This document shows, in pieces, positions 1-64,000 of a stretch of 64,000 bases of DNA. A program made the translations under genes and the position numbers. This DNA is from a virus. How positions within the stretch are numbered: the stretch's first letter is position 1; each line of letters opens with the position of its first letter. The notes under the pieces are model-generated. The model was not told the origin of the DNA, searched no databases, and worked only from the letters and a program-made list of their open reading frames with translations. The stretch spans positions 118,740 to 182,739 of IMG/VR virus record IMGVR_UViG_3300024054_000008; one strand, written 5' to 3'.

Positions 1-280
1 CTTAACATTTTATCTTTCAATATTACCGAATAGAGTTCCGTGTCATTAAATATAAATCTATATATAGATTTGCATTCAATATTCTCAACATGCAATAATC
101 CGCCAAATTTCATATCAAAAAATGATTGTAAAGACCTTTTGACATTTTCAGTACTTGGTTTATTTTTAAATACTACAAGACATCTTGTACCTTTCGGTTC
201 GAGATGCGAAATAAACATATTTCTATTAAGTTTGGACACAACCTAATGTAAATTACAATTATTAAGATTTACGGACAAAA

Positions 281-754
281 ATGAATTTGCCGCCTGGACC
301 ATGGGACAACGAACCTGATAAGTTAGAATTTGAATTTGATGGAGTACCATGTAGAATAACACGTAATGACAGTTTCGGCAATCTTTGCGGATACGCAGCT
401 CTAACAGAATACCATCCATACTTCAAGTGCGGGTACAACAATATACATTATAACGTACACGGTGGACTCACATTTTGTGGCTTCCAACATTCAGAAAATT
501 CATTGTGGTGGATAGGATTCGATTGTGCACATAGCGATGATGTTATTCCAAGTTTTGACAAAATAAATTTTAAAGACGCGACTTATAAGACTATAGATTT
601 TGTAAAATCTGAATTAACGAAATTGGTGAAACAAATAAATGAAGAATTGTGTATTGCGTGTTTGCACAAATATTCAGAACATCAAAACGGAATATGCTCC
701 CATGAATGTGAATGCGCAAAGCTATTAAAAACAAGACAGGTCATAACAGGATGA
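281..754 (+). CDS. Conserved phage hypothetical protein with Cys-rich tail and C-terminal tag (TRQVITG)
   Basis: HGGLTF and WWIGFDCAH motifs recurrent in phage hypotheticals; ends in the shared C-terminal signature. Confidence 0.8.
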   Translation: MNLPPGPWDNEPDKLEFEFDGVPCRITRNDSFGNLCGYAALTEYHPYFKCGYNNIHYNVHGGLTFCGFQHSENSLWWIGFDCAHSDDVIPSFDKINFKDATYKTIDFVKSELTKLVKQINEELCIACLHKYSEHQNGICSHECECAKLLKTRQVITG

Positions 755-990
755 AAAGAATAAATGTTGATGGCGTTTTAGCTAAATTTCACGAGCGAGC
801 CGTTGAGTTTATTTATGAAAATTCTTTGGTTGCTGACATGATTGACGACAAACCATCAAATGTAAGAAATTGATCCGGGTAAAGTTGCGATTTTGTGGTC
901 AACAGTTTACAATGTTAATGAACATGAACTAATCAGATCAAATTCATGGGAAAAGATTTTGGGGTTATTGAGTGGTTCTAAGGGCTGAAT
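751..990 (+). pseudogene. Probable frameshifted small gene
   Basis: ATG at 751 overlaps the upstream stop; frame stops near 871 while another frame (EIDPGKVAILWS...GSKG*) continues to about 990. Confidence 0.35.
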
Positions 991-993
991 GAA

Positions 994-1242
994 ATGAAAT
1001 CAAAACGCGGAAAAAACGAATCGATAATACAAATATGTAATGATTTAGATTTATATACATCATGCATATACCTACCAGATATTCCGAATGCAAAATTAAT
1101 AGACTTTGACTTTTTAGGACATGCGTACAAGCTAACAGTTGAAATAAGCGAAAACAAATTTCAAGATTTCATCCTAGAACCACATAAATGTTTGGGAACT
1201 TTATGTGAAAAAGTTAAAAATTATTTAAGAATCAACAACTAA
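994..1242 (+). CDS. Hypothetical protein
   Basis: ORF in + strand run. Confidence 0.55.
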   Translation: MKSKRGKNESIIQICNDLDLYTSCIYLPDIPNAKLIDFDFLGHAYKLTVEISENKFQDFILEPHKCLGTLCEKVKNYLRINN

Positions 1243-1456
1243 CTTTGCCTTACATTCATCTTCTTCACACTCTTCAAGTGGTTGATCCTTTATGATTTTC
1301 ATTTTTACACAATCTAAATGCTAAATCATTTAATTCTTCAAGTATTTTTTTTGTCTTCTTCGACCATAATTGAATGTTTAAGTTGATTTACGATTTTCTT
1401 ATCCCAATCATTATTCCGATCAATAGTCATAGCCGTCTAATTGCCATTTTATTAAA

Positions 1457-2404
1457 ATGGCGTATAGTTACAATACCAATAATACACCAGCTACTGGATC
1501 AGTATCTATATATACATTTAAAGAATTGCTAAAAACAGCTGGGTGGACTGTCATGAGTTCAAGTGATGGAACCACTTATAATTCATCTGGTGATCAAATA
1601 ACATCAGGGTCATCAGGTGCTAACGGCATGGCTAACAACTCTGCTTGGTTTCGAATACGCATGCCATCAACAGACGGGGTTACACGTGAATACACTTTTC
1701 AGAGGGGGACAACAAATGTGGCTTGGCGCATAAAATATAGTTATTCAGCTGGATTCACGGGCGGATCACCAGGAGCAACACAAACTCCATCAGCAACAGA
1801 TGAACAGACATTATTTGGTGGCGGAACAGACGCGGCACCAAGCTTTTCAACATTGTTTGGAACTGATGCTGGGTATAGGTTTAACGTAATAGCCGGCGGA
1901 TCAGCAGAAGGGTATGTGTTCTTCGCTTTTGGATTCCCGAATGGCGGCGGTACTCCAACTAATTATATGTTTATTGAACGAATGTCAACAGGCTCATTTC
2001 CGACATCAAACGTAGAACCGTATGTTATGAAATTTGCTAATAGTTCGCCAACTGTTTCAGAGATAACGTCAACTACAATTGGTCCAAAAGGCTGGCTGGC
2101 AAAAGGGCTGGCTGGTGAGGGGTTCGTGTTTATACCAGCTGACAGTATGACGGATAACACTTCAACAATGCAAAAAGCATTAGGAGCAAATTCGTATACA
2201 GGAATTGATGATTTGCTTCCAATCTTATATGCACGACGTTCTGCATTAGGGGCTCCGTCGGGTTATATGGGTATAGGATCAATGTTAAGATATCCAAGCA
2301 CAACTAGAACGACTGGTGATACATATACAATTAGTTCAACTAGAGATCGTATTGTAGTTGGAGACGTGGTCGTTCCTTGGGACGGTTCAACACCAACAAT
2401 ATAA
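1457..2404 (+). CDS. Putative virion structural / tail fibre-like protein (paralog A)
   Basis: G/S/T/A-rich beta-type composition; paralog of 2693..3664. Confidence 0.65.
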   Translation: MAYSYNTNNTPATGSVSIYTFKELLKTAGWTVMSSSDGTTYNSSGDQITSGSSGANGMANNSAWFRIRMPSTDGVTREYTFQRGTTNVAWRIKYSYSAGFTGGSPGATQTPSATDEQTLFGGGTDAAPSFSTLFGTDAGYRFNVIAGGSAEGYVFFAFGFPNGGGTPTNYMFIERMSTGSFPTSNVEPYVMKFANSSPTVSEITSTTIGPKGWLAKGLAGEGFVFIPADSMTDNTSTMQKALGANSYTGIDDLLPILYARRSALGAPSGYMGIGSMLRYPSTTRTTGDTYTISSTRDRIVVGDVVVPWDGSTPTI

Positions 2405-2841
2405 CATGGCAACCGCTGTTTCAGGCTCAAATTATTCATCACCAACGTCTTTGTTGGCAACAATAGGACCAGTTCCTGGTGATGATTTGAAGTTTGGTGG
2501 AAGAGTTGCTGTTAAATATTTTCGTATGAGAGCCGTTGACGCGAACGCAGCAACATCACCGCCGACATACAGAACGTGGACAGTAAAAAACGACCCAGAC
2601 TACACAGGTGCACAATATACAGGACAATATAGTGGAGCATCACCAAACTTAACGTCAATAGTAATACAAGATACAATAGAAGTTGAAGAGTAATGGCCTA
2701 TATTTTTGATCATAATTTATCACCATCGACAGGTTCTATTGTAGTTTACCGTTTAAAGCAATTGCTAAAAACAGCTGGGTGGACCGTCATGAGTTCAAGT
2801 GATGGAACCACTTATAATTCATCTGGTGATCAAATAACATC
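1525..2841 (+). repeat. 81-nt near-identical block duplicated at 1525-1605 and 2761-2841
   Basis: attgctaaaaacagctgggtggac(t/c)gtcatgag...caaataacatc, one mismatch. Confidence 0.9.
2406..2693 (+). CDS. Small putative virion protein
   Basis: MATAVSG start at 2406; translationally coupled (TAATG) to next gene; T/S/G-rich. Confidence 0.6.
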   Translation: MATAVSGSNYSSPTSLLATIGPVPGDDLKFGGRVAVKYFRMRAVDANAATSPPTYRTWTVKNDPDYTGAQYTGQYSGASPNLTSIVIQDTIEVEE

Positions 2842-3664
2842 GGGAAGTTCTGGGTCCGGAGGTTATGGTAACAACTCTGCTTGGTTTCGAATACGCATGC
2901 CGTTAATGGACGGGGTTACACGCGAATTCATTTTTCAACGTGGCTTGGGAACTGACACTAGCCTAAGAATGAAATATAGTTATTCAGCTGGGTTCACAGG
3001 CGGATCACCAAGCGCCACACAAACCCCAAGCGCCACAGACGAACAATACGTTACTGGTGGCGGAACAGACGCGGCACCAAGCTTCGCTGCATTATTTGCA
3101 GCAAATGGAACATATAAAGCTAACATTATAGCAGGCGGAGAAAACGAAGGGTACGTGTTTGTAGTACTGACTCCAGCCAACTCAAACACAACTGTATCAT
3201 CTACTACTTGGTATTTAGAACGAATGCAGGCAAACACTTATCCGCAATCAGACCCAGACCCATATGTAATGGGCGGCAACGCAACAAATCCAACTTCATC
3301 AAACATATCATCTGCAACATCTATAATAAAAGGTTGGCTTGGGAAAGGAACATCTATACAAGGTTTTGTTAGTATAGCACCAGGATTTCCATCTGACACA
3401 ACAACAACGTTTGTAAACAATTTAGGGTTAAATGCAAACACAAGACAAGAAGACCTGCTTCCTATGATTTATGCCAGGAGATCAGCTTTAGGGTCTCCTG
3501 CCGGGTATAAAGGAATTGGGTCTATGTTGAGATGGAATAGTTATTTTCACGGATCATCAGGATCAATGTCAATAACTAAAGTCATATCAATAAACTCAAC
3601 GAATGATTACATCATTGTGGGTGATTTAGTTGCACCGTGGAATGGGTCTACGCCAATAACTTAA
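2693..3664 (+). CDS. Putative virion structural / tail fibre-like protein (paralog B)
   Basis: Shares LKTAGWTVMSSSDGTTYNSSGDQITSGSSG and other blocks with 1457..2404. Confidence 0.65.
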   Translation: MAYIFDHNLSPSTGSIVVYRLKQLLKTAGWTVMSSSDGTTYNSSGDQITSGSSGSGGYGNNSAWFRIRMPLMDGVTREFIFQRGLGTDTSLRMKYSYSAGFTGGSPSATQTPSATDEQYVTGGGTDAAPSFAALFAANGTYKANIIAGGENEGYVFVVLTPANSNTTVSSTTWYLERMQANTYPQSDPDPYVMGGNATNPTSSNISSATSIIKGWLGKGTSIQGFVSIAPGFPSDTTTTFVNNLGLNANTRQEDLLPMIYARRSALGSPAGYKGIGSMLRWNSYFHGSSGSMSITKVISINSTNDYIIVGDLVAPWNGSTPIT

Positions 3665-3870
3665 CCTTCTACAACTTCTTTAACTGCTTCATCAACACAA
3701 ATTTCTTTTATGTTCGAGCTATTTAAAGATTCAGATGGCTTATCTGTCATAAAGTCTACGAATCCGTTATAAATTTTATTGTCACCATATTCTTCAATTT
3801 GGTAATTTTTACAGTCAAATTCTTTCTTAGATGGTACATAAATTGGTGTTTTTAATTTTGATCCATCCAT
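3661..3870 (-). CDS. Hypothetical protein, near-match C-terminal tag (VKEVVEG)
   Basis: ORF with shared C-terminal signature. Confidence 0.65.
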   Translation of the reverse strand: MDGSKLKTPIYVPSKKEFDCKNYQIEEYGDNKIYNGFVDFMTDKPSESLNSSNIKEICVDEAVKEVVEG

Positions 3871-3882
3871 AATAACTATACC

Positions 3883-4071
3883 TCAAGATTCGACCACATC
3901 TTTTGCGTGGTCTTCACGTTCGAGCTGAATTTGAACAGCATTACTCATTAGATACTTATTTAAAGTTATTGGGTCAATCCAAAACCAATCATCTTTTTTC
4001 CATCCACGAGATTCAAGAAAACTAATATCGTTGCATTTAGCTTTCCAAGCTTCGTACATTGCATCACTCAT
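3883..4071 (-). CDS. Hypothetical protein, C-terminal tag (AKDVVES)
   Basis: ORF with shared C-terminal signature. Confidence 0.7.
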   Translation of the reverse strand: MSDAMYEAWKAKCNDISFLESRGWKKDDWFWIDPITLNKYLMSNAVQIQLEREDHAKDVVES

Positions 4072-4086
4072 GTTGTATTTTACAAC

Positions 4087-4446
4087 ATGACGTTTGATCT
4101 TCAGAGTTTACAACTTAGAACATCATGGGCAAAGTCCACATCAGAAAGACTTGTACGTGGGGTACAAGAATTTAAAACTGACGCACGCATGAGCGAAAGA
4201 TTGAAACAAAGGAAATGTCTAGCATGTTTTTATTTAAGAGGGCCTTCCGTAGCCGGCCAAGCTTTTACTGAATGGACATGTTTAGGTTGTAGCAAAACTG
4301 ATATGCACTCCTGCACAGCCGTGCCAATGCTGTGCAATGAGTGTTCAGATAAATTCGGGGCCTGTGATAAATGTGGCTCAGATTTAGATTTAAAGATTAG
4401 GAAAGAATTGATTAGAAAACGTAAAGTTGATAATGTTAAACGTTAA
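4087..4446 (+). CDS. Cys-rich putative zinc-binding protein
   Basis: Four CxxC pairs (CLAC, CLGC, CNEC, CDKC). Confidence 0.7.
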   Translation: MTFDLQSLQLRTSWAKSTSERLVRGVQEFKTDARMSERLKQRKCLACFYLRGPSVAGQAFTEWTCLGCSKTDMHSCTAVPMLCNECSDKFGACDKCGSDLDLKIRKELIRKRKVDNVKR

Positions 4447-4660
4447 AATAATTGGATACTCAGAAACAAAAGATGTCGAAAAAGTCTATAGTCCTTATTC
4501 AGAAAAAATCATAGAACTAAATCCGCAAAATGATACTTACAGAGCAACATTATGTTTAGAACTACCAAATGGTAAAAAATTGAAAGTCAAAATAACAAAA
4601 GAAGAACTAAACGAAGTAATTTCATTGTTCAACCAAGAACAACTTCATGAGTCGCAATAA
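4427..4660 (+). CDS. Hypothetical protein
   Basis: ORF overlapping the upstream stop. Confidence 0.5.
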   Translation: MIMLNVKIIGYSETKDVEKVYSPYSEKIIELNPQNDTYRATLCLELPNGKKLKVKITKEELNEVISLFNQEQLHESQ

Positions 4661-5045
4661 AATCAAAAGAATCTTCCATGAATTTAGAATAAAAAATTTC
4701 ATCAAAAATAACTCTTCTATTTGTTATTTCAGCGATTTCAGATGCTAAAATGTCTGAATAGGCGTTTTGACTAACTTTGCCATTATAATTTATAAACAAA
4801 ACTTTGCGATCTTTGATTTCAGCAACAGACAATTTCTTGATCTCATAAAATTCTATTTCATGTACATCAGATTTAACAACAATTATTTCAAATTTATTTG
4901 TCAAAACCAAAACTAAACAAATCGAGAGATCTGAATAAACAGGTAGATCTCTGCGTAACATTATTTTAGGAATTATCATGGAACGTTTAAATCCATCTGT
5001 ACTAATTTCTTCATATGCGAAAAAACCAATTTTTTTGTCATTCAT
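4629..5045 (-). CDS. Hypothetical protein, C-terminal tag (THEVVLG)
   Basis: ATGA-coupled to 5042 gene; signature. Confidence 0.7.
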   Translation of the reverse strand: MNDKKIGFFAYEEISTDGFKRSMIIPKIMLRRDLPVYSDLSICLVLVLTNKFEIIVVKSDVHEIEFYEIKKLSVAEIKDRKVLFINYNGKVSQNAYSDILASEIAEITNRRVIFDEIFYSKFMEDSFDFIATHEVVLG

Positions 5046-5371
5046 GATTCTAAAACCGATATTGTTTTTAGATAGTCTTCTGAGATGTCTTCTATCGGGA
5101 TGAACATTGTGTCTACGGCAAGGTTAGTCATACGACCGACGCTTTCATGTTTTTTAATTGGTCTACTAGAAACTGCAGCATAATGCGGCATCAAATTATA
5201 AATGCAATCTGAACAAATAACTTTTATGTTACCATCAACTGAATGGAAAAAATCCAACAAAGACTTTGAATACATTACATGAGAAGGCTTAGAATTATTA
5301 GTATGCCAAGCACTTCGTATACAGCCGAACGACACATCCCCATATTTGATACAAAACTCTTCGAGAGTCAT
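5042..5371 (-). CDS. Hypothetical protein, EFxxK(Y/F)G family, C-terminal tag (TISVLES)
   Basis: MTLEEFCIKYG start and FIPIEDISEDYLKT end resemble 22655..22990. Confidence 0.75.
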   Translation of the reverse strand: MTLEEFCIKYGDVSFGCIRSAWHTNNSKPSHVMYSKSLLDFFHSVDGNIKVICSDCIYNLMPHYAAVSSRPIKKHESVGRMTNLAVDTMFIPIEDISEDYLKTISVLES

Positions 5372-5406
5372 AAGAAAATATACAAACAAGAAATGTAATT
5401 TACGAT

Positions 5407-5766
5407 ATGGGCGTACCGAGAAGTGGTAGAAAAATAACTGTTGATAGTGTTCAATTCAAATGGAAATTAGCGTGTAAATGGGAACGTTCTGTTTGGAACG
5501 GTGACAATGAAGATAGACTTGGTGGCGTGCTTTTGATTTGGGTTGACAATGATAACATGAGAAACATTTGTAAATTAAAAATTAGTTGGAAACGTGATTT
5601 TTCAGTAACACCAGAAGTAGTGTCAATAATTATAAAACAAGCTGTAAAATCTGGATGGGATATAAAAAGACCGAAGAATCAATTTAATTTTAAAGAAATC
5701 AAAGTTGAAGATATGGAAACAAAAATGAAAGACTTGATGAAAACAAAAGAACTTTTAGAATTGTGA
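5407..5766 (+). CDS. Hypothetical protein, C-terminal tag (TKELLEL)
   Basis: ORF with signature. Confidence 0.7.
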   Translation: MGVPRSGRKITVDSVQFKWKLACKWERSVWNGDNEDRLGGVLLIWVDNDNMRNICKLKISWKRDFSVTPEVVSIIIKQAVKSGWDIKRPKNQFNFKEIKVEDMETKMKDLMKTKELLEL

Positions 5767-5985
5767 ATTCTTTTCTATTTCGATAAGTATTTTCAACAAT
5801 TCACGTCCATGTTGTTGAGAATTACGTAGTAATTCATTCAATTGTGAGATCGTATTTGGTTGTGAGATCGTATTTGGGTATGCCTCAGATCTTATTCGCT
5901 TACTAAAATTTTCAATTTCAAGTTTTGCGTGATCAAGAGCGTCTAAAATTCTCTGTTGATTTTCTATTGTTCTATATGAAGTCAT
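5755..5985 (-). CDS. Small coiled-coil hypothetical protein
   Basis: Coupled to 5982 gene; internal 18-nt duplication (PNTISQ x2). Confidence 0.6.
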   Translation of the reverse strand: MTSYRTIENQQRILDALDHAKLEIENFSKRIRSEAYPNTISQPNTISQLNELLRNSQQHGRELLKILIEIEKNSQF

Positions 5986-6437
5986 TCGCTTACTATTTCG
6001 TGAGTTTTAATGACATCAAATACATCTTTTAAAAATTGCTTAATGACATTTAATACATCATGATCAAATTCAAATTTAATAGAACTCTTTGTTATTTCAA
6101 GAATACATTGAGCTAACATGTGTTCCGGAGAGTATTTATCAGACAGCCTCATATATGTTGGTTTACTATTAAACGAAATAAAATCGTCTAATACTTTAGC
6201 TACAGGAATTACAGAATCAAAATTAACATCAGCAAAGACAGCCTCTATTATAAAATCATCTTGTTTATTTAATCTCAAAAACACACCATTTATATTATCA
6301 CTTTGTAATAATATAAATGGTTTTGACATACTCATTCCGGTAACACCAGAAAAAACTGATCTACTTGGACCGCTTGGACCGATTGGACCCCTTGGACCCA
6401 AGGGGCTCATTGCACCAAATATTGGGTTATTTTTCAT
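5982..6437 (-). CDS. Hypothetical protein with short Gly-Pro-X run, C-terminal tag (THEIVSE)
   Basis: GPRGPIGPSGPS; signature. Confidence 0.7.
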   Translation of the reverse strand: MKNNPIFGAMSPLGPRGPIGPSGPSRSVFSGVTGMSMSKPFILLQSDNINGVFLRLNKQDDFIIEAVFADVNFDSVIPVAKVLDDFISFNSKPTYMRLSDKYSPEHMLAQCILEITKSSIKFEFDHDVLNVIKQFLKDVFDVIKTHEIVSE

Positions 6438-6458
6438 GATTATTTATTTTACATCCTA

Positions 6459-6854
6459 TTAAGAAAAAATTCTTTGAGTCAAAACGATTGAGGTTGCTTC
6501 TTCTTTATCAATTTCACGCCAAACGAACGGAACGTCAAATCTCGGGCTACGTTTATTACATGAACCACATTTAACAGTAACTGAGGATAAAGTTGAGAAC
6601 GAAACGTAAAAATGCAGTGCCAAATTCTCGCAATGTGAAAAGCCAACCTTTTCACCGTTTTCCCAAAGAGAGCCGCAGATGAAAATTGGATTTCCTGCTT
6701 CATCAAATTGATTTGCATACGGGTTAAGAATTGTTTTATTGGATTTTGAATTCGAATTCGAACGAGTGAATTTCCAAGTTAAAGAAAAAAGAAAAATTAA
6801 TAAAACTGATAAAATTGGCCAAGTCAAAATTATAGTTAACTGAAGGTTTGTCAT
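6459..6854 (-). CDS. Membrane-anchored protein with Cys motif
   Basis: N-terminal hydrophobic helix; CGSC; shifted tag-like end. Confidence 0.65.
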   Translation of the reverse strand: MTNLQLTIILTWPILSVLLIFLFSLTWKFTRSNSNSKSNKTILNPYANQFDEAGNPIFICGSLWENGEKVGFSHCENLALHFYVSFSTLSSVTVKCGSCNKRSPRFDVPFVWREIDKEEATSIVLTQRIFS

Positions 6855-6856
6855 TC

Positions 6857-7141
6857 TTAATCTAAAACGATGTCACGAGTTTTCAAAAAATTTATTGCGT
6901 CAGAAACAAAGTTTTGTATTTTATCTGACCTAGGTTGACCTGGTCTAAACAAAATTTCTAAATCTGGACCGATAACTTCACAAATTATACGAGCGTAAGT
7001 TTCACCTGGAATTGATATGTGAAATTGATAGACTCTAGAATCTATTGTATGAGAATTTAAAGAGCGTAATTCAAGAATTCCAAAACGCTCAGTTCTGGAA
7101 AAACGTTTCTCAAAAATATAATTAAATTTTGGCTTTCTCAC
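6857..7141 (-). CDS. Hypothetical protein, C-terminal tag (TRDIVLD)
   Basis: ORF with signature. Confidence 0.65.
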   Translation of the reverse strand: MRKPKFNYIFEKRFSRTERFGILELRSLNSHTIDSRVYQFHISIPGETYARIICEVIGPDLEILFRPGQPRSDKIQNFVSDAINFLKTRDIVLD

Positions 7142-7164
7142 GAAAAAAGTTACGCCGAAGAAAT

Positions 7165-8124
7165 TTAAATTTTCAAGAGATAACGCTGCGCGGCGCGTTG
7201 TGAAGTTGTTGCTAAAACTGGCGGAACGCCTTGAACGGCCTTTAGACCGTTTGACTTCAGGGCGTCAGCAATGTCCTTATTTGTCATTTTCGGATTGTTT
7301 TTCCTGATTTCCTTTATATCATCAAACGTATATCTAGCTGGTGTTCCAAAATATTCATGATGTTTTAAGAAATCTTCAATTGATTTATGTTTTCTCTTTA
7401 TGAGTGTTTCTTCAAGCTTTAGAGGATCAATTTCCCGTTCTTCTTCAGTTTCCTCAACTTCTTCTAAAACCGGACCGCCTTTGCCTGTGCTACGTTCAGA
7501 AAAAATCTTCGATGAAAGAGCTTTGGCAGCGTTTATAACGTCATGCAAACCCTTCACAACGTCTGATGGTTTATCAAACTTGAAATTAAGAATATTTTCC
7601 CCTTCGTCTATTTCAAACTCAGCATTAAATGGTCCGGCCGTAGCCCCAGTTTGTTTACCGCTAGGCAGCAAAGGAGAAGAAGACTTATGATACCACCTAA
7701 ATGTGATCTCACAAGGAACTGCAATGTCTTTGTGACTTTGGTTACCGCCTTGCTCCAGCCAACTTTGATATTGGCTACTTGATTCTTCTGGTGCTTCTGA
7801 TTCAATTAAGTGATAGCCAGTGACGAGAATATCGCCTGGAACGCCGGATGAGTCAAAATCGCTTGGTCTTATGCCGAAAGAAAAATATGTGCCCTTGAAA
7901 CGACGAACGCCAAGATCGCTCGGAACGTCTGTTTTGGCTTCTAGAAAAACGTCTGAGATTGACTTCAATGCTTCAACGGCTGCTTCGGATAACTTTCTAG
8001 CCAGCCCTCTTTCAGTTGCTAGTCGAAATGACCAGAGTGACGCTAAAACGAAATTTCTGTTTGGATTTTGCGAAGTTTCAAGATATGAGGCGAGTTGAAT
8101 CAGAGATGATGTGAGTGATTTCAT
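7165..8124 (-). CDS. Hypothetical protein (acidic, helical N-terminus; possible internal virion protein)
   Basis: 319-aa ORF; N-terminus LIQLASYLE. Confidence 0.7.
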   Translation of the reverse strand: MKSLTSSLIQLASYLETSQNPNRNFVLASLWSFRLATERGLARKLSEAAVEALKSISDVFLEAKTDVPSDLGVRRFKGTYFSFGIRPSDFDSSGVPGDILVTGYHLIESEAPEESSSQYQSWLEQGGNQSHKDIAVPCEITFRWYHKSSSPLLPSGKQTGATAGPFNAEFEIDEGENILNFKFDKPSDVVKGLHDVINAAKALSSKIFSERSTGKGGPVLEEVEETEEEREIDPLKLEETLIKRKHKSIEDFLKHHEYFGTPARYTFDDIKEIRKNNPKMTNKDIADALKSNGLKAVQGVPPVLATTSQRAAQRYLLKI

Positions 8125-8142
8125 TTTTAAAATGAAATGATA

Positions 8143-8754
8143 TTAACGGCGGAAAAGAAAATGAACGCTGCGATTTGAAATTTGGATTGAAAGCGGTGTG
8201 AAATGTTGAAAAGACGAAACGAGACATGAAACGGTGTGATGACGAAAAATTGAAATGTCTGCGTTCAAAAAATTTGACTGGAGGTGAAAAACGAAATTTG
8301 AAACGTGACCGGACGCCTCGAAAAAACGTTTATTTTCGAATGTGTAAGAAGAAAATTTCCAACGCGGCTTGATGAACGTGTTGAAAACGAGCTTTCCGCC
8401 GGGTTTTATGACGGATGCTAAAACTGGTGAAAGTTTAACTGGGTTGAGATAACCGATGGACTGACGGATGACGCAAAGGTCGAACTGTGAGAGGTTTTCA
8501 AATGTTGACGGGTTATGAACGTCGCCTTTGACTTGAAAAACGCGCGTGTCTGTGCAACGAGGCGAAAGATCGACGAGAGTGGGGCGGGACGCGTTTCTGC
8601 GGAGCGCTTCTAGTGAGACGGCGCCCGTGCCACCGCAAAGATCGAGAAGAGATTGTGACGGATCGAACGAAGCGAAGTCAAGAAGGGCGCCCGGGTTGGA
8701 AAGCCAACGGGAGTAAAGAGAGCTGTATTTTGGGGTTGTTGCGTTAAATGCCAA
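8143..8754 (-). CDS. Class I SAM-dependent methyltransferase
   Basis: Motif I LLDLCGGTG; LVDLS; KGDVH; VIKPGGKLVF. Confidence 0.85.
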   Translation of the reverse strand: MAFNATTPKYSSLYSRWLSNPGALLDFASFDPSQSLLDLCGGTGAVSLEALRRNASRPTLVDLSPRCTDTRVFQVKGDVHNPSTFENLSQFDLCVIRQSIGYLNPVKLSPVLASVIKPGGKLVFNTFIKPRWKFSSYTFENKRFFEASGHVSNFVFHLQSNFLNADISIFRHHTVSCLVSSFQHFTPLSIQISNRSVHFLFRR

Positions 8755-9793
8755 GAATGTTTCCTGATTGGTCTAAAAAGGCGATGAAACCGTGAGAAGC
8801 GATGTTGAACGGTGGGCTGGTGTTTCGAAAGGTGTCGCGAAGCGTGCCGGGCGGGGCGTAAGGGAGCGTGTTGACGTTCGGAAGAAACTCATGAAGGTGA
8901 AGGGCTGCGATGGCGTTTGGATGTTCGGATAAAACGGAAGCTAAAAGAGGGGCGTTCATGGTTGCCTTTCCGGTGTCTGTATAAATGGTTCTTTTTTGAT
9001 GATTGACGTGAACTAAAACGCAGTTGGAAGAAAGAATGTCGATTGTTTTCTTTCTTGGCGTCATTAAAAAGAAATTTGGTTGGGTTGGAACGCGAATTGC
9101 TATTGAACCGAAAACTTTGTTGTTTTTTAAAAACCTGTGCCTGAATTTGTCTAGAAATTTATTTATCAAAATTTCCGATTCAAAATTTGGATTTCTGTGA
9201 AGAACGCCTTGGATTGTGGTGAAATGAACGTCGGTTAGGATTTCTGTTAAGGCGTTGAAAAGTTGATCGAAGGCGTTTTCAAACGTTAAAACGGCGCCGT
9301 CCGGGAAAACGAGAAATTTGGTTTTGAGGTTTGAAAGGTCGTTTGCGACGACGGCGCTTGCGCGACTGCGTTCAATGAGATGCTGAGCTTTTTCAATGGT
9401 TGATTCTGGGGTTTCCTGCGAAGTTAATTTGCAACCTATGACGCAAAGTTTCGGATTGATTTTTCGAATTTCGTCGATGACGTAAGGAGTTCGAACGAGC
9501 TTGACGTTAACGTGATCGAGGTCGGTTGGCATTTTGCCGTTAAAAATGACTTCTGGCATGTAGTTGATGACGGCTGCGGCCATGACGGCGCCGTTCAAGG
9601 TTGGAACTTGGTTTAAGACGAAGTTTTTATAGGATTCAATGTCTAGATTTTCGGCTAAGACGACTTCGTGGCCGAGTGATTTCAAGTGGTTGTGAAATGA
9701 TTTTGCCCAAAGGCCACGTGCGCGGTTCGTGAAGATTTTATTGTCGTCAAGTTTTGCGAAAACTGGGCCGGCAGTTACGAGAAACTTTCCCAT
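8744..9793 (-). CDS. CoaB-like (phosphopantothenate-cysteine ligase fold) domain fused to class II aldolase/adducin-like domain
   Basis: FLVTAGP..LDDNKIFTNRARG, AVMAAAVINY, IGCKLT, VVANDL resemble CoaB; FGSIAIR..MTPR..LHLH..YAPPGT..SHG resemble class II aldolases. Confidence 0.7.
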   Translation of the reverse strand: MGKFLVTAGPVFAKLDDNKIFTNRARGLWAKSFHNHLKSLGHEVVLAENLDIESYKNFVLNQVPTLNGAVMAAAVINYMPEVIFNGKMPTDLDHVNVKLVRTPYVIDEIRKINPKLCVIGCKLTSQETPESTIEKAQHLIERSRASAVVANDLSNLKTKFLVFPDGAVLTFENAFDQLFNALTEILTDVHFTTIQGVLHRNPNFESEILINKFLDKFRHRFLKNNKVFGSIAIRVPTQPNFFLMTPRKKTIDILSSNCVLVHVNHQKRTIYTDTGKATMNAPLLASVLSEHPNAIAALHLHEFLPNVNTLPYAPPGTLRDTFRNTSPPFNIASHGFIAFLDQSGNILGI

Positions 9794-9806
9794 AAAAATG
9801 TGTACA

Positions 9807-10475
9807 TTTCAGATAAATTGATTTCCTGTAATTAAGCACAAGTACAGCCAGACCTGATCCAAAGCGGTGTACATATACCGGGTTAGTGCCCGTCGGGGGC
9901 TTCGTTCATGGAATTGCGTCTGACTGGTTTTCAATGTCTTGCCTGCCGCGCTCTACATCTTCTCGCCGGTCTTGGCGTTCACGATCTCGACTGTGTCGAA
10001 AACCATAATGGAGTCCGACTCGCCTCCTTGATGGTAAGCGTCGTATCCCTCTTTCTGCAGGCGCTCGAAAAACCCGTCGTTGACGGCTTTCCGCATCCCC
10101 TCATAGCTGTAGTACTCATGGAACTCGTCCTCGGTCGGCTCGTACGGATTCTTCACGTTTATCCAGCAGGTTAGGACCTCACCCTGCTGCTTTTTCCCTG
10201 TGTACAGGTCGTCGACCCATCCCTCCTCTCCTGAGAACCAAACTCCGGACGCTGGGCGCCGGAACTTGGTGACTCCCTTCGTCGGGGTCCCGTGGTACAC
10301 GGGGTACGGGATCTTGGATCCTGAGAACGGGTTCGGGACGAGATCCTTGCCTTGGTTTGCGGAGACCAGACGTGCGGCGATTGATGGTAAGCGCATAAAT
10401 GCAACGCAACATAACAAAGTTAGTGGACGAAATGCGTTTTCTGTCTTCTTTTTCAGATAAATTGATTTCCTGTAA
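9807..10475 (+). repeat. 25-bp perfect direct repeat (9807-9831 and 10451-10475) flanking the ART-like gene
   Basis: tttcagataaattgatttcctgtaa at both positions. Confidence 0.9.
9953..10396 (-). CDS. ADP-ribosyltransferase-like protein (polyvalent-protein ART type)
   Basis: VYHGT...GVWFS...WINVKNPY...GYDA motifs; probable start MRLPSIAARLVSA. Confidence 0.6.
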   Translation of the reverse strand: MRLPSIAARLVSANQGKDLVPNPFSGSKIPYPVYHGTPTKGVTKFRRPASGVWFSGEEGWVDDLYTGKKQQGEVLTCWINVKNPYEPTEDEFHEYYSYEGMRKAVNDGFFERLQKEGYDAYHQGGESDSIMVFDTVEIVNAKTGEKM

Positions 10476-10483
10476 ATTGATGT

Positions 10484-10996
10484 GTGAAATTTGTTGTTTT
10501 AAGTCGAGCTGGAATTGAAAGTTTTGAACCGCTAAATGTTATGCATATTATTATTAGCGTTTCGACGCCAAATTATTACTATGGACCTGAAAAGTTGCCG
10601 AAAAATGGGTTTACGCTTGGGATTTTGAGGTTGTCGTTTCATGAACGGTATGACATTGAAGCAATTGACGAAGCGAGTGTTAAATATTGTGAAAAGTCAA
10701 AAAAGTTGATTGAAGCTAAAGAAGCGTTTTCGGAGGAAACTGCGAAAACTGTGTTAGATTTTGTCAGAAATTATAAGGACAAGGAAATTGAAACTATCAT
10801 AATTCATTGTGACGCTGGGTTGGCAAGATCGCCGGCTATGGCGGCCGGACTGGCAAACACGATGTTCAAAAATGAAGAAAATGTTTTTTACGCAAGGCGT
10901 TATATGGAAGATGGGCTGTGTGTTTTTAACCCGTTAGAGTGGAAAAGACATGAAGCTTGTTTCAAATTTATCAATGAGGCGTATGATGAAACGTGA
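10484..10996 (+). CDS. Protein-tyrosine / dual-specificity phosphatase-like protein
   Basis: CX5R loop IIHCDAGLARS; IISVS and LRLSFHE upstream. Confidence 0.85.
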   Translation: MKFVVLSRAGIESFEPLNVMHIIISVSTPNYYYGPEKLPKNGFTLGILRLSFHERYDIEAIDEASVKYCEKSKKLIEAKEAFSEETAKTVLDFVRNYKDKEIETIIIHCDAGLARSPAMAAGLANTMFKNEENVFYARRYMEDGLCVFNPLEWKRHEACFKFINEAYDET

Positions 10997-11174
10997 ACGC
11001 GATGTTACTGAAGAGGGCTGGCACCGAATGGTGGTTAGTGTGATTTTAGGTTGGCCAATTCACTGGTGTGAAGGTTGTGGAGCTGTTGTTGTCAAAGATG
11101 AAGTTTCCAAGAGTCCGCGGGATCAATATCAAGGCTTGATTGTGAAACTTGGCAGCTCAGAAAGAAAGACATGA
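10983..11174 (+). CDS. Small hypothetical protein (CxxC)
   Basis: HWCEGCG; overlaps upstream stop. Confidence 0.45.
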   Translation: MMKRERDVTEEGWHRMVVSVILGWPIHWCEGCGAVVVKDEVSKSPRDQYQGLIVKLGSSERKT

Positions 11175-11210
11175 AATGGTGGCTAAAAGCTACGGGGTTT
11201 GGTTGGTTTC

Positions 11211-11453
11211 ATGCCCGAAGAAATCGAAGCGGAAAGCTGTTCAATTTTAAGAAAGAATCTTTGGTGGTTGATACGGGCCGAAGAAGAAATTGATTCAGCT
11301 GGTGGAAGATGCGTTTCAATTATGAAAACTGTAAATGAAGCCGAAGGATTGGCAGCCTCTTTAGAGGGATTGGGTGTGAGGCAGAGCCGGAGAAATTGCG
11401 GAATGGCCTTGATAAACTGTGGAAGGGACCCAAAAGACGTATATATCTATTAA
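11211..11453 (+). CDS. Hypothetical protein
   Basis: ORF; start uncertain. Confidence 0.4.
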   Translation: MPEEIEAESCSILRKNLWWLIRAEEEIDSAGGRCVSIMKTVNEAEGLAASLEGLGVRQSRRNCGMALINCGRDPKDVYIY

Positions 11454-11907
11454 AATTTCGTCTCAAAAAAAGTTATATGTCAAGAAAAAACTTACAAACT
11501 GTCAAAAAAGTTTTTATCAAGTTCGACTGTTCCGCCCTCAAGAGGATAATAATTTGGGGGCGCAGAATAAATCAAATGTTGAATCAGCGATTTGGCACTT
11601 ACATTCTTTCCGAAGGCCTCAACAATAAAATCGTTCTTAGAGAGAAACTCTAAATCGCCGTCGCTAGTTCTGGTCTTTACAATGGTGGATTTACCTGGAG
11701 CATCAACACGCCATGTTTGTTGAACTCGATTTTGATGTCCGACGGATGACTTTTGAAGGGTGACTATAATTGTTTCTTCGCTTGCCGCCAAATGACGAAC
11801 GGCTGCTCTCTTTGCTATTTCACTCATAATTGTGCTTCTTGATAAGAATTACAACGGGACCCGAAAAGACGTATGTATCATTGAAATTTTCTCACTAAAA
11901 AATTTTA
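11408..11907 (+). repeat. Imperfect ~65-bp direct repeat (about 11408-11476 and 11838-11907) flanking 11492..11827
   Basis: cttgataa...gggaccc(g)aaaagacgtat(a/g)tatc...aaattt..aaaaaa at both sites. Confidence 0.8.
11492..11827 (-). CDS. Hypothetical protein with basic helical N-terminal motif
   Basis: MSEIAKRAAVRHLAA start. Confidence 0.7.
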   Translation of the reverse strand: MSEIAKRAAVRHLAASEETIIVTLQKSSVGHQNRVQQTWRVDAPGKSTIVKTRTSDGDLEFLSKNDFIVEAFGKNVSAKSLIQHLIYSAPPNYYPLEGGTVELDKNFFDSL

Positions 11908-12258
11908 AAGTTGGTCTCATATCATGAAGTTGGAGATTCGTTTATTGCATCTCTATCCAATACTATGAGTCTTTGAGTGATTTTTGAATTTATTTGATTT
12001 ACTTTAATGAAAATTTGTTCAGTATGTTTAGAACCCAAAAGAAGAAAAAAGAACGTGGGGATCGGACCACCCACTTCGCGTCCGGAGAACCTGTCTCTCC
12101 TGCACGCATGCGGTTTCTCCTATAAAAAGGATTACATCGAGATCTACTCCATTTACCCTATACTATATGCCATATACTATCCCCCATACTATCTAATACA
12201 TACCATCTAGTGCCATTTCCCGGTGTTTCACGTGGAACGCTGACGCACCGCGTCATTT

Positions 12259-12378
12259 CGGAAATCCGGGCGGGTCCGGCGTATCTGGTTTTGGGCGCGA
12301 CGCGGCGAGCGGCGCGGCGCCCGCCGGGATGGGCCCGGCGGAGATCGCGCGGCTCGCGGCGTATCGCCTCTCGGAGGT
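12259..12378 (+). promoter_or_regulatory. Two tandem ECF-like promoters (CGGAAA-N15-CGTA 12259-12283; CGGAGA-N15-CGTA 12339-12363) plus SD GGAGGT
   Basis: Exact matches to the window-wide motif. Confidence 0.7.
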
Positions 12379-12385
12379 TGAGACA

Positions 12386-12748
12386 ATGACCAATTCCAAC
12401 AACTACCCCTTCCTGTCCAAGGCCCAGATCGTCGCCAAGCTGGAGAGCGAGCCCGACTTCGTCAAGCAGGCCTGCCTCATCCTGACCTCGCGCCAGACCG
12501 AGGACGAGCTGGCCTCCCACGACACCAAGTGGAAGAACCGCCGCGGCTGGATGTCCTCGCACGCCCACTTCGGCACCGCCTGCGCCGAGAAGATCGCCCG
12601 CGACGAGGAGCTGACCGACGCCGAGCTGGCGAAGCTCACCGGGATGGTCTGCAAGTACCGCAAGCAGCTCGCGGCCCACTTCCGCGCCGAGGCCCTGGAG
12701 GCCAACCCCGACCTGGCCGACGCCGGCAAGATCTTCGGGGTCTGCTGA
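12386..12748 (+). CDS. GC-rich hypothetical protein, paralog of 27926..28288
   Basis: MTNSNNYPFL...WKNRRGWMSSHA...LAAHFRA.A.EANP.L.DAG..FGVC shared; SD GGAGGT. Confidence 0.85.
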   Translation: MTNSNNYPFLSKAQIVAKLESEPDFVKQACLILTSRQTEDELASHDTKWKNRRGWMSSHAHFGTACAEKIARDEELTDAELAKLTGMVCKYRKQLAAHFRAEALEANPDLADAGKIFGVC

Positions 12749-12756
12749 GATCGTGA

Positions 12757-12795
12757 CCCGACCCCCCGGGCTGGCGCAGGCTGGCCCGGGGGCTC
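12757..12795 (+). terminator. GC-rich hairpin after 12386..12748
   Basis: cccccgggc...gcccggggg. Confidence 0.55.
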
Positions 12796-12803
12796 TGGCA
12801 TGC

Positions 12804-13159
12804 CATACCTCTGAAGCAGACACAACAGGCGTCGTACCTCGAAAGTCTGCACACTGGCACCTCGCTGGCTCATCCTCTGGGCTCAGCGTCAGCTATATTT
12901 GCGAGCCATCCGGCTAACTCGACGCGGTCCGACCGTACCATGTCCGGTCCGAAGGCCGGTTTCACAGGCGTACCTCCGAGAGGCGATGCTGGCTCATCCG
13001 CCGCGGTTACCTCGAAGGTCTGGCACCTAGGTTTGAATCTACCACGCCTCTTGGCTCACCGGCTCACGCCTCACGCCTCTTGGGGCCAGGCTTCAGGAAA
13101 TGCCAGGCTCACGAGCCTAGGCGCGCGACAACCCATGGCATATCTGCTTCAAAGGTATG
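12804..13159. repeat. Non-coding region bounded by 17-nt inverted repeats with internal TACCTC/GGCTCA repeats
   Basis: catacctctgaagcaga (12804-12820) vs tctgcttcaaaggtatg (13143-13159), one mismatch. Confidence 0.7.
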
Positions 13160-13436
13160 CCATATGCTTGCAAAAGGTATCTTCTGAATACTCTTTCAAA
13201 GAATTATCTGAAAGAATCTTCTTTTAGGTGATCCGTTTAAAAACAAACTGTTTAAAATAAGAATTTAAGGCGAAGGTATGACATACCTTCGCCAAATGTG
13301 TATGTAATATTTCTTTTAAAATTATCATATAACTTGTAGATGTCTGAATTATTTGCTCCTTTGGTTGTTCCACATCTACAAGGAGATGACTTTGTTGAAC
13401 GGTTCTTTATTTTTGATCATAAATATATAACATATT

Positions 13437-13988
13437 TCAGCAATTTACCAGGTATTCTGTCTTAATTTCTCTGATAATTTGGTCCAAATCCTCATCCGTG
13501 ATGAGGTGAGAAGCATCTCTCCTCAAAATCGAACAGATTCCTTCCCTGAGTTGCTTCAGCAGGCCGGCCCGCGTGTTTTCTTCCCACTCCTTGAGAAGAG
13601 TTTCGCGATCGATTTTGAGATTGTCACGATAAATCTTGCCAGCTTTGATTATTTCTTTTGCCTTAGCATTCAAGGCCTCAAGAACAATCATAGGCTGTGC
13701 TCTGTAGTCAAAGTATTCTTCGTGAATTCTGTCTGAATAATATGAGAAAAAAACAGTTGTCAGTGCTTCTGAATACAGGTTGTATTCAATCTTATCTGAC
13801 ACAGCATCGACTTCGAAGTCGACCAAATAGCTGGTATTCTCTGAGCGGTTGTGAAAGAAAATTTCAACAACAACTTCGCCTCGGTCGTCCACTGAAATGA
13901 AATGTGAAAATGTGAAGTTGAAGTCTTGTATGGCTTCGGCGATCTTTGAAATTGTGTCGTCTTCGTATGGGATTACAGAATTAGACAT
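13437..13988 (-). CDS. Hypothetical protein, extended C-terminal module and tag (TEYLVNC)
   Basis: ITDEDLDQIIREIKTEYLVNC. Confidence 0.75.
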   Translation of the reverse strand: MSNSVIPYEDDTISKIAEAIQDFNFTFSHFISVDDRGEVVVEIFFHNRSENTSYLVDFEVDAVSDKIEYNLYSEALTTVFFSYYSDRIHEEYFDYRAQPMIVLEALNAKAKEIIKAGKIYRDNLKIDRETLLKEWEENTRAGLLKQLREGICSILRRDASHLITDEDLDQIIREIKTEYLVNC

Positions 13989-14029
13989 GGTATATACCTC
14001 TTCGATGTATGCCAGACCTCAGAAATGTA

Positions 14030-14263
14030 TCAGTAGTCTGGCTCGATCGGTTCGTCCACGTCGTTTTGGTCGTAGCCCGTCAAAATCTCGGGCCTGTACC
14101 GCGAGAGCTTCTCTTTTCGACAGTTGTCGCAAACGCGACAGAGCGGAATGCCCCGCGCATCACGCTCCCACCACGACGGCTCGGTTGAGACGGTTCCGCC
14201 AACGCATTGATGTTCACGCGCCATACGCAGCCTCCACGGCCCAATACGCGCGAAATCTGACAA
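14030..14263 (-). CDS. Small Cys-containing phage hypothetical protein
   Basis: WWERDARGIPLCRVCDNC. Confidence 0.6.
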   Translation of the reverse strand: MSDFARIGPWRLRMAREHQCVGGTVSTEPSWWERDARGIPLCRVCDNCRKEKLSRYRPEILTGYDQNDVDEPIEPDY

Positions 14264-14278
14264 TTTGCGCTGACTAAG

Positions 14279-14602
14279 TCAAATTTCGAGCAATTCCCCA
14301 GTTTCCTGTTCTTGTTGTAGAACTTCGATGTGATGGCTGAAAACCTCAGATATTGAAACTGCTAGTTCTTTGCCACAATTAAGTTTCTCGTGAATATAAG
14401 TCCAATCTAGGTAACGAGTGGTGCCATGAACCAGCAAACATTTATGAAAATTCACAACAGAAACAATGAGTTCGTGGCCTTCTGGCGATTTACGCGACAT
14501 TGTGATTTCGACAATCAGTCGCGTACCATTGCCAGGACTGTAGTAGTACCGACAGGTCCTAGTTTGGAAAGATGTACCATATATTTTGGCAATATCAATC
14601 AA
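14279..14602 (-). CDS. Hypothetical protein, C-terminal tag (TGELLEI)
   Basis: ORF with signature. Confidence 0.65.
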   Translation of the reverse strand: MIDIAKIYGTSFQTRTCRYYYSPGNGTRLIVEITMSRKSPEGHELIVSVVNFHKCLLVHGTTRYLDWTYIHEKLNCGKELAVSISEVFSHHIEVLQQEQETGELLEI

Positions 14603-14666
14603 TTTATTTGAATATCCGCTCGGAGTCCCATGTTTGGGGCAACGCTCGAACCACGGCGGTGTCCAA

Positions 14667-14927
14667 TCACCGGGACAGCTTCTTCGCGCACGGATCGCAG
14701 ACCGTGATGTTGATGGGGCGACACGATGAACTCTCGCACGAGGCGTAGCAGAAGCTGTCGCCGCACGGCCCCATGTAGTTCTTGGTGTAGACTTCGCGGC
14801 GGCGCGTGGAGGCGTGACGCTTCTTGCACTTCTGACACGTGTGTGTGAAGTCCAACTTCAAACGAACCGGCTTCGGCTTCGGCTTCGGCTTCGGCTTCGG
14901 CTTCGGCTTCGGCTGTTTTTTCGTCAT
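14667..14927 (-). CDS. Basic Cys-rich protein with (PK)n N-terminus
   Basis: KPKPKP run; CxxC pairs. Confidence 0.6.
   Translation of the reverse strand: MTKKQPKPKPKPKPKPKPKPVRLKLDFTHTCQKCKKRHASTRRREVYTKNYMGPCGDSFCYASCESSSCRPINITVCDPCAKKLSR
14869..14914 (+). repeat. Hexanucleotide microsatellite (GGCTTC)x7
   Basis: Direct reading. Confidence 0.95.
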
Positions 14928-14930
14928 GGC

Positions 14931-15368
14931 TTAGCCCTTCAAAACCTCTTCGGCTTTCTTGTTGTTTTTCACGTACTTTTTTACAACTTGGCCGTTCTTC
15001 TTCCACCACTCGGTGGCAAGAACCAGGTCGCCCAGAGTCTTCAAGTACGGGCCGTAACTAGTGTCGTCAGGTCTAAACTCAGCAAGAACGAAGGCCCCAA
15101 AACTTCCCTGGCAGGCCAGTTCCTGTGCCTGTTTCCACAACGGGTGGTGGAACACCGACTCACTGTAGCCGTCACGGTGGTTTGAGAACCAAACCCCGAG
15201 GTTTGTCGAACTGACACTTTTTGGACAACAGTCTTCGGCCCGAACGCGTGTGAGTTGTTCTTCCACGTAGGCCAAGCCTTCGCGCTCGACCCACCAGTCA
15301 AACAACTTCCGCGTCAGGCCGCTTCCGAAACCTTCGGCTTTTGAAAGTCCAAAGTAACCCACGCTCAC
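14931..15368 (-). CDS. Hypothetical protein
   Basis: GTG start with GGAGGT SD, behind promoter at 15382-15406. Confidence 0.75.
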   Translation of the reverse strand: MSVGYFGLSKAEGFGSGLTRKLFDWWVEREGLAYVEEQLTRVRAEDCCPKSVSSTNLGVWFSNHRDGYSESVFHHPLWKQAQELACQGSFGAFVLAEFRPDDTSYGPYLKTLGDLVLATEWWKKNGQVVKKYVKNNKKAEEVLKG

Positions 15369-15381
15369 CTCCGGCGCTCGG

Positions 15382-15406
15382 TACGGCCGAGCCGTGCTAG
15401 CTTCCG
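15382..15406 (-). promoter_or_regulatory. ECF-like promoter CGGAAG-N15-CGTA
   Basis: Motif match followed by GGAGGT. Confidence 0.7.
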
Positions 15407-15415
15407 GTCAAGGAG

Positions 15416-15455
15416 GGGCCCCGGGAAGGAGAAGATGGGCCTCTCCTTCCCGGGG
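15416..15455. terminator. Hairpin between 15469 gene and next promoter
   Basis: gccccgggaagga...tccttcccggggc. Confidence 0.6.
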
Positions 15456-15468
15456 CTTTGTTGCGCGG

Positions 15469-15816
15469 TCACGAACCAGGGCAGTGCAGGTACACTCCCT
15501 GGAAGGTCTTGAGGTTTTCCGGGTCTCCGGTGAACCCGATGACCCGGTACTCACCGTCCTTGCACGGAGCGGGGGTCTTCTTGGTCTTGACGACCGGCTT
15601 GGCCATCTTACCCACGATGCGAACCTCGGGAAGCTCCACGACCACTTCGGAGGCCACGACGATGGGTTTCGCCTTCGGCAGGGCAGGAAGGCTGGCGAGC
15701 TGAGCCGGCTTGGGGCTCGTGAAGGCCATCGGGTTGGCCTGCATGTAGACGGCCGTTCCTGCCAGGGCGGTGGCCGGGATGAGAAGCAGAACCGATGCGA
15801 TCAACTTTCCGTTCAT
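15469..15816 (-). CDS. Exported Pro/Lys-rich protein with signal peptide
   Basis: MNGKLIASVLLLIPATALA; two C-terminal Cys; SD GGAGGT. Confidence 0.75.
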   Translation of the reverse strand: MNGKLIASVLLLIPATALAGTAVYMQANPMAFTSPKPAQLASLPALPKAKPIVVASEVVVELPEVRIVGKMAKPVVKTKKTPAPCKDGEYRVIGFTGDPENLKTFQGVYLHCPGS

Positions 15817-15838
15817 GGCGCGTACCTCCACCAGTCGG

Positions 15839-15863
15839 TACGCGCCATGAACGCTGATCTGCG
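15839..15863 (-). promoter_or_regulatory. ECF-like promoter CGCAGA-N15-CGTA
   Basis: Motif match followed by GGAGGT. Confidence 0.65.
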
Positions 15864-15889
15864 CTTGGCAGATCAGCCCGCGAGCTGGC

Positions 15890-16099
15890 TCACTCTTCGG
15901 AAACCGAGATCCGGAACCGCCGGACCTTTCCCTTGTGCCACTTACCGTGGCCGTCCTGCACCCAGGACGTCATCGTGACGGTCCCGTCCTTCAGGGTCCT
16001 CCCATCCCACTCGACACCTCCCTCAGTGAGGAGCCAGTCCCCGCGCGCCTCACACATCTCTCGGACAATCCCAGCCCTAATCTGCGACGCAAGCTTCAT
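15890..16099 (-). CDS. Small hypothetical protein
   Basis: MKLASQIRAG start with GGAGGT SD. Confidence 0.65.
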   Translation of the reverse strand: MKLASQIRAGIVREMCEARGDWLLTEGGVEWDGRTLKDGTVTMTSWVQDGHGKWHKGKVRRFRISVSEE

Positions 16100-16121
16100 G
16101 ACGCGTACCTCCGCCAGCTGG

Positions 16122-16146
16122 CACGTCAGCCGTTTGGTTGTTTTCG
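16122..16146 (-). promoter_or_regulatory. ECF-like promoter CGAAAA-N15-CGTG
   Basis: Related to copies at 16596-16620 and 16978-17002 (ccgaaaacaac). Confidence 0.6.
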
Positions 16147-16155
16147 GTTGGCGGG

Positions 16156-16575
16156 TCAGTCTTCCATGTCGCCTTCTTCGGCTTCGAACGCGTACCCGTC
16201 TCGGTAGAGATAGTTGTGTTCGTACCCGGTGAACTCTTCTTGGTACAGGTGGGCAAGGACCGTGCACATCGTGTCCTGGAATAGGGCCCACCTGTAACCT
16301 TCTGCCTTCTTCTTGTCGACGACGTCACCATTTCGCATGAGCACTCCGTCTTCGGACAGTTCCCACACGACCCGACCTGGGGTGATTTGCACCATGCCGT
16401 CTTTGATGCCACCCCACGTCTCTTCCTCGGTCACTCGGAACGAGATCTTGCGATGATCGGCTGACAAGACCTCGTACGTTCGCCGCACGGACGCACTGGG
16501 GTGAACCGGCTTGATGTGACAGTATTCCTTGACCGATTTGACCTGGACCCCAACAATCTTCTTTGAATTGCGCAT
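16156..16575 (-). CDS. Hypothetical protein
   Basis: MRNSKK start with SD, behind promoter. Confidence 0.75.
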   Translation of the reverse strand: MRNSKKIVGVQVKSVKEYCHIKPVHPSASVRRTYEVLSADHRKISFRVTEEETWGGIKDGMVQITPGRVVWELSEDGVLMRNGDVVDKKKAEGYRWALFQDTMCTVLAHLYQEEFTGYEHNYLYRDGYAFEAEEGDMED

Positions 16576-16595
16576 GCACAACCTCCACCGGCCGA

Positions 16596-16620
16596 TACGC
16601 TGACCAGCCAGTTGTTTTCG
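16596..16620 (-). promoter_or_regulatory. ECF-like promoter CGAAAA-N15-CGTA abutting the tRNA-Val 3' end
   Basis: Motif match followed by GGAGGT. Confidence 0.7.
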
Positions 16621-16621
16621 G

Positions 16622-16693
16622 TGGGCGGGACAGGTTTCGAACCTGCGACATCCGGCTTGTAAGGCCAGCGCTCTGCCGCTGAGCTACCCGCCC
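16622..16693 (-). tRNA. tRNA-Val(UAC)
   Basis: GGGCGGGTAGCTCAGCGGCAGAGCGCTGGCCTTACAAGCCGGATGTCGCAGGTTCGAAACCTGTCCCGCCCA cloverleaf. Confidence 0.95.
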
Positions 16694-16748
16694 AATTTTG
16701 GAACCTTATGGAAGGCTTCCAGGGCTACACCGTTACTGTATCATGAAA

Positions 16749-16855
16749 TGGCGGCCGACGCCCGACTCTCCCACGGAGCGTTCCACGGGTTAGGTTGCCC
16801 GCAGTCAGCTTTTCGCTTTCGCTTTATGCTAACTGCCTTTTACCGCTGGCCGGCC
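16749..16855 (-). ncRNA. Candidate tRNA-like structured RNA ending GCCA
   Basis: 7-bp GGCCGGC/GTCGGCC stem + G-CCA; 9-bp GCAGTTAGC/GCTGACTGC helix; GGGCAACC hairpin; CCCG/CGGG arm. Confidence 0.55.
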
Positions 16856-16977
16856 CCATCAAAACTGGATGCTTTTGTGGTCTTGGACACCGCAACGATC
16901 CGTCCTTGTGGTCAGACGAGCCAGGCACGGCCAAAGATTACGTCTTCGTCAACTTGCGCACAACCTCCAATGTCCGA

Positions 16978-17002
16978 TACGTCGGCCGTTTGGTTGTTTT
17001 CG
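16978..17002 (-). promoter_or_regulatory. ECF-like promoter CGAAAA-N15-CGTA upstream of the ncRNA candidate
   Basis: Motif match. Confidence 0.65.
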
Positions 17003-17042
17003 GTGGACGAGACAGTTTGTCTGACCTGCGACACTTTCATGA

Positions 17043-17285
17043 CTACACTGGCCAACCTACTTCATCGAGAAAATCAGTTTTTTCTTGATTATCTGTCCTC
17101 AGACTTTCTTCAACATCGGCTTCATGTTCGATTGGCAGGTCGAGAAGTTTGAGGCAAACAAAAGCCCTGGCAGCTGCTCTCATGTGGAATTCGTCTGGGT
17201 CACCCTTTGGGCCACCTGTCGCATCAAGAATGAGCAGATTCAACATCTTACCAACATCACGGGCAGTCACATTGTCGTGTTTCAC
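17043..17285 (-). CDS. Hypothetical protein
   Basis: GTG start with AGGAG SD. Confidence 0.6.
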   Translation of the reverse strand: MKHDNVTARDVGKMLNLLILDATGGPKGDPDEFHMRAAARAFVCLKLLDLPIEHEADVEESLRTDNQEKTDFLDEVGWPV

Positions 17286-17307
17286 ACTATGCTCCTATGA
17301 CTGCGCT

Positions 17308-17430
17308 TGGTGGCGCGGCGGGAGTTGAACCCGCCCTGCAAGTTCACCTTTCACGTACTCAGTCGGCGAAAACCTTTCCGATCGAGATTCGCCGCCTTGC
17401 AGCCGAAGCCCCGGACAGAAGATTTTACGC
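17308..17430 (-). ncRNA. Candidate tRNA/tmRNA-like RNA with canonical T-arm and ACCA
   Basis: 3' end GCGGGTTCAACTCCCGCCGCGCCACCA; CTGCAAG/CTTGCAG and CGGCGAA/TTCGCCG helices; no normal anticodon arm. Confidence 0.55.
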
Positions 17431-17613
17431 TCAGGAAGGTTCGACTTCCTCGATACTGAGTGTCTCACCTTTGACCCAAATGACATCTGGCAGGGCCCCT
17501 GTTTGTCCCTTCTCTACCAGACAAATCTCATACGCTACGCAGTCCACTTCACGAATATTCAAATCATCGGGAACGTTGGCTTCAAATTTCACAACTACGC
17601 GAACATGTTTCAT
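17431..17613 (-). CDS. Small hypothetical protein
   Basis: MKHVRVVV start overlaps the upstream stop (ATGA). Confidence 0.6.
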   Translation of the reverse strand: MKHVRVVVKFEANVPDDLNIREVDCVAYEICLVEKGQTGALPDVIWVKGETLSIEEVEPS

Positions 17614-17936
17614 CTCGACCACGATTCTTTGTATGGAAGACCCGTCAACCCGGCCTGGCTGGCAAAATCCGCCAGCTCTTCTGGCGTCAGAACATCGTGA
17701 ATGTTCCACGTCATTTGGATGTTACCTTGGTTCTTGATGATTTCACGAACTGCATTACCAATTGCCCAATGAGCATTTGGCCATCCTCGCCCCCATGTAT
17801 CCGGATACTCTTGCATAATGCCAAGCGTCCGGTCGAGAACAGCCTTTTGACCAACGAGCCTGACCGCCTCATCCCAATACTTTAGACCACATCGACGGTC
17901 AACTAGCATGCGTTCACGAGTCATCTTTGCCATCAT
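17610..17936 (-). CDS. Hypothetical protein
   Basis: Coupled ORF in - strand operon. Confidence 0.6.
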   Translation of the reverse strand: MMAKMTRERMLVDRRCGLKYWDEAVRLVGQKAVLDRTLGIMQEYPDTWGRGWPNAHWAIGNAVREIIKNQGNIQMTWNIHDVLTPEELADFASQAGLTGLPYKESWSR

Positions 17937-18148
17937 TCACCTGAGCATTTTGAATTGCACTCCATCCCGCAATACCGGTGCCAATCAGTTTCGCAAGTTT
18001 CCTTCACGCAAGTGTCGAAACACTCAGCTTCGAGCTGTTCCTGCGTCTTGGGTGGTGGCGTATATTCCCAAAATATGGCAACAGGTTTGGGCGCTGGCTG
18101 CCTAGCGCAACCAACGCCCAAAACTGCTGCGAAGAGAAGACGCTTCAT
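17933..18148 (-). CDS. Cys-rich lipoprotein
   Basis: MKRLLFAAVLGVGC lipobox-like; six further Cys. Confidence 0.7.
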   Translation of the reverse strand: MKRLLFAAVLGVGCARQPAPKPVAIFWEYTPPPKTQEQLEAECFDTCVKETCETDWHRYCGMECNSKCSGE

Positions 18149-18399
18149 CGGTTCGTCAACAGGTCGTGCAGAGCCTCGCCTGCCGCTACGCGCTTCTCAG
18201 CTTCAGTTACGAAGCTTGAGCATTTCCCAGGTTGACCCGGATACGGGTCGGTTTTGAACCGACCCTTCCGGTCGCGCTTGCTCACTTCAGCATCCCATTT
18301 GCAACGGTCGTCGGCAGACTCGATCTCTGCACGACAACCGTAACAGCAACCAGTGCCGCTGTGGTGGGAAGCTTCGTTGTGTCCGCAAGCGCAGATCAC
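18145..18399 (-). CDS. Cys-rich hypothetical protein
   Basis: CACGH..HH..CCYGC; coupled. Confidence 0.6.
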   Translation of the reverse strand: MICACGHNEASHHSGTGCCYGCRAEIESADDRCKWDAEVSKRDRKGRFKTDPYPGQPGKCSSFVTEAEKRVAAGEALHDLLTNR

Positions 18400-18578
18400 T
18401 TTTCACCAAGCGCAGCGCATTCCTGGCCCGGTCTCGTTGAGTTGACTGCGATAGCAGTCCACGAGCGTTCCAGCGGGCTCACCCCACGGCGAGCCCCTAG
18501 TGAGACGGACGGTAACGTGGTCGTTTTGCGGGTCGTTTGCGAAATACGCGACCCTGACCACAATGCCGTCGTACACTT

Positions 18579-18776
18579 TCACGCGCCTTCCTTCGGCTTC
18601 GGCTCGTTGACGGTGAACTTGACGTACACCGGGGCTTCCGTCTCTCCCTCGGACGGGACGTTGACGATGCAGACGAGCTGGAAGAGACCGAGGCGGATCG
18701 AGAACGTGATGATCTCGGCTCCGACCTTGTTCTCCTTCAGGCGACCGGTGACGACGATCTGGGGGTCGATGTTCAT
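18579..18776 (-). CDS. Small beta-rich protein, paralog of 35583..35882
   Basis: DPQI..T..LK.NK.G.E..TF.IRLG.FQLVCI.N.P.EG..EAPVYVKF shared. Confidence 0.85.
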   Translation of the reverse strand: MNIDPQIVVTGRLKENKVGAEIITFSIRLGLFQLVCIVNVPSEGETEAPVYVKFTVNEPKPKEGA

Positions 18777-18833
18777 GACAGTTGTTCCTTCTCTCAGTTT
18801 GGGTTCAAGTGGGCTGAATCGCCCACCAATCTG

Positions 18834-18858
18834 TACGCTGGCCGACGGCGACTTTCCG
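18834..18858 (-). promoter_or_regulatory. ECF-like promoter CGGAAA-N15-CGTA
   Basis: Motif match. Confidence 0.65.
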
Positions 18859-18892
18859 GTTGTTGGATGCGGCTGTCAGACCTATGACCTCC

Positions 18893-19144
18893 TTACTCGG
18901 CCTGCTCTTTCAGAAGCTCCTTGCCGTGACGACGAATGGCCCTGGAAGTCTGGCGCTTGGCCCACTTCTTGGCGGTCCAGGTCGTGGAGTAAGTGTCGAG
19001 ATGACCGTCTCGGAAGACGTAGCAAACCTCCGAGGTGTAGCGACCACGGCTCCAAGAGGTGAGGTATTCGTCAACCCACTCTTTGGTGTCAGAGGTCACC
19101 GTCGAAACCTTGAGAAAAGGGGTGGAACGGACAGTGCGGCTCAT
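18893..19144 (-). CDS. Small basic hypothetical protein
   Basis: Behind promoter 19154-19178; C-terminal AKRQTSRAIRRHGK. Confidence 0.65.
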   Translation of the reverse strand: MSRTVRSTPFLKVSTVTSDTKEWVDEYLTSWSRGRYTSEVCYVFRDGHLDTYSTTWTAKKWAKRQTSRAIRRHGKELLKEQAE

Positions 19145-19153
19145 GTGGCTGAG

Positions 19154-19238
19154 TACTCCGGACGCAGCGCGGCTTCCGTTAATTAGATCATATTCAAAAA
19201 TTCTTACATTGACCGGAGCTGACAGCGCGGCGCACGTA
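19154..19238. promoter_or_regulatory. Divergent ECF-like promoter pair (- CGGAAG-N15-AGTA 19154-19178; + CGGAGC-N15-CGTA 19214-19238)
   Basis: Two motif matches around an AT-rich spacer. Confidence 0.7.
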
Positions 19239-19257
19239 CCGAGTGTGGAGGTTGCGC

Positions 19258-19464
19258 ATGATCACGTTGAGTTTCTCCACTCTTGCCCGCACGTCGCAGC
19301 AGCACCGCATCGTCTACCAGATCGTCAGCGGTCGAAGCCAGCCGCTGAACGTTGGCGCCGACGTTCTTGCCAAGCCGCACCACGGCAAGTTCGAGGTTCT
19401 GGAAGTGGAGCCTCTGACGCTTGCGGGGCAGCTCTTCTTGAGCTTGCTCAAGGCCGGCGGATGA
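19258..19464 (+). CDS. Small hypothetical protein
   Basis: ATG with GGAGGT SD. Confidence 0.7.
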   Translation: MITLSFSTLARTSQQHRIVYQIVSGRSQPLNVGADVLAKPHHGKFEVLEVEPLTLAGQLFLSLLKAGG

Positions 19465-19640
19465 CAGTCTTCAAAGAAACCGACCCGTTGCTCCCAACGG
19501 AAACGCTCTCGTTCGAGAAGTACGTGAAGTTCGTGCATCGGCTGGAGTACCAGCGCGAGTTCTTCAAAAATGCGAAACTCAAAGCGGAAACACGAGCGCG
19601 AAAGAACCAGGCTCGAACGGCGTCGAGAAGCCGAGCATAA
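19461..19640 (+). CDS. Small basic hypothetical protein
   Basis: MTVFKETDP start overlaps upstream stop. Confidence 0.55.
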   Translation: MTVFKETDPLLPTETLSFEKYVKFVHRLEYQREFFKNAKLKAETRARKNQARTASRSRA

Positions 19641-19665
19641 GCTCGAAGCCAAGACACACGACCGA

Positions 19666-19845
19666 ATGGAAATCATACATTTCAAAGGTTGTGTTTACCG
19701 GGTGTTCCGGTTCACGGACGGCACGTTCGGTTTCAAGCGAGCCGGTCGTTGGCTGTGGTACACGAACAGCACGACCGCAGCACTCCGTTCAAAAGCTAAG
19801 AAGCATTTCGACAACGACGACATCAGAGAACTTTTGGACGCATGA
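19666..19845 (+). CDS. Small hypothetical protein
   Basis: MEIIHFKG start; + strand run. Confidence 0.5.
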   Translation: MEIIHFKGCVYRVFRFTDGTFGFKRAGRWLWYTNSTTAALRSKAKKHFDNDDIRELLDA

Positions 19846-19854
19846 TCCGCCGAC

Positions 19855-19879
19855 CGGAAACCGAACAGCGGCGTACGTA
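19855..19879 (+). promoter_or_regulatory. ECF-like promoter CGGAAA-N15-CGTA
   Basis: Motif match followed by AGGAG. Confidence 0.6.
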
Positions 19880-19991
19880 CAGGAGACAACAGCGGGCCCG
19901 ACCCCCGACCGAAGTAGGAGGCAGCAACGTGAAAAACAAAAGCTTGGGTGAAGACGTGCGGGTTGCGCCCGCGAGATAGCAACGGCACGCA

Positions 19992-20021
19992 GGCCCCCGT
20001 ATCCCCCTTGGATACGGGGGC
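19992..20021 (+). terminator. Hairpin
   Basis: gcccccgtatcc...ggatacgggggc. Confidence 0.65.
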
Positions 20022-20042
20022 TCATGCGTATCTACCACCAAA

Positions 20043-20067
20043 CGGAGGCGTGTGACGGGTTGTCGTA
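20043..20067 (+). promoter_or_regulatory. ECF-like promoter CGGAGG-N15-CGTA
   Basis: Motif match followed by GGAGGT. Confidence 0.7.
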
Positions 20068-20087
20068 TCCTGGCCCGGAGGTGCGCG

Positions 20088-20402
20088 ATGGTTTTCCCTG
20101 AGTATTCTTCGATCGAGTCCTTTGTGGAGTTCTGCTTGGACGACGACGTCACCGAGTTCTCGCATGAAGATTTGGTAGAACTCAACCGATATCTCCACAT
20201 CCCTATTCACAAATTGAGGGAGATGCTCGAAACCTACGGCATGAGCTTGAAAGAACGACAGGTGCCTCGACAGGTTCGTGGCTTTAGAACAAGTTCACAT
20301 GACCGCTGGTTCGGACCAGGGTCTTGCAAGACCCACGGCGGGTCGGCATTTGGCCAAATGATGGTCTCAAAATACGGATCAAAAGACACGCCGTTTGGCT
20401 GA
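20088..20402 (+). CDS. Conserved phage-type hypothetical protein
   Basis: ATG with SD; EYSSIESFVEFC...VRGFRTSSHDRWFGPG. Confidence 0.75.
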   Translation: MVFPEYSSIESFVEFCLDDDVTEFSHEDLVELNRYLHIPIHKLREMLETYGMSLKERQVPRQVRGFRTSSHDRWFGPGSCKTHGGSAFGQMMVSKYGSKDTPFG

Positions 20403-20458
20403 TCTTTGCTAGACCGGAACTGGGCGTTTGTGACCTCCAGATTTCCGAATTGTTCAGA

Positions 20459-21136
20459 TTACAACTCACCCAATTGACGGACGAGCTGTTCTTTCAAGAG
20501 CTTCTTTTTAAATCCGGGTCGCTTCTTCTCTAGCATTGGAAGAAGTTCGTTGCGAACCCAAACCCGTAGGTATTTTGGATCACTATTGGATGGGTCTGTG
20601 GCATATGGCACAGACCATCGCTTCAGATATCGCATGATTTCTTCACGCGTGACATTGAGCAAAGGCCGGAAAACCGGAATTTCGTTCACCGGTGTGTGAA
20701 GCCGTCTAATTGTTTTCAGATTTCCTTCTCGGATAAGCCCGATGAGAAGATTCTCTGCCTTGTCATCTTCAGTGTGCGCGGTAACAATTACCGCGTGAGA
20801 AAGGCCTCGGGCCGCGGTTCTCAACGCTTCGTAACGGGCCTCACGCGCACGTGCCTGCAAGTTCGGACCTTTGGCAACTTTGATTTTCACGCGACGGAAC
20901 GGAACACCAATTGACTTGGCCAAGTTCTCGGCCAAGTCAAGCTCCTCGTTAGCTTCAGGTCGCAAACCATGATTGACACCAACGGCAATACATCTAGATG
21001 GTCCAACAATATGTGGTATAGATTTGAGCAAACACTGAGAATCAGGACCGCCACTAACCGCAAGCACGAAAGTCTGGTGCTTTAGTTCCCAAGGCAATGC
21101 TAGAAGCGCATCTTTGATTTTGTTATTGATGCTCAT
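20459..21136 (-). CDS. tilS: tRNA(Ile)-lysidine synthase, catalytic domain only
   Basis: PP-loop AVSGGPDS; VNHGLR; AREARY; TAHTEDD; RPLL; DPSN; RVWVRN. Confidence 0.9.
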   Translation of the reverse strand: MSINNKIKDALLALPWELKHQTFVLAVSGGPDSQCLLKSIPHIVGPSRCIAVGVNHGLRPEANEELDLAENLAKSIGVPFRRVKIKVAKGPNLQARAREARYEALRTAARGLSHAVIVTAHTEDDKAENLLIGLIREGNLKTIRRLHTPVNEIPVFRPLLNVTREEIMRYLKRWSVPYATDPSNSDPKYLRVWVRNELLPMLEKKRPGFKKKLLKEQLVRQLGEL

Positions 21137-21138
21137 TA

Positions 21139-21561
21139 TCAGTCCACAATGAGACTCCAAGCGATGACCTGTTCGTCATCTGGAGTCGTCACAACTTCGA
21201 TCCTGAAGTTGTCGCCAAATTCGTTGTTTGGAACGAACCTACGCAACCAACATCTTTCGGCTTGTTTGGTATCTGACGCAGTTTTCTTGAGCAAATCATC
21301 GTCGCACCAACCGGCAACGTCAGTGAGCCAGCCAAACTCAACCGGTTGGTTATTCTTGTAATCGTACTTTGTACAAAGAAGACCTGGCCATTCTTCCTTG
21401 AGGCGCTCTTTGCTTTCACGCTTCCACTGTTTGGTGTCACACCAATCATCCCAATGAATGACTGTGTTTTCGACGAACGCGCTGTTCAAATAGTTTTTGA
21501 TTTCGGGCGTGTTGATCCACCCAGCCATCAACTCACGAAGTTTCTCAGTCGAGAGTTTCAT
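21139..21561 (-). CDS. Trp-rich hypothetical protein
   Basis: Coupled ORF. Confidence 0.7.
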   Translation of the reverse strand: MKLSTEKLRELMAGWINTPEIKNYLNSAFVENTVIHWDDWCDTKQWKRESKERLKEEWPGLLCTKYDYKNNQPVEFGWLTDVAGWCDDDLLKKTASDTKQAERCWLRRFVPNNEFGDNFRIEVVTTPDDEQVIAWSLIVD

Positions 21562-21827
21562 TTGAGCGCATCCTCTATTGCTTGGAGAAGTTCGAACGCC
21601 GGTTTTGCCTTGGATTCTGTTTCGAACCCGTCTGGGAGATTGAAATCGATTTCGTTGTCATCACCAGAGACGTCAATTGTGACGCCGCGATTGTTTTCGA
21701 AATCTTCGATGACAGATTCGGTCTTTTCAAGCACCTCATCGTACGACAAATTATAATTGAAATCCGAAGTCAACGTTCTTCGAACATCATTTTCATCGTC
21801 ATTGAGATAGGTCACGATGAGTTTCAT
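21558..21827 (-). CDS. Acidic hypothetical protein
   Basis: AGAGGA SD; behind promoter 21838-21862. Confidence 0.7.
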   Translation of the reverse strand: MKLIVTYLNDDENDVRRTLTSDFNYNLSYDEVLEKTESVIEDFENNRGVTIDVSGDDNEIDFNLPDGFETESKAKPAFELLQAIEDALK

Positions 21828-21837
21828 GTTTCCTCTG

Positions 21838-21862
21838 TACGTTCAGGATTCCAGGACTTCCT
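21838..21862 (-). promoter_or_regulatory. ECF-like promoter AGGAAG-N15-CGTA embedded in the QEVLES-stop of the upstream gene
   Basis: Motif match overlapping the 3' end of 21843..22106. Confidence 0.55.
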
Positions 21863-22106
21863 GCGTGTAGTCTTCACTGTGATCATTGTAACAAAGTTTG
21901 TATTCGAAAACGGGCGGAAAGTCGTGGATTGGGCCGCCGTCTGAGACGTCGACCATCTCATAAACTCGATCTGGAAACTCTTTGTCAGTCACCAGAGTTT
22001 CGTATGGTACTCGATCTACCCTGAGACCGAGTTTCTCCATCAAGTCCCAAACTTTCTGGAGCTTCACCATCGTTGGATGGTTGTCTCTCAACCGCATACG
22101 CTTCAT
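21843..22106 (-). CDS. Hypothetical protein, C-terminal tag (TQEVLES)
   Basis: ORF with signature. Confidence 0.7.
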   Translation of the reverse strand: MKRMRLRDNHPTMVKLQKVWDLMEKLGLRVDRVPYETLVTDKEFPDRVYEMVDVSDGGPIHDFPPVFEYKLCYNDHSEDYTQEVLES

Positions 22107-22438
22107 TGGTCTCCATCCAGTTTGGAGATTTTCACGAACTTGGTGTTCTTTGCAAAGTCAGCTATCGCCGTCCAGGGTTTTTTAAATGGCCGAGTTGCAA
22201 CGCGGTCCGGCTTGCCACTTTGTGCGAGATTGGAAAACGACGAGTAAACCCTTGGGTAACATTCGGAACAAATGCCCAAAACGCTCCCATTTTTAAAACA
22301 TTTCAGTTTTCCATCAAGAAACAACACGTAAACTGAATCGTCCAAACGGTGGCCCTGGTTTGCCCGGACGTTGGTTGTCATGCACGGGCAGAGAAGTACG
22401 ACTTGACCGTATTTGGCCACAAACTCATTGAGATTCAT
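22103..22438 (-). CDS. Hypothetical protein, EFxxK(Y/F)G family
   Basis: MNLNEFVAKYGQVVLLC; paralog of 22655..22990. Confidence 0.75.
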   Translation of the reverse strand: MNLNEFVAKYGQVVLLCPCMTTNVRANQGHRLDDSVYVLFLDGKLKCFKNGSVLGICSECYPRVYSSFSNLAQSGKPDRVATRPFKKPWTAIADFAKNTKFVKISKLDGDQ

Positions 22439-22605
22439 GTGTGTGCCCCATCAGTTCTGAGCGCTTCTTTCTCTTCGAGACGCTTGGCTCTCCGGTTCAG
22501 GTACTTCTTGATGCGCCGTGTGACTTTGCTCGGCCCGTGGGGAAAGAGACGGCTGGACACGGTCCCACCATCCTCGAAATTGGCAATCTTCTTGTAATTG
22601 CTCAT
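22435..22605 (-). CDS. Small basic protein (56 aa, not in ORF track)
   Basis: MSNYKKIANF...RRIKKYLNRRAKRLEEK; AGGTGG SD; promoter 22624-22648. Confidence 0.65.
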   Translation of the reverse strand: MSNYKKIANFEDGGTVSSRLFPHGPSKVTRRIKKYLNRRAKRLEEKEALRTDGAHT

Positions 22606-22623
22606 GTATCCACCTATGTTCAG

Positions 22624-22648
22624 TACGTCCGGAGCGGGCCGAGCTTCG
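22624..22648 (-). promoter_or_regulatory. ECF-like promoter CGAAGC-N15-CGTA
   Basis: Motif match. Confidence 0.65.
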
Positions 22649-22654
22649 TTTTAT

Positions 22655-22990
22655 CTAAGATGCAAAAATTGACAACGTCTTCAAAAAATCTTCAGTCAGA
22701 TCGCAAATTGGAACAAACATCGTGTCACGTGAATATTCATGTACGACTAGTTTATTGCGTGCTGCTACTCTGTCAACTGCTACTCTGTCAAATAGCGACT
22801 TCATTTTTGGCATACACAGAAGACAAACAGCTTTCACGCAACCATCTTTAGTCAATTGGATTTCACCCTTTGATGTGTGAACGAGAATGAAAATATCGTT
22901 GTTAATCTCATGATGTGAAATCACGAGTTGTGTTTTAGAACACACCAATTCGACTTTTCCGAACTTGGCCTCGAATTCATTAAGTTTCAT
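22655..22990 (-). CDS. Hypothetical protein, EFxxK(Y/F)G family, near-match tag (TLSIFAS)
   Basis: MKLNEFEAKFG...TMFVPICDLTEDFLKT. Confidence 0.75.
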   Translation of the reverse strand: MKLNEFEAKFGKVELVCSKTQLVISHHEINNDIFILVHTSKGEIQLTKDGCVKAVCLLCMPKMKSLFDRVAVDRVAARNKLVVHEYSRDTMFVPICDLTEDFLKTLSIFAS

Positions 22991-23196
22991 GCTTCGAGCA
23001 TCTCCGAAACATCATTTAGTTTATTGGCTTCGCAGCAGGCCTCCAAGTAAGTGTACAGAGAACCAACCACGTACTCGCTGGATGTAAGAAGATGACCTTC
23101 GATGACTGGTCTGTGATGACCAGATCGGTCAACGACCACGTACCAGCACTTCTTTGGTATGTAGGGCTTTGTCCTAATAGGAACGTTTCCTATCAT
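22987..23196 (-). CDS. Small hypothetical protein, near-match tag (VSEMLEA)
   Basis: Start moved to MIGNVP because the longer ORF overlaps a tRNA. Confidence 0.6.
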   Translation of the reverse strand: MIGNVPIRTKPYIPKKCWYVVVDRSGHHRPVIEGHLLTSSEYVVGSLYTYLEACCEANKLNDVSEMLEA

Positions 23197-23211
23197 TCTT
23201 GCACAACATTG

Positions 23212-23295
23212 TGGGCCAGGTGGGACTCGAACCCACAAACCCGAGGGTGGTAGTTTATGAGACTACTGCGTTTGAACCTGTTCCGCCACTGGCCC
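23212..23295 (-). tRNA. tRNA with CAU anticodon on a class II (long variable arm, Leu-like) body; Ile2/Met/Leu identity unresolved
   Basis: GGGCCAGTGGCGGAACAGGTTCAAACGCAGTAGTCTCATAAACTACCACCCTCGGGTTTGTGGGTTCGAGTCCCACCTGGCCCA. Confidence 0.85.
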
Positions 23296-23324
23296 ATTAG
23301 ACTATACAGTTAACACGCTATGGT

Positions 23325-23624
23325 TTACGCATTCAGCACTTGATTTGCTTTGAACTCCGCCCAAGTCACTTCCTTGACTTTCTGGTCGAAAATCAAGAAG
23401 ACTCTGTCGCTCGTGACACTTGGTGAGTCTAAAACTTTTCCAGTAATGAATTCAACGCCAGGTTTAAGCCATGAAGCGTCGTAAACTTTCTGAGCCGTTT
23501 CTTCTGAAATCTCAGCGACTTTGTACCAACGCCAAATCGACCCAGGCAGATGATCTTTTTTAAGATTTAAGACGATGTGAAAGCTTACCTTTGGTTTCGG
23601 TTGTGTCACTCGCGCCTCTGGCAA
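23325..23624 (-). CDS. Hypothetical protein, C-terminal tag (ANQVLNA)
   Basis: ORF between tRNAs; signature. Confidence 0.65.
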   Translation of the reverse strand: MPEARVTQPKPKVSFHIVLNLKKDHLPGSIWRWYKVAEISEETAQKVYDASWLKPGVEFITGKVLDSPSVTSDRVFLIFDQKVKEVTWAEFKANQVLNA

Positions 23625-23667
23625 TGGTACGTCGGGCCGGGCTCGGTTTGCGTTTGTCGGAAATTTG

Positions 23668-23738
23668 TTGGGGCACTAGGATTCGAACCTAGATTCGAGG
23701 CTCCAAAGGCCTCTGTTCTGCCATTGAACTATGCCCCA
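23668..23738 (-). tRNA. tRNA-Gln(UUG)
   Basis: TGGGGCA/TGCCCCA acceptor; GAGGC-CTTTGGA-GCCTC; GGTTCGAATCC. Confidence 0.95.
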
Positions 23739-23743
23739 AATTG

Positions 23744-23818
23744 TCGGAGTGGAGGGATTTGAACCCACGGTCCTCTCGGACCCAAACCGAGCGCTCTGCC
23801 AGACTGAGCTACACTCCG
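23744..23818 (-). tRNA. tRNA-Pro(UGG)
   Basis: CGGAGTG acceptor; CTCGG-TTTGGGT-CCGAG. Confidence 0.95.
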
Positions 23819-23822
23819 ATAG

Positions 23823-23894
23823 AGCCCTATAGCGGACTTGCGCCGCTCTCTGAGGTTTACAAAACCACTGCATCGCTATCTATGCTTATAGGGC
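23823..23894 (-). tRNA. tRNA-Thr(UGU) with non-canonical T-loop
   Basis: GCCCTAT/ATAGGGC acceptor; loop TTTGTAA; T-arm AGCGG-CGCAAGT-CCGCT. Confidence 0.8.
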
Positions 23895-23898
23895 TTAG

Positions 23899-23971
23899 CA
23901 CCCCCAGAGAGATTCGAACTCCCGACCAAAAGGTTAGAAACCTTCTGCTCTTTCCACTGAGCTATGGGGGC
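23899..23971 (-). tRNA. tRNA-Arg(UCU)
   Basis: GCCCCCA acceptor; GAAGG-TTTCTAA-CCTTT. Confidence 0.95.
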
Positions 23972-24033
23972 AAACTGAAGCGGGCGCCACCCGCGTGCTG
24001 TAGTCGACACACCTCCTTTCAGTTCATTAGAGT

Positions 24034-24720
24034 TTAAGAATCTTTTTTATCTTTGACTATCTTATCCAGTGCTTCATTTTCAGTTTCTGACAAGAATTTG
24101 CGAACTTCGCTCAAATCAGGTTTCGATTTGAGCCAAATACTCAAAATGTCCGGAGCGTCTTTTGCTTCGCGGCTTGGATTGTTTACCAAGGCCTGGACTT
24201 TGAGCCCAATCAGCGCGGCTGCTGAAACTACCGGGACTTTATGCCCGAGAACCATGTGCTCTTCAGCTGTTGACAATGCCAATTGTTTGAGTGGGTCAGT
24301 TGCGGTCAACAATTCGACTTGGCCGTTCTTTCGATGGTCGATAGTCAGGACTGTCCCAGTGCTTGATTTTGCTTTGTAAAAAGCAAATTTTTCCATGTAT
24401 CGTGGGTCGCTGAGTTTGTCAGACGGTGGCAACTCTGAGACCAGAACGTCAATGTCGTCGGTGTTACGGATTACGCCATGAATAATCAATGCAACAGCGC
24501 CAATAACAGCAAAATCAATTTGATTGTCCTTCAAAAGATTTGACAAACCAGACATCACAGATGATTCTGGGACTGAACCATGTAAAGAACGACCACGAAG
24601 TTCGTGCACAGCTTCAATGATTTCGTCAGCTTCTTTTTCGTGTCCATAGTCGTCAGCAATCTTGTGAGCAATCCGCACAAGGTTTTGCATCAACTCTGAG
24701 CTGTTTCTGAATTCAGTCAC
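24034..24720 (-). CDS. Nucleotidyltransferase (AbiEii/DUF6036-like, pol-beta fold)
   Basis: FAVIGAVALIIHGVIRNTDDIDVLV; LIGLKVQA; KDAPDI. Confidence 0.8.
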   Translation of the reverse strand: MTEFRNSSELMQNLVRIAHKIADDYGHEKEADEIIEAVHELRGRSLHGSVPESSVMSGLSNLLKDNQIDFAVIGAVALIIHGVIRNTDDIDVLVSELPPSDKLSDPRYMEKFAFYKAKSSTGTVLTIDHRKNGQVELLTATDPLKQLALSTAEEHMVLGHKVPVVSAAALIGLKVQALVNNPSREAKDAPDILSIWLKSKPDLSEVRKFLSETENEALDKIVKDKKDS

Positions 24721-24735
24721 GTCGAACTCATTTTG

Positions 24736-24820
24736 CGGAGAATGAGGGATTCGAACCCCCGGTACGTTGCCGTACGGCGGTTTTCAAAACCGCTGCCTTA
24801 GACCACTCGGCCAATTCTCC
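24736..24820 (-). tRNA. tRNA-Ser(UGA)
   Basis: GGAGAAT acceptor; GCGGT-TTTGAAA-ACCGC; long variable arm; G73. Confidence 0.95.
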
Positions 24821-24821
24821 G

Positions 24822-24893
24822 TGACCCCAGCGAGAATCGAACTCGCCTTTACGGGATGAAAACCCGTTGTCCTGACCGATAGACGATGGGGCC
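24822..24893 (-). tRNA. tRNA-Glu(UUC)
   Basis: GGCCCCA acceptor; ACGGG-TTTTCAT-CCCGT. Confidence 0.95.
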
Positions 24894-24900
24894 GTGTATA

Positions 24901-25455
24901 TCATTTTATTTTGTAATTCTTATATTTTACGTTCGTGGTTATGGTCTTTTGATTTTTAACTTCTGAAAATGGAATCAACCACATATCCTCATTAAAACTC
25001 ACAAGACAAACAAAATCGCATTCAGAATCAGCATACTTAATTCGTCGAACACCTTTTGTGTTAGTCCTAACCCTTTGAATGGAGAAAACAAAGTGGCCTT
25101 TTGGTTTGTGTGTTGATGTTTTGATTTGCACTTTTTTAAAATCACCAATAACTGGTGACGAAACCAACAAATCGAATGACGACCCTAACTCCGGTGAGAG
25201 AACTGTTGCACCACTTAGTATAAATATGTATTTAACATAATATTCAGCAGCTTTCCTGAAAAGCTGATGGTCTTTATTAAGATCATAACTGTGTTGCAAC
25301 TTTGGCAATAAATGGAAATTTTTATCGCGTTTCAAACCGAGTTTCCTAAATCTTTTGAAAACTGAAGCCTGATGCTTTACTCCGAGTTTTGAGGCTATTA
25401 ACCTCGCACCCAAACCAGTTTCCCACAATTTCTTTATTTCTGAGTCTAATTCTCT
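24901..25455 (-). CDS. PD-(D/E)XK homing-type endonuclease with N-terminal HTH-like segment; start codon unresolved (frame stays open through the tRNA 3' exon and intron to 25755)
   Basis: AAEYYV...FDLLV...KVQIKTS...YADSECDFVCLV...WLIP resembles group I intron-associated PD-(D/E)XK nucleases. Confidence 0.75.
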   Translation of the reverse strand, partial: RELDSEIKKLWETGLGARLIASKLGVKHQASVFKRFRKLGLKRDKNFHLLPKLQHSYDLNKDHQLFRKAAEYYVKYIFILSGATVLSPELGSSFDLLVSSPVIGDFKKVQIKTSTHKPKGHFVFSIQRVRTNTKGVRRIKYADSECDFVCLVSFNEDMWLIPFSEVKNQKTITTNVKYKNYKIK

Positions 25456-25806
25456 TGGTCGGCCCTGAGGGACTTGAACCCTCACGCCTTTCGGCGAAGG
25501 ATTTTCTTCACCACTTTGACTTTCGTCAACCACCGATTGGTGTTGTGGTCCGGACTGTATCATCGCCCTCGTCTTTACGTTAGGGCGCCCCGAGCGCGAG
25601 TCTCTGAACCTTCCCCCGTTCTGGGGGCTCGGCTGCTGATTGCCCAATCCGACTTGTTTTTTGCCTTCACGCTTCCCGTTCCCAGGTACGTTGTGGCCAG
25701 GTCGGCTATTAGGGGTTTCCAGCAATTTCCGGGGTTCCATTCTGTGGTTTCTCACAGACGGTTCAATTTGTTAAATCCTCTGCGTCTGCCATTCCGCCAA
25801 GGGCCG
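25456..25806 (-). tRNA. tRNA-Leu(UAA) split by a group I intron (exons 25773-25806 and 25456-25505)
   Basis: Joined exons give CGGCCCT/AGGGCCG-ACCA acceptor and GAGGA-TTTAAAA-TCCTT anticodon arm. Confidence 0.92.
25506..25772 (-). mobile_element. Group I intron (267 nt) after U34 of tRNA-Leu(UAA)
   Basis: P AAATTGCTGGAAACCC, Q GGGCAATCAGCAGCC, R GTTCAGAGACT, S ATGATACAGTCC; follows U, ends in G. Confidence 0.9.
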
Positions 25807-25861
25807 TTATGTCTTCTGTTATCTTAAGATTACGCTAAGGAAGCAGTCGCTTACAAGCCTT

Positions 25862-26053
25862 TCAGCTCTCGAACGGGTCGACCGACGTCCCGTCTCGTCG
25901 GAGCTTCCACTCGAACAGGACCAGCTCGTGGTTGTCGTTGTCCGCATCCCAGTCCTCGTAGTTCTGGGCGGTCTCCTTCGCCACTTCGATCGCCTGGCGC
26001 TTGCTGAGCCCCTCGTGGTGCATGAGGGAAAGAACGTGCTCGTCAGTGTTCAT
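25862..26053 (-). CDS. Small GC-rich acidic hypothetical protein
   Basis: GGAGGT SD; promoter 26074-26098. Confidence 0.7.
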   Translation of the reverse strand: MNTDEHVLSLMHHEGLSKRQAIEVAKETAQNYEDWDADNDNHELVLFEWKLRRDGTSVDPFES

Positions 26054-26073
26054 GCGCAACCTCCAACCGTCGG

Positions 26074-26098
26074 TACACGCCAGACGACCAGAGCTGCG
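26074..26098 (-). promoter_or_regulatory. ECF-like promoter CGCAGC-N15-TGTA
   Basis: Motif match followed by GGAGGT. Confidence 0.65.
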
Positions 26099-26115
26099 TT
26101 GATTAGATCATCTTG

Positions 26116-26430
26116 TGGGAGATCTGGGGTTCGAACCCAGGACCTTAGGATTACCTACCGCACCGTCTTTCAACGGCTGCTTTTGCATTGCGGTCTGGAC
26201 CATATCATCACCTTCGACTTCACGTTAAGGTGTCTCGCGTATGGCCTCTGAGGACTCTCTCCATTCGGAGGTTGCCTGCTGATTGCCCACGTATCTCAAA
26301 GATTGTTACGTCTTCACGTACTTTGAGCTTTAGGGTGTTCCAGCATACAGCGAGATTTTCTGGCTTCGTATTTCTACGAAGTGATTCCATTTTGAAAATC
26401 CTCTGCTCTAACCGGCTGAGCTAATCTCCC
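26116..26430 (-). tRNA. tRNA-Lys(UUU), probable, split by a group I intron (exons 26395-26430 and 26116-26153)
   Basis: GGGAGAT/ATCTCCC-A acceptor; TTAGCTCAG D-arm; joined loop TTTT+TAA; Thr(UGU) is the alternative if both splice sites shift by one base. Confidence 0.8.
26154..26394 (-). mobile_element. Group I intron (241 nt), ORF-less
   Basis: P TGTATGCTGGAACACCC, Q GGGCAATCAGCAGG, R CCTCAGAGGCCA, S ATGATATGGTCC; P3 CTCGC/GCGAG. Confidence 0.88.
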
Positions 26431-26436
26431 TTTAGT

Positions 26437-26703
26437 TTACGATTCTACCACTTCTTGTGCTTTGTTGAGCTCCATCCTTAGCTTCAACCCCTCCAAATGT
26501 CCATCAACGATGATGGCGCCGGTCGCAGGAAATGAATTAACGATGTAGTCACCTTCTTTTAGGTGAAACGTGTCATCCGGTTCCGGCCTTCGTACAACAC
26601 AAACGCAGTTATTTTCTTTCACCCAGGTTTCGTTATCATACAACGGTTGCATTTCCCACCGTTGGGACTTCAGATTGAAGTAGACCAAATGGCGTATCAC
26701 CAA
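26437..26703 (-). CDS. Hypothetical protein, C-terminal tag (AQEVVES)
   Basis: Signature present although followed by a tRNA, not a coupled gene. Confidence 0.7.
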   Translation of the reverse strand: MVIRHLVYFNLKSQRWEMQPLYDNETWVKENNCVCVVRRPEPDDTFHLKEGDYIVNSFPATGAIIVDGHLEGLKLRMELNKAQEVVES

Positions 26704-26834
26704 GCTTGCGCCTCGTCTTTACGCCAGGTCTTGCGGCTCTTGCGTTTCAGACGACGATCTTTCATCGGCCCGCCCTTCTTTCGGGTGAGCATGGCGAGAA
26801 CAATGGTTGAACGAACACGAACAATCTGAGCCAT
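26697..26834 (-). CDS. Very small basic protein (45 aa, not in ORF track)
   Basis: MAQIVRVRST...RRLKRKSRKTWRK; GGAGG SD; promoter 26855-26879. Confidence 0.6.
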   Translation of the reverse strand: MAQIVRVRSTIVLAMLTRKKGGPMKDRRLKRKSRKTWRKDEAQAW

Positions 26835-26854
26835 TTGCCGCCTCCAATGCTCAG

Positions 26855-26879
26855 TACGAGCGGCAGTCAACAATTTACA
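26855..26879 (-). promoter_or_regulatory. ECF-like promoter TGTAAA-N15-CGTA
   Basis: Motif match. Confidence 0.6.
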
Positions 26880-26930
26880 CCGTCCGGGTTAGTCACGGAA
26901 GATCCGACATCGATTCCGTCCCAAGCATAC

Positions 26931-27161
26931 TCAAGAACTGGTGACCTCCAGAACCGCCAGGAGCTGTTCTGCATCTTCGCGACTCAACATCCCCTTATGG
27001 GTGACGCGTGGTCTCGGAGGGTCCGGAGGAGCAAGCATTGGCACATGCTTAGAGCATACACGGATAAGATCCATACCACCGGACCGTGACCTCGTGGCGA
27101 TGGTGACAGTATCATGAGAGCAGTCTCCGTACCGCCTAAGGTAACATCTGATTTCGGTCAC
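26931..27161 (-). CDS. Cys-containing hypothetical protein
   Basis: ORF; weak tag-like end VLEVTSS. Confidence 0.55.
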   Translation of the reverse strand: MTEIRCYLRRYGDCSHDTVTIATRSRSGGMDLIRVCSKHVPMLAPPDPPRPRVTHKGMLSREDAEQLLAVLEVTSS

Positions 27162-27173
27162 GCTATCCTCCGT

Positions 27174-27479
27174 CTAGGTTTCCTTTGGAAGCATTTCTAC
27201 CTTGATCGTAAGCAAAATCATTCGCTCCCATTCGTGCTCGCAATCACCGCAGTAGAAAGAATGGCTCATAGGTTCGTTTGCAAGCGGATAGCTCAAATAT
27301 GAGTCTGAGAGATCGTATTTGACAAGCGCCCCGCAATTTGGGCACTTATCTTCCAGAGAAAATCCGGGAACGTAGAACCGCTTGACGTCAATTTCCATCG
27401 CAAACCTCAGCGCGGATTTCCCGCTTGCCGGCTTGACGAACCTTGGTTTCGATTGCCTTCTCCAGGGCGTTTGCAGCAC
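27174..27479 (-). CDS. Zinc-ribbon-like protein
   Basis: CPNCG and CGDC; real start probably MEIDVKRF. Confidence 0.65.
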   Translation of the reverse strand: MLQTPWRRQSKPRFVKPASGKSALRFAMEIDVKRFYVPGFSLEDKCPNCGALVKYDLSDSYLSYPLANEPMSHSFYCGDCEHEWERMILLTIKVEMLPKET

Positions 27480-27561
27480 GGACGGTCATCCGTGTACCAT
27501 GACGGCGTACACAATACTTTGCGTATGATTCTTGACCAGTTGCCTTCTTGCCGACCTTCAT
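27388..27561 (-). CDS. Small basic protein
   Basis: MKVGKKAT start with GGAGA SD and promoter. Confidence 0.6.
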   Translation of the reverse strand: MKVGKKATGQESYAKYCVRRHGTRMTVRAANALEKAIETKVRQAGKREIRAEVCDGN

Positions 27562-27579
27562 GTCTGTCTCCAGCTTTGG

Positions 27580-27618
27580 TACGTCCGCGCCAGCGTAGCT
27601 TACGCTTGTTGTGTCGTA
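27580..27618. promoter_or_regulatory. Overlapping divergent ECF-like promoters sharing a palindromic -35 region
   Basis: + CGTAGC(27594-99)-N15-CGTA(27615-18); - CGTAAG(27599-604)-N15-CGTA(27580-83); AGCGTAgctTACGCT. Confidence 0.7.
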
Positions 27619-27638
27619 TCGGCCAGTGGAGGCGTGCA

Positions 27639-27845
27639 ATGTCCGCTGAGAAATATTTTGATAAGCACATCCACCACGCTGCCCAGCGTCTTGGTTTCGG
27701 ACAAGACTTTGAAAACGTCGTAAATCATCTTGTGACGTTGGTCGGAACTTACGAGACCGCTCATCTCATCGCAAAGGCAGCCCAGGTCTATCTTGCTTGG
27801 GAAATCACTTCGGAAAACCACCAGCCTGAGTCCGGCCGGTCGTAA
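27639..27845 (+). CDS. Small hypothetical protein
   Basis: MSAEKYFDK start with GGAGG SD. Confidence 0.65.
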   Translation: MSAEKYFDKHIHHAAQRLGFGQDFENVVNHLVTLVGTYETAHLIAKAAQVYLAWEITSENHQPESGRS

Positions 27846-27865
27846 GTCGGCCGTCAGGCGGCGTA
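27841..27865 (+). promoter_or_regulatory. ECF-like promoter CGTAAG-N15-CGTA
   Basis: Motif match upstream of 27926 gene. Confidence 0.65.
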
Positions 27866-27925
27866 TCTGCTGTTGGGCGACGGACGGCGCGGTGCCGCCC
27901 CGGTCCCACTCTGAGAGAACCACCC

Positions 27926-28288
27926 ATGACCAACTCGAACAACTACCCCTTCCTGACCAAGTCCCAGCTCAAGGACCGCATCTCGTCCGACGACGAGTTC
28001 GTGGCAGCTTGCGTCCTCGTGATGCAGTCCCGCCAGACCGACGACGAGCAGGAGGTTCGCGAGACCCGCTGGAAGAACCGCCGCGGCTGGATGTCCTCGC
28101 ACGCCGTCCGCGGCGGCAAGCTCGCCTCAAAGATCGAGTCCGGTGAGGCCCTCTCCGAAGAGGAGCTGGACCAGGCTCGCAAGATGCTGCTCTCGTACAG
28201 CAAGCAGTTGGCGAGCCACTTCCGGGCACTGGCCATCGAGGCCAACCCGGCCCTCAAAGACGCCGGGTCCGTCTTCGGCGTCTGCTGA
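27926..28288 (+). CDS. GC-rich hypothetical protein, paralog of 12386..12748
   Basis: Shared motifs along the full length. Confidence 0.85.
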   Translation: MTNSNNYPFLTKSQLKDRISSDDEFVAACVLVMQSRQTDDEQEVRETRWKNRRGWMSSHAVRGGKLASKIESGEALSEEELDQARKMLLSYSKQLASHFRALAIEANPALKDAGSVFGVC

Positions 28289-28293
28289 GAAAT

Positions 28294-28335
28294 CAGCGCG
28301 GCCGGCCTGGCGCAAGTCAGGCCGGCCGCGCTGTA
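28294..28335 (+). promoter_or_regulatory. Hairpin overlapping ECF-like promoter CGCAAG-N15-TGTA (28311-28335)
   Basis: cagcgcggccggcctg...caggccggccgcgctg. Confidence 0.6.
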
Positions 28336-28351
28336 CCGTCTCGGGTCGGAG

Positions 28352-28753
28352 GTGCGCGTGCGCATTTTGATTCTGGACGACAATCCGGAACGCCACAAAG
28401 TGTTCGCCGGGGTCCTCAAAAGAGAGGTCCTGGTTCACGTGTTTGTTGCGGCCCTGCAATCGCAGGAGCCGTTCGATTTGGTGTATTTGGACCATGATCT
28501 TGGCGATTTCGCCGCGGCTGACACGTACGACGACTACGGCGACGGCATGTACTCAGGCGGAAGCAAACGCGAGTACACGGGTGCCGATGTCGCATGGTTC
28601 ATTGCGCGCAAGCTCGACCAAAGCAAGTGGCCGACTCGCATAATCATTCATTCCTGGAACCCCGACGGTGCCCGCCGCATGAGAGATACGCTCCAGGACG
28701 CTGGACTTTCATGCGTTTGCCAACCATTTGGTGAGTCGTTCACATTTGGCTAA
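28352..28753 (+). CDS. Stand-alone receiver-like domain (cyclic-phosphate-processing receiver type)
   Basis: ILILDD.PER; VYLDHDLG; YTGADVA; IIIHSWNPDGA..M. Confidence 0.7.
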   Translation: MRVRILILDDNPERHKVFAGVLKREVLVHVFVAALQSQEPFDLVYLDHDLGDFAAADTYDDYGDGMYSGGSKREYTGADVAWFIARKLDQSKWPTRIIIHSWNPDGARRMRDTLQDAGLSCVCQPFGESFTFG

Positions 28754-28765
28754 TATGGTTCAAAA

Positions 28766-29485
28766 ATGCGTCTTAGGATAATGAGTGATCTCCATCTAGA
28801 ATTTCATAAAGATGGTGGAGAGTGTTTTGTTAATAGCCTTGAGACAGAAGGAACGGACATTCTTATTTTGGCCGGTGACATTTGCATGCACCAACAGTTA
28901 GACGTTGTTTTGACGTCGTTTTGTAAGAAATTTCCGAAGGTGGTGTATACACTCGGAAACCATGAATATTATAGGTCTTCCAGATATAAAGTCTGTAAGA
29001 CGATGAAGAATGTTTGTGAAAAAAACGACAATTTAATTTGGCTTGAGGCCTCGAGCAAAATTATAGACGGCGTAAAATTTGTTGGCGGAACGCTTTGGTT
29101 CAAAGAAGCGCCGATGGCCCCAAAGTGGTCGCTCAGTGATTTCAGTGAAATTGAAAACTTTGAATCTTGGGTCTACGATTTGAACCGCGAAACAACTCGA
29201 AAAATTGAAGACGAAATTGACGGCAATTGTGTCGTTGTCACCCATCATCTACCGAGTTTCAAATCAGTCCATGAAGCTTACAAACGAAGCCAATTAAATC
29301 CATTCTTCGTTTGCGACTTGGAGCCAATGATCAAGCATTTCAAACCCAAACTTTGGATTCATGGACACACCCATGTTTCGATGTGGTACAACATTGGACC
29401 AACTCAGGTCATTTGCAATCCGTTTGGGTACATGAGAAGAGAAGAAAATCCGAATTTCAATGAAAATCTAACTGTGGAAATCTAG
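28766..29485 (+). CDS. Calcineurin-like metallophosphoesterase
   Basis: SDLHLE, LAGDI, GNHEY, THHLP, WIHGHTH. Confidence 0.92.
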   Translation: MRLRIMSDLHLEFHKDGGECFVNSLETEGTDILILAGDICMHQQLDVVLTSFCKKFPKVVYTLGNHEYYRSSRYKVCKTMKNVCEKNDNLIWLEASSKIIDGVKFVGGTLWFKEAPMAPKWSLSDFSEIENFESWVYDLNRETTRKIEDEIDGNCVVVTHHLPSFKSVHEAYKRSQLNPFFVCDLEPMIKHFKPKLWIHGHTHVSMWYNIGPTQVICNPFGYMRREENPNFNENLTVEI

Positions 29486-29515
29486 GCTTTTGTTGTTGTA
29501 ATCTAGATAAGACTT

Positions 29516-29565
29516 GCGCGCCCCGAATGGTTCGCCCCCCCCCCTCCGGACCATTCGGGGCGCGT
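29516..29565. terminator. Hairpin between convergent genes
   Basis: gcgcgccccgaatgg...ccattcggggcgcg with poly-C loop. Confidence 0.7.
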
Positions 29566-29606
29566 CTTTATTATCACATATATATTTCAACAATATGTGT
29601 GGTACA

Positions 29607-30356
29607 TCAGCCAGTCATGACAGACTTTGTGGCCGCAAAGTCGATGGCTTGCTGAATCACGTCGTCATTGATCAATTCTAGGAGCCTTGGGTTGCGATTG
29701 AAATAGGCGGCCATGTCACCAATACTAAGTCGGTCCTTAGCCTTGTTCAGAGCAACCATCAATTCCCGTGATGGTGGGTTTGCAGCTGATTCTTCGCAAA
29801 TTCTGACAAAAACCCGACCGAGATTATCAGAACAAATGGCACCTGTAGCTTTGTAATATTCGACAATCAATGATAATTCTTTGAGTTCCAAGTCACCGCT
29901 AAGCCACTTGGCAAAAGTCTGAATGACGCGTAGTCTAGTTTTATCAGCGTCAGTTACGTATTTCTTTTCTTGCTTTTCTTTGTGTTTTCTGATGATTCCT
30001 TCTTTTTGAGAATCAAATTTTTCCATCAATTCACGAATATCGTTGATAAGTTTTTCTTTTCTTTCTAGATAAACTTTGGCATTGAGCTTGACGTTAAAAT
30101 AATAACTGCTTTCTAATTTTTCACTATTGTTACAGTGAAGTATTTCCTGGCCTGGCAACAAAACAATTGGATACACAAAGTTGGTGATTTTCCCGTATTT
30201 ATCTGATGACGACGTCAAGCGGTTGCTACTCGTTCCAACAGTCGAAATCATAACTCCCTTAACCAGCCCTTGTTCCCAAGCAGGAAGATTGCTAAACTCC
30301 AGAAATTCTTCATCAGAGAATTCTGGGAATTCTTCACGCTTGTAAAGCTCAGTCAT
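29607..30356 (-). CDS. Hypothetical protein, C-terminal tag (TKSVMTG)
   Basis: 249-aa ORF; signature without a coupled downstream gene. Confidence 0.75.
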   Translation of the reverse strand: MTELYKREEFPEFSDEEFLEFSNLPAWEQGLVKGVMISTVGTSSNRLTSSSDKYGKITNFVYPIVLLPGQEILHCNNSEKLESSYYFNVKLNAKVYLERKEKLINDIRELMEKFDSQKEGIIRKHKEKQEKKYVTDADKTRLRVIQTFAKWLSGDLELKELSLIVEYYKATGAICSDNLGRVFVRICEESAANPPSRELMVALNKAKDRLSIGDMAAYFNRNPRLLELINDDVIQQAIDFAATKSVMTG

Positions 30357-30359
30357 GGC

Positions 30360-30677
30360 TCACCCGTGCAAGATTTCACACGTTGAAATCAAGTCTTGCA
30401 GCATCGCGTCTACTTCCTCCTCTGATTTGTTGAAAACCAACACGTGACCCTTCGGGATGTAGACCTCTAGGATTGTCCAATCACCAGACAAAGACCCAAT
30501 CCAGCTCAAATCTGCAAGAAAGCTACAGAAAATCTTGCCAAAACCTTGGATTTTGTTAGAAAGACCGACAACAGGCAAGTTTTCTTTTGTATAAACAATC
30601 GATGCGAGACGGCTCGCATCAACCTTGAACAGAGGCTTACGATACTTATCAGACAGCTTTTGTGAAAAGACGATCAC
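30360..30677 (-). CDS. Hypothetical protein, C-terminal tag (TCEILHG)
   Basis: GTG start overlapping upstream TGA. Confidence 0.65.
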   Translation of the reverse strand: MIVFSQKLSDKYRKPLFKVDASRLASIVYTKENLPVVGLSNKIQGFGKIFCSFLADLSWIGSLSGDWTILEVYIPKGHVLVFNKSEEEVDAMLQDLISTCEILHG

Positions 30678-31045
30678 GACTCCACAAGCTCCTGAGTCTC
30701 TTCTTGGTTTTGCTCTTCTTCGTAAAAGAGTCCTTCCCAAACGTCATTCATTTTTTGTTCGAAAAGCTTGGTCGCAACTACAGAAAGGGCCTGCATGAAG
30801 GTGTCCCAGCTTCCGTCCATCTCTTCGAAGTCTTGATCTGGCGGGTCCCAATAAGTTCCAGCATGATAAGTCGTAACCCCAATCCTGAAAACTTCTTCTC
30901 CATCTTTTTCGGCCTTGAAAATCGAGAAAGAATCAATTTCAACCGAGCTGACATCAAGGTCAGAAGACAACTCGATTTTGAATTTTTCCTCTCCAAAGAG
31001 AGCCGAAAAGAATTTCGTTGCAAGTTGCAGGTCGTATTGGTTCAC
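30674..31045 (-). CDS. Acidic hypothetical protein, C-terminal tag (TQELVES)
   Basis: ORF with signature. Confidence 0.7.
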   Translation of the reverse strand: MNQYDLQLATKFFSALFGEEKFKIELSSDLDVSSVEIDSFSIFKAEKDGEEVFRIGVTTYHAGTYWDPPDQDFEEMDGSWDTFMQALSVVATKLFEQKMNDVWEGLFYEEEQNQEETQELVES

Positions 31046-31168
31046 AGTACACCTTCTTCAGGTGAATTGGTGGGCACACAGCTGGGAGTTTACAGTTCCG
31101 GACCTATAAACCGTCATAGCCACGTGAAATCACGCACGCTAAGACCCAAAGGCGTGCCCAACAACAAA

Positions 31169-31193
31169 TACGCACGGGCACAACCGGCTTCCG
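31169..31193 (-). promoter_or_regulatory. ECF-like promoter CGGAAG-N15-CGTA
   Basis: Motif match. Confidence 0.65.
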
Positions 31194-31206
31194 TTGATTG
31201 GGAGAC

Positions 31207-31683
31207 TCACCAATTAGTTTGTACCAATTCTCGTGCCCACCACAGGTTGTCTTTACGGTTCCAATTCCAATCACCATTTTCGGCAGATTTTCTCAGCCGT
31301 TCTAAAAATCGCTCAATCGAAAGACCGTAGCCATTTCTGTACGTTGCATAACTCCTAAATTTAATAACACCATTAGCAAACCAGACGTCGATTCGTTGCG
31401 CACGGGCTATTTTTTCATCGTCAACAAGGCCGTTTACAACCTCTTCAGCCTTTTGCTCATCGTCTAATCTAAGAGACAACTTGTTCTTAACCGATTCGGT
31501 AAATTGCTCCCAACAGTTTTGGATTTCTTCAGCTGTTGGTTCTAAGTTTGCATCAAATCTGGCGTAAAGATATTCACAGTTGGAGTCAGGGTGATCATCA
31601 GATTCAACGTGAAATTCAACCCGTAATTTGAATTTCTCACTCTTTGGTTCATAGTTCGATGTCACGCCAACTCCGTACGACAT
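31207..31683 (-). CDS. Hypothetical protein
   Basis: ORF in - strand run. Confidence 0.7.
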   Translation of the reverse strand: MSYGVGVTSNYEPKSEKFKLRVEFHVESDDHPDSNCEYLYARFDANLEPTAEEIQNCWEQFTESVKNKLSLRLDDEQKAEEVVNGLVDDEKIARAQRIDVWFANGVIKFRSYATYRNGYGLSIERFLERLRKSAENGDWNWNRKDNLWWARELVQTNW

Positions 31684-32044
31684 CCCAGTTCAGGCTTACC
31701 GTTTCGAGTGAATTTATGAAATCTTTTGCTTCTTGCTTTCCAAGATCTTTTACAAGTTCGCGCGTTGTCATGTGGTTGTGAATTTGAGCCTCTTCATCCC
31801 AAACCCATAGACCATAATCAACTTTTTCGACAACAACTTTCACGTCGGCGTCTGGACAGCGCCGATTCAACTCATTGGCAATCGCATCCTTAATCCAATC
31901 GCCGGACCGAGCGTCATTTGCTACGACGCTCAAGTCAGGAACAAGTGCAGTCGTGGTCGGACCCTGCTCCTTCACCACACGAAAGACAGCAGGACCGTTT
32001 GACTTGCCTGCAGACGGTACGACAAGCTTCCGGATCTTTTGCAT
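31649..32044 (-). CDS. Hypothetical protein (start uncertain)
   Basis: Overlaps 31935..32162 by 110 nt; real start may be downstream. Confidence 0.55.
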   Translation of the reverse strand: MQKIRKLVVPSAGKSNGPAVFRVVKEQGPTTTALVPDLSVVANDARSGDWIKDAIANELNRRCPDADVKVVVEKVDYGLWVWDEEAQIHNHMTTRELVKDLGKQEAKDFINSLETVSLNWDVVRSWRDIEL

Positions 32045-32162
32045 TTATACATCTGCCTGAACAGAACACGCAGGTTCTGTAACAGGCGTCTCGTTTCTTA
32101 TGATTTTCAGGCGGTCCAGCCAATGGGACCACAAACAAAAATACAAGAAACAAAAATCTCAT
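31935..32162 (-). CDS. Secreted Cys-rich peptide
   Basis: Hydrophobic signal MRFLFLVFLFVVPLA; about 12 Cys. Confidence 0.6.
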   Translation of the reverse strand: MRFLFLVFLFVVPLAGPPENHKKRDACYRTCVFCSGRCINAKDPEACRTVCRQVKRSCCLSCGEGAGSDHDCTCS

Positions 32163-32350
32163 TTTTCCGGATCAAGGATTGAAATAGCCCTTTGGACGGC
32201 CGAATACGCCCGAACCTCGACGTATTCTTGAGCATCCGTATCTGCGCTGTTTGAAAGCTTGTCGGCTTCGTGATGTTCCAAAGCTTTCTTGGAAAGACTC
32301 AAAGCTTCACGAATTTGAAATAGCTCTTGAGGAGTCAAAATGACTTGCAT
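32159..32350 (-). CDS. Small hypothetical protein
   Basis: GGAG SD; coupled. Confidence 0.6.
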   Translation of the reverse strand: MQVILTPQELFQIREALSLSKKALEHHEADKLSNSADTDAQEYVEVRAYSAVQRAISILDPEK

Positions 32351-32361
32351 GTTTCATTCTC

Positions 32362-32571
32362 CTAGAGATAATCCGAGACTGGCGTGACGTGGTGGTTTGG
32401 GTACATTTCTTGGTATTTCTTGACATCCTCTTCGGATGCCTCCCGTGCCATCACCTGGAACTCTGGTTTGGTGAACATCACGACCATGTCGTAGACTTCC
32501 TGAACCGATTCTGCGCCACTGAACATCGCAACGGAACCGTCTCTACCACCAACTTCTACGTAGACGAACAT
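32362..32571 (-). CDS. Small hypothetical protein
   Basis: GGAGGT SD; promoter 32591-32615. Confidence 0.7.
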   Translation of the reverse strand: MFVYVEVGGRDGSVAMFSGAESVQEVYDMVVMFTKPEFQVMAREASEEDVKKYQEMYPNHHVTPVSDYL

Positions 32572-32590
32572 GTGCGACCTCCACAACCTG

Positions 32591-32615
32591 TACGCCGAGC
32601 TCTGCCCGACTTGCG
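32591..32615 (-). promoter_or_regulatory. ECF-like promoter CGCAAG-N15-CGTA
   Basis: Motif match followed by GGAGGT. Confidence 0.7.
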
Positions 32616-32624
32616 GTTGTCAGA

Positions 32625-33101
32625 TCAAAGTTCAATCCGGGTGTTGAAGGTTTCCTCCAGCCAACTGTTATTGAGTTCTTGACTTGGTCGCACATAGGTG
32701 ACGTACGCGTCACTTTGTTCTGAAAGATCCCTCTTGCAAGAAGGGCATGGTCCTGGTTCGTAAATGCTATAAACACAGTTGAAATCATGACTGTGCCAGC
32801 CATTTCTGCCGCAATGTTTACAGTGATATCGCTTTGTTACGTCAACCTTCACACCCGGAGAAACAACCCTGTCATAATCAAACGATGACATGAATGAATC
32901 TGGGATTTTGAACTTTCCAGCACGTGTGATACTAGCCCATTCCAGCTGACGAGAACCGCATTTCGGAAATACGTCGAAATGACCCTTTGGTGTACACCGC
33001 TTTTGGTCGATATCCCGTGCGAACGGATGCCAGTCTGAAAGACCAACACTGTCTGGACAGTAGACAACTTCATCGTTTTTATCGATAATCATCGACATCA
33101 C
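32625..33101 (-). CDS. Cys-rich zinc-binding hypothetical protein
   Basis: PKCG, CKHCG, CPSC. Confidence 0.65.
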   Translation of the reverse strand: MMSMIIDKNDEVVYCPDSVGLSDWHPFARDIDQKRCTPKGHFDVFPKCGSRQLEWASITRAGKFKIPDSFMSSFDYDRVVSPGVKVDVTKRYHCKHCGRNGWHSHDFNCVYSIYEPGPCPSCKRDLSEQSDAYVTYVRPSQELNNSWLEETFNTRIEL

Positions 33102-33997
33102 TTGCCTGCCTTTCGCGGCAGAGCTTTCTTGGAGAGCTTAAGTTTTTCCAACGCTTGTTTGAACTCGGCTTGAACCTCTTCGCTGACCTTGAGTTCGTCC
33201 TTCTCGAAGATGCTGAGCAGCTCCATGGCTTCTTTGCAATCACCGAACTGAATCTTCTCGACGATTCGGCGGGTTGTCTCTTCGAGAGCCATTGCACGTT
33301 CTACGTGCGTGATCACACTTTTCAGAATCGCATCACTCAATCCGGGCAGGCCTTTGTAGAGGGCTGCATCGATGTCACGATTCAGCAAGACGCCTTCTTT
33401 GCCGATCTCGTTGAGTTGGTGCGCCAAGTCTGACCGCTTCTTTTCACGGTCTTTGACCATTTTTCGGAAATCGCCAATGGTCATCTTCTGATCGACCTCG
33501 GAAAGGGAAATCTTTCCGCTGAGTTCGTCGAGCTTCTCGACGAGAGACTGACCTTTAACCTTGAGCTTCTCTACCAATTCAATCTTATCGGCAATCTCCT
33601 TGTCGATGATACGGACCGCTTTGCTCAACTGAGGAAGCTCTGTCAAAACTTTTGCGGCACGTTCTTGTGCGATCTTCTGCAGATCGGCGGTTCCACGACC
33701 AAAGTTATGGCCGTGGCTTTCAATGTCAACAAACACATCACCGTATCGCCGAACCGAAAAACCATTGAATTGACGGTCCAACCTAGAGATGTGGAGGTTG
33801 CTGACGAACTTGCGACGGTGGGCCGTTTCAGCAATATAACGAGCCGTCATTTGCATGATGTATTGCGCAGCACGCGAGCGCTTTTCGAAAAGATCCGAAA
33901 AATCTTTGCGCTTCTCATGACTCCACGTTGTCATGTCGGCCTGATTGACTGTGCTGAGCAGATCTTTCTTGTCGAAATCCAACATATCGTCGGCCAT
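33098..33997 (-). CDS. Coiled-coil protein
   Basis: Long heptad-rich helices; GGAGGT SD; promoter 34016-34040. Confidence 0.8.
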   Translation of the reverse strand: MADDMLDFDKKDLLSTVNQADMTTWSHEKRKDFSDLFEKRSRAAQYIMQMTARYIAETAHRRKFVSNLHISRLDRQFNGFSVRRYGDVFVDIESHGHNFGRGTADLQKIAQERAAKVLTELPQLSKAVRIIDKEIADKIELVEKLKVKGQSLVEKLDELSGKISLSEVDQKMTIGDFRKMVKDREKKRSDLAHQLNEIGKEGVLLNRDIDAALYKGLPGLSDAILKSVITHVERAMALEETTRRIVEKIQFGDCKEAMELLSIFEKDELKVSEEVQAEFKQALEKLKLSKKALPRKAGK

Positions 33998-34015
33998 TAG
34001 TACCTCCACCGCTGG

Positions 34016-34040
34016 TACGCATCGCCAGGTGCTAGTTCCA
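34016..34040 (-). promoter_or_regulatory. ECF-like promoter TGGAAC-N15-CGTA
   Basis: Closest to the classical GGAAC -35 box. Confidence 0.7.
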
Positions 34041-34189
34041 GTCAGCGATAAATTTTGTCAACTTGAACTTCACGTACTTCAAAACTTACACCAGATTCGA
34101 GCTTTGGTGCCAGTAAACAAAGTATATCATTCACGGTTTTCTTCTTGTAAACCTCAGTTCTCCCATCAACCGTGACTAAAATTTGATTT

Positions 34190-34615
34190 TTACGATTCGT
34201 CCGCAAGCCCAACCTTCTTTCTGTAGTCTTTCCAGGCCTCGAAGCATTCTTCGGGTGTTAGATTAGCACGTACTTCAAACGCTGTTCCGCGTTTACTTGC
34301 AAACACCCTCCAATTTTCGCCCTCCCAAATCCAATTTCTGGCCGAACCAGTCCAAGTGAACTTTTGCCTTCCCAATCGTGATTTGTGGAATTTAACAGCA
34401 CCATCTTTGTTGGAGGCCATGTGCATCTGCATGGTTTGGTCTCTATATGTTTTGAATTCCGTATCAGATAACACTCGAACATCGATCAAATTGATCATTG
34501 GCGTACTTTCCCATTCGAATTGATTCATGATTTGATCAACTCCTCTGTCAGGTATTGATCTGTTTTCGACTCTGCATATTTTTTGGCTTTTTGAAGCAAT
34601 GCTGCCAATCCGCAA
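34190..34615 (-). CDS. Trp-rich hypothetical protein (start probably MNQFEW)
   Basis: ORF in - strand run. Confidence 0.6.
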   Translation of the reverse strand: MRIGSIASKSQKICRVENRSIPDRGVDQIMNQFEWESTPMINLIDVRVLSDTEFKTYRDQTMQMHMASNKDGAVKFHKSRLGRQKFTWTGSARNWIWEGENWRVFASKRGTAFEVRANLTPEECFEAWKDYRKKVGLADES

Positions 34616-34812
34616 CCTTCATCAAAAAAGTCTTTAACAGCTATTTGCTTAAAAGGGCTGAACACGTTTACACGAAGATAATTCGGCTTTCTAAAATGAC
34701 GTATATTTGCAGCTAAATACCGTGTATTTTTCAGATCGGAGCAGAAAGCATAACATTTTATGTCATCGTCGTATGTTTTTTGTTTATTAGACTTCCAAAT
34801 AAGTTGTTTCAT
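34525..34812 (-). CDS. Hypothetical protein, C-terminal tag (TEELIKS)
   Basis: Coupled start MKQLIWK; signature. Confidence 0.7.
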   Translation of the reverse strand: MKQLIWKSNKQKTYDDDIKCYAFCSDLKNTRYLAANIRHFRKPNYLRVNVFSPFKQIAVKDFFDEGCGLAALLQKAKKYAESKTDQYLTEELIKS

Positions 34813-35189
34813 GCTTCCAAAACCTGCTTTGCCTGCATCTGTGCAAGCCACTCTCGTCCACGATCTTCGGCCGCAGCAATCCGCTCCAAAATGCGAATCA
34901 GGACGTCTTTGGTCGTTCCAACTCGCAAAATACGAGGGAATTTACCAATCCCAACGATTCGCCCGTCTGCGCGTTCGTAAACGGTGCAGACCTTGATGGC
35001 GTCCTGGCCACATTTCCGAACTGATGGGTTACCGACTGCAATACTTGTATACACTTTCACAATCACGCGGTTACAGTGTGCCTGTGGCTTCTCGTACACC
35101 ACTTCGTTTCCGTAGATTGTGCGCTGGAAACCTTTGAGTTGGAGCAGACGCTCGATGTCTTCAGAAGAAACCTGGACGTAAAGAGCCAT
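34809..35189 (-). CDS. Hypothetical protein, C-terminal tag (AKQVLEA)
   Basis: AAGGAG SD; VKVYTSI..VRKCGQDAIKV; signature. Confidence 0.75.
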   Translation of the reverse strand: MALYVQVSSEDIERLLQLKGFQRTIYGNEVVYEKPQAHCNRVIVKVYTSIAVGNPSVRKCGQDAIKVCTVYERADGRIVGIGKFPRILRVGTTKDVLIRILERIAAAEDRGREWLAQMQAKQVLEA

Positions 35190-35210
35190 ATTCTTCTCCT
35201 TACCGGCCAA

Positions 35211-35280
35211 TACGGCGAGCGGCAGCCGATTTCGCTTAATTAATGTACGCGCAAACGAAAACGACGGATATTCGTGTGTA
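35211..35280. promoter_or_regulatory. Divergent ECF-like promoter pair (- copy with 14-nt spacer; + CGAAAA-N15-TGTA 35256-35280)
   Basis: Motif matches around ttaattaat. Confidence 0.55.
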
Positions 35281-35489
35281 TCTTGTTAGTGTCTAAACGT
35301 ACAAACGACCAACCCAAGTGTTGCGTCTGTCGCGGATTGGCTGAATTTGTACAGACTAACGAATTTATTAATCATAACCTGTACAAATACTTGTGTAAAT
35401 CTTGCGTGCTAAATTCCGAAATTGTGTACTATATTACAATATTGATGAATATTATACCAAATGCTTACTTGACAGTTAATACGACATAA
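35274..35489 (+). CDS. Small Cys-containing hypothetical protein
   Basis: CCVC, CKSC; start uncertain. Confidence 0.4.
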   Translation: MCILLVSKRTNDQPKCCVCRGLAEFVQTNEFINHNLYKYLCKSCVLNSEIVYYITILMNIIPNAYLTVNTT

Positions 35490-35582
35490 ATTTAACTTGT
35501 ATGGTTAGCATATTTGGCAGATATAATATGTCTCCAAAATCTGTTGGTTGTAAATTCCAACGTTATCACAGTAGGTAATTAG

Positions 35583-35882
35583 ATGACTGAATACGAAAAG
35601 CAAGAAGAGTATCAGGACAACGAATACGACGAGGGTGATTCGGACAACGGAAACAGGCGCCAGCCACGCGTACCGATGCGTGGAGGTGAGACAATGACCG
35701 ATCCGCAAATCATCACAACGGCAACTCTCAAAACCAACAAGGCCGGAGGCGAACTTTTGACGTTCACCATTCGCCTCGGGTTTTTCCAGCTCGTCTGCAT
35801 CGCCAACATCCCGGAGGAGGGACAAGACGAGGCCCCGGTCTACGTCAAGTTCAAGGTCTCGACTCCACGAGAACGAACCTGA
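35583..35882 (+). CDS. Paralog of 18579..18776 (core from 35697)
   Basis: MTDPQIITTATLKTNKAGGELLTFTIRLGFFQLVCIANIP. Confidence 0.8.
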   Translation: MTEYEKQEEYQDNEYDEGDSDNGNRRQPRVPMRGGETMTDPQIITTATLKTNKAGGELLTFTIRLGFFQLVCIANIPEEGQDEAPVYVKFKVSTPRERT

Positions 35883-35890
35883 GAAACCTA

Positions 35891-35928
35891 CTGTGGGGAC
35901 TCCAGGATCAACCCTGGAGTCCCCACAG
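35891..35928 (+). terminator. 16-bp hairpin
   Basis: ctgtggggactccagg/cctggagtccccacag. Confidence 0.75.
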
Positions 35929-35939
35929 GAGTATTTGGA

Positions 35940-36266
35940 ATGGCAAAGCCTTTAAAGCCAATTTCTCAAATTGAACCTAAAATTGACACTTTTGTAAAAT
36001 TGGCTGAATCGTCTAAAAAGACTCTTGCTTTCAGTTCGTTTAGATTTAATGGGAAAATATTCAAGATTTACTATTATAAATTTGCAAAGAACCTGTCAAT
36101 TCACACGGAAAAAATCGCATATTCAAAAAATGCGTGGACTTGGACCAAAAAACAAGAATTCAAAGATGTCGAAGTTACGAGTTTAAAATTTATGATTATG
36201 AATCATGTTTACGAAATATTTAAGAATGAATACGAACAAGATACAAAGGAGATCATAGATGCTTGA
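35940..36266 (+). CDS. Hypothetical protein, C-terminal tag (TKEIIDA)
   Basis: ORF with signature. Confidence 0.65.
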   Translation: MAKPLKPISQIEPKIDTFVKLAESSKKTLAFSSFRFNGKIFKIYYYKFAKNLSIHTEKIAYSKNAWTWTKKQEFKDVEVTSLKFMIMNHVYEIFKNEYEQDTKEIIDA

Positions 36267-36807
36267 CTGCATTATCACAGTCAAAGGCAACGGAGTTGGT
36301 AAATACGGTCGTTCAAAGAAAGACAGAACCGGCTATGTCTCTGAATTTTGTGTTGATAACACATTTTTTTATAGAGCAATTTTCAAACATTTGAAGGAAT
36401 GTAATAAATGCGACCCGAATGATGTTCTAAAAACACTCTTGTTTCGTCGCAAAGACGGGCTTGTAACCGGGAGCCTGGCGGAACTTGCAGTAAAATACAA
36501 AAGAAATTTCCAATCAACTGATTGGCTCCTTGTCGAAGAGTACATCTGTAGATGTATAGATAGCCGTGTCATCCTCAAATATTTGAATAACTTCGAATAT
36601 GAACAAATCCCGAACTTTTATCGTAAATTCCATTCTTTCGGCCCTCAAAGATTTTCGGGGCTTAAAATGGATCGATTGGATATAGAATCTGAACAGGTAT
36701 TTGTATTCATAAAGCTTTATATTCAATATTGTACAGTCACGACTTTACCAGAAAGCAATGATGAACTAATGGAATTGATTAAAACTTCTGAAGTTCTCGA
36801 AAGCTGA
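36259..36807 (+). CDS. Hypothetical protein, C-terminal tag (TSEVLES)
   Basis: ORF with signature. Confidence 0.7.
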   Translation: MLDCIITVKGNGVGKYGRSKKDRTGYVSEFCVDNTFFYRAIFKHLKECNKCDPNDVLKTLLFRRKDGLVTGSLAELAVKYKRNFQSTDWLLVEEYICRCIDSRVILKYLNNFEYEQIPNFYRKFHSFGPQRFSGLKMDRLDIESEQVFVFIKLYIQYCTVTTLPESNDELMELIKTSEVLES

Positions 36808-36816
36808 CCTAGCCGG

Positions 36817-36841
36817 TGTAAGCTGGGACAGCGCTAGCGTA
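36817..36841 (+). promoter_or_regulatory. ECF-like promoter TGTAAG-N15-CGTA
   Basis: Motif match followed by GGAGGT. Confidence 0.65.
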
Positions 36842-36859
36842 CCGCGCACGGAGGTCCGC

Positions 36860-37891
36860 ATGCCTTTGACCATCGGTGAAACGAAACTTGTTCAAGGCTC
36901 GGCACGAGAGCCCTACAAAGTCAAAAACTGTGACGGCACGATCTTTTCCTGCACCTGTCCGGGGTGGAGGAATTCCCCAGGGTCAGTCGACCAGAAAACG
37001 TGCAAACACACGAAGCCAGAAAAACTGGCTTACATGACAGCAATTGGTGCGCCAATTCCGGCGGTCACAGCGGTTCCGGTTGCAAAGCCTGCAACGAAGA
37101 AATCAGTTTCCAAAGCCTCAATTGAGTCGTCAGAAGCACCTGTTCTTTTGGCACAGGCCTGGGAATCAAACATCGACCCAGATGGCTGGTGGATGTCCAT
37201 CAAAATGGACGGAATAAGGGCATTTTTCAATGGAAAAGATTTCATCTCCAGACTTGGCAACAAATTTGAGGTTCCTGATTGGTTTAAATCTGGTTTACCA
37301 GATGTCCCACTTGATGGTGAATTATGGATTGGTAGAAAATCTTTCCAAGAAACTGTCAGCATTGTAAAGCGAAAAGACCAATCAGGTGATTGGTCCAAGA
37401 TAAAATTTATGGTTTTTGATGCACCAACATTAAACAAACCGTTCGAACAGAGATTGCAAGATCTTCAAAATCTGATCTCAAATGCAAATTATGCTCAGTA
37501 TGTTGAGCACACCAAATGCACTGGTCGTGACCATCTGCAGCAAGAATTGCAGAAAGTAACGCTTCTTGGTGATGAAGGATTAATGTTAAGGAAACCAAAT
37601 TCTATGTACGAAGTTGGTAGAAGTTCAACTCTTTTAAAAGTTAAAATTTTTCACGACGAAGAAGCACTTGTTATTGGTCATTCGCCAGGCAAAGGAAAAC
37701 ACAAAGGAAAATTGGGCGCACTGATTTGTTCTTTAAATGATATTCAATTCAATGTTGGATCTGGGTTTACTGATGAACAAAGATTAAATCCACCACCGAT
37801 CGGTTCAAAGATCGTATTTGCATATCAAGAAAAAACCAAAGACAATGTTCCACGTTTCCCGGTGTTTCTTAGAACGTTTATTGAAATGTAA
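36860..37891 (+). CDS. ATP-dependent DNA ligase with N-terminal SWIM-type zinc finger
   Basis: Motif I KMDGIRA; LDGELW; FMVFD; EGLMLR; LLKVK; RFPVF; N-terminal CTCPGW...CKH. Confidence 0.93.
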   Translation: MPLTIGETKLVQGSAREPYKVKNCDGTIFSCTCPGWRNSPGSVDQKTCKHTKPEKLAYMTAIGAPIPAVTAVPVAKPATKKSVSKASIESSEAPVLLAQAWESNIDPDGWWMSIKMDGIRAFFNGKDFISRLGNKFEVPDWFKSGLPDVPLDGELWIGRKSFQETVSIVKRKDQSGDWSKIKFMVFDAPTLNKPFEQRLQDLQNLISNANYAQYVEHTKCTGRDHLQQELQKVTLLGDEGLMLRKPNSMYEVGRSSTLLKVKIFHDEEALVIGHSPGKGKHKGKLGALICSLNDIQFNVGSGFTDEQRLNPPPIGSKIVFAYQEKTKDNVPRFPVFLRTFIEM

Positions 37892-37898
37892 AGGTGGA

Positions 37899-38762
37899 AT
37901 GGACATAGTGAAGAATGTTATATATGGGTCTTTATTAGGCGATGCATCGATATCAAAAGACAAAACAACGTTTAAATTCAAAGTTGCCCACTCCGAAAAA
38001 CAACTTGAATACGTGAAATGGAAAGCAAAAATTTTGGGGACAAAGAAACTTTTCAATAGGAAAAGTGGCTATGGGTCAAACATATTTGGGATAAATTATT
38101 ATAATTTAGAACTTCTTGATGAAGTTTATAATAACTGTATTAAAAACAACAGAAAGACAGTCACAAACGAATGGCTAATGAATTTGGACGAATTGGCTTT
38201 AGCAATTTGGTATCAAGATGATGGTTCTTGGAGTAAATGCGGAAACTTAAGAAATGGTGAAAATCAGCAACGACGTTCTTCTTTTTCAGTTTGTGGCTTT
38301 GATGAAAACTCAGTAACATTGTTATCAAATTGGCTTAAATCAAAATTTGGCTTAAAATCAAGACTAGTTTTAAGAAAATCTAAATACTGGATGTTGGAAT
38401 TGTATCATACTTCTACAATTAAATTATGGAAAATAGTTGCTCCATATTTAGTTATAAAGACTAAAATTGATCTTAAGGGATTAAAGATAAAATCTGGCAG
38501 AAAATCTTGGGTAAACATCCAAGAAATTGGTGAAATCGCAAGATTTCTAGAGAAAAATTTTAAACATCCAATCAAAAAAAGGGTGTTGAGACCAAATAAA
38601 CATAGTAAAGCCTGCAGATTTCTAGAACTAAACGGTAAGGTGCATTCAATTAAAGAATGGGCGCAAATAACTGGATTAAAAAGACACGTAATAACAAAGC
38701 GGTTAAAACAAAGACTTCCAATGGAAGTCGTATTAGCTAAAAATGTAATCGACTACGAATGA
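37899..38762 (+). CDS. Free-standing LAGLIDADG homing endonuclease with C-terminal DNA-binding domain
   Basis: GSLLGDAS and LAIWYQDDGS; C-terminal LELNGKVHSIKEWA. Confidence 0.88.
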   Translation: MDIVKNVIYGSLLGDASISKDKTTFKFKVAHSEKQLEYVKWKAKILGTKKLFNRKSGYGSNIFGINYYNLELLDEVYNNCIKNNRKTVTNEWLMNLDELALAIWYQDDGSWSKCGNLRNGENQQRRSSFSVCGFDENSVTLLSNWLKSKFGLKSRLVLRKSKYWMLELYHTSTIKLWKIVAPYLVIKTKIDLKGLKIKSGRKSWVNIQEIGEIARFLEKNFKHPIKKRVLRPNKHSKACRFLELNGKVHSIKEWAQITGLKRHVITKRLKQRLPMEVVLAKNVIDYE

Positions 38763-39154
38763 GTTATCACGACATTCTCAAGCAAGTTGATGAGTTGTCA
38801 AGGTACAACCAAGAAGCATTGTTATCTTATCTCAGAAAGAAGTTTGAAAATATCAGAAGAGATGAAAAATTTCAAAGAAGGGTTGCGAAAAACAACTTGG
38901 CAAAAGACGGCAAGTTGCGTCTACATGCCATTTGTAAATTGGCTGGGATAGAAGTGAACGACCGGTGTACCCGTCCAGCAGGATATTATGGTTGGGCGAG
39001 TTTTTCCCCAATGTCAATAAACATTAGAATCACTATTGACGGCAAACGTTGCAAGATGGTCAGATTAGAACTTAAAAAAGACGATTCAGTTCTAGCCGAC
39101 AAATTCAAAAAAATTGCTGACGAACTTACTGCTGAAGCGGTGGTTGAGTCATGA
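38759..39154 (+). CDS. Hypothetical protein, C-terminal tag (AEAVVES)
   Basis: ATGA-coupled; signature. Confidence 0.7.
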   Translation: MSYHDILKQVDELSRYNQEALLSYLRKKFENIRRDEKFQRRVAKNNLAKDGKLRLHAICKLAGIEVNDRCTRPAGYYGWASFSPMSINIRITIDGKRCKMVRLELKKDDSVLADKFKKIADELTAEAVVES

Positions 39155-39450
39155 CCAATGAGGAAGCAAAACAGATTATTGTTGAAACTGTTACAAGCCT
39201 TCAAGGTTGTAAAGCTACTGAGCTTGTATCAGACAAGCGGATGGTCGAAGTAGCAACGTTAATCAACACTTTAGAACTATCTGCGTTAATCGATCAACTT
39301 GTTGAAGAAGGAAAATTGGTTGAAATCGAATATGAACTCAATCAACTTCATTACAGGACTAAAAGTTTTCTACTACCGGGCGATGTGAAAATTATTGGTA
39401 GTAAGAAATTCATACGTGAACTCACGACTGAAGATTTGGTTGAGTCATGA
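39151..39450 (+). CDS. Possible winged-helix protein, C-terminal tag (TEDLVES)
   Basis: LIDQLVEEGKLVEI; signature. Confidence 0.7.
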   Translation: MTNEEAKQIIVETVTSLQGCKATELVSDKRMVEVATLINTLELSALIDQLVEEGKLVEIEYELNQLHYRTKSFLLPGDVKIIGSKKFIRELTTEDLVES

Positions 39451-39833
39451 GAATTTACGGTGAAAAAGTTTACGAGGGAACCGTAGTCTTTTCTAGAGAG
39501 AACAAAACGTACGAAGGCGTAATTAGGCCGATAAACGTTCCGCAAGAACGCTATGTTACTGTGAATGGCCTTGAGTTAAATCCAAGGCATGATTTGAGGA
39601 ATCATTCCCCAGATGGATTCAATTGGGGCTACAGTGGTTCTGGGCCAACACAACTGGCCCTAGCAATTTTAGCCGACCATTTGAACAACGATGAAGAGGT
39701 ATTGAGTTTATATACAAAGTTCAGAGATATATTTGTTTCAAAGCTTGAAATGACGAAAGGTTGGACTGTTACGTCAAGCCAAATCCAACAGATTGTTGAT
39801 TTGCTATCTACTGCAGATGTTGTAAATTCATAA
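39447..39833 (+). CDS. DUF6166-like protein, C-terminal tag (TADVVNS)
   Basis: RNHSPDGFNWGYSGSGPTQLALAILADH. Confidence 0.8.
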   Translation: MRIYGEKVYEGTVVFSRENKTYEGVIRPINVPQERYVTVNGLELNPRHDLRNHSPDGFNWGYSGSGPTQLALAILADHLNNDEEVLSLYTKFRDIFVSKLEMTKGWTVTSSQIQQIVDLLSTADVVNS

Positions 39834-39845
39834 GTATGGTCTGTC

Positions 39846-40235
39846 ATGGACGTCGGAGATATTGCCAACAAATTTGAGGATTTGGTAGTTTCTGAACAGA
39901 TCCAGTGGCTGCCGCCGGATGTTAGTTCGCTCGATGTCTTTTCAAGATTAGTTATTGAAACGTTCCTTGACACGCATAAATTGGCTTGGAGACTTGGTAA
40001 CAAGAAAATTGGCCAGGCAATTGTTTTAAAGGTTGAAGATAATTACCTTCAATACCTTGATGTCTTTCCAGAACAAATGAAGTTCATGTGGTGTACCAAT
40101 ATGCATCGGACAGGCGTCCATCCAGATGCTGCTATGAAATATTTGATTGAACGTGAATTTCCTGGAATGAAAATAGATGTACTTTCGGATGGGTCCGTAA
40201 AGATCAATGACAGACTGAGGCTTAAAGTAAAATGA
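39846..40235 (+). CDS. Hypothetical protein
   Basis: ORF in + run. Confidence 0.65.
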   Translation: MDVGDIANKFEDLVVSEQIQWLPPDVSSLDVFSRLVIETFLDTHKLAWRLGNKKIGQAIVLKVEDNYLQYLDVFPEQMKFMWCTNMHRTGVHPDAAMKYLIEREFPGMKIDVLSDGSVKINDRLRLKVK

Positions 40236-40531
40236 CAACGCAGGTTTCAGAAATCGAAGTTAACGCCATGCTGGCCATGCGCATATTTACAAATGCTTGG
40301 ACACGTATGGAGTCTGAGGAAGACAAAGTTTCAGTCTTGATGGATGCGGCTAAAGAGCTTGAAACCATTCTACCGTTCAATGAATCAAACGAGGACGAAC
40401 GTCAGGCGACTGAAATTATTCACCGGTTTATGGGCAAAGGCAAATCTAATCCGGAAATAACATTAAACAACCTACAGCATTTTGTTCATTCAATTTATTC
40501 TTCGCATTTGATGAAATTATCCACCAATTAA
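40232..40531 (+). CDS. Helical hypothetical protein
   Basis: Coupled ORF. Confidence 0.65.
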   Translation: MTTQVSEIEVNAMLAMRIFTNAWTRMESEEDKVSVLMDAAKELETILPFNESNEDERQATEIIHRFMGKGKSNPEITLNNLQHFVHSIYSSHLMKLSTN

Positions 40532-40554
40532 ACTTCTTTTAGACAAGCCCTGGT

Positions 40555-40956
40555 ATGGCTACCACGGCTACAGCAAATCTCTCGTTAACTTATTCACCAC
40601 CTTCTGGGCCGGCAAACTCGGCCACTGCAACTTTCTCAGCTGCAGCCACTTCTAACGCCCAGAACGTTGGCGTTATTGATATTCCAGCCGCCACTGCACC
40701 ATCAACGGTATTTGCCATACCGTTCGGTTCTGTTGCATCGGCCAAGGTTTTGATGATAATCAATAAGACCAATGACGAAATTGGAATTAGATTGAACGGA
40801 CTTCCAGCAGATATTTTCCGAATATCTGCTGGTGGTTTCTTCGCCGTGAATATGCCAACGGATCCGGCTGCAGACCCGATTTCAAGCGCGTCTATAACAA
40901 TAATCAATGCAACTGTCTCATTGCAAAGCGTAAATTTCTTTGTATTCGGCGATTAA
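40555..40956 (+). CDS. Putative virion structural protein
   Basis: A/T/S/P-rich beta-sandwich-like composition. Confidence 0.6.
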   Translation: MATTATANLSLTYSPPSGPANSATATFSAAATSNAQNVGVIDIPAATAPSTVFAIPFGSVASAKVLMIINKTNDEIGIRLNGLPADIFRISAGGFFAVNMPTDPAADPISSASITIINATVSLQSVNFFVFGD

Positions 40957-41570
40957 ATCTTGTCCAAAACATGGAAGTTTGGACAAAGAACAATGTTATA
41001 TTAGAAGAAATGGTAAACTAGAATGTAAAGAATGTACTAAAAATAGGATTTCAAGGAATTACAAAAACAATTACGAGGCAATAAACCAATTACGTAAATT
41101 AAAATACCTCAACGAAGATTACAGGGCACAAATTCTAAAAAGAATGACCAGGTTCTATGCAACAAACACAGAATTAGTATCAAATAGAGTCCGTGCTCAT
41201 AAATTAAATCTTAAAAAAGAAGTCCTTTCGCATTATTCTTTTGGAGAATTACCCACCAATATTTCAAGTATTGTGTCATAATTGTAATTATTTAAAATAT
41301 TTGGAATCAATAGGATCAAAAGTAACTAGGTTAACTAAATTAAAAATAATTAAACATTATTCAAACAACAAAATAAAATGTGATTTATGTGAAATCAACA
41401 ATCCATTAGTTTTAACTATAGATCACATTAATGGTGGAGGAACAAGGCACAGAAAAAATCTGGGTGGCACTGACTCATTTTTCAGGTTCTTAATTAGGAA
41501 CAACTTTCCGACCGGATATAGAGTTTTATGTTTCAATCATAATTTAGGACTTGTATGTATCGGTGATTAA
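40940..41570 (+). pseudogene. HNH-type endonuclease, split by frameshift/deletion (40940..41281 and 41241..41570)
   Basis: CPKHG/CKEC N-part; FQVLCHNCN, CDLC, LTIDHINGGG, YRVLCFNHN in the second frame; frames switch near 41241-41270. Confidence 0.7.
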
Positions 41571-41581
41571 TCTGTAACTAA

Positions 41582-41614
41582 AAGGCCCTGCGGCGTACTT
41601 TTGCCCAGGGCCTT
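41582..41614 (+). terminator. Hairpin
   Basis: aaggccctg...cagggcctt followed by t. Confidence 0.55.
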
Positions 41615-41633
41615 TGAAGTATTTACCACTAAA

Positions 41634-41658
41634 CGGAGACACAACGCGTCGGTACGTA
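41634..41658 (+). promoter_or_regulatory. ECF-like promoter CGGAGA-N15-CGTA
   Basis: Motif match followed by GGAGGT. Confidence 0.7.
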
Positions 41659-41677
41659 CCGACCGCGGAGGTGCTGC

Positions 41678-42400
41678 ATGTCAGATATTTCTGAGTTGGA
41701 AAAACAACTCGAAGAACAATGCCAAAAAGTCCAAAACCTGCGTTCTGAAATAAACCAGAAAAAACGGGAATCGCAAGACAAACTCAGAACGGAAATTACG
41801 AAGCAAGTGCTTCAAACGGAAATTATTCAAAATTTTGTGGCAGAAATCAAATCTTCGGCTGCAACCTTCAAACTCAGCAAAGTCTACGCACACGGCGCTG
41901 GAGAAACTATCGTTTGTTCTTTCAAATCTTCTTCTGGTACTAGAAATTTCACACAGCGTTTGTGGTGGAACAAACCAAATCTTGAAAAAACACTCTTTGA
42001 GATGAAAGGCATCGTTGAAGCACTCTTTGAGAAAGATTGTGATAATCTACAACTTCTCGTACAAAGTCAAACTGACCACATCGCACAGAAGCTTGATAAA
42101 TTCGAAGAACTTGAGAGAATCACATTTTCTCATACACTTTTTCGAGAAGAATTAAAAGAACCCTTGCAAAGTGCGCTCGAAAGTCTCCTACCACAAGATT
42201 TTCCAGACGTTCTCTACGAGAAATGCCTAGAAATCTTCAACTCAAGCATTCATCAACAAAAGAGAAGCCAACACGCCGTCCGGCTTTACAAAAACAAAAT
42301 CAAAAAGATCCTCATCACAGCCCTACAAGAAGGCCTTACGGACGAAGATCTTTTCAAACTTATCGACGAATGTCGTACCGAATCCGTTCTCTCTTCTTAA
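41678..42400 (+). CDS. Coiled-coil protein, extended C-terminal module and tag (TESVLSS)
   Basis: GLTDEDLFKLIDECRTESVLSS. Confidence 0.8.
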   Translation: MSDISELEKQLEEQCQKVQNLRSEINQKKRESQDKLRTEITKQVLQTEIIQNFVAEIKSSAATFKLSKVYAHGAGETIVCSFKSSSGTRNFTQRLWWNKPNLEKTLFEMKGIVEALFEKDCDNLQLLVQSQTDHIAQKLDKFEELERITFSHTLFREELKEPLQSALESLLPQDFPDVLYEKCLEIFNSSIHQQKRSQHAVRLYKNKIKKILITALQEGLTDEDLFKLIDECRTESVLSS

Positions 42401-43170
42401 TCCTTCTTCTCTTCTACCGCGTTTTCTGTCAAAACCGCTTACTTTTTCTTCTTAGGATTGTTTCTAGCGAAACAAGAAAACGAAAAGAAAAGAAACAGAG
42501 TTTCTTTTAAAAAACTCAAACCAAGGGGCGACAGACGCACGAAGTTCTGGCTACTTGGTTTTGGATAATCCAGAAATTTCTTTCTCTAAAAGAGAAAGAA
42601 GTGGAAACCAAATTATCCTGTGCTTCAGTTCTGATCTTCTGGCTTATGCCCTGTCCGATGCTGGATGAGAAAATACTTAGTTTCCTGGCTTCGTATTTCC
42701 CCACAGAGGTGTTTGTAAAACCTCTCAGCTTCATGTTTCGCAGGCGTACTTTACTATTGAGAGTCTAACATTTGAACTGAAATTATACAAACGAAAGCCG
42801 AAGCCGACCTAGCGTATGGAACTAAATGAGTAGATCAAACAAAGCCAGGCATGGGACACGTTGCAAGCACTGGAAAGACACGGTGTTGGCCTCCCGGTCA
42901 CAGAAACGCGCCTGGTCCAAAAGAAAGCAGTTGAACCATCAACAAGACCGGGCAAGGGCTAAACGTGATTTGAGAACTGAAAGTACTTCAGGACAGCTAT
43001 GATCCATTACTGTGGTAACCCAATTCATGATTTTATGGCCTTCTTGGCCTTTCTTTTGACCTCTCCTGAGCTTCTCTTGACTCGGACGTGGCTTACCCTG
43101 TCCGGAATTCGGAAGCGCAAGGAAAGGCCAACGGGGTGCCAGGACGACTATTTTAAATGTAATTCGGTGA

Positions 43171-43797
43171 ATGGAAATCAAGGCGGCCCTGCCGTATCAG
43201 GCGAAGGAGGCCGAGTGGATGGCACAACGAAGCGGTTACTCAAAAGTGGTTTCAATTCTACGTGATCTTCCAGAAACAAAAGAGTTCGAGAAGCATTTCA
43301 CCTCTGAGCTAAAACATGCTCGCATTGAGGTGATTGAGTTCGACGTCAATTGGAAAAATGAAATCACCCAAACTTTCCAAATCCAGTTTGGGACCAATCC
43401 TGAAAGAAATGACGATTGGCTTTCCGAAAAAACTGCTGGTGACTTTTTCAAATTTTGTTCACAACCGATCAAAAAGTTTGCTGAAGAAATTCTTGATTCG
43501 GTTTGGAACACCCCGCGTTGTCGAACCTTCAATTGCAAGCGTGACAAGGTCGAAGAAAAGTTGATTTGCGCTATCAGTAATGAAAATTTAGTTGATTCCG
43601 ACCGCAGGGAAGAACTTCAAAAGCTTGTGGAGAGGTGCAAAGAAAGCGAAGACTTTCTGAAAGCCAAACGCCTCTTCACGGAAAGGAAGAGCAAAAACGC
43701 CATCGTTGACGCTCTGAAGAAATTCCCTGATATTTCAGACGAAGTCTTCCAAGAAGCGCTCCACGAATATCTATCAGAGAGGGTGGTTGATTCTTGA
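43171..43797 (+). CDS. Hypothetical protein, extended module and tag (SERVVDS)
   Basis: DISDEVFQEALHEYLSERVVDS. Confidence 0.75.
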   Translation: MEIKAALPYQAKEAEWMAQRSGYSKVVSILRDLPETKEFEKHFTSELKHARIEVIEFDVNWKNEITQTFQIQFGTNPERNDDWLSEKTAGDFFKFCSQPIKKFAEEILDSVWNTPRCRTFNCKRDKVEEKLICAISNENLVDSDRREELQKLVERCKESEDFLKAKRLFTERKSKNAIVDALKKFPDISDEVFQEALHEYLSERVVDS

Positions 43798-44035
43798 CAT
43801 GTTGTACAAATGTGAAATAAATCTTAGTCCGTTTTATCGCTGGATGACGTGTTATAATGCAGCATGTGTTTATTTGTTTATTTTTCGACCATTAACCAAC
43901 GTTACGATTTATATATGTTTATGTAGTGAGTGTGCATCATTCAACAGTTATAACATGTCTGGTTATGAAGTTACGAAAATTTCAAAAAAAGAATTTCAGG
44001 ATTTTAGAGAAACACAATCTCTGATGGAGAGCTGA
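43787..44035 (+). CDS. Cys-containing protein, C-terminal tag (TQSLMES)
   Basis: Signature; similar layout to 44035 and 50118 genes. Confidence 0.6.
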   Translation: MILDMLYKCEINLSPFYRWMTCYNAACVYLFIFRPLTNVTIYICLCSECASFNSYNMSGYEVTKISKKEFQDFRETQSLMES

Positions 44036-44238
44036 TGCCAGTTCTAGATCCAATTTTTGGTAGATATTATTGTGATGGGCATGCTCAGATTGTGTATGCA
44101 ACCAAATTTTACAAAGTTTCTCAAGATCCAGAATATAAAGCATATTGTTCATATTGCGCAACAATTCGCACTTTAGATAAAGACTTCACATCTCTTACAC
44201 AAGAAGAATTCGAGGCGCTAATCGTACTAGAATCATGA
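44035..44238 (+). CDS. Cys-containing protein, C-terminal tag (ALIVLES)
   Basis: CSYC; signature. Confidence 0.65.
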   Translation: MPVLDPIFGRYYCDGHAQIVYATKFYKVSQDPEYKAYCSYCATIRTLDKDFTSLTQEEFEALIVLES

Positions 44239-45269
44239 AAGGAACCAAAATGAAATCTGTGGACAGCCTGGTCGAAGAATATCGCAAAGCGCGCAAGAGA
44301 GCTGAACGCGATGGACTTTTGAACGAAATTTTATCGCACCCGGGTTTGCCGACAAACCAAACGTATGTGTTTGAACAATTGCTCTCAAGGGCGGAAATTT
44401 ACGTCCCAGGGTCACTTGATAGACAAAATCTCATGAATTTCTGTGAAAAACTCGATTACAAAGTACCGGAAAGTTGCAAACATAAAGTTTTTCAAACGTT
44501 GTTTCTACAATTCATTCACGATGAAATCGTACCCAACGAAGTCGTGTTGGACCACATGTCAAAGCATGACCCGTCGAAGGTCTTGACGGCATACGGGACA
44601 CTGAAAGAAGAATCACCTGACGCTTTGAAAAATTGTCTCTTGGAAAAGACCAAAGAGATTCTTTCGGACCCAACCCGTTCTTGTGCTGTTAGTCAATATC
44701 ATCAAATTGACTTCTTTGCAAAACACCCGGAATTGTGCACTGAAGAAGTCAAAGGAAACTTGCTCAAATCAATGGCCAGACACGATAAGACAAATTTGTT
44801 CAAAAACATTCCCGGTACGCTCAAGATGTGGCTCAACACGGTTGGAAGTGATTTGAGCATGATTTGTATTGATAATCTTATCGGTTATACAAAACTTGAT
44901 GAGTTGGCCGACGAAGACAAACAAATTTTGTTTGGTGAGGTTCGAAAGCGCCTCATAGGGTGTGATGTGCACACTGCAGTGCACATCGGAATGCTTTTGC
45001 CTGAATTCAGAGAAGAAGCTCGGAAGCGAATTAAAACCATTTTCAATCCAAATCCTGATGAACTGATTTCAATGGCATTTGAGGGCAAATTGCATCACAC
45101 TGAGTTGAGCGACAAACTCAAGAAAATCTACTCGAAGAACGAAAACTGGCCTAGAGACGGGTCGAGTTTGAAACGAATGCATCAAATGCACATGATGCGT
45201 CAAATGGGTTATCCGCTGCATCAAATTGGTTATCCGCCATTCTATGGTGATTATTTAAACGATGATTGA
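44235..45269 (+). CDS. Alpha-helical repeat-like hypothetical protein
   Basis: 344-aa helical ORF; Met/His-rich tail. Confidence 0.75.
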   Translation: MKGTKMKSVDSLVEEYRKARKRAERDGLLNEILSHPGLPTNQTYVFEQLLSRAEIYVPGSLDRQNLMNFCEKLDYKVPESCKHKVFQTLFLQFIHDEIVPNEVVLDHMSKHDPSKVLTAYGTLKEESPDALKNCLLEKTKEILSDPTRSCAVSQYHQIDFFAKHPELCTEEVKGNLLKSMARHDKTNLFKNIPGTLKMWLNTVGSDLSMICIDNLIGYTKLDELADEDKQILFGEVRKRLIGCDVHTAVHIGMLLPEFREEARKRIKTIFNPNPDELISMAFEGKLHHTELSDKLKKIYSKNENWPRDGSSLKRMHQMHMMRQMGYPLHQIGYPPFYGDYLNDD

Positions 45270-45295
45270 TTGGGATTGTATAATCTCCCACTGAA

Positions 45296-45320
45296 CGGAG
45301 GTCCGGTCACCCGAGGCGTA
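45296..45320 (+). promoter_or_regulatory. ECF-like promoter CGGAGG-N15-CGTA
   Basis: Motif match followed by GGAGGT. Confidence 0.7.
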
Positions 45321-45340
45321 TCGGGTGCTGGAGGTACTGA

Positions 45341-46474
45341 ATGGCGACTCTTTCTGGTGTACATACGATCGATCAAACCGAGTGTCTCGACCTGTACAAG
45401 TTCACTTGTGAGGCCGGGACCAACACGCTGGTTCTCGGACCGGCCGGTGGTGGCAAAACCGCCATGGCACAACAGGCTGCCACGGAGATGGGCTTCCCGC
45501 ACATCTACGTCGACCTGTCCGTGCTCGAAGCCCCGGACTTCGTCGGGCTCCCGACCATCTCCACAAACGAGCGTGGCGCGAAGGTGGTGGAGTATGCCAC
45601 CCCAAAGTTCATGCCTTGCAAGGACGTGGTGGACGTCTCACAGAAGCCGTTCGTGCTCATCTTCGATGAGCTCGACAAGAGCCGCCCGGAGTTGCAGGCA
45701 CCGCTCCTGGAGATCTTCCACGAGAGGAGCATCAACGGAAGGCCGTTGCACGTGCACGGGATTCTGGCAACCGGAAACCTGCCCGACGAGGGTGCGTTCT
45801 CGCAGCCGATCTCCCACGCTCTCACGAACCGGTGCTCTGTCTACAAGATGGAGCTGAACTTCGAGGCATGGCAGCCGTGGGCGGTGAAGAACTCCATCAA
45901 CCCACTCATTGTGGGCTTCCTCTCCAGGAACCCGGAGTGGCTCCTCAAGCCGCCTCCGGAGGGCGACCCCACGGCTTACTGCCATCCCTCTCCGAGGGCC
46001 TGGTCGAACAGCGCGCGTGACCTCGACAAGGCCGGGCGTCGAGACGTGGACTTCCAGACCAAGCTCGTTTCTGGCCGGGTCGGGACCGGAGCTGCTGCAA
46101 AATTCCGGGTCTGGCTGGACCACTACCGCCACATCGAGCCCTTCGTCGATGCTCTCGTGAAGGATGGGAAGCATCCCCCCGACATGTCCATCGACAAGCT
46201 GATCGTTTGCGCGATCTCTGCCTGCAGCCAGATCGCTCGCACGGTCAACCAGGTGGACCAGGAGTCCAAGAAGGGGTCCAAGAAGGACGCCGACAAGGTC
46301 TACAAGGTGACCGAGCACGTCATGAAGTGGCTTGCCACGATCGATACCGAGTTCCAAATCGCGGCCGTCAAGAACAGTCTCGACATGGACATGATTCGCG
46401 ACTGGGGACTGACCAAAGTACCTGGCTTCATGGAAGTAGTGAACAGGACGCGGAACGTCATCAAGGGGAAGTGA
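45341..46474 (+). CDS. MoxR-type AAA+ ATPase
   Basis: Walker A GPAGGGKT; Walker B LIFDELDK; ATGN; ALTNRC; HPSPRAW. Confidence 0.92.
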   Translation: MATLSGVHTIDQTECLDLYKFTCEAGTNTLVLGPAGGGKTAMAQQAATEMGFPHIYVDLSVLEAPDFVGLPTISTNERGAKVVEYATPKFMPCKDVVDVSQKPFVLIFDELDKSRPELQAPLLEIFHERSINGRPLHVHGILATGNLPDEGAFSQPISHALTNRCSVYKMELNFEAWQPWAVKNSINPLIVGFLSRNPEWLLKPPPEGDPTAYCHPSPRAWSNSARDLDKAGRRDVDFQTKLVSGRVGTGAAAKFRVWLDHYRHIEPFVDALVKDGKHPPDMSIDKLIVCAISACSQIARTVNQVDQESKKGSKKDADKVYKVTEHVMKWLATIDTEFQIAAVKNSLDMDMIRDWGLTKVPGFMEVVNRTRNVIKGK

Positions 46475-46482
46475 GGTTTCCA

Positions 46483-46515
46483 CAGCCCCCTCTCCCACAT
46501 TGGAGAGGGGGCTGG
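46483..46515 (+). terminator. Hairpin after MoxR gene
   Basis: cagccccctctc...gagagggggctg. Confidence 0.65.
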
Positions 46516-46602
46516 TCTGTATTGACAGAGGTTGATTCAAGACCAACCCCGGAGAGGGGCGGCTGACATATGCCCCACCCTTCGCAAATATGCCCGAGGT
46601 AA

Positions 46603-46627
46603 TGCAGATGTGCGCCCTTCGCGCGTA
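46603..46627 (+). promoter_or_regulatory. ECF-like promoter TGCAGA-N15-CGTA
   Basis: Motif match followed by GGAGGT and a 16-codon leader ORF (46645..46695). Confidence 0.6.
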
Positions 46628-46691
46628 CCGGGATGGAGGTGACGATGGCTGAGACGAATGGGGTTCGCTACGGAGGGCGGAGGTGGCAACG

Positions 46692-47153
46692 ATGAAGCTG
46701 AAGGCAGTCTCGTATGGAAGCGACGGATTCGCTGGCGACAGCGGAAACATTCCGTCGGCCTATTGGGCCCTGGACGCGACCGAGGAGTCGACGTACGAGG
46801 AGCTCCTCTCCGCCTGGAAGGAGAAGGCGTGCCTTGAGGCTGGAGGAGAGAAGCAGCCGGACGGATCGTGGACGCTTAAGGACGAGGACGGAGCCCCGTG
46901 GAACGTGTCTGGTGAGGAACTGGACGAGTGGCTGCGCGAACAGGCCGGAATTGGGGACATCCTGTCTGAGAACTGGCCTGTCGGGTTCTGGCTCCTGACC
47001 GAGAAGGACCTGGATACGGCATTCGTTCCAGGCGACATCGAGTGCTGGCGCGACTCCCAGACCTACACACTCAACCGGTGCATGAAGATGCTCTGCGCCC
47101 ACCTGGCCGTGAAGACCGTCGGGGATCCTCCGGCCGACGACGCGGACGATTGA
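46692..47153 (+). CDS. Acidic Trp-rich hypothetical protein
   Basis: GGAGGT SD; GC-rich. Confidence 0.75.
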   Translation: MKLKAVSYGSDGFAGDSGNIPSAYWALDATEESTYEELLSAWKEKACLEAGGEKQPDGSWTLKDEDGAPWNVSGEELDEWLREQAGIGDILSENWPVGFWLLTEKDLDTAFVPGDIECWRDSQTYTLNRCMKMLCAHLAVKTVGDPPADDADD

Positions 47154-47306
47154 TCGGAGACCGGCCTGCCGGGCGCATACTCGGGTCTGGGGTTCGAGCA
47201 TAGGGCGGGCGAGGACTGGAGGCGCGCATCGACGCGGCGCTCAAGGAGATCCAGGCCAAGCACACGGTCGTCAAGTGGACAATAAAGCTTTGGAAACGCC
47301 AATCAG

Positions 47307-47549
47307 ATGATACTCGGTGCAATACGTCATGGTGACAGAGTAGCCATATATCGTGGAGATTTTTACGTCCAATTTAAAAATAAATTAGTACGCGTTCTTA
47401 AACAAAAACATCCGACTGGAACTCTTGTGGTGGATTTTAATGGTTCTGGATTTTATGTTCATGAAAGTGAATTACAGTTCCTTTCATGTGATGAATTTGA
47501 AACAATCATGTTGATGTTAGAACCTAACTGGGACACACAAATTCCATAA
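47307..47549 (+). CDS. Small AT-rich hypothetical protein (SH3-like?)
   Basis: ORF inserted between GC-rich genes. Confidence 0.5.
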   Translation: MILGAIRHGDRVAIYRGDFYVQFKNKLVRVLKQKHPTGTLVVDFNGSGFYVHESELQFLSCDEFETIMLMLEPNWDTQIP

Positions 47550-47635
47550 GATTGTAAATTGGAACGTATTGCTTCTAGATCATTCTTGAAAAAGCTTGGC
47601 GGAGAAGAACCAATGTGTGATAATAATTGCACAAT

Positions 47636-47660
47636 TGAAGGTCGACCGGCTCCGTGCGTA
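47636..47660 (+). promoter_or_regulatory. ECF-like promoter TGAAGG-N15-CGTA
   Basis: Motif match followed by GGAGGT. Confidence 0.65.
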
Positions 47661-47680
47661 TCGGTTGGTGGAGGTGACGT

Positions 47681-49237
47681 ATGTCGTTGGATAGGTTGAG
47701 CACACGATTGCAGGATTCGCGCGGCTTGCTGCGCGAAGACCAGGGCTTGCTGCGGGAACTTCAGCAGAAGGTGTCCGCTGCAATGACCAAGCTGGCACAA
47801 CAGCCGAAGAACGGGGGCCACCCGTTCCTCTTCGCGCTCACTGCTCCAAAGCCACACGAAGTGGTTGACAAGATCGGACACCAGCCAATCCGCACGGCAG
47901 CAACGGATGGCAAGCAGTTCTATTGGTATCCTGGGTTTCTCAAGAAGCTGGACGCGATGGAGATTTCCACCGTGATGCAGCACGAAGGATACCACGTGCT
48001 CTTCGACCACGTGCGTCGCGGAATGGGCCGCAACCACGACGTTTGGAACTGGGCCATCGACTATGTCGTCAACTGCGTGATCGAAATCGATCACGAGCAG
48101 CAGCAGCGACAGGGCGCTCTCTGGACGCCCAATCTCGGAACGCCTCTTCCGCTCAAGACCTTGCTCGATTGGCTGGATGCCAAGAAGGGTGCCAACCTTC
48201 CAAAGACCGGTGAGGACTCCGGCCTGATCTTCGCAGACAAGACCCTCCAGGGCCGCACTCCGGAGAGTATCTACGACGAGATCATGAAGCACTTGGAGAA
48301 TTCTCCCCGCAAATGCCCGGCCTGTGGCGGCGTCGGGAACAAGATCTTCAAGAAGAAGGGTGACCAAGAAGGCCAGGGCGGTTCCGGTGACCAGGACCAG
48401 GAAGGTGATGGTCAAGAACAGGACTCCGGCCGGGGCCAGGGACAGGGCGACCAAGAAGGCCAGGGCGGGGGCTGTGGACACGATCACTCCGACGATGGAG
48501 ATGGTCACGGCGGACACACCTGCAAAACCTGTGGCGGCAAGCTCCTTCCGATGGATGCCCATATCATGCCTGGCGTCACCAAGGAGGAAGCCGTTCAAGA
48601 GGCACTGCGCGCGGCCGATACTGCCAAGAAGATGCGCGGATTGGTGCCATCAGGTGTCGAAGATGTGCTGGGGGAATTGGAAAAGCCAACCCTCACCTGG
48701 CAGGACATCGTTCGGAACGCCGCCACGCGCAAGAAGATGGACGTCGGGAACAAGAACGATTGGAAGCGATTCCGTCGTCGTCCGATGTCATTCCCCATGC
48801 CGCAATACATGCCTCGCAAGCATGACCACCGACCCAAGGTGCTAGCGATGCTGGACACCTCAGGATCAATGGGCCAAGATGATCTCGTATACGGTGTCTC
48901 TCAGCTCCAGGTCCTCGGGGATGACATGGATCTTCTGATTGTCCCGTGCGACGCCCAGCCCTATTGGCAAGACGCCACTCTGGCAAAGAATCTCCGTGAT
49001 CTCAACCGCACGAAGGTCACGGGCAGGGGCGGAACGGTTTTCAATCAGTTCTTCGAGGAATTCCCGCGCAAGGTTGGCAGGGATTTCGACGTTGTGGTAG
49101 TCATCACAGATGGCTATTGCGGCGAAATCCCGATGGAGTTGAAACCACCGTGCGATGTCGTCTGGGTTCTCACACAAGACTTCGCCTACAACCCCACCTT
49201 CGGGCGCGTGGCTCCGATGAGAAACCGGAAGCTCTGA
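47681..49237 (+). CDS. Metallopeptidase-VWA protein (DUF2201-like MoxR partner)
   Basis: TAATDG; HEGYHVLFDH; WNWAIDYVVN; MIDAS LDTSGSM; GRGGT; VVITDG. Confidence 0.9.
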   Translation: MSLDRLSTRLQDSRGLLREDQGLLRELQQKVSAAMTKLAQQPKNGGHPFLFALTAPKPHEVVDKIGHQPIRTAATDGKQFYWYPGFLKKLDAMEISTVMQHEGYHVLFDHVRRGMGRNHDVWNWAIDYVVNCVIEIDHEQQQRQGALWTPNLGTPLPLKTLLDWLDAKKGANLPKTGEDSGLIFADKTLQGRTPESIYDEIMKHLENSPRKCPACGGVGNKIFKKKGDQEGQGGSGDQDQEGDGQEQDSGRGQGQGDQEGQGGGCGHDHSDDGDGHGGHTCKTCGGKLLPMDAHIMPGVTKEEAVQEALRAADTAKKMRGLVPSGVEDVLGELEKPTLTWQDIVRNAATRKKMDVGNKNDWKRFRRRPMSFPMPQYMPRKHDHRPKVLAMLDTSGSMGQDDLVYGVSQLQVLGDDMDLLIVPCDAQPYWQDATLAKNLRDLNRTKVTGRGGTVFNQFFEEFPRKVGRDFDVVVVITDGYCGEIPMELKPPCDVVWVLTQDFAYNPTFGRVAPMRNRKL

Positions 49238-49249
49238 GACCGGTCAGAC

Positions 49250-49288
49250 GACCCTATGCCATACATTTGAATTGTATGGCATAGGGTC
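49250..49288 (+). terminator. 16-bp perfect hairpin
   Basis: gaccctatgccataca/tgtatggcatagggtc. Confidence 0.75.
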
Positions 49289-49293
49289 GGGAA

Positions 49294-49318
49294 CGAAACC
49301 GCACAATCGATGACTGTA
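49294..49318 (+). promoter_or_regulatory. ECF-like promoter CGAAAC-N15-TGTA
   Basis: Motif match followed by GAGGT. Confidence 0.6.
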
Positions 49319-49329
49319 TCGAGGTCGTA

Positions 49330-49782
49330 ATGGGTGACACAACAGGCATCCGCAAGTGCAATTCACGCGTGATGAAAACGCCACGCAGGAAAAAAGTGGC
49401 TGTGGCTGGGAGAAAAATTCCAAGCAAAAAAGTCCGAGACGCACGTCTCATGCCTTGTGGTCAAAAGGCGGTGATTTCTTATGATGTCAAATATACTTTG
49501 GGCCGCCGCGTCGTACATTTTTGTGAGGAACACGATCCAAAAACTAATATAGTTGGTGATATTGTCGAAGCACTCAACTCTCAACATTGGCGTGTCGTCG
49601 AACACGTATGCCGTCTAGAAAGTGTCACATCAATTTCTGAGCAGCAAAGCAACAGATTTGTTGATTCACTCATTATCATGATGGACCATAAAAGCAAAAG
49701 TCGCATGTCACTTGACGATTGGCATCGGGCCGTTGACACGGCTTGGAGAATAGCCGCTGCCAAATCTGTCGTAGATGGGTGA
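49330..49782 (+). CDS. Hypothetical protein, C-terminal tag (AKSVVDG)
   Basis: ORF with signature. Confidence 0.7.
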   Translation: MGDTTGIRKCNSRVMKTPRRKKVAVAGRKIPSKKVRDARLMPCGQKAVISYDVKYTLGRRVVHFCEEHDPKTNIVGDIVEALNSQHWRVVEHVCRLESVTSISEQQSNRFVDSLIIMMDHKSKSRMSLDDWHRAVDTAWRIAAAKSVVDG

Positions 49783-49785
49783 TAT

Positions 49786-50121
49786 ATGAACAAAATTTAT
49801 CTACAATCTCTCTTCCCTGAACTCACTGACGAGAAATTTGAGAAAAAGAGGAAAGAAGCCGTTGAAGAATTGCTTGAATGGCTGTGGGCATACGCTACGT
49901 TCGCTGGCGTTTTCAGTGAAAAAAGTTTGCAGCAAATCGAAGAAATGGACGTAGAATTTGCAAGCAAGCTCATCAAACTTTCAAATCATGGCAATTTCGA
50001 TTTGATTGAACACCTCGCCAGATTTGGCAAGAAATACAAAACCAAATCGATGTTTATTGACAAAACAGCTGTTGAAGAAGTTGTCGATCTGCTCAAAACC
50101 AAGGCCGTGACTCAAACATGA
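49786..50121 (+). CDS. Hypothetical protein, near-match tag (TKAVTQT)
   Basis: EEVVDLLKTKAVTQT. Confidence 0.7.
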   Translation: MNKIYLQSLFPELTDEKFEKKRKEAVEELLEWLWAYATFAGVFSEKSLQQIEEMDVEFASKLIKLSNHGNFDLIEHLARFGKKYKTKSMFIDKTAVEEVVDLLKTKAVTQT

Positions 50122-50348
50122 TTGAACTTTGCCAAAGGTGTAAGTGTGATTTTGCTATGTATTATATATTGGTAAAATTTCCTGTAGATTATCAAGGAAG
50201 CAGTTATTCACAACACCAAACAGCTTGTAAAGATTGCTTTGCGGACATTGAGAGAAATACCCACGAATTTGAGAAAAAAATTGTGGTGTTTGGAACCAAG
50301 GAAGAGTGGGAAAAAGATCGATTGGTCAAACAGGTGATTGAGTCATGA
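50118..50348 (+). CDS. Cys-containing protein, near-match tag (VKQVIES)
   Basis: CQRC, CKDC; ATGA-coupled. Confidence 0.7.
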   Translation: MIELCQRCKCDFAMYYILVKFPVDYQGSSYSQHQTACKDCFADIERNTHEFEKKIVVFGTKEEWEKDRLVKQVIES

Positions 50349-50530
50349 CTGGATGTTTCCCAAATTGTAAAAACAACATCAAACATTATGTGCTTGAAGA
50401 CAACTTATACCAAAATACTTATACTAAACTTTGTGGTGAATGTTTACATAGAAAAATGTTAAACGGTTTCGTTATCAAAATATTCGAAAATGAAGATGAA
50501 TGGGCGACCGAACAAGTAATTAAGTCATGA
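50345..50530 (+). CDS. Cys-containing protein, C-terminal tag (TEQVIKS)
   Basis: CGEC; paralog-like to 50118 gene. Confidence 0.7.
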   Translation: MTGCFPNCKNNIKHYVLEDNLYQNTYTKLCGECLHRKMLNGFVIKIFENEDEWATEQVIKS

Positions 50531-50844
50531 ACCAAGACATGAGTTATTTGGTTCGAAGAATCGAACAGCATTTCAAATCGTTTGGTAATTGTGTGTACAT
50601 CAAATTTCGTTTTGGCGCAACCGATGTGCTATCGATTTTGATCGCGAGTGCGAACAACATCGAGAATTCATACGAACTCATGAAAATCGTTTCAGATTGT
50701 CTTGGAACGGATAAAATCAGCCAACACAACTGGAGCTCAGGCGGGTGTGACACTTGTGGTCATGGCAGCACCAATTATGTTGAGCTACACGTAGAAGGTT
50801 ATAATTTTGACCAACTCAAAGCCGCTGAAATTTTAGAAATTTAA
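50527..50844 (+). CDS. Hypothetical protein, C-terminal tag (AAEILEI)
   Basis: GGCDTCGHGS; signature. Confidence 0.7.
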   Translation: MNQDMSYLVRRIEQHFKSFGNCVYIKFRFGATDVLSILIASANNIENSYELMKIVSDCLGTDKISQHNWSSGGCDTCGHGSTNYVELHVEGYNFDQLKAAEILEI

Positions 50845-51152
50845 CTACAAGTTGTGTCAAATTCAGCGCAGGTCTTGGCATCTTTCCAACAAGAAACGTT
50901 GAGAACTGTGCCAGAGTTTATTAAATGCCGGCAAGCTTTCTCACACGTGTCTAGATTCTTGTCTTCTTGATTCTGCAATTCACCCAGGATATCAGCGCAC
51001 TTCAGCTCCTCTAGCCGTGCGCACCCGGCCACGCAATCGTCTGGCTTCTCTATCGGCATCGGTCGGTCCGCTGGGCGCGTCGGGCACGCCGAGACAGAAA
51101 ACAACGCGACAATTGCGCCCGCTCGCGCTAACTTAGACCTAAGTTGTCTCAT
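50841..51152 (-). CDS. Cys-rich lipoprotein
   Basis: AIVALFSVSAC lipobox-like; CVAGCARL..LKC, CEKAC, CAEF. Confidence 0.75.
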   Translation of the reverse strand: MRQLRSKLARAGAIVALFSVSACPTRPADRPMPIEKPDDCVAGCARLEELKCADILGELQNQEDKNLDTCEKACRHLINSGTVLNVSCWKDAKTCAEFDTTCS

Positions 51153-51970
51153 GTTCTCAGCGCCTTTCCTCTAGTAAACGTCCAGCCGTCCTCAGCTAAA
51201 CCTGAAGTAAACCACGCTGGAGTCAAATAAGCATAACCTCCATTTCTCCAGTCGGTACCCCATGAGTTCCTAATTTTTATGTTATCTCCGTATTTTCCAA
51301 CAGCACCTATGCAATGATATCCTATAATTTCTTCAGATTTACCTGGCGGTTGAATCAATTCCGGACCATCGTTTTCTTGAAATGAACTCGTAACTGGGAT
51401 TGCGAACACAACCGGTTGCTTTGCTAGCAAAGCTTTGTGGAAATCATCTAAAAGTTCATCTCCGGATGAGTCAAACCTGTAATAACTGTCGATTCGGTTT
51501 TTTAAAGCTCTGAAAGTTGCTTTCAAACTTGGTCGTCTATTGATGTTATTCAAATCGAACGGCCACATAGACTCTGGGCAAACGCCGCATTTACTAATGG
51601 CTTTCATTGCGGCTCGTATGAACATGCCTTCATCTTTTATTTCAAATTCTTTCATTTTACCTGAATCAATCAATTCTGCGTACATGATACAGCGGCCGTT
51701 CCAATAAATTTGGAGTCGCGATATATCTTCAACTTTTTCACCGTCCAGCGCTGTCGCCAGCTCGAACATGTCAGCCGTGCCGTTGGCGACGCACGACGAT
51801 GACCACGCTTGCTGGCTCACGGTCGTCATCGTGGCCTCGACCAGCTCGACCAGGTCGATGTCGCCTGAGCCAACAGAAAGCTTGGGCAGGAGTTCTTTAA
51901 ACGACCGATCTTGTGCGTCGTACGGGTCGCGTTGAAAACCACTTGGTTGAAAATTTGACATCGTATTCAC
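51149..51970 (-). CDS. Papain-like cysteine peptidase (C1 family)
   Basis: QQAWSSSCVANG; GYHCI; IRNSWGTDWRNGGYAYL. Confidence 0.92.
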   Translation of the reverse strand: MNTMSNFQPSGFQRDPYDAQDRSFKELLPKLSVGSGDIDLVELVEATMTTVSQQAWSSSCVANGTADMFELATALDGEKVEDISRLQIYWNGRCIMYAELIDSGKMKEFEIKDEGMFIRAAMKAISKCGVCPESMWPFDLNNINRRPSLKATFRALKNRIDSYYRFDSSGDELLDDFHKALLAKQPVVFAIPVTSSFQENDGPELIQPPGKSEEIIGYHCIGAVGKYGDNIKIRNSWGTDWRNGGYAYLTPAWFTSGLAEDGWTFTRGKALRT

Positions 51971-51987
51971 GATACCAAATCAAGAAT

Positions 51988-52299
51988 TTATGAATTTACA
52001 AGGTCCTGAGTCAACATGTCATTAATTGCATCCAGAATTCTTTCAACTGTAATTCCCCCATCGATTGGGAAAGTTTTTCCTAAAGCACGACTGGTTAATA
52101 TTGGCCTTCCGCCTGAGTTAATTTCACCGTCCGCAACACGAATCATAAATGCTGGAGAAAATCCACGTCCGTCGTAGATCGGGTCCCTTTGCATTAAGTA
52201 AACAACTTTTCCGCGAAAGGCAAAATACGGATCTCGTTTACCAAGCTCAAATCTAAGAATAGCTCGGCTGAAAACTTTGCGCTCAGCTTCCGTGATCAT
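51988..52299 (-). CDS. Hypothetical protein, C-terminal tag (TQDLVNS)
   Basis: ORF with signature. Confidence 0.7.
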   Translation of the reverse strand: MITEAERKVFSRAILRFELGKRDPYFAFRGKVVYLMQRDPIYDGRGFSPAFMIRVADGEINSGGRPILTSRALGKTFPIDGGITVERILDAINDMLTQDLVNS

Positions 52300-52709
52300 C
52301 CATCAATCACTTCTCTAGTTCGTTTGTAGAGCTTACCAACTGCAGAAACAAATGCACCCCAACCAAGGTGTTTTTTCATTTTCCATCCAATTGTGTAATT
52401 CATCCTTGCTTTAACTGCATTTTGAACAACATTTTTATAACCGTCAGATAGTGCTAGATTCCACAGGTACTTGGCGATTTTCTCGCTCATGAGAAAATTC
52501 AAAAATTCAGAGTATAAACATTCTTGTTCGACAATTACTGAACCAACATCTGAATCATGCAGTCCTCTGTTTATGAAGTCCTTGACTTCCAATTTAGAGT
52601 ACCATTCATTGATTTTGTCTTCTAACCCAATGTTATCAAAAAATGCGTTTAATAGCCCAAGACCAATAGCTTCTCCACCTGTTACACTTGAAATGTTAAC
52701 CCAATTCAT
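52296..52709 (-). CDS. Hypothetical protein, C-terminal tag (TREVIDG)
   Basis: ORF with signature. Confidence 0.7.
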   Translation of the reverse strand: MNWVNISSVTGGEAIGLGLLNAFFDNIGLEDKINEWYSKLEVKDFINRGLHDSDVGSVIVEQECLYSEFLNFLMSEKIAKYLWNLALSDGYKNVVQNAVKARMNYTIGWKMKKHLGWGAFVSAVGKLYKRTREVIDG

Positions 52710-53017
52710 TCGTCAGATTTGGTAAGAAGATCGAGAAGCTGCTTCTCGTTGATGATTTTCACACCCATCTGCTCGGCCTTGCGGAGCTTGTTGGACTTGG
52801 TTCCATCAATGGACCCAGTCGTCCAAACCTTGTTGGTGCAGAGGTAGTTTACACCCCAAGTGACAGCTTTCTCGAAAGTCATGCCGGCCATTTCAACGAT
52901 ACGTTGATAATCGTCCCTCGGCAAGCCAAGGTGACCAGTAAACGCAATGCGCTTGCCGCGTGTCCACTTCGTTGGGACCGGTTCGAGAACCTGAAGCGTT
53001 CTGGCTTCGTCAGACAT
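52706..53017 (-). CDS. Stand-alone BRCT domain protein
   Basis: IAFTGHL..R......VEMAG..V...VNYLCT...SNKLRKAEQMGVKIINE, as in the LigA C-terminal BRCT. Confidence 0.88.
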   Translation of the reverse strand: MSDEARTLQVLEPVPTKWTRGKRIAFTGHLGLPRDDYQRIVEMAGMTFEKAVTWGVNYLCTNKVWTTGSIDGTKSNKLRKAEQMGVKIINEKQLLDLLTKSDE

Positions 53018-53087
53018 CTCATTCTCTCTGGCCATGCTGACCTCCACAATCGATACGAACACGGAGCTCGGACTTGCAGTTATTGCA

Positions 53088-53826
53088 TCATCTGTCCAAG
53101 ACTTCACTAGTATAAATTTGTTCTAAAATGTCTTTCCATATGCGATCGATGTGACCTTCATCAATTAATTCTTTTTCACATAATTCTCTGAGTTCCAGAA
53201 CTTTTGAAGTCGTTGAACCCCTGCTTTCGAAATCAGGATGCGACGACACTAACACAGTAGATAATTTTTTAGCGAGTTTGATTGCGCTACGTGCCGAGTT
53301 TTCATTCATGTTTGTTTTCTGAAAAATTTTTGAACCATCTTGCCCGTATTTGTCAAAAACCCAATAGTTTGAAGATTTTGATGATCTAATATGGCCGAGA
53401 TTATACCCAGAATCCAATGAATGAATTCTTCCATATTCATTCATTTGTCGACTAGTATCAGAGGTTATATACACTTCCCTATGAACGACTGGTTGTGCTG
53501 AATAAGTGTTGTTTTCTGGATTAGCAAGTTTGATTATGATAGTCGATAAATTCGGCAGCTCTTCTTTTGAAGCTTCAACATATGGTGTGACGTGTGTCTT
53601 ACGGATAACATACGAATCCTGAGTTGTGTATGTCTTGTCACTATATCTTCCATATAATCCAGAAAATAGAACTCGCGTTTTCGGAATTCTTCCGTTTTCT
53701 AATTCTTTCAAATATTTTTCGGCAAATTTACCAAATCTAGCAAGTCTCTTTAAACCACGAATAAAGTCTATCGTCTCATCATCACCATGAATTTGCCCAA
53801 CAACGATGTCAGGAATTTTTTTTCAC
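53088..53826 (-). CDS. Hypothetical protein, tag (TSEVLDR); 5' end frameshifted in an A8 tract
   Basis: ORF track starts at 53711; removing one A at 53816-53823 opens it from a GTG at 53826 coupled to the upstream stop. Confidence 0.65.
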
Positions 53827-54263
53827 GATTCAATAACTTCCGTCGCTTTATATTCTCTATAAATTTCTTCGCAAGCACTAACGAAAGACTTTGCAAATAA
53901 CTTGGGTAACAATTCTAAATTAGAAAGGGAGACTTTTCGTTTAGAAAGAAAACATGACTCGTTAGCAAACATTCGTGCTTGATAAGCCGAAATTGTAACA
54001 GTTTTTGAATTTACATATACCTTGAACCTAAACGGCATATCTTTGTAAGCAACATCATCATCAAAATCATTAATCGTTTTCTTTAAAAAATTCGAAGCAA
54101 GCGCTTTTCTAATTTTCTTTCGCGTTTCACTTTCGAACTTTTCACGTGAAGCCGCGGCTTTTTTGCTTTTCTCAGAATTGAGTTTCTTCAACTCCCTTAT
54201 CAAGAGACGACCCTGGTTCGGATTCAAAGAATCAAAATAAGAAAGAACATCTGCTTTAGTCAC
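53823..54263 (-). CDS. Hypothetical protein, C-terminal tag (ATEVIES)
   Basis: N-terminus resembles 38759..39154; signature. Confidence 0.7.
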   Translation of the reverse strand: MTKADVLSYFDSLNPNQGRLLIRELKKLNSEKSKKAAASREKFESETRKKIRKALASNFLKKTINDFDDDVAYKDMPFRFKVYVNSKTVTISAYQARMFANESCFLSKRKVSLSNLELLPKLFAKSFVSACEEIYREYKATEVIES

Positions 54264-54514
54264 GGTACGACCTCACAGAATAATAAAACTAACACTAAAT
54301 CAGTGACTGGAATGTGTGTTAGTTGCGAAGCCGACGACAGACCGACGCCAGCTTCAGCATGCCATGTTCGAGTTTTCACCTTGTAATTTTTCCCGCCAAA
54401 TCTCACGATATCATCAACATCAGGTGCTGCACGTGCTCTACCATCAAACACTGGTATAAACTCACCACCATCTTGAATGAGAACTGAGTACCTAAGCAAT
54501 GTGTCGCTGGTCAA
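54260..54514 (-). CDS. Small hypothetical protein
   Basis: Coupled ORF. Confidence 0.6.
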   Translation of the reverse strand: MTSDTLLRYSVLIQDGGEFIPVFDGRARAAPDVDDIVRFGGKNYKVKTRTWHAEAGVGLSSASQLTHIPVTDLVLVLLFCEVVP

Positions 54515-54834
54515 TTTACGTCTCCGTCTGAGAAGTACCTTGCAAAGACGTCCGGCCCTTGCCCGCGAACGATGAAAGACATCTTCCCAGATGTCACTTC
54601 GTACTTTTGGAAAATCGGCTCTGTCACCGTTCCTCTTGCAACCATTGGGACGTGTTTGGCTGATCTCAAATTTGCAAGATCTTTTTCCGTAAAGCGCGTA
54701 TTTGTGCGCATATTCATCGGTGCCTTCGTCATAAACAAGAACTTCAAAAAATCAAGCAATTCGTCGAATTCCTCCTCACTCATCACAATTGATGTCAAAG
54801 TTTCTCCATCGAAGACGAACTCATGTTTGGTCAT
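54511..54834 (-). CDS. Hypothetical protein
   Basis: GGAGGT SD; promoter 54855-54879. Confidence 0.75.
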   Translation of the reverse strand: MTKHEFVFDGETLTSIVMSEEEFDELLDFLKFLFMTKAPMNMRTNTRFTEKDLANLRSAKHVPMVARGTVTEPIFQKYEVTSGKMSFIVRGQGPDVFARYFSDGDVN

Positions 54835-54854
54835 TGCACACCTCCATCATCCGG

Positions 54855-54879
54855 TACGCACGAGCCAGCCGCAGCTCCG
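54855..54879 (-). promoter_or_regulatory. ECF-like promoter CGGAGC-N15-CGTA
   Basis: Motif match followed by GGAGGT. Confidence 0.7.
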
Positions 54880-54888
54880 ATGAACAGA

Positions 54889-55443
54889 TCAGCCTTCTAG
54901 AATTTCTTCAGTAAGAGCCTCTTTGAAAAGAATCTTTATTTCGTCCTCCGATAAACCGATATTAAGAGCGTATTTCAAATTGGCTCTAATTGCAGATTTT
55001 ACTTTTGTTTTCAAAACTGCTACTCTGGCATCTTTTCTTTTACCAGAATCGACAACTTTCATGGCTTCGTTAATGGCTTGCCTGTAAAGCCACTTACCAT
55101 GTTCAAACAAATTTTCTTCTTCAATCAACATTTCTGAAACATATGTCATATGTGACGCAATAAACCCGTTACCTTCACCAATCATTTGCTTTTTCGCAAG
55201 TGGTGTAAAAATCGAATTAAACAACTCCTCTACCATGCTGTTCGATGGATCTTTCTCGAATTGGTTTTTGACAAACCCCTCCGTAAAAGAAATGCGGGCA
55301 GTCCTTCTGGACTCACCCATACGAAATCGGACTTGAATTTGCAAGGCATGCCTTGTCGGACTTGCCGAAATGACAATTGCATTTGGCAGCTCCTTGAGAG
55401 CCTCAGTTTTGATGGTTTCAAAAAGTTCTTTATGATTTCTCAT
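54889..55443 (-). CDS. Hypothetical protein, extended module and tag (TEEILEG)
   Basis: GLSEDEIKILFKEALTEEILEG. Confidence 0.8.
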   Translation of the reverse strand: MRNHKELFETIKTEALKELPNAIVISASPTRHALQIQVRFRMGESRRTARISFTEGFVKNQFEKDPSNSMVEELFNSIFTPLAKKQMIGEGNGFIASHMTYVSEMLIEEENLFEHGKWLYRQAINEAMKVVDSGKRKDARVAVLKTKVKSAIRANLKYALNIGLSEDEIKILFKEALTEEILEG

Positions 55444-55461
55444 AATCTTCCTCCTAAGTGC

Positions 55462-55501
55462 AGAGGGGCTGGGCCCGTTTCCGAACCCAGCCCCTCTTTT
55501 T
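55462..55501. terminator. Hairpin with U-tract
   Basis: agaggggctggg/cccagcccctct followed by ttttt. Confidence 0.7.
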
Positions 55502-56349
55502 CAGTTGGAGGTGGCACTTTCTTTCTTTTTGATGCGGACGGCCTTGCCGTCGGGAGTCTTCAGACAAAGACCGCTGTAGAACTTGTTGAGCAAGTCCCAC
55601 ACTTTTCGTTTCTCAGCCTTCGGGAAAACCATCCCCTTGTCGGTCTTCGAGAAGTACGTTGCCGGGAACGCCTGTCGGAATTCGTACGCCCAACGCGGAT
55701 TGTACTCGCTTTTCTTGATCCAAATTGCGAAGAAATTCGGGTTCCCCTCGGACTCTTTGATGGAAGCGATGCAAAGAGTCTCACGGAGCTTGGAAGCGAG
55801 AGTGTAGAAGCCCAACGCATCGAGAGCGTCCGTGCAGGCATCGTGCACTTCAGTACGCCGATTCAGAGAACAGATCCTCACGATCCCGTTCATGAGTTTG
55901 TGGGCGTGCCCCTTCTCGACACCACCAGCGTTCTTGACGAGGTAATCGACCAGATGCGGCCACTTTCCGAGCATGATCATGGCCTCGATCGGGTCGCAAG
56001 ATCCCTCCGGCTCTTCCGTGTAGCCCTTCTTTGAGCAGATCGGGCCAATTCCCCTTTGAACAGAGATGGCGTCCGTGAGCTTGAGACTGCAGTGGGCGCA
56101 GTGTGAGCAGACGCCTTCGAGTACGATCCGGTGTTTACGAGCGGCCTCGTCCAGCACATCCTGGCTGAACATGACGACCCCTTCGTAACCGGCCGGCGCT
56201 TCGCGCACCTTGTCCACTTCCTCCGGATTCAAAAGCGGGGCCTGCTCTGGGGGAACCTCTTCTTGCGGCAGAACCTGAAGCTGCTCCTGCTTGGAAGCCT
56301 GTTCCTTGTCGACCTCCTCGATCAAGTTCAGAAGCTCGTCATTGGTCAT
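55501..56349 (-). CDS. DUF6011-like zinc-finger protein
   Basis: CAHCSLKLTDAISVQRGIGPICSKK. Confidence 0.75.
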   Translation of the reverse strand: MTNDELLNLIEEVDKEQASKQEQLQVLPQEEVPPEQAPLLNPEEVDKVREAPAGYEGVVMFSQDVLDEAARKHRIVLEGVCSHCAHCSLKLTDAISVQRGIGPICSKKGYTEEPEGSCDPIEAMIMLGKWPHLVDYLVKNAGGVEKGHAHKLMNGIVRICSLNRRTEVHDACTDALDALGFYTLASKLRETLCIASIKESEGNPNFFAIWIKKSEYNPRWAYEFRQAFPATYFSKTDKGMVFPKAEKRKVWDLLNKFYSGLCLKTPDGKAVRIKKKESATSN

Positions 56350-56594
56350 TGGTCACCTCCAACGGCCGATACGCCTGTGGCTTGTCGACTTGCGGCTAGG
56401 CATCTATATGCCAACTCTGTATGTGCTCTGTGCCCCGCACTTGTTTGGGCCTCTTCGGCACCACAATTCTTGCACTCTCTAATTGAGCCAAATCTTGATG
56501 TTTCTAGGAGTGTAACGATAGCGCTTTCCCACTCGGTCATTTCATGGGTTGGGTGCGGAACCCAGTCCTTTGAACACTGAATATCATCAGACAT
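56346..56594 (-). CDS. Small Cys/His-containing protein
   Basis: CKNCG; upper strand of promoter overlaps its 3' end. Confidence 0.5.
   Translation of the reverse strand: MSDDIQCSKDWVPHPTHEMTEWESAIVTLLETSRFGSIRECKNCGAEEAQTSAGHRAHTELAYRCLAASRQATGVSAVGGDQ
56370..56394 (-). promoter_or_regulatory. ECF-like promoter CGCAAG-N15-CGTA
   Basis: Motif match followed by GGAGGT. Confidence 0.7.
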
Positions 56595-56597
56595 CAG

Positions 56598-56942
56598 TTA
56601 GCCTTTCGGCACCGCGTGAATCACTTCAAGAGAGAGAAGCTGCCCGAGGTTTGGGTTGTATGTGCGCCAAGCACCGCGGGTTTTCGAACCATCTTTGTTG
56701 ATGGTGTCTCTGGTATCTGCGAACACCCGTACGCAAAGGTCGCCCTTCTTGGACTCCCATACCTGAGAAAGCGCTCCGAGAACGTGGCGTTTCGCGATAC
56801 CCTCTTCGCGAACCGTCCGTTCGGCTTCGAGCAAAGCCCTCTCAGTTGGTTCTTTCCCAGCAAGGTAACTCAAAAAGAGCAGGCTCCCGGGGCCAACGTC
56901 TTTGAGGATCTCGCTCACATCATCGGCTGTCAAAACACGCAT
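56598..56942 (-). CDS. Hypothetical protein
   Basis: GGAGGT SD; promoter 56963-56987. Confidence 0.75.
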   Translation of the reverse strand: MRVLTADDVSEILKDVGPGSLLFLSYLAGKEPTERALLEAERTVREEGIAKRHVLGALSQVWESKKGDLCVRVFADTRDTINKDGSKTRGAWRTYNPNLGQLLSLEVIHAVPKG

Positions 56943-56962
56943 CGTGCACCTCCATTGGCCGA

Positions 56963-56987
56963 TACGCACGAGAAGCCGCGGCTTCCG
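56963..56987 (-). promoter_or_regulatory. ECF-like promoter CGGAAG-N15-CGTA
   Basis: Motif match followed by GGAGGT. Confidence 0.72.
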
Positions 56988-57008
56988 TTTACTATAAAAT
57001 TACATCAA

Positions 57009-57515
57009 CTACAAATTCAGTAATTCTTCAGTTTTTTGTTCATTTGTAACTTTTTTCCAAACGTGCAATATTTTGTTTATGTGAATTTTACGATACGCTG
57101 CTTTTTGAAAAGCCGTTTCAATTTCAGATAGAACCCGTTCATTTTCATATTCATTGGATCTCTTTTTGATCAAAGACTGCATCTTCTTTGACTTATTAAA
57201 TTTAAGTTCTTTAGTGCTAATTGCACCTATAAATTCAGATGATTTATGTATTAACGTATTGTATGCTTTCGTGTTTTTAATTGTTGGTTGCGAGGCCCCG
57301 GCTGCTAATCTTAAAACGTTATACGCAACTGCATTAAGGTTCAAGCCTTTGTATTTAATAGTTCTTGATTTACTGAAGGAGAATGATCTTGTTTTGTCAT
57401 CTAATACCAGGGTAACCCTGGCTATTACGTATACTGTGCGGGAGTATCTGATATAGAACTTGACGTCCTGAATTCGGACGCGCGAAATTCTATCTGACAG
57501 CTCTCGCAGTTCCAT
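57009..57515 (-). CDS. Basic hypothetical protein, C-terminal tag (TEELLNL)
   Basis: ORF with signature. Confidence 0.7.
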   Translation of the reverse strand: MELRELSDRISRVRIQDVKFYIRYSRTVYVIARVTLVLDDKTRSFSFSKSRTIKYKGLNLNAVAYNVLRLAAGASQPTIKNTKAYNTLIHKSSEFIGAISTKELKFNKSKKMQSLIKKRSNEYENERVLSEIETAFQKAAYRKIHINKILHVWKKVTNEQKTEELLNL

Positions 57516-57539
57516 ATCAGTCCTTGATCAAAGATTCCG

Positions 57540-57986
57540 TCATGATTCTATTACACTTTTGGTCGTTTGAAGCTGGCTTGCAAATTGGTTGATTTCTTTC
57601 TTGTGAGTCTTCCACCAACGACTATCCTTCAGTTCTTCACCAAGCATATTGCATATCGAATGTACAATAAATTTATCCCAATCATATTGAAATCTGTCCA
57701 TCAACTCTTGCATGAGCCAGTTGGCAAAATCAGCATTTTTTTGCTCGTGTCGGCTGTTTGATTGGACAACATCCAAAATAAAATTGACAAGTTCACATCT
57801 GTCATAAACCCACCGCCCAACGTCTTTGATTTGTCTAGAACCTTTAGTGTATTTAAGCATGTCTTCATAGCCAAATTTTTCAATTGTGTTGTAAATTTCA
57901 TCCCTTTTTGATATTACAACCCATTCAGCAATTGCCTCAGGCAGACCATGTAGGACTTGTTGTTTCCAGTATCCCTTATGCGCCAT
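57540..57986 (-). CDS. Hypothetical protein, C-terminal tag (TKSVIES)
   Basis: Promoter 58009-58033; signature. Confidence 0.75.
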   Translation of the reverse strand: MAHKGYWKQQVLHGLPEAIAEWVVISKRDEIYNTIEKFGYEDMLKYTKGSRQIKDVGRWVYDRCELVNFILDVVQSNSRHEQKNADFANWLMQELMDRFQYDWDKFIVHSICNMLGEELKDSRWWKTHKKEINQFASQLQTTKSVIES

Positions 57987-58008
57987 TCAGATACGCCTCA
58001 CCGTCCAG

Positions 58009-58033
58009 TACGGACGAAAACCGGACAACTTCG
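58009..58033 (-). promoter_or_regulatory. ECF-like promoter CGAAGT-N15-CGTA
   Basis: Motif match. Confidence 0.6.
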
Positions 58034-58042
58034 GTCGCTCAA

Positions 58043-58642
58043 TCATTCTTCGATCACTGAACGTGCAAATTCTTCATGAACCAAATTTACAATTTCTTCT
58101 TCAGTTAGATAGCTTGAAACGTTCTTGAGTGTAGACCGAAGTGACGTTACGGCACCGCGTTTTTTGCGTTCTGGTTGTAATTTTAATTGATTTTCCATAA
58201 ACTTTTCAAGTCTTCTACTGGCGTCAGCTGAATTTTCATAATCTTTTATGAATTTCATAATCTTATCGTAATTGTCGTTTATAAGATCTTCACCGACGCC
58301 ATCTGTTAATGAGATTGCGATTAATCCGTTTGCTTCTTGAAAAGCCGAGAAGTCAAATTTTATATTTTTAGGAATTGTGTCATTCAGTTTTGATACACCA
58401 AGTAAACTTAAAGAATGTTTTGGTGTTGTTTTGAGAATATTCAATACAGCAAAATTTGTTTTCAATTCAACATACCCGATAAATTTGTAGTGTGGACCAA
58501 TCCGTGTAATTCTACCTTTTGGTTTCTTTGGGAGTTTGAAATTGGACCAAAATTCTTTTAACTCATTAATTACGATCTTATATTCATCAGATTTATACAT
58601 CAAATTGTATAAATCACTAGCTCCATACTCACGTTTTTTCAT
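58043..58642 (-). CDS. Hypothetical protein, extended module and tag (ARSVIEE)
   Basis: YLTEEEIVNLVHEEFARSVIEE. Confidence 0.75.
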   Translation of the reverse strand: MKKREYGASDLYNLMYKSDEYKIVINELKEFWSNFKLPKKPKGRITRIGPHYKFIGYVELKTNFAVLNILKTTPKHSLSLLGVSKLNDTIPKNIKFDFSAFQEANGLIAISLTDGVGEDLINDNYDKIMKFIKDYENSADASRRLEKFMENQLKLQPERKKRGAVTSLRSTLKNVSSYLTEEEIVNLVHEEFARSVIEE

Positions 58643-59358
58643 CCGGACCTCACCGCGTTGGTTTTTGCAAGATTTTGTGCATCTTGAACGTCCTCAATTT
58701 TGATAAAACCCAAATCTGCTTGGTTTCGTTTGGCAAAAGCATAAAGTTTTTTAGCATTAATCATGTTATTTTCACAAACCCTCAAGAAAGAAATCACATC
58801 ATTTGGGTTAATGTCCATCAAATCGAGATCTTTCAAAAAATACTCAAATTTCTTGACAAATTTTCTTCTTTCGCGATCAATGTTTTTTTGGTTGCTTGAC
58901 CATTCTTCAAAAATCGAATCTTTGTCTTTGATGATTCTTTTCTCAATTGATTTAACATCGTCAAGATGTTTCTTGGCTTTGTCTTCAATACCGTCCAAAA
59001 AGATGGCCCAAATTTGATGAGAAGAATGGATTAAACCGTCATGTCTAGTAGCATAGTATGAATTAAGTCTGGAAATATTAGTTGAAAAATTTGGGCTACT
59101 GTTTCTATCGAAAGAAAATGGATTGACCAAAATTTTGAAATTGTCGTGGACTAGAAAAATTTGTGGGATGATTGAAAAATTTTCTGAAACTGCAAAATCT
59201 CCAGTTTTGCTTTTTGAAATTTTTGGTTTCTTTTCTACAATTTTTCCAAATTCGATGGCTTGACGCCAACACCAAACTTCTTCCAAAATTTCATCTCGAA
59301 TACTTCTATCAGAGACATACGGGCCCATTTTCGCGCAAAATTCGTCAAAATCAACCAT
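58639..59358 (-). CDS. Hypothetical protein, near-match tag (TNAVRSG)
   Basis: MVDFDEFCAKMG start resembles the EFxxK(Y/F)G family. Confidence 0.75.
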   Translation of the reverse strand: MVDFDEFCAKMGPYVSDRSIRDEILEEVWCWRQAIEFGKIVEKKPKISKSKTGDFAVSENFSIIPQIFLVHDNFKILVNPFSFDRNSSPNFSTNISRLNSYYATRHDGLIHSSHQIWAIFLDGIEDKAKKHLDDVKSIEKRIIKDKDSIFEEWSSNQKNIDRERRKFVKKFEYFLKDLDLMDINPNDVISFLRVCENNMINAKKLYAFAKRNQADLGFIKIEDVQDAQNLAKTNAVRSG

Positions 59359-59653
59359 CGAGAACCTCGTTTGAGATGTTCATTTCTTTCATGTGTTCGA
59401 TAGCCTCTTCCCTGCTGAAAAATACCATCGAGTCTTCGTAAGTGACTTGGGCTTCTCTGATCATATTTTCGAAGCTTTGATGAAGTTTGACACCAACGGA
59501 ATCAAGCGAATATTTGAAGCCAGGTGGATTGTTTTCTTGAAAATATACAACCCAGACAGTTTTCAAGGGGGAACGTTCCCTTCGACGAAGTTCGTTCTTC
59601 TCCCACCAAGAACCGGGTGGCGGAAGGCCCTTGCGCTTCCAATACGGAATCAC
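59351..59653 (-). CDS. Hypothetical protein, C-terminal tag (SNEVLDG)
   Basis: Promoter 59667-59691; signature. Confidence 0.7.
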   Translation of the reverse strand: MIPYWKRKGLPPPGSWWEKNELRRRERSPLKTVWVVYFQENNPPGFKYSLDSVGVKLHQSFENMIREAQVTYEDSMVFFSREEAIEHMKEMNISNEVLDG

Positions 59654-59666
59654 GACTACTGAACGA

Positions 59667-59691
59667 TACGGTCACCGTGCTGGCGCTTCCG
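59667..59691 (-). promoter_or_regulatory. ECF-like promoter CGGAAG-N15-CGTA
   Basis: Motif match. Confidence 0.7.
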
Positions 59692-59743
59692 TTGACTATA
59701 TAAATTTACGAAAATTTTAATTTTAACGAGTGTAGACTTAAAT

Positions 59744-60334
59744 GTGAAAGATTTCGGAAAATTTTCCGCCAAAACTAGTCGTGCTGATGTGCCCGAGAAG
59801 AACAATTACGCTAAAAATTTTGATAATACTTATAAATCTATGTTTGAGAGTCAAAGGAGACTCCTGTTGGAATTTCTGAATTCAGTTGAAAAGTTACAAT
59901 TCATAATTAATGACACCGGAAAATTTATTGGCGGGCAGAATAAATTTTTCGTTAGTTTTACTTTTCAAGACGCACATATTATTTTTAGAATTGGTGTAAA
60001 TTATAAAGAACGATTGATTTATGTTTACAAACAACATATTGTTGAACAAATTTTAAAAATAAATTGGTCCAACCAAAACATTCAATCATATTATTTTGTT
60101 AATGAACTCCAAAAAGAAATTTCTAAATTTATTGATTTTCTTGCTGAAAAAATTACTGAATTTGTCAATAGTGAAGATTTTAAAAATAAATTTGAAAAAT
60201 TCATAGAATCATATTATAGAGAAAGAACCATTGAATTTATAAAATTTTTAGATGATATTGGTCAACCATTTGATGGAGAACGCTTTTTAAACATACTAAA
60301 TGAAATTAAAAGTGAAGAGGTTTTAAAGTCATGA
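59744..60334 (+). CDS. AT-rich paralog family member, tag (SEEVLKS)
   Basis: C-terminal third similar to 60331..60888. Confidence 0.75.
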   Translation: MKDFGKFSAKTSRADVPEKNNYAKNFDNTYKSMFESQRRLLLEFLNSVEKLQFIINDTGKFIGGQNKFFVSFTFQDAHIIFRIGVNYKERLIYVYKQHIVEQILKINWSNQNIQSYYFVNELQKEISKFIDFLAEKITEFVNSEDFKNKFEKFIESYYRERTIEFIKFLDDIGQPFDGERFLNILNEIKSEEVLKS

Positions 60335-60888
60335 ATTTTGGAAAATTTCATTTCAAAGATGAGCCTATGAAATTCAAATTTTCTGATTCATATTTGAGAA
60401 CTGAATCTTACGAGGATAAGAGAGAGCTTGTAAAGAGTTTTTTTGAAAATGGAAAATCTTTAGACTCCATTATGTTCAATTTCCATGGAGAGGTATTGCT
60501 TGTTAAAATTAATGCAATTGGATTTTACGTCAATGTTTCGTTCAAAGAATGTTCGTTGCAGATGACTGACGCTGTTGAAGGTATTATTTTGAGTAGATGG
60601 GCTGACCCAACAGGAACGATCAAACCTAATAAGAGACTGGTTGCAGAAATTTCTGCTGAATTTCAAAAAGAGATTGATGATTTTCAAAAATGGCTTGCAA
60701 ATGAAATTACTATCTTTTTAAACAGTGATGAATTTGAAAAGTTATTGAATGACTTCCTACAAGATTCTTGCAAGAATCTGATTTCAGAATTATCTTATAA
60801 ATTTGAAATTTACGGTTTGAAACTCGAAAATGAATATCTTCTGGAAATACTTAATGAAGTTAAGAGTGAAGAAGTGATTGGATCATGA
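60331..60888 (+). CDS. AT-rich paralog family member, tag (SEEVIGS)
   Basis: EIDDFQKWLANEITIFLNSDEF...LEILNEVKSEEVIGS. Confidence 0.75.
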   Translation: MNFGKFHFKDEPMKFKFSDSYLRTESYEDKRELVKSFFENGKSLDSIMFNFHGEVLLVKINAIGFYVNVSFKECSLQMTDAVEGIILSRWADPTGTIKPNKRLVAEISAEFQKEIDDFQKWLANEITIFLNSDEFEKLLNDFLQDSCKNLISELSYKFEIYGLKLENEYLLEILNEVKSEEVIGS

Positions 60889-61493
60889 TCGACGTGACTG
60901 AGGAAGTTGCTAAGAAACTTAGAGAGCAAGACTTATACAAAGAACTGTATGCTTTAGTTGAAAACCATTTAAATGATGTTACGTTTTATCCTGAAAATTA
61001 TTTGGTTGAATTTGAATTTTGGAACGAAGGGTCTGAAGTTTGGTTGAATTTGATTTGCGTTGAATTTAAATTTTCAAGAAATTCAAACTACAGATGTTGT
61101 GTTGCCGTAAATTTTGGTGGACAAAAATTTGCTTGGCGTCGAGATGTTGATGATTTTAACCCTGAAACCTCGAAAATTTTCAACTTACAAGATATTCCGA
61201 ATTTCAAAAATGTATATCAGCAACTTGCCTCTGCTAATCATGACATCCATTATTTATATCATAACTTCCTCGAAGGTGAGTTTGAACCACTTTTGAATGA
61301 ATTTTATGATAAATGTGTTAAAGAGGCCAAAAATTTTTACGATTCTGAACGGGGACAAAAAGCTATCAAGGATTGGAAAGTCAGAAAAGCTGAAAATTTC
61401 ATTTGGTCTATCAATAATGTCCAACCAACAGATTGTGAAGAATTTTATAAAATGATCAATGAAGCTTTTACCAAAGAAGTTATAAAGGAATAA
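60885..61493 (+). CDS. AT-rich hypothetical protein, tag (TKEVIKE)
   Basis: EEFYKMINEAFTKEVIKE. Confidence 0.75.
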   Translation: MIDVTEEVAKKLREQDLYKELYALVENHLNDVTFYPENYLVEFEFWNEGSEVWLNLICVEFKFSRNSNYRCCVAVNFGGQKFAWRRDVDDFNPETSKIFNLQDIPNFKNVYQQLASANHDIHYLYHNFLEGEFEPLLNEFYDKCVKEAKNFYDSERGQKAIKDWKVRKAENFIWSINNVQPTDCEEFYKMINEAFTKEVIKE

Positions 61494-61600
61494 TTTGTAA
61501 TAGGTTTATAATTTCCCTCAAATTATTCTGAAATATATGCCATATATTTGTGAAATTTACCTTATATATTTTTAAGTTGTAATATATTTCAGGATATTTT

Positions 61601-61828
61601 ATGTCAAGAAATAAAACAAAAAATCATAGACGAAAAAGAAAACTTAAAACAGCAATAAGAAGGTCTAAAGCTAAAATTCTTAGAATTTACTCGGACATGA
61701 TCAGATTTCGTCAAAATAAACCGCCTGACAATCTTATTAAGTTGGTTAATTTTGTTCAGCGTGAAGACCCAAAATTTGAAAATGAAATACTTGAACAAAT
61801 AAAAACTATGGAAATTATTTATTCATGA
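61601..61828 (+). CDS. Basic small protein, tag (TMEIIYS)
   Basis: Arg/Lys-rich N-terminus; signature. Confidence 0.65.
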   Translation: MSRNKTKNHRRKRKLKTAIRRSKAKILRIYSDMIRFRQNKPPDNLIKLVNFVQREDPKFENEILEQIKTMEIIYS

Positions 61829-62064
61829 AAATTAAACTAATCAAACGGTCTAAACGAGTCGCCAAACCGGCCAAACGGTCCAAACGGGTCGCTAAAAGAA
61901 GAAAACGCAAAATAAATCGTTTGAAATCTGAAATATTTAAATTGAGAACAAACCCGTTTGCGTTTAAAAATGCCATTTTGGAAAGAGCAGAGGAAATAAT
62001 TTCACTTGATAAAAACAACTTATTTGCTAATGAATTGATAACAGATCATCTTTTGGATAGCTAG
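61825..62064 (+). CDS. Basic small protein, tag (TDHLLDS)
   Basis: Duplicated KRSKRVAK; signature. Confidence 0.65.
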   Translation: MKIKLIKRSKRVAKPAKRSKRVAKRRKRKINRLKSEIFKLRTNPFAFKNAILERAEEIISLDKNNLFANELITDHLLDS

Positions 62065-62468
62065 CGCTTTAACAAATTTTCTGTTTTAGCTTCATCAAGT
62101 GAAGCCTTGAATTGTTCAGTTGAAATTATTCCAGACTTATGTTCAGATTTATTGCCTTCAATGAAATTTTCAAACCCATTAAAAACTTTGTTTTCATCTT
62201 CATCCATAATATCTGAAGCAACCCCATCAGCTGTGAATATGTTTTCGATCAACTTATCCATACTTTTGGTGTCACTTAAATTATCATCATCATTGAATAT
62301 TTCTTGGAGCTTATCAGATTTTGATTTATTCAAATGATGTTGTTCGATTAATTTGTATTTATAAGACTTTATCAAATATTTTATAGCTTGCTCACGATTT
62401 TTTAACTTATGAATTGAAATAATTTCATTTAATATTTGAAGCTCGGCTGCCGAAAGCGAAATTTTCAT
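62061..62468 (-). CDS. Possible ribbon-helix-helix protein, tag (TENLLKR)
   Basis: MKISLSAAELQILNEI....KNREQAIKYLI; signature. Confidence 0.65.
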   Translation of the reverse strand: MKISLSAAELQILNEIISIHKLKNREQAIKYLIKSYKYKLIEQHHLNKSKSDKLQEIFNDDDNLSDTKSMDKLIENIFTADGVASDIMDEDENKVFNGFENFIEGNKSEHKSGIISTEQFKASLDEAKTENLLKR

Positions 62469-62688
62469 ATCTCACATTACTTTGAATACTCCTCATATAA
62501 AATTACACTGAAATGATTTCAGTTGAAATATATCAAGCACAAACCAAAAAGAACTGAAGGCCAAAAAGGAAGCCGAAACCAAATTATGAACATATGCGAA
62601 AGATCCCAAAAAAGAAAAGAACGAAAAGCGAGAAGGTTTAACGACTTTGGTTGGGAAAGATTCATAAAATCTTGGGCTGGTAAAGCCT

Positions 62689-62721
62689 AATAGGAAAAAT
62701 CTTGGATAGGAAAAATCTTGG
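62689..62721 (+). repeat. 16-bp tandem repeat taggaaaaatcttgga x2
   Basis: Direct reading in an intergenic region. Confidence 0.8.
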
Positions 62722-62841
62722 AAAGAATAGAAAAAGTTTCACGATCTCGATAGAAGTTTCCCATGAAATTTTGTTATTTGTACTTGGCCAGCAATTTCTT
62801 TGTAAATGTCCCAATTTAGTTAACGGACTGATAGACTAGTT

Positions 62842-63171
62842 TCATACTTCATTCAAACCAACGCCAAAGGCTTCCTGTACAACATCATTAACAAGTTTCC
62901 AGTCGTCCGGGTCAATTGGCCAATCAGGTATTTCAAAATCTGATCCATCTTTAGTTGGACTACCAGCCAAATCGTATTCCTTTACAAAACCGTTACAATT
63001 AACTCTAACCCGGTTTCCATCAAGAACAGTAACGGAACTATAATCAGAAGTTTCTTCATAATCCTCACTAACGTTGCTCCATTCGACTCTTAGCTGTTCC
63101 ATATTGGCTGATACAATTTTAGAACTAACATTTGCAACACGAATTGCCACTTTTCTAAAGTTCATATCCAA
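62842..63171 (-). CDS. Acidic protein with basic helical N-terminal motif
   Basis: MDMNFRKVAIRVANVSS start. Confidence 0.7.
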   Translation of the reverse strand: MDMNFRKVAIRVANVSSKIVSANMEQLRVEWSNVSEDYEETSDYSSVTVLDGNRVRVNCNGFVKEYDLAGSPTKDGSDFEIPDWPIDPDDWKLVNDVVQEAFGVGLNEV

Positions 63172-63240
63172 TCAATTACATTAAAATTTCGGAACAATAG
63201 CTCCGCAAATCCAATCATTCGTTTTGTAAGTTAATTAGTC

Positions 63241-63483
63241 ATGATTTCTGTGAAATCTAAATTAGAAAAGCTCCTAACTAAAAATAATTTCAGTTCAATT
63301 TCACAAACATCTTGGTCAAAGAAGACACCACAAGGTCATAATCTAACCGTCACTCTATCGGATAAAATTCATCTCGAATGGCGTGATCGTGCCGGATTAA
63401 AAGAGGGCTGGATACAACAAACCTTTTCCTACACTTCATACGGTCTCAGAAAATTTTCGTCAATTCTGATGTCACTTTTGTAA
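63241..63483 (+). CDS. Small hypothetical protein
   Basis: ORF. Confidence 0.55.
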   Translation: MISVKSKLEKLLTKNNFSSISQTSWSKKTPQGHNLTVTLSDKIHLEWRDRAGLKEGWIQQTFSYTSYGLRKFSSILMSLL

Positions 63484-63492
63484 TTTTCACAA

Positions 63493-63693
63493 ATGACACT
63501 CTTTGAATATGTTTTTGGCAGCAAAACCTACGCCATCTCCGTCAACGTCTTTGGCGTCCCAATACCAATGGGTTTCTACCAACGTTGGTTTCCCGCGTCT
63601 TTCCGACGTTGGTTGGTTAAACGAAATTTAAAATCCAGGAAACTCCACAAAAATAATTTTAAAGACGGACATCATGACAAACCTTCCAGATAA
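63493..63693 (+). CDS. Small hypothetical protein
   Basis: ORF. Confidence 0.45.
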   Translation: MTLFEYVFGSKTYAISVNVFGVPIPMGFYQRWFPASFRRWLVKRNLKSRKLHKNNFKDGHHDKPSR

Positions 63694-63744
63694 TATAGAA
63701 ATTGCCAACACCATCATCAACGGACGGCCGGAAACGGACGAGCT

Positions 63745-63963
63745 GCGAAAGGCGGTGGGGAAGTGACGACGCAACGCGAAGCCTTCGTGATCCAGCCGGT
63801 GTGCTCGCGCTGTCACGTCAAGAATCGCGAAGTCGTTATCTTCCTATCCACCAACGACCCGAAGCGCGCGGGCCGTCCTGGTGCCGGGCGTTACGTTCGG
63901 CTCTGCGAGTCGTGCGTGCGATCTCTGCTGTCAGAGTTTTCGCGAAAGGCGGTGGGGAAGTGA
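63745..63963 (+). repeat. 22-bp perfect direct repeat (63745-63766 and 63942-63963)
   Basis: gcgaaaggcggtggggaagtga. Confidence 0.9.
63763..63963 (+). CDS. Small GC-rich zinc-finger protein
   Basis: CSRC, CESC; GTG start inside a repeat. Confidence 0.65.
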   Translation: MTTQREAFVIQPVCSRCHVKNREVVIFLSTNDPKRAGRPGAGRYVRLCESCVRSLLSEFSRKAVGK

Positions 63964-64000
63964 AACTCAAAGAGATTGCCGCATCCCAGCCCCAGCAGGT

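Follow-up and report, generated by a model that had tools for sequence, protein, structure and literature searches.

A GC-rich part of a large uncultured phage carries about 35–39 copies of a two-box sequence that resembles a promoter, and the question it raises is which form of RNA polymerase reads it. The copies lie in a window of 64,000 nucleotides, the whole stretch of DNA that was analysed, which is part of a 182,739-bp contig. An earlier note on the window had described some 36 copies with a fixed 15-nt spacer and had ascribed them to an ECF-type sigma factor rather than sigma70.

Copy number and geometry of the module

The motif yGnAR-N16-CGTA (searched as YGVAR-N16-YGTA) had 50 matches in the window, compared with 10.4 ± 3.0 expected and a maximum of 17 in shuffled sequences. 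The entire contig was also scanned with a matrix of the conserved columns only, on a uniform background, with cut-offs of ≥12 and ≥14; 39 sites reached the lower and 34 the higher score. All 39 were confined to contig positions 130–179 kb, that is, 12.2–59.7 kb of the window (Table 1), and reversed-sequence controls of the contig scan gave 0 sites. When spacer lengths were compared, 15 nt was found in 41 copies and each other length within 12–20 nt in 2–8, so that both the copy number and the fixed spacer described earlier were borne out. The coordinates that had been named were also correct, the two weak ones being 19178 (AGTA for CGTA, score 11.2) and 49294 (TGTA, 11.9). As a check that does not depend on the −35 box, the whole contig was searched with an anchor consisting only of CGTA, GGAGG and a start codon. 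This anchor matched 23 times, always at contig 131–176 kb (window 12.3–57 kb), and yGnAR stood at exactly −21 to −17 in 22 of the 23 matches; the sole match lacking it was a chance match adjoining a true site.

The module is a rigid unit of 45 nt, composed of the −35 box yGnAR(n), 15 nt, CGTAyCG, 8–9 nt, GGAGGTG, 5–6 nt and ATG, and its extended Shine-Dalgarno (SD) sequence is GGAGGTGA. Only G2 and A4 of the −35 box were near-invariant; position 5 was A in 12 copies and G in 11, position 6 was A in 9, G in 10 and C in 4, and in several copies the box was itself CGTA (CGTAAG or CGTAGA). The −10 box was CGTA in 34–39 sites and was followed by yCG, and the spacer sequence was free, although mostly GC-rich. 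Among the 27 of the 39 sites that had a scored SD and start codon, the distance from CGTA to the SD was 8–9 nt in 25, and the distance from the SD to the start codon was 5–6 nt in 21; by eye, some SD and start codon could be recognized within about 25 nt at approximately 31 of the 39. The motif had a single orientation relative to the downstream genes (sense), with a fixed distance to the SD and ATG. The folding potential of the module showed no excess (mean z about 0). Of 25 copies in this contig, 12 had the preceding gene's stop codon at exactly −33, and the GC content climbed at the module's 5′ edge.

A rigidly spaced pair of boxes, a uniform orientation and a short, constant distance to the SD and ATG give the motif a sigma-promoter-like anatomy, and the motif is clearly not the sigma70 consensus, for which no clear enrichment was detected in the motif region. 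We infer that the module functions as a promoter. The geometry, with the SD starting 8–9 nt after CGTA, allows an ECF-like start about 6–9 nt after the −10 box, and transcripts would begin 0–3 nt before the SD. The nearly leaderless transcripts proposed earlier are not what this predicts, since the messages would carry the full SD. Sites 12259, 27841 and 31193 have the predicted initial transcribed sequence TCTGnTGTTGGGC in common, and the duplicate promoter at 16978..17002, about 285 nt upstream of tRNA-Val, may drive that tRNA gene.

Table 1. Promoter-like sites in the window, with the gene or ORF lying downstream of each (window coordinates)
Site	Strand	Score	Downstream gene or ORF	Remarks
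12259..12283	+	14.0	12386-12748	CGGAAA-N15-CGTA, without SD; tandem with 12339 site
12339..12363	+	21.4	12386-12748, 120 aa	SD + ATG; gene GC3 0.99, family of 8 members across relatives
14245..14269	-	19.9	14030-14224, 64 aa	
15382..15406	-	20.1	14931-15362, 143 aa	
15839..15863	-	22.5	15469-15816, 115 aa	
16596..16620	-	20.5	16156-16575, 139 aa	abuts tRNA-Val 3′ end (16620-16693)
16978..17002	-	18.0		duplicate of 16620 promoter; SD, no start codon
18834..18858	-	15.6		without clear SD
19214..19238	+	19.9	19258-19464, 68 aa	
19855..19879	+	16.6		
20043..20067	+	17.1	20088-20402, 104 aa	
22624..22648	-	14.9	22435-22605, 56 aa	weak SD (GGTGGA)
23628..23652	-	16.5	23325-23609, 94 aa	
26074..26098	-	16.5	25862-26053, 63 aa	TGTA variant
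26855..26879	-	14.4	26697-26834, 45 aa	TGTAAA box
27580..27618	both	15.6 and 19.0	27388-27561 (-) and 27639-27845 (+)	divergent back-to-back pair; −35 boxes overlap as palindrome (CGTAAG / CGTAGC)
27841..27865	+	15.1	27926-28288, paralogue gene	about 60-nt leader
28311..28335	+	13.3	28358-28753, cREC_REC receiver domain (PF20274)	TGTA variant
31169..31193	-	14.9		without SD
32591..32615	-	19.3	32362-32571, 69 aa	
34016..34040	-	18.7	33098-33997, 299 aa	TGGAAC; gene conserved in G003 and G005
35648..35672	+	22.6	35694-35882, 62 aa	
36817..36841	+	17.9	36860-37891, ATP-dependent DNA ligase (PF01068 + PF14743)	
41634..41658	+	19.9	41678-42400, 240 aa	
42792..42816	+	15.6		without SD
43172..43196	+	17.3	43219-43797, 192 aa	
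45296..45320	+	23.4	45341-46474, AAA+ (MoxR-like) ATPase (Pfam AAA/AAA_5)	13-bp stem-loop 3′ of gene, 46483-46514
46603..46627	+	21.5	46645-46695, 16-codon mini-ORF	then second SD/ATG
47636..47660	+	20.2	47681-49237, DUF2201 metallopeptidase-like / VWA (PF13203 + PF09967)	
53054..53078	-	20.1	52706-53035, BRCT domain (PF00533)	
54855..54879	-	22.3	54511-54834, 107 aa	
56370..56394	-	20.8	55501-56349, DUF6011, 282 aa	
56963..56987	-	22.6	56598-56942, 114 aa	
58009..58033	-	12.1	57540-57986, 148 aa	weaker site (CGAAGT, SD GGTGAGG)
59667..59691	-	20.1	59351-59566	without adjacent SD

Conservation of the module in related phages

The same module was found, clustered and in 20–60 copies each, in at least seven related contigs (G001–G007), and the controls were near-empty. 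Five of the motif-bearing relatives are complete genomes of 362–436 kb, and in G006 (376,674 bp) the cluster lies at 220–254 kb. In orthologous promoters the two boxes and the SD were conserved while the spacer and the upstream sequence had diverged, which is the pattern expected of DNA boxes read by a protein. A copy stands directly upstream of each of the ligase, MoxR and VWA genes, as had been claimed in the earlier note, and the motif was kept upstream of their orthologues (ligase in G001 and G005, AAA+ in G001, DUF2201/VWA in G001 and G002) as well as those of the BRCT gene (G002), the DUF6011 gene and the 114-aa gene (both in G001 and G002). Besides the ligase, the AAA+/DUF2201-VWA pair and the BRCT protein, the motif region contains tRNAs and many orphan genes. 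In every relative, the GC content of third codon positions (GC3) was far higher in genes behind motif promoters than in core genes.

The region is highly variable, with 106 of the 152 motif-led ORFs from six genomes being singletons, and one could therefore envisage that the module is not a promoter but a junction for the recombination of gene cassettes, or a translation or processing signal acting at the RNA level in longer transcripts. Gene shuffling at conserved stem-loops of early promoters has been reported for T4-type phages, and the stop codon at −33 and the rise in GC at the 5′ edge would also agree with such a role. However, conservation is limited to two short boxes a sigma-like distance apart, and with neither spacer nor flanks constrained there is little homology on which recombination could act; the module gave no folding signal, and it is the module-bearing genes that are conserved in the region. 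We consider a non-promoter function improbable; a role in recombination could exist alongside promoter function.

Proteins that could read the module

All five complete relatives encode a conserved sigma factor, about 220 aa long, whose two-domain build is ECF-like, and the motif cluster and the small sigma occur together in 5 of 5 in this set, which consists of sigma-encoding relatives. Region 2 of this protein was detected (PF04542, 29.8 bits; TIGR02937), but no profile recognized a region 4. Three copies were 53–59% identical to one another. In the structural model (pLDDT 63), a linker joins sigma2 to a C-terminal domain of 4 helices, and when the model was used in a fold search the top PDB matches were all sigma factors, albeit weak ones (E 0.02–0.5, best 0.02), among which the ECF sigmas sigmaE, SigH, SigW, CnrH, AlgU and SigK were prominent. 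A divergent copy (49–56% identity) was present in three fragmentary contigs, all of which lack the motif. The earlier note had suggested a search for an ECF sigma gene in the rest of the genome; no gene with a sigma region 2 was found in this contig (about 43% complete). Its absence would be explained by the contig being a fragment; judging from synteny with the relatives, the gene should fall in the missing part, and the link between sigma and motif rests on the relatives and on synteny.

We propose, with a probability of roughly 0.6, that the sites constitute one promoter class, private to this clade of very large uncultured phages, that is read by host core RNA polymerase together with the phage small sigma. 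The small sigma would first be made by means of the host sigma or an RpoD-like phage sigma from sigma70-type promoters, often with an extended −10, such as lie upstream of its gene in the relatives, where the motif itself was absent at 13 of 14 sigma loci. Bound to host core polymerase, it would then switch on 35–60 mostly single-gene units located in a fast-changing region of the genome. Given that the sigma gene lies behind sigma70-type promoters, this arrangement suggests that the motif class is later than immediate-early. The classical ECF (group 4) −35 box has a conserved AAC (GGAAC or TGAAAC type), and the −10 core is CGT (CGTA or CGTC). The ECF-type assignment made earlier is supported by the promoter anatomy, the CGTA −10 box and the small sigma of the relatives as a candidate reader, but not by the −35 box, in which AAC is not conserved.

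A −10 box with the sequence CGTA is a typical feature of ECF sigmas in bacteria (PMC5758882), and an alternative ECF-type sigma of the host, such as one that envelope stress induces at infection, might instead read the promoters, which would then form an early class independent of phage proteins. Every phage tRNA reads codons ending in A, whereas the genes of the motif regulon have host-like, GC-rich codons, which would fit expression before phage factors accumulate, and the contig without a sigma gene is also consistent with a host factor. Nevertheless, the motif is kept in phages whose core GC spans 33% to 65%, and whose hosts are therefore probably different, each complete genome has its own conserved small sigma, and dependence on a stress sigma would be fragile for 35–60 genes. 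A host factor is thus an unlikely reader.

Somewhat less likely still is a second conserved phage protein of 255 aa (contig 63039-63806, minus strand). It carries two helix-turn-helix (HTH) domains of sigma region 4 in tandem, seen as two Sigma70_r4 matches, and lacks region 2; this contig encodes it, as do all five relatives that were searched for it (G001–G005). Since some −35 boxes themselves read CGTA, both boxes share CGnA, and the sequence CGnA...CGTA might represent a direct repeat whose units lie on the same helix face at a distance of 21 bp. By binding to it, this dual-HTH protein could confer specificity, act as an activator or a partner in sigma appropriation, or repress the class. 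The 8–9 nt between CGTA and the SD, however, are too few for a separate −10 element to fit in between, so that CGTA must serve as the −10, which is the job of sigma region 2. Motif and dual-HTH protein are found together as consistently as motif and small sigma, which does not discriminate between the two proteins, and nothing else ties the dual-HTH protein to the sites.

Points in favour of the RpoD-like phage sigma (about 400 aa in the relatives) are its conservation in all complete relatives and the replacement by H and K of the residues equivalent to E. coli Q437 and T440. Its regions 1.2–4 are nevertheless of the primary type, and region 4.2 keeps the sigma70 motif RERIRQIE, which reads a TTGACA-type −35 box, not CGnAR. 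It is very improbable that this protein reads the module, and the small sigma is the candidate that we prefer.

Comparison with known systems

SigW promoters of B. subtilis have an N16 spacer, and ECF sigma genes are often, although not universally, autoregulated and accompanied by a neighbouring anti-sigma gene. The spacer of the module is one base shorter, and its −35 box lacks a conserved AAC, with either A or G at position 5 and position 6 unconstrained. In the relatives we found neither autoregulation nor an adjacent anti-sigma gene, and the sigma gene at one locus (L028) has no co-directional downstream partner; the regulon would be that of a phage rather than a cellular stress regulon. 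In common with sigmaW promoters (TGAAAC ... CGTA; PMC5758882), the module has the −10 core CGTA, a −35 box with G2 and A4, and two boxes at a rigid distance, and its candidate reader is likewise a two-domain sigma.

A phage-private ECF-type promoter set would be a known phage strategy, here in an unstudied phage group; phage-encoded sigmas that read promoter classes of this sort include 7-11 gp47, phiEco32 gp36 and SPO1 gp28. In Salmonella phage 7-11, the promoters GTAAtg-N16-aCTA of the phage sigma SaPh711_gp47 were shown experimentally, with eight late promoters proven and starts 6–9 bp downstream (PMC8948821). The proposed system resembles it in having a small phage sigma, private two-box promoters of constant spacing upstream of phage genes, and coexisting early sigma70-type promoters. 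It differs in its boxes (yGnAR / CGTA), its 15-nt spacer and the fixed fusion to the SD. The sigma of phage 7-11 has sigma2 and sigma4, as the small sigma proposed here would. Phage 7-11 is phiEco32-like and far smaller, whereas 35–60 sites are predicted here in phages of 360–440 kb. The gp36 sigma of coliphage phiEco32 acts at middle/late promoters (PMC12276001, PMC8948821), and there, as we propose here, host core polymerase is turned towards phage genes by a phage sigma that is itself the product of an earlier class; the gp36 promoters consist of a single element, tAATGTAtA, and require the cofactor gp79, in contrast to the two conserved boxes of the present module.

A rigid promoter-like module in the GC mosaic

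The contig (182,739 bp, an IMG/VR virus of about 43% completeness according to CheckV) had no match in the phage nucleotide collection; the window covers its final 64 kb. Its first 125 kb are AT-rich (33-36% GC), and the stretch from 125 to 175 kb is a GC mosaic (42-54% in 5-kb bins). The pattern proposed in the earlier note, an ECF-sigma-like promoter in some 36 copies, was found 50 times compared with 10.4 ± 3.0 in shuffled sequences. When the whole contig was searched with CGTA, then GGAGG, then a start codon as the only anchors, leaving the -35 box free, all 23 matches fell at 131-176 kb, and in 22 of them yGnAR occupied exactly positions -21 to -17 relative to the C of CGTA. A matrix of the conserved columns only, scored against a uniform background, gave 39 sites at a cut-off of at least 12 and 34 at a cut-off of at least 14, in good agreement with the claimed copy number; every site was at 130-179 kb, and reversed-sequence controls gave zero sites with this matrix. 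It replaced a matrix that included the spacer and was scored against an AT-rich background, which was swamped by GC-rich coding repeats; its false hits were due to collagen-like triplet repeats (periodic coding of the GGn-CCn type) lying in the otherwise AT-rich part of the contig.

The 15-nt spacer, described earlier as fixed, was present in 41 copies, against 2-8 copies for every other spacer of 12-20 nt. CGTA is directly followed by yCG. The Shine-Dalgarno (SD) core begins 8-9 nt past CGTA in 25 of 27 scored sites, in line with the 7-9 nt of the earlier note, and GGAGG is 5-6 nt from the start codon in 21 of the 27. The SD block reads (t)GGAGGTGA, an extended complement of the 16S rRNA 3' end. 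SD and start codon stand directly behind about 31 of the 39 sites, the genes led in this way include the ligase, MoxR and VWA genes named previously, and site orientation is that of the local genes throughout. Since the spacer, the CGTA-SD distance and the SD-start distance are all fixed, the module is rigid over about 45 nt.

Other readings of the module and its surroundings were considered. Some copies look palindromic by eye; however, an RNA or single-stranded DNA hairpin was rejected, as the mean z was about 0 against shuffles in all four segments. Terminator-promoter cassettes were likewise discarded, terminator-like sites showing no enrichment. A sigma70-type -10 box just upstream, suggested by T at -33 and -41, was traced to the end of the upstream gene, with its stop codon and the tag codons ahead of it. 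In 12 of 25 copies a TGA, TAA or TAG stop lies at -33, counted from the C of CGTA (mostly TGA, often within TGATCT, at a constant 9 nt from the -35 box), and the T at -41 comes from the final codons of a common C-terminal tag. This arrangement is specific to this contig; the stop peaks of relatives are weaker and at other offsets (-27 in G005, -31 in G002), and a second stop-like triplet was seen at -25 in nine of the 25 copies. The C-terminal motif, approximately (K/T)T-x-E-(V/I)-(L/V/I)-(E/D)-(S/G)-stop, is common to dozens of small, mostly AT-rich ORFs and also ends some motif-led genes. ORF lengths looked compatible with recoding of TGA, but the tagged genes end in TGA, as do 18 of 27 motif-led ORFs, and the standard reading of TGA was kept.

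The predicted transcripts of three motif copies without an adjacent SD would open with the same bases, TyTGnTGTTGGGC. Two of these copies stand ahead of paralogous 120-aa genes, with leaders of about 60-100 nt, and one further copy was found in G005; the sequence may be a leader element.

Coordinates of features in the contig, the window and the fetched loci
Feature	Location	Strand	Remark
Copies of TyTGnTGTTGGGC	window 12283-12300, 27865-27882, 31152-31169 (-)
Motif-led genes with C-terminal motif	window 14931-15362, 26437-26703, 57540-57986
ORFs with C-terminal motif	window 281-62468		e.g. 36259-36807, 54889-55443, 59744-60334
Seven tRNA genes	window 16620-16693, 23211-24893 (-)
Duplicated promoter	window 16978-17002	-	SD, no start codon
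Two group I introns	window 25527-25782, 26177-26405	-	Rfam RF00028, 58 bits each
Collagen-like repeats	contig 1-2100, about 21000-21700		GC-rich
Dual-region-4 protein, 255 aa	contig 63039-63806 = L001:1060-1827:-	-	conserved
tRNA with anticodon CTA	contig 102253-102327
RpoD-like sigma of G001	L025:1051-2253:+	+

Occurrence in related phages and candidate readers

A search of all IMG/VR contigs with the strict module returned 22 stretches, and six large contigs accounted for 18 of these. In whole-record searches and fetched regions every relative showed copies in clusters, and controls were nearly empty. Anchoring on CGTA and SD recovered CG.AA at -21 in each genome, and CGCAAATT is a -35 variant in G001. 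We compared the promoters of shared genes (ligase, AAA+ ATPase, DUF2201/VWA, BRCT, the DUF6011 protein, a 114-aa protein and the 120-aa family); only the two boxes and the SD are kept, while the spacer and the upstream sequence are free to differ, which is the pattern expected for DNA boxes read by a protein. Across six genomes, 106 of 152 motif-led ORFs are singletons, indicating rapid turnover of the region with retention of the promoter. The comparative evidence supports the interpretation first offered, and the sites are very likely promoters (a probability of roughly 85%).

Motif clusters and third-codon-position GC (GC3) in this contig and related huge-phage contigs
Genome	Size	Motif copies	GC3, motif-led	GC3, core
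G000 (this contig)			0.66	0.22
G001	436 kb	cluster	0.77	0.40-0.49
G002	393 kb	cluster at 324-377 kb	0.75	about 0.5
G003	427 kb	cluster at about 179-226 kb, densest 216-226 kb; GTAGATC-type -35 variant	0.63	0.22-0.26
G004	274-kb fragment	cluster	0.91	0.86
G005	202-kb fragment	27 in 33 kb	0.69	0.23
G006	377 kb	cluster
G007	363 kb	cluster

The ECF sigma gene sought in the rest of the genome was not found in this contig, which encodes no sigma region 2, but a candidate counterpart is present in complete relatives. A profile search gave three sigma-type candidates in each of three complete relatives: an RpoD-like sigma of about 400 aa, a 220-aa sigma and a protein with dual region 4. The 220-aa sigma, one copy of which lies at L028:1183-1848:-, is 53-59% identical among the three. 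Its N-terminal half matches Sigma70_r2 and the sigma70-ECF superfamily model, and in its structure model a disordered linker joins a sigma2 bundle to a C-terminal domain of four helices; the top PDB fold matches are all sigma factors, ECF factors prominent among them, with weak statistics, and a profile search against PDB sequences gave no match. An IMG/VR search located this sigma in 14 loci, including two additional complete genomes (G006 and G007), both of which have the motif cluster, so that sigma and motif occur together in five of five complete genomes. Three sequences with a more divergent sigma copy have no motif and, being fragments only, are uninformative. By gene order in relatives the sigma gene is 190-240 kb from the dual-region-4 gene, and it would therefore lie outside the present fragment. 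At 13 of the 14 loci the motif is absent upstream of the sigma gene; the sigma genes are preceded by sigma70-type promoters, such as TTGTTA-17-TATAAT and TTGCGC-17-TAGAAT, both with a TG extension.

This contig does encode the dual-region-4 protein, of 255 aa, in which two sigma-region-4 helix-turn-helix domains stand in tandem and region 2 is missing; the protein is also present in G001-G005, the relatives searched, and may be a transcription factor acting on the motif. In the RpoD-like sigma, region 4.2 retains the RERIRQIE motif, which reads a TTGACA-type -35 box, and this sigma is hence unlikely to be the reader of CGnAR. An alignment of its G001 copy with E. coli sigma70 shows an intact region 4.2; in region 2.4, H and K replace the residues corresponding to Q437 and T440, a possible sign of a changed -12 preference. 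We regard the small phage sigma as the probable reader of the sites.

Codon composition, tRNAs and introns

Motif-led genes are compositionally distinct from the core in every relative. Five of six genomes show a GC3 gap of about 0.25-0.45, compared with about 0.05 in the sixth, the GC-rich G004; within the window the difference has p = 2.6e-5. The gap persists over core GC contents of 33-65%, with orthologues only 40-65% identical. Recent import from GC-richer relatives is contradicted by the identities (65-72% for DNA, 40-65% for protein) and also by the finding that conservation within the region lies with the GC-rich motif-led genes. That the promoter class marks a separate, actively maintained compartment of genome composition is a tentative idea that we consider rather unlikely. 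Translation may be divided in time, with host tRNAs serving the regulon and host tRNAs plus those of the phage serving the AT-rich core; GC-biased gene conversion in a region that is prone to recombination and rich in repeated promoters is another possible cause, as is steady gene flux.

Seven tRNA genes are located in the motif region. Six (Val-TAC, Gln-TTG, Pro-TGG, Arg-TCT, Ser-TGA and Glu-TTC) read A-ending codons and thus serve the AT-rich core; the seventh is tRNA-Met (CAT). The duplicated promoter has a degenerate tRNA-like 3' end upstream and tRNA-Val about 285 nt downstream, which it may drive. The group I introns adjoin the tRNA cluster in the GC-rich region. Elsewhere the contig carries a tRNA of the amber suppressor type; with TAG as sense, ORFs of at least 200 aa rise modestly from 111 to 130. 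One homologue of the 120-aa family is labelled Methylobacter (a MAG), too weak a pointer to the host to be used.

Significance and comparison with known systems

These results make the transcription map of an uncultured phage clade (genomes of 360-440 kb) readable; one predicted regulon has 35-60 units and includes the ligase, the AAA+/VWA pair, the BRCT protein, tRNAs and many orphan genes. They also name a candidate sigma-promoter pair that can be tried in vitro without growing the phage, and synthetic biology has uses for orthogonal pairs of this sort. Should promoter class and codon composition prove to be linked, this would bear on translation scheduling in large AT-rich phages that carry tRNAs.

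Phage-private promoter classes with a phage sigma are already known, and the present class is probably one more member. SigmaW promoters of B. subtilis, TGAAAC and CGTA (PMC5758882), share the -10 core; however, the phage spacer is one base shorter than N16, the figure in the earlier note, and its -35 box does not conserve the hallmark AAC. phiEco32 gp36 represents a single-element variant that needs a cofactor (PMC12276001). The closest tested precedent is phage 7-11, whose sigma, with regions 2 and 4, reads the bipartite GTAAtg-N16-aCTA and starts transcription 6-9 bp downstream (PMC8948821); by that rule, each message here would begin 0-3 nt before the SD.

Follow-up and report, generated by a model that had tools for sequence, protein, structure and literature searches.

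The window, a stretch of 64,000 nucleotides of viral DNA, carries on its minus strand a class II tRNA gene with a CAU anticodon and a tRNA-Leu type body (23212..23295) and, downstream of it, a gene for a small TilS (20459..21136). Taken together, our analyses indicate that this tRNA is probably a TilS-dependent decoder of AUA codons that is charged with isoleucine. The original prediction had left two readings side by side, a tRNA-Ile2 with an unusual long arm or a tRNA inserting leucine at AUA or AUG codons. We favour the first of these, to which our results add a recurrent linkage to TilS, a heavy use of AUA and AUA sites that resemble isoleucine sites; the lysidine formation and the isoleucine charging are what we infer from this pattern.

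Structure and reliability of the CAU tRNA

The gene was called by ARAGORN as a tRNA with anticodon cat (23211-23295, minus strand) and by the Rfam model RF00005, which matched 23212-23295(-) over the full model (1-71) with 57.2 bits and E = 1.7e-10, for a gathering score of 29. The acceptor stem, GGGCCAG/CUGGCCC, includes C4-G69 and C5-G68 and leads to the discriminator A73, and U8 and G9 are also present. The D arm reads GCGG-AACAGGUUCAA-ACGC, its stem having three Watson-Crick pairs and G13.A22, with A14 and A15 present, and the anticodon stem GUAGU/ACUAC carries the loop CUCAUAA. The variable region of 13 nt, C-ACC-CUCG-GGU-UU, ends in U48 and places the tRNA in class II (at least 10 nt with its own stem-loop), its stem being ACC/GGU and its loop CUCG. 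The T arm is GUGGG-UUCGAGU-CCCAC. Folding by minimum free energy gives exactly this class II cloverleaf with its five helices, and all the structural details noted originally from the letters (long variable arm, Leu-like D arm, A15:U48, A73, the two acceptor pairs and the CAU loop) were found again by ARAGORN, Rfam and the fold. CCA is not encoded; CAA comes after A73. The location of the gene on the minus strand was absent from the original description.

Five independent assemblies of the phage agree at every position of the tRNA and of the 40 nt on either side, which excludes an assembly or sequencing error and with it the single-base error that had been named as a possible refutation. The gene is also a member of a long-arm CAU tRNA family that counts at least 16 distinct sequences, all from metagenomic phage-like contigs. 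Standard pairs make up 99.2% of the pairing across 16 members, and double-sided changes occur in 15 of 23 pairs, including two of the three in the variable arm, so that four of the five helices show compensatory changes. None of 500 shuffles reached these values of pairing and covariation, and slid-partner pairing gave 29-48%. The nearest relatives of the window tRNA are other CAU members of the family (84-87% identity), not tRNA-Leu. The invariant anticodon loop of the 16-sequence alignment is in part a product of the retrieval, as CTCATAA was required in the search pattern. However, when 2.9 million viral contigs were searched with an anticodon-blind pattern for the body of the window tRNA, CAU copies only were recovered (3/3), and the Leu anticodon in relatives by which a pseudogene or an error was to be recognised did not materialise. 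With identical assemblies and a covarying family, the window tRNA is neither an error nor a pseudogene. In cellular genomes the class II CAU pattern was found in one of 185,579 prokaryotic species genomes.

Identity elements for leucine, isoleucine and methionine

E. coli LeuRS uses A73, A15-U48, G18G19 and a Leu-type D stem. The window tRNA has A73, a Leu-type D arm, A15-U48 and also G18G19, its best BLAST matches are annotated tRNA-Leu genes, and 78 of the 79 viral tRNAs sharing its D- and T-arm pattern have Leu anticodons, the remaining one being a UUA suppressor. Its own anticodon is CAU where a tRNA-Leu would have NAG or YAA. We compared the family with 74 phage tRNA-Leu that have the same D- and T-arm pattern. 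The base before the D-stem 3' strand ACGC is G in 74/74 tRNA-Leu and A in 15/16 family members, the base before U48 is G in 66/74 tRNA-Leu and U in 16/16 family members, and the D loop is longer in the CAU family. A within-genome control for the appearance of a genuine tRNA-Leu is provided by the phage's own tRNA-Leu(UAA) (25456..25806, minus), which is split by a group I intron at about 25506-25772 (Rfam Intron_gpI, 58.1 bits) and whose spliced exons are called by ARAGORN as a tRNA-Leu(taa) of 84 nt including CCA. This tRNA has the Leu state at both the D-loop and the pre-U48 positions, and reads AGACGC where the window tRNA reads AAACGC.

On the side of isoleucine, the CAU anticodon in a CUCAUAA loop with A37 and A38 is that of a tRNA-Ile2, whereas the 13-nt variable arm departs from the 4-5 nt variable loop of a class I body, which to our knowledge all described tRNA-Ile2 have. 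The elements used by E. coli IleRS and TilS, which Nureki in 1994 and Ikeda in 2005 are said to have defined, are A73, C4-G69, C5-G68, U12-A23 and C29-G41. Two of these are absent from the window copy, which has G12-C23 for U12-A23 and A29-U41 for C29-G41. Within the family, A73, A37 and A38 are present, C4-G69 occurs in 13/16 members, pair 12-23 is G-C in 16/16 and pair 29-41 is C-G in 12/16. As regards methionine, unmodified CAU is a strong MetRS determinant. An initiator tRNA-fMet, in which 1-72 is unpaired and the anticodon stem ends at its lower side in three G-C pairs in a row, was considered and rejected, as the window tRNA has G1-C72 and an anticodon stem of GUAGU/ACUAC.

A TilS limited to its catalytic domain

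The ORF of the TilS gene extended to a TTG covers 20459-21160(-), and public gene calls start it at an ATG eight codons in, giving a protein of 225 aa (20459-21136). It matched PF01171 with 143 bits and TIGR02432 (lysidine_TilS_N) with 149 bits, for a cut-off of 93.6. Alignment to solved structures was limited to the N-terminal catalytic PP-loop domain, namely residues 14-209 of 433 in 1ni5, 21-220 of 464 in 3a2k and 27-225 of 317 in 1wy5, and in all three alignments the phage protein stops where this domain ends, leaving it without CTD1 or CTD2. This bears out the earlier description of a catalytic-domain-only TilS 2 kb away from the tRNA, and we can add that the enzyme gene is on the same strand. 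A Pfam scan of the protein found no TilS_C or substrate-binding domain, while longer TilS homologues carry PF11734 and PF09179; the ORF just downstream (19823-20200) had no Pfam match, so no split CTD was seen there. The motifs SGGPDS, TAHTEDDKAEN, RPLL and DPSN are intact, and SGGPDS and the other conserved TilS motifs are invariant in 29 homologues. The closest homologues are all of 217-270 aa, with full-length TilS proteins further off at 44% identity or less.

TilS is held to need at least one extra domain for choosing its tRNA. In TilS of the E. coli type, C4-G69 and C5-G68 are recognised by the second C-terminal domain (PMC11947777). The idea that these two pairs in the window tRNA are those read by TilS did not hold, since the phage enzyme is without this domain and they would be unreadable to it in the known way; they could instead matter for IleRS. 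Because both C-terminal domains are missing, we propose that the phage TilS reads the anticodon arm alone. If the tRNA does read AUA, an enzyme of about 220 aa confined to the anticodon arm would need some way to avoid modifying tRNA-Met.

Linkage to TilS and genomic neighbourhood

Long-arm CAU tRNAs recur beside mini-TilS genes in independent phage lineages. Seven long-arm CAU tRNA loci have a mini-TilS ORF of 206-221 aa at a distance of 0.04-5 kb, with a spacing of 42 nt in L052 and L090 and of 114 nt in L082. TilS is otherwise rare in phages, being found in 13 of 50,697 records (tblastn, E <= 1e-5) and at 22 loci in the viral collection. In the true relatives of the phage (65-74 genes are in common with G005, G007 and G008), a class I tRNA(CAU) immediately precedes tilS in G005/L008 and L003, and L006 and G008 have one within 3-10 kb of tilS. 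G005, a contig of 273 kb, has only one further tRNA. In relatives G007, L001, L007 and L010, tilS has no CAU tRNA nearby, and therefore TilS may also, or mainly, act on host tRNA-Ile2.

Between the window tRNA and tilS lie small minus-strand ORFs with abutting or overlapping ends (21139..22990, from the ORF list and gene calls on L031/L032), which had no Pfam matches and whose arrangement suggests that they are possibly co-transcribed as one unit. Other tRNA genes of the window are also on the minus strand. ARAGORN and Rfam identified a tRNA-Val(UAC) at 16620..16693, which decodes an A-ending codon, a cluster of Gln(UUG), Pro(UGG) and Arg(UCU) at 23667..23971, and a tRNA-Ser(UGA) with a tRNA-Glu(UUC) at 24735..24893. 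The cluster includes a weak tRNA found by Rfam only (23823-23894), with an anticodon that is probably UGU by manual reading. A group I intron also interrupts another tRNA, probably Lys(UUU), at 26118..26430 (Intron_gpI, 58.7 bits, 26177-26405; the splice junction is approximate). The confidently assigned tRNAs read GUA, CAA, CCA, AGA, UCA, GAA and UUA, all A-ending, and the two weaker ones probably read ACA and AAA; the CAU tRNA thus joins this set only as an AUA reader. The phage contig has a completeness rating of 43%, so the part not covered by it may hold further CAU tRNAs.

AUA usage and coding signature

The phage has a GC content of 39% and uses ATA at 26.0 per 1000 codons, which is 38% of its Ile codons, and ATG at 16.5 per 1000, below ATA. 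ATA sites aligned to related phages (n=1660) had I at 0.39, V at 0.19, L at 0.15 and M at 0.04. The profile was similar at ATT sites (I 0.36, V 0.21, L 0.14) and ATC sites (I 0.40, V 0.16, L 0.19), unlike Leu codons (L 0.52-0.63) or ATG sites (M 0.39). The log-likelihood of the ATA profile was -3095 for Ile, -3460 for Val, -3780 for Leu and -4039 for Met. As judged from these alignments, AUA sites align with isoleucine as AUU and AUC sites do, and no Leu-codon signature was found at AUA or AUG sites aligned to related phages. At sites where three relatives agree, Leu was found at 15/71 ATA sites (21%) and 10/78 ATT sites (13%), both small samples. A proteome signature of this kind reflects long-term selection on AUA and is blind to a weakly expressed miscoding tRNA, which would stay hidden if host tRNA-Ile2 does most of the decoding.

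Proposed role and alternative explanations

We propose that the tRNA and the mini-TilS make up a phage-borne AUA-decoding cassette. The tRNA would be transcribed with C34-A35-U36, and the catalytic-domain-only phage TilS would turn C34 into lysidine. The resulting k2C-A-U anticodon would pair with AUA and not with AUG, and together with A37, A38 and A73 would make the tRNA a substrate of host IleRS, isoleucine thus being inserted at AUA. The tRNA-Leu type body probably arose from a tRNA-Leu through an anticodon change. It has come to differ from true tRNA-Leu in the D loop and where the variable arm meets the T stem, changes that may keep LeuRS off. Such a cassette would serve an AT-rich phage, probably in a GC-rich host short of AUA decoding. 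The long-arm tRNA seems to have been acquired from another phage lineage, displacing the class I tRNA(CAU) that relatives have immediately upstream of tilS. An evasion of host tRNA nucleases, raised in the original prediction for the long arm, would be a speculative addition to this picture.

An elongator tRNA-Met with an odd body is unlikely, although it fares best among the alternatives. C34 would then stay unmodified, MetRS would charge the tRNA through CAU, the codon read would be AUG and the phage TilS would act on host tRNA-Ile2. CAU is the main element that MetRS recognises, and MetRS also accepts tRNA-Ile2 when this is unmodified (PMC12514573); A73 and G2-C71 are present as well, and several relatives with tilS lack a CAU tRNA in its vicinity, so that TilS is evidently useful without a phage tRNA. 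However, a tRNA for AUG would stand apart from the confidently assigned tRNAs, all of which read A-ending codons, in a phage that uses ATG less than ATA, and both the spacing of 42-114 nt in L052, L090 and L082 and the class I tRNA(CAU) that immediately precedes tilS in relatives point to a pair of enzyme and substrate.

A miscoding tRNA is slightly less probable again. LeuRS ignores the anticodon, and leucylation of a Leu-type CAU tRNA is therefore plausible on first principles; leucine would be inserted at AUA if the tRNA is lysidinylated or at AUG if it is unmodified, as a deliberate or tolerated mistranslation similar to that of the nev-tRNAs. The tRNA-Leu matches, the 78 of 79 pattern-sharing viral tRNAs with Leu anticodons, the identity elements A73, A15-U48 and G18G19 and the small Leu excess at ATA sites conserved in three relatives would all agree with this, and there is a precedent in the class II nev-tRNA-Ile(UAU), charged solely with leucine in vitro (PMC3333845). 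However, ATA sites are like ATT and ATC sites and ATG sites like those of Met, and at 26 AUA per 1000 codons a systematic insertion of leucine would affect nearly every protein. The family also differs from 74/74 tRNA-Leu at the D-loop position, as well as in D-loop length and in the pre-U48 base, the phage already has a genuine tRNA-Leu(UAA), and the recurrent TilS linkage is hard to account for if the goal is to insert leucine. The leucine reading of the original prediction is thus disfavoured, both by the coding signature and by the separate tRNA-Leu(UAA). A more elaborate form of it, of which we are still more doubtful, would be a bacterial-world counterpart of the nematode nev-tRNAs in which host LeuRS charges the body and the mini-TilS retargets it to AUA. 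In infected cells leucine would then be inserted at some of the many AUA codons, a programmed statistical recoding that the phage controls and carries as a portable cassette of two genes.

A tRNA with no decoding role is very improbable. It could be a copy of tRNA-Leu(CAA) in decay, altered by one A36-to-U change, or could act as a tRNA-like decoy, as a primer or as bait for nucleases. In favour of this, CAU is one substitution from the Leu anticodon CAA, and two other long-arm CAU tRNAs, L083 and L073, resemble separate recent conversions of ordinary tRNA-Leu bodies. Against it, divergent phages have kept the family, with a perfect cloverleaf and compensatory changes in four helices, five samples carry an identical gene and CAU is the sole anticodon found on this specific body.

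Comparison with known systems

By the textbook rule, a long variable arm is confined to the tRNAs for Leu, Ser, Tyr (in bacteria) and Sec, and tRNA-Ile2 belongs to class I. If our favoured reading of AUA as isoleucine is true, phages would break this rule with a natural isoleucine tRNA of class II, partnered with a minimal TilS of about 220 aa, and a switch of tRNA identity from Leu to Ile would have come about through the anticodon and a few core changes. The pair would then be a compact, portable AUA-decoding cassette, of use in expressing AT-rich genes in GC-rich hosts or, as an orthogonal pair, in reassigning codons. Charged with leucine instead, the tRNA would be the first phage case of programmed sense-codon miscoding. 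We found no published description of a long-arm CAU tRNA paired with a mini-TilS.

The closest functional parallel is bacterial tRNA-Ile2(CAU) with TilS (E. coli ileX/tilS; 1ni5, 3a2k), with which the phage pair shares the CUCAUAA loop, A73, C4-G69 and C5-G68, the PP-loop catalytic domain with intact SGGxDS, TAHxxDD, RPL and DPSN motifs, and the proposed job of having AUA read as isoleucine. The phage tRNA differs from that of E. coli by its class II form, its Leu-type D arm and its G12-C23 for U12-A23, and the phage enzyme by the absence of both C-terminal domains, which reach the anticodon stem/elbow and the acceptor stem. The type II TilS of Aquifex aeolicus (1wy5; N-terminal domain and CTD1) is likewise without the acceptor-stem-reading CTD2 and so cannot use C4-G69 and C5-G68, but at 317 aa it keeps CTD1, whereas the phage protein stops at the equivalent of residue 225. 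The Pseudomonas jumbo phages MIJ3 and PA5oct carry tilS and several tRNAs annotated as Met, with no tRNA partner proposed and no long-arm tRNA mentioned (PMC6892783). They are, as the present phage probably is, large AT-rich phages of a GC-rich host that carry tilS, and they were not among the tblastn matches to the phage TilS at E <= 1e-5.

With phage and bacterial tRNA-Leu (UAA/CAA) the window tRNA has in common U8-G9, the D arm GGCGGAA...ACGC, A15-U48, A73, the long variable arm and the T arm GGGUUCGA, but its variable arm is shorter, with 3 bp and a tetraloop, and the anticodon differs. Ordinary plastid trnI(CAU) has a D arm of the UGGCUGAAUGGUUAAAGC type, and algal plastid contigs have, near rpl2, a CAU tRNA that combines this type of D arm with a variable hairpin of 4 bp and UUCG type; this long-arm tRNA is presumably trnI, judging by where it lies and by its D arm. 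Its lineage, with a GGCAGAA D arm, is distinct from that of the phage tRNA, and it occurs in genomes of organelles with no mini-TilS adjacent to it. Finally, the nematode nev-tRNA-Ile(UAU) is also a class II tRNA that joins a Leu-derived body to an Ile-box anticodon, and it has been shown experimentally to be charged with leucine (PMC3333845, PMC4300185). The nematode tRNA is eukaryotic and has UAU, whereas the phage tRNA has CAU, is linked to TilS and occurs in a phage whose AUA sites are isoleucine-like.

The tRNA(CAU) gene and its proposed role

The phage genome is a single contig of 182,739 bp with 38.8% GC, and the window is its last 64 kb. Both ARAGORN and Rfam call a tRNA with anticodon CAU at 23212-23295 on the minus strand. 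Its acceptor stem is a standard one of 7 bp that includes C4-G69 and C5-G68, and the discriminator is A73. The D arm (GCGG...ACGC) is of Leu type and carries A14 and A15, and the anticodon loop reads CUCAUAA. The 13-nt variable region folds into an ACC/GGU stem with CUCG as its loop; U48 is present, and the T arm is normal. The minimum-free-energy fold of the tRNA is exactly the five-helix cloverleaf, and five assemblies, each from a different sample, agree in every base of the gene and of 40 nt on either side. A73 is followed by C-A-A, not CCA. An initiator identity was ruled out by G1-C72 and the anticodon stem. The features of this tRNA and of the nearby TilS gene noted in the original prediction were all borne out.

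The best-supported explanation, which we consider rather probable, is that the two genes form a portable AUA-decoding pair: the minimal TilS would lysidinylate the Leu-derived class II tRNA(CAU), which once modified would be charged with isoleucine and would read AUA.

Meaning of AUA and the neighbouring tRNAs

Codon usage, taken from 251 greedily chosen ORFs that make up 90% of the genome, gives ATA as 26.0 per 1000 codons, or 38% of isoleucine codons. All other tRNAs of the window cluster, two probable ones included, serve A-ending codons: Val(UAC) for GUA, Gln(UUG) for CAA, Pro(UGG) for CCA, Arg(UCU) for AGA, Ser(UGA) for UCA, Glu(UUC) for GAA, an intron-containing Leu(UAA) for UUA, a probable Thr(UGU) for ACA and a probable Lys(UUU) for AAA. 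The CAU tRNA fits this set only as a lysidine-modified reader of AUA.

Phage proteins were also aligned to those of relatives and the aligned residue was tabulated for each query codon. ATA sites (n=1660) aligned with I at 0.39, V at 0.19, L at 0.15 and M at 0.04; the corresponding values were I 0.36, V 0.21 and L 0.14 for ATT (n=1775) and I 0.40, V 0.16 and L 0.19 for ATC (n=503). Leucine codons (n=263-1409 each) aligned with L at 0.52-0.63, and ATG (n=1032) with M at 0.39. The picture at ATA sites was unchanged without subject ATA codons. By the aligned proteins, then, AUA is an isoleucine codon in this phage. Where the three relatives have the same residue, ATA sites (n=71) gave 35% I, 21% L and 20% V, ATT (n=78) gave 51% I and 13% L, and leucine codons gave 88-100% L; ATA is slightly richer in Leu than ATT here, in small samples and with no statistical test of the difference. 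The log-likelihood of the ATA profile was -3095 for Ile, -3460 for Val, -3780 for Leu and -4039 for Met. We hold it unlikely that the window tRNA, its CAU anticodon left unmodified, is charged with methionine.

A group I intron at about 25506-25772 interrupts the tRNA-Leu(UAA) of the cluster (25456-25806, minus strand). It is inserted after U34, as is the intron in the tRNA-Leu of cyanobacteria and plastids, and the spliced exons form a clean 84-nt tRNA with CCA encoded. A PD-(D/E)XK endonuclease ORF, listed as 24901-25755, abuts this tRNA; the real start of the ORF probably lies downstream of the tRNA. A second group I intron at 26177-26405 (Rfam, 58.7 bits) interrupts a tRNA at 26118-26430 (minus strand), probably Lys(UUU), the exact splice junction of which was not fixed by trial splicing. 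The tRNA at 23823-23894 (minus strand) is weak, being found by Rfam only (40.7 bits) and missed by ARAGORN, and has an irregular D arm; its anticodon is probably UGU (Thr). An ORF with weak DUF6036/AbiEii nucleotidyltransferase matches (24034-24720, minus strand) also lies within the tRNA cluster, in its 23209-24893 part. Outside the window, a tRNA of this phage with anticodon CUA (G000:C1:102253-102327, plus strand), labelled Pyl by ARAGORN, could be an amber suppressor.

Differences from tRNA-Leu and charging

Class II CAU tRNAs that carry the window's GGCGGAA D arm, hereafter the long-arm family, were compared with 74 distinct phage tRNA-Leu in which the D and T arms follow the same pattern. 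The base that precedes the D stem's 3' strand is A in the family and G in all 74 tRNA-Leu; the base before U48 is U in the family and G in 66 of the 74; and the D loop after G19 is one to two nucleotides longer than in tRNA-Leu. At both positions the spliced tRNA-Leu(UAA) of this phage carries the bases typical of tRNA-Leu, and its D loop is the shorter one. In E. coli these positions fall in the tertiary core read by LeuRS, and we conjecture that the core differences of the family could plausibly act as LeuRS anti-determinants. The family also has G2-C71 and mostly G1.U72. Charging with leucine and miscoding, which the original prediction had offered as insertion of Leu at AUA or AUG, seems to us distinctly improbable; it would resemble the nev-tRNAs, nematode class II Leu-derived tRNAs with an Ile-box anticodon that are charged with leucine (PMC3333845). 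No phage-encoded IleRS, LeuRS, ValRS or MetRS (PF00133) was found in the contig, rated 43% complete by CheckV.

A recurring tRNA lineage

A retrieval pattern that called for a D arm of Leu type, the loop CUCAUAA, 17 nt or more ahead of the T arm, and GGTTCRA matched 4 viral contigs and 60 metagenome contigs, and in 185,579 prokaryotic species genomes one contig only, from a Chloroflexota MAG. When the matches were sorted by D arm, the GGCGGAA arm of the window was common to 24 of them, representing 17 distinct sequences. With its nearest relatives among these the window tRNA shares 84-87% identity, and every tRNA-Leu compared is farther from it. In an alignment of 16 distinct family sequences standard pairs occupy 99.2% of cells, and both sides change in 15 of 23 pairs, across the acceptor, anticodon, variable and T helices; these values were reached by none of 500 shuffles, and pairing falls to 29-48% when partners are slid. 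The retrieval pattern itself imposes the unvarying anticodon loop of these sequences. With the anticodon stem-loop left free, the family-specific body returned three CAU genes only from the viral collection, and a less strict pattern, also free at the anticodon, gave 79 tRNAs (78 tRNA-Leu and one UUA suppressor). The body is thus of Leu type, but CAU is the anticodon of this particular lineage. The family is a real recurring tRNA lineage rather than an accident, and it is very hard to credit that the window tRNA is a non-decoding relic or decoy.

No close relatives among cultured phages came up when 5 kb was compared by megablast with 50,697 phage records, and distant blastn of the window tRNA returned tRNA-Leu genes only, at 75-77% identity. 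Scans of viral contigs with a single protein or an exact motif gave no matches; the family and TilS loci in viral contigs were recovered only by an alignment-based scan and structure-aware patterns. The variable loops of the family are CUCG, UUCG, GAAA or UUU, and from these sequences a second anticodon arm displaying GAU is absent.

The single prokaryotic match (L043, JADFKX010000036.1, 2635-2718, minus strand) is flanked by genes for an HD-GAF protein and a kinase-like protein and, given these neighbours, may be truly cellular. Other long-arm CAU tRNAs were seen as well. A second group has a GGCAGAA D arm and a 4-bp variable hairpin of UUCG type (L044, L045, L048, L070, L096, L097, L100 and about 20 further metagenome loci). 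Its contigs are algal plastid, with rbcL, atpA, rpoA, rpl2 and rps3, and the tRNA, which lies near rpl2 and adjoins a 72-nt CAU tRNA, resembles a plastid trnI(CAU) with an acquired long arm. The CAU tRNAs at L083:1772-1860 and L073:2059-2144 have ordinary tRNA-Leu bodies (e.g. GGUAGACGC), group with tRNA-Leu(CAA) and look like independent Leu-to-CAU conversions.

A minimal TilS and its linkage to the tRNA

The tilS gene (20459-21136, minus strand) lies 2 kb downstream of the window tRNA on the same strand, with small abutting ORFs between. Gene calls in public assemblies give a protein of 225 aa with ATG at 21136. It scores 149 bits against the TIGR02432 TilS N-domain model, and alignment to the E. 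coli, Geobacillus and Aquifex structures covers the catalytic domain only. The original prediction had invoked recognition of C4-G69 and C5-G68 by E. coli TilS; this does not carry over, because both C-terminal domains, CTD1 and CTD2, are absent and the two pairs would not be readable in the known way. The closest homologues (at most 58% identity) are all of 217-270 aa and are found on large phage-like contigs. Full-length TilS with C-terminal Pfam domains are farther (at most 44%), the named ones being mostly from Myxococcota; among named cellular TilS the nearest (37-41%) come without exception from Myxococcota, which is no more than suggestive as a pointer to the host.

With a profile built from TilS homologues, seven long-arm loci were seen to carry a short TilS ORF of 206-221 aa between stops, and the curated TIGR02432 model bore out two of them; many other long-arm loci are fragments of 1-4 kb. 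The distance from tRNA to TilS is 42 nt in L052 and L090, 114 nt in L082 and 2-5 kb in the remainder. TilS is otherwise rare in phages, with matches in 13 of 50,697 phage records, several apparently bacterial fragments, and at 22 loci among 2.9 million viral contigs. In this wider viral set a class I tRNA(CAU) is often just upstream of tilS (L009, L019, L026, L030), which indicates that a tRNA(CAU)-tilS module is general in large phages.

Origin of the pair

Three related viral contigs, G005, G007 and G008 (66%, 40% and 46% GC), have 65-74 genes in common with this genome, at an amino-acid identity of 45-49%. Their TilS, and those of loci L003 and L006, are also short and are 42-58% identical to that of the window. 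A class I-sized tRNA(CAU) stands directly upstream of tilS in G005 (L008) and L003, about 3 kb away in L006 and about 10 kb away in G008. The tRNA(CAU) of G005 (L224-L237), at 139277-139354, is one of just two tRNAs in 273 kb. AUA is rare in G005 (25 aligned ATA sites versus 610 ATC) and the module is still kept, so codon supply alone may not explain it. The L003 tRNA(CAU) (9952-10030), directly upstream of the closest TilS homologue, agrees with the long-arm family in T arm and acceptor pattern, has a variable loop of only 6 nt and the anticodon loop CUCAUAU, and may be a class I / class II intermediate.

The tRNAs of other long-arm phages are 82-87% identical to that of the window and their TilS only 23-32%. 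The long arm as a handle required by the minimal TilS was rejected as the main idea, both because of this divergence and because the closest homologues pair with class I CAU tRNAs. The simplest reading of these comparisons is that the phage kept the tilS of its lineage and would have swapped an ancestral class I tRNA(CAU) for a long-arm one from elsewhere. Two distant minimal TilS lineages would then serve the same kind of tRNA, which fits an enzyme that sees only the anticodon arm.

Comparison with known TilS systems

We found no description of a catalytic-domain-only TilS or of a class II CAU tRNA in the literature, of which our coverage was incomplete, so that novelty is not proven. The tilS genes of phages MIJ3 and PA5oct were reported without a tRNA partner (PMC6892783). 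TilS of type I consists of the N-terminal domain, CTD1 and CTD2, and that of type II of the N-terminal domain and CTD1 (PMC11947777); the phage enzyme differs from both in having neither CTD1 nor CTD2.
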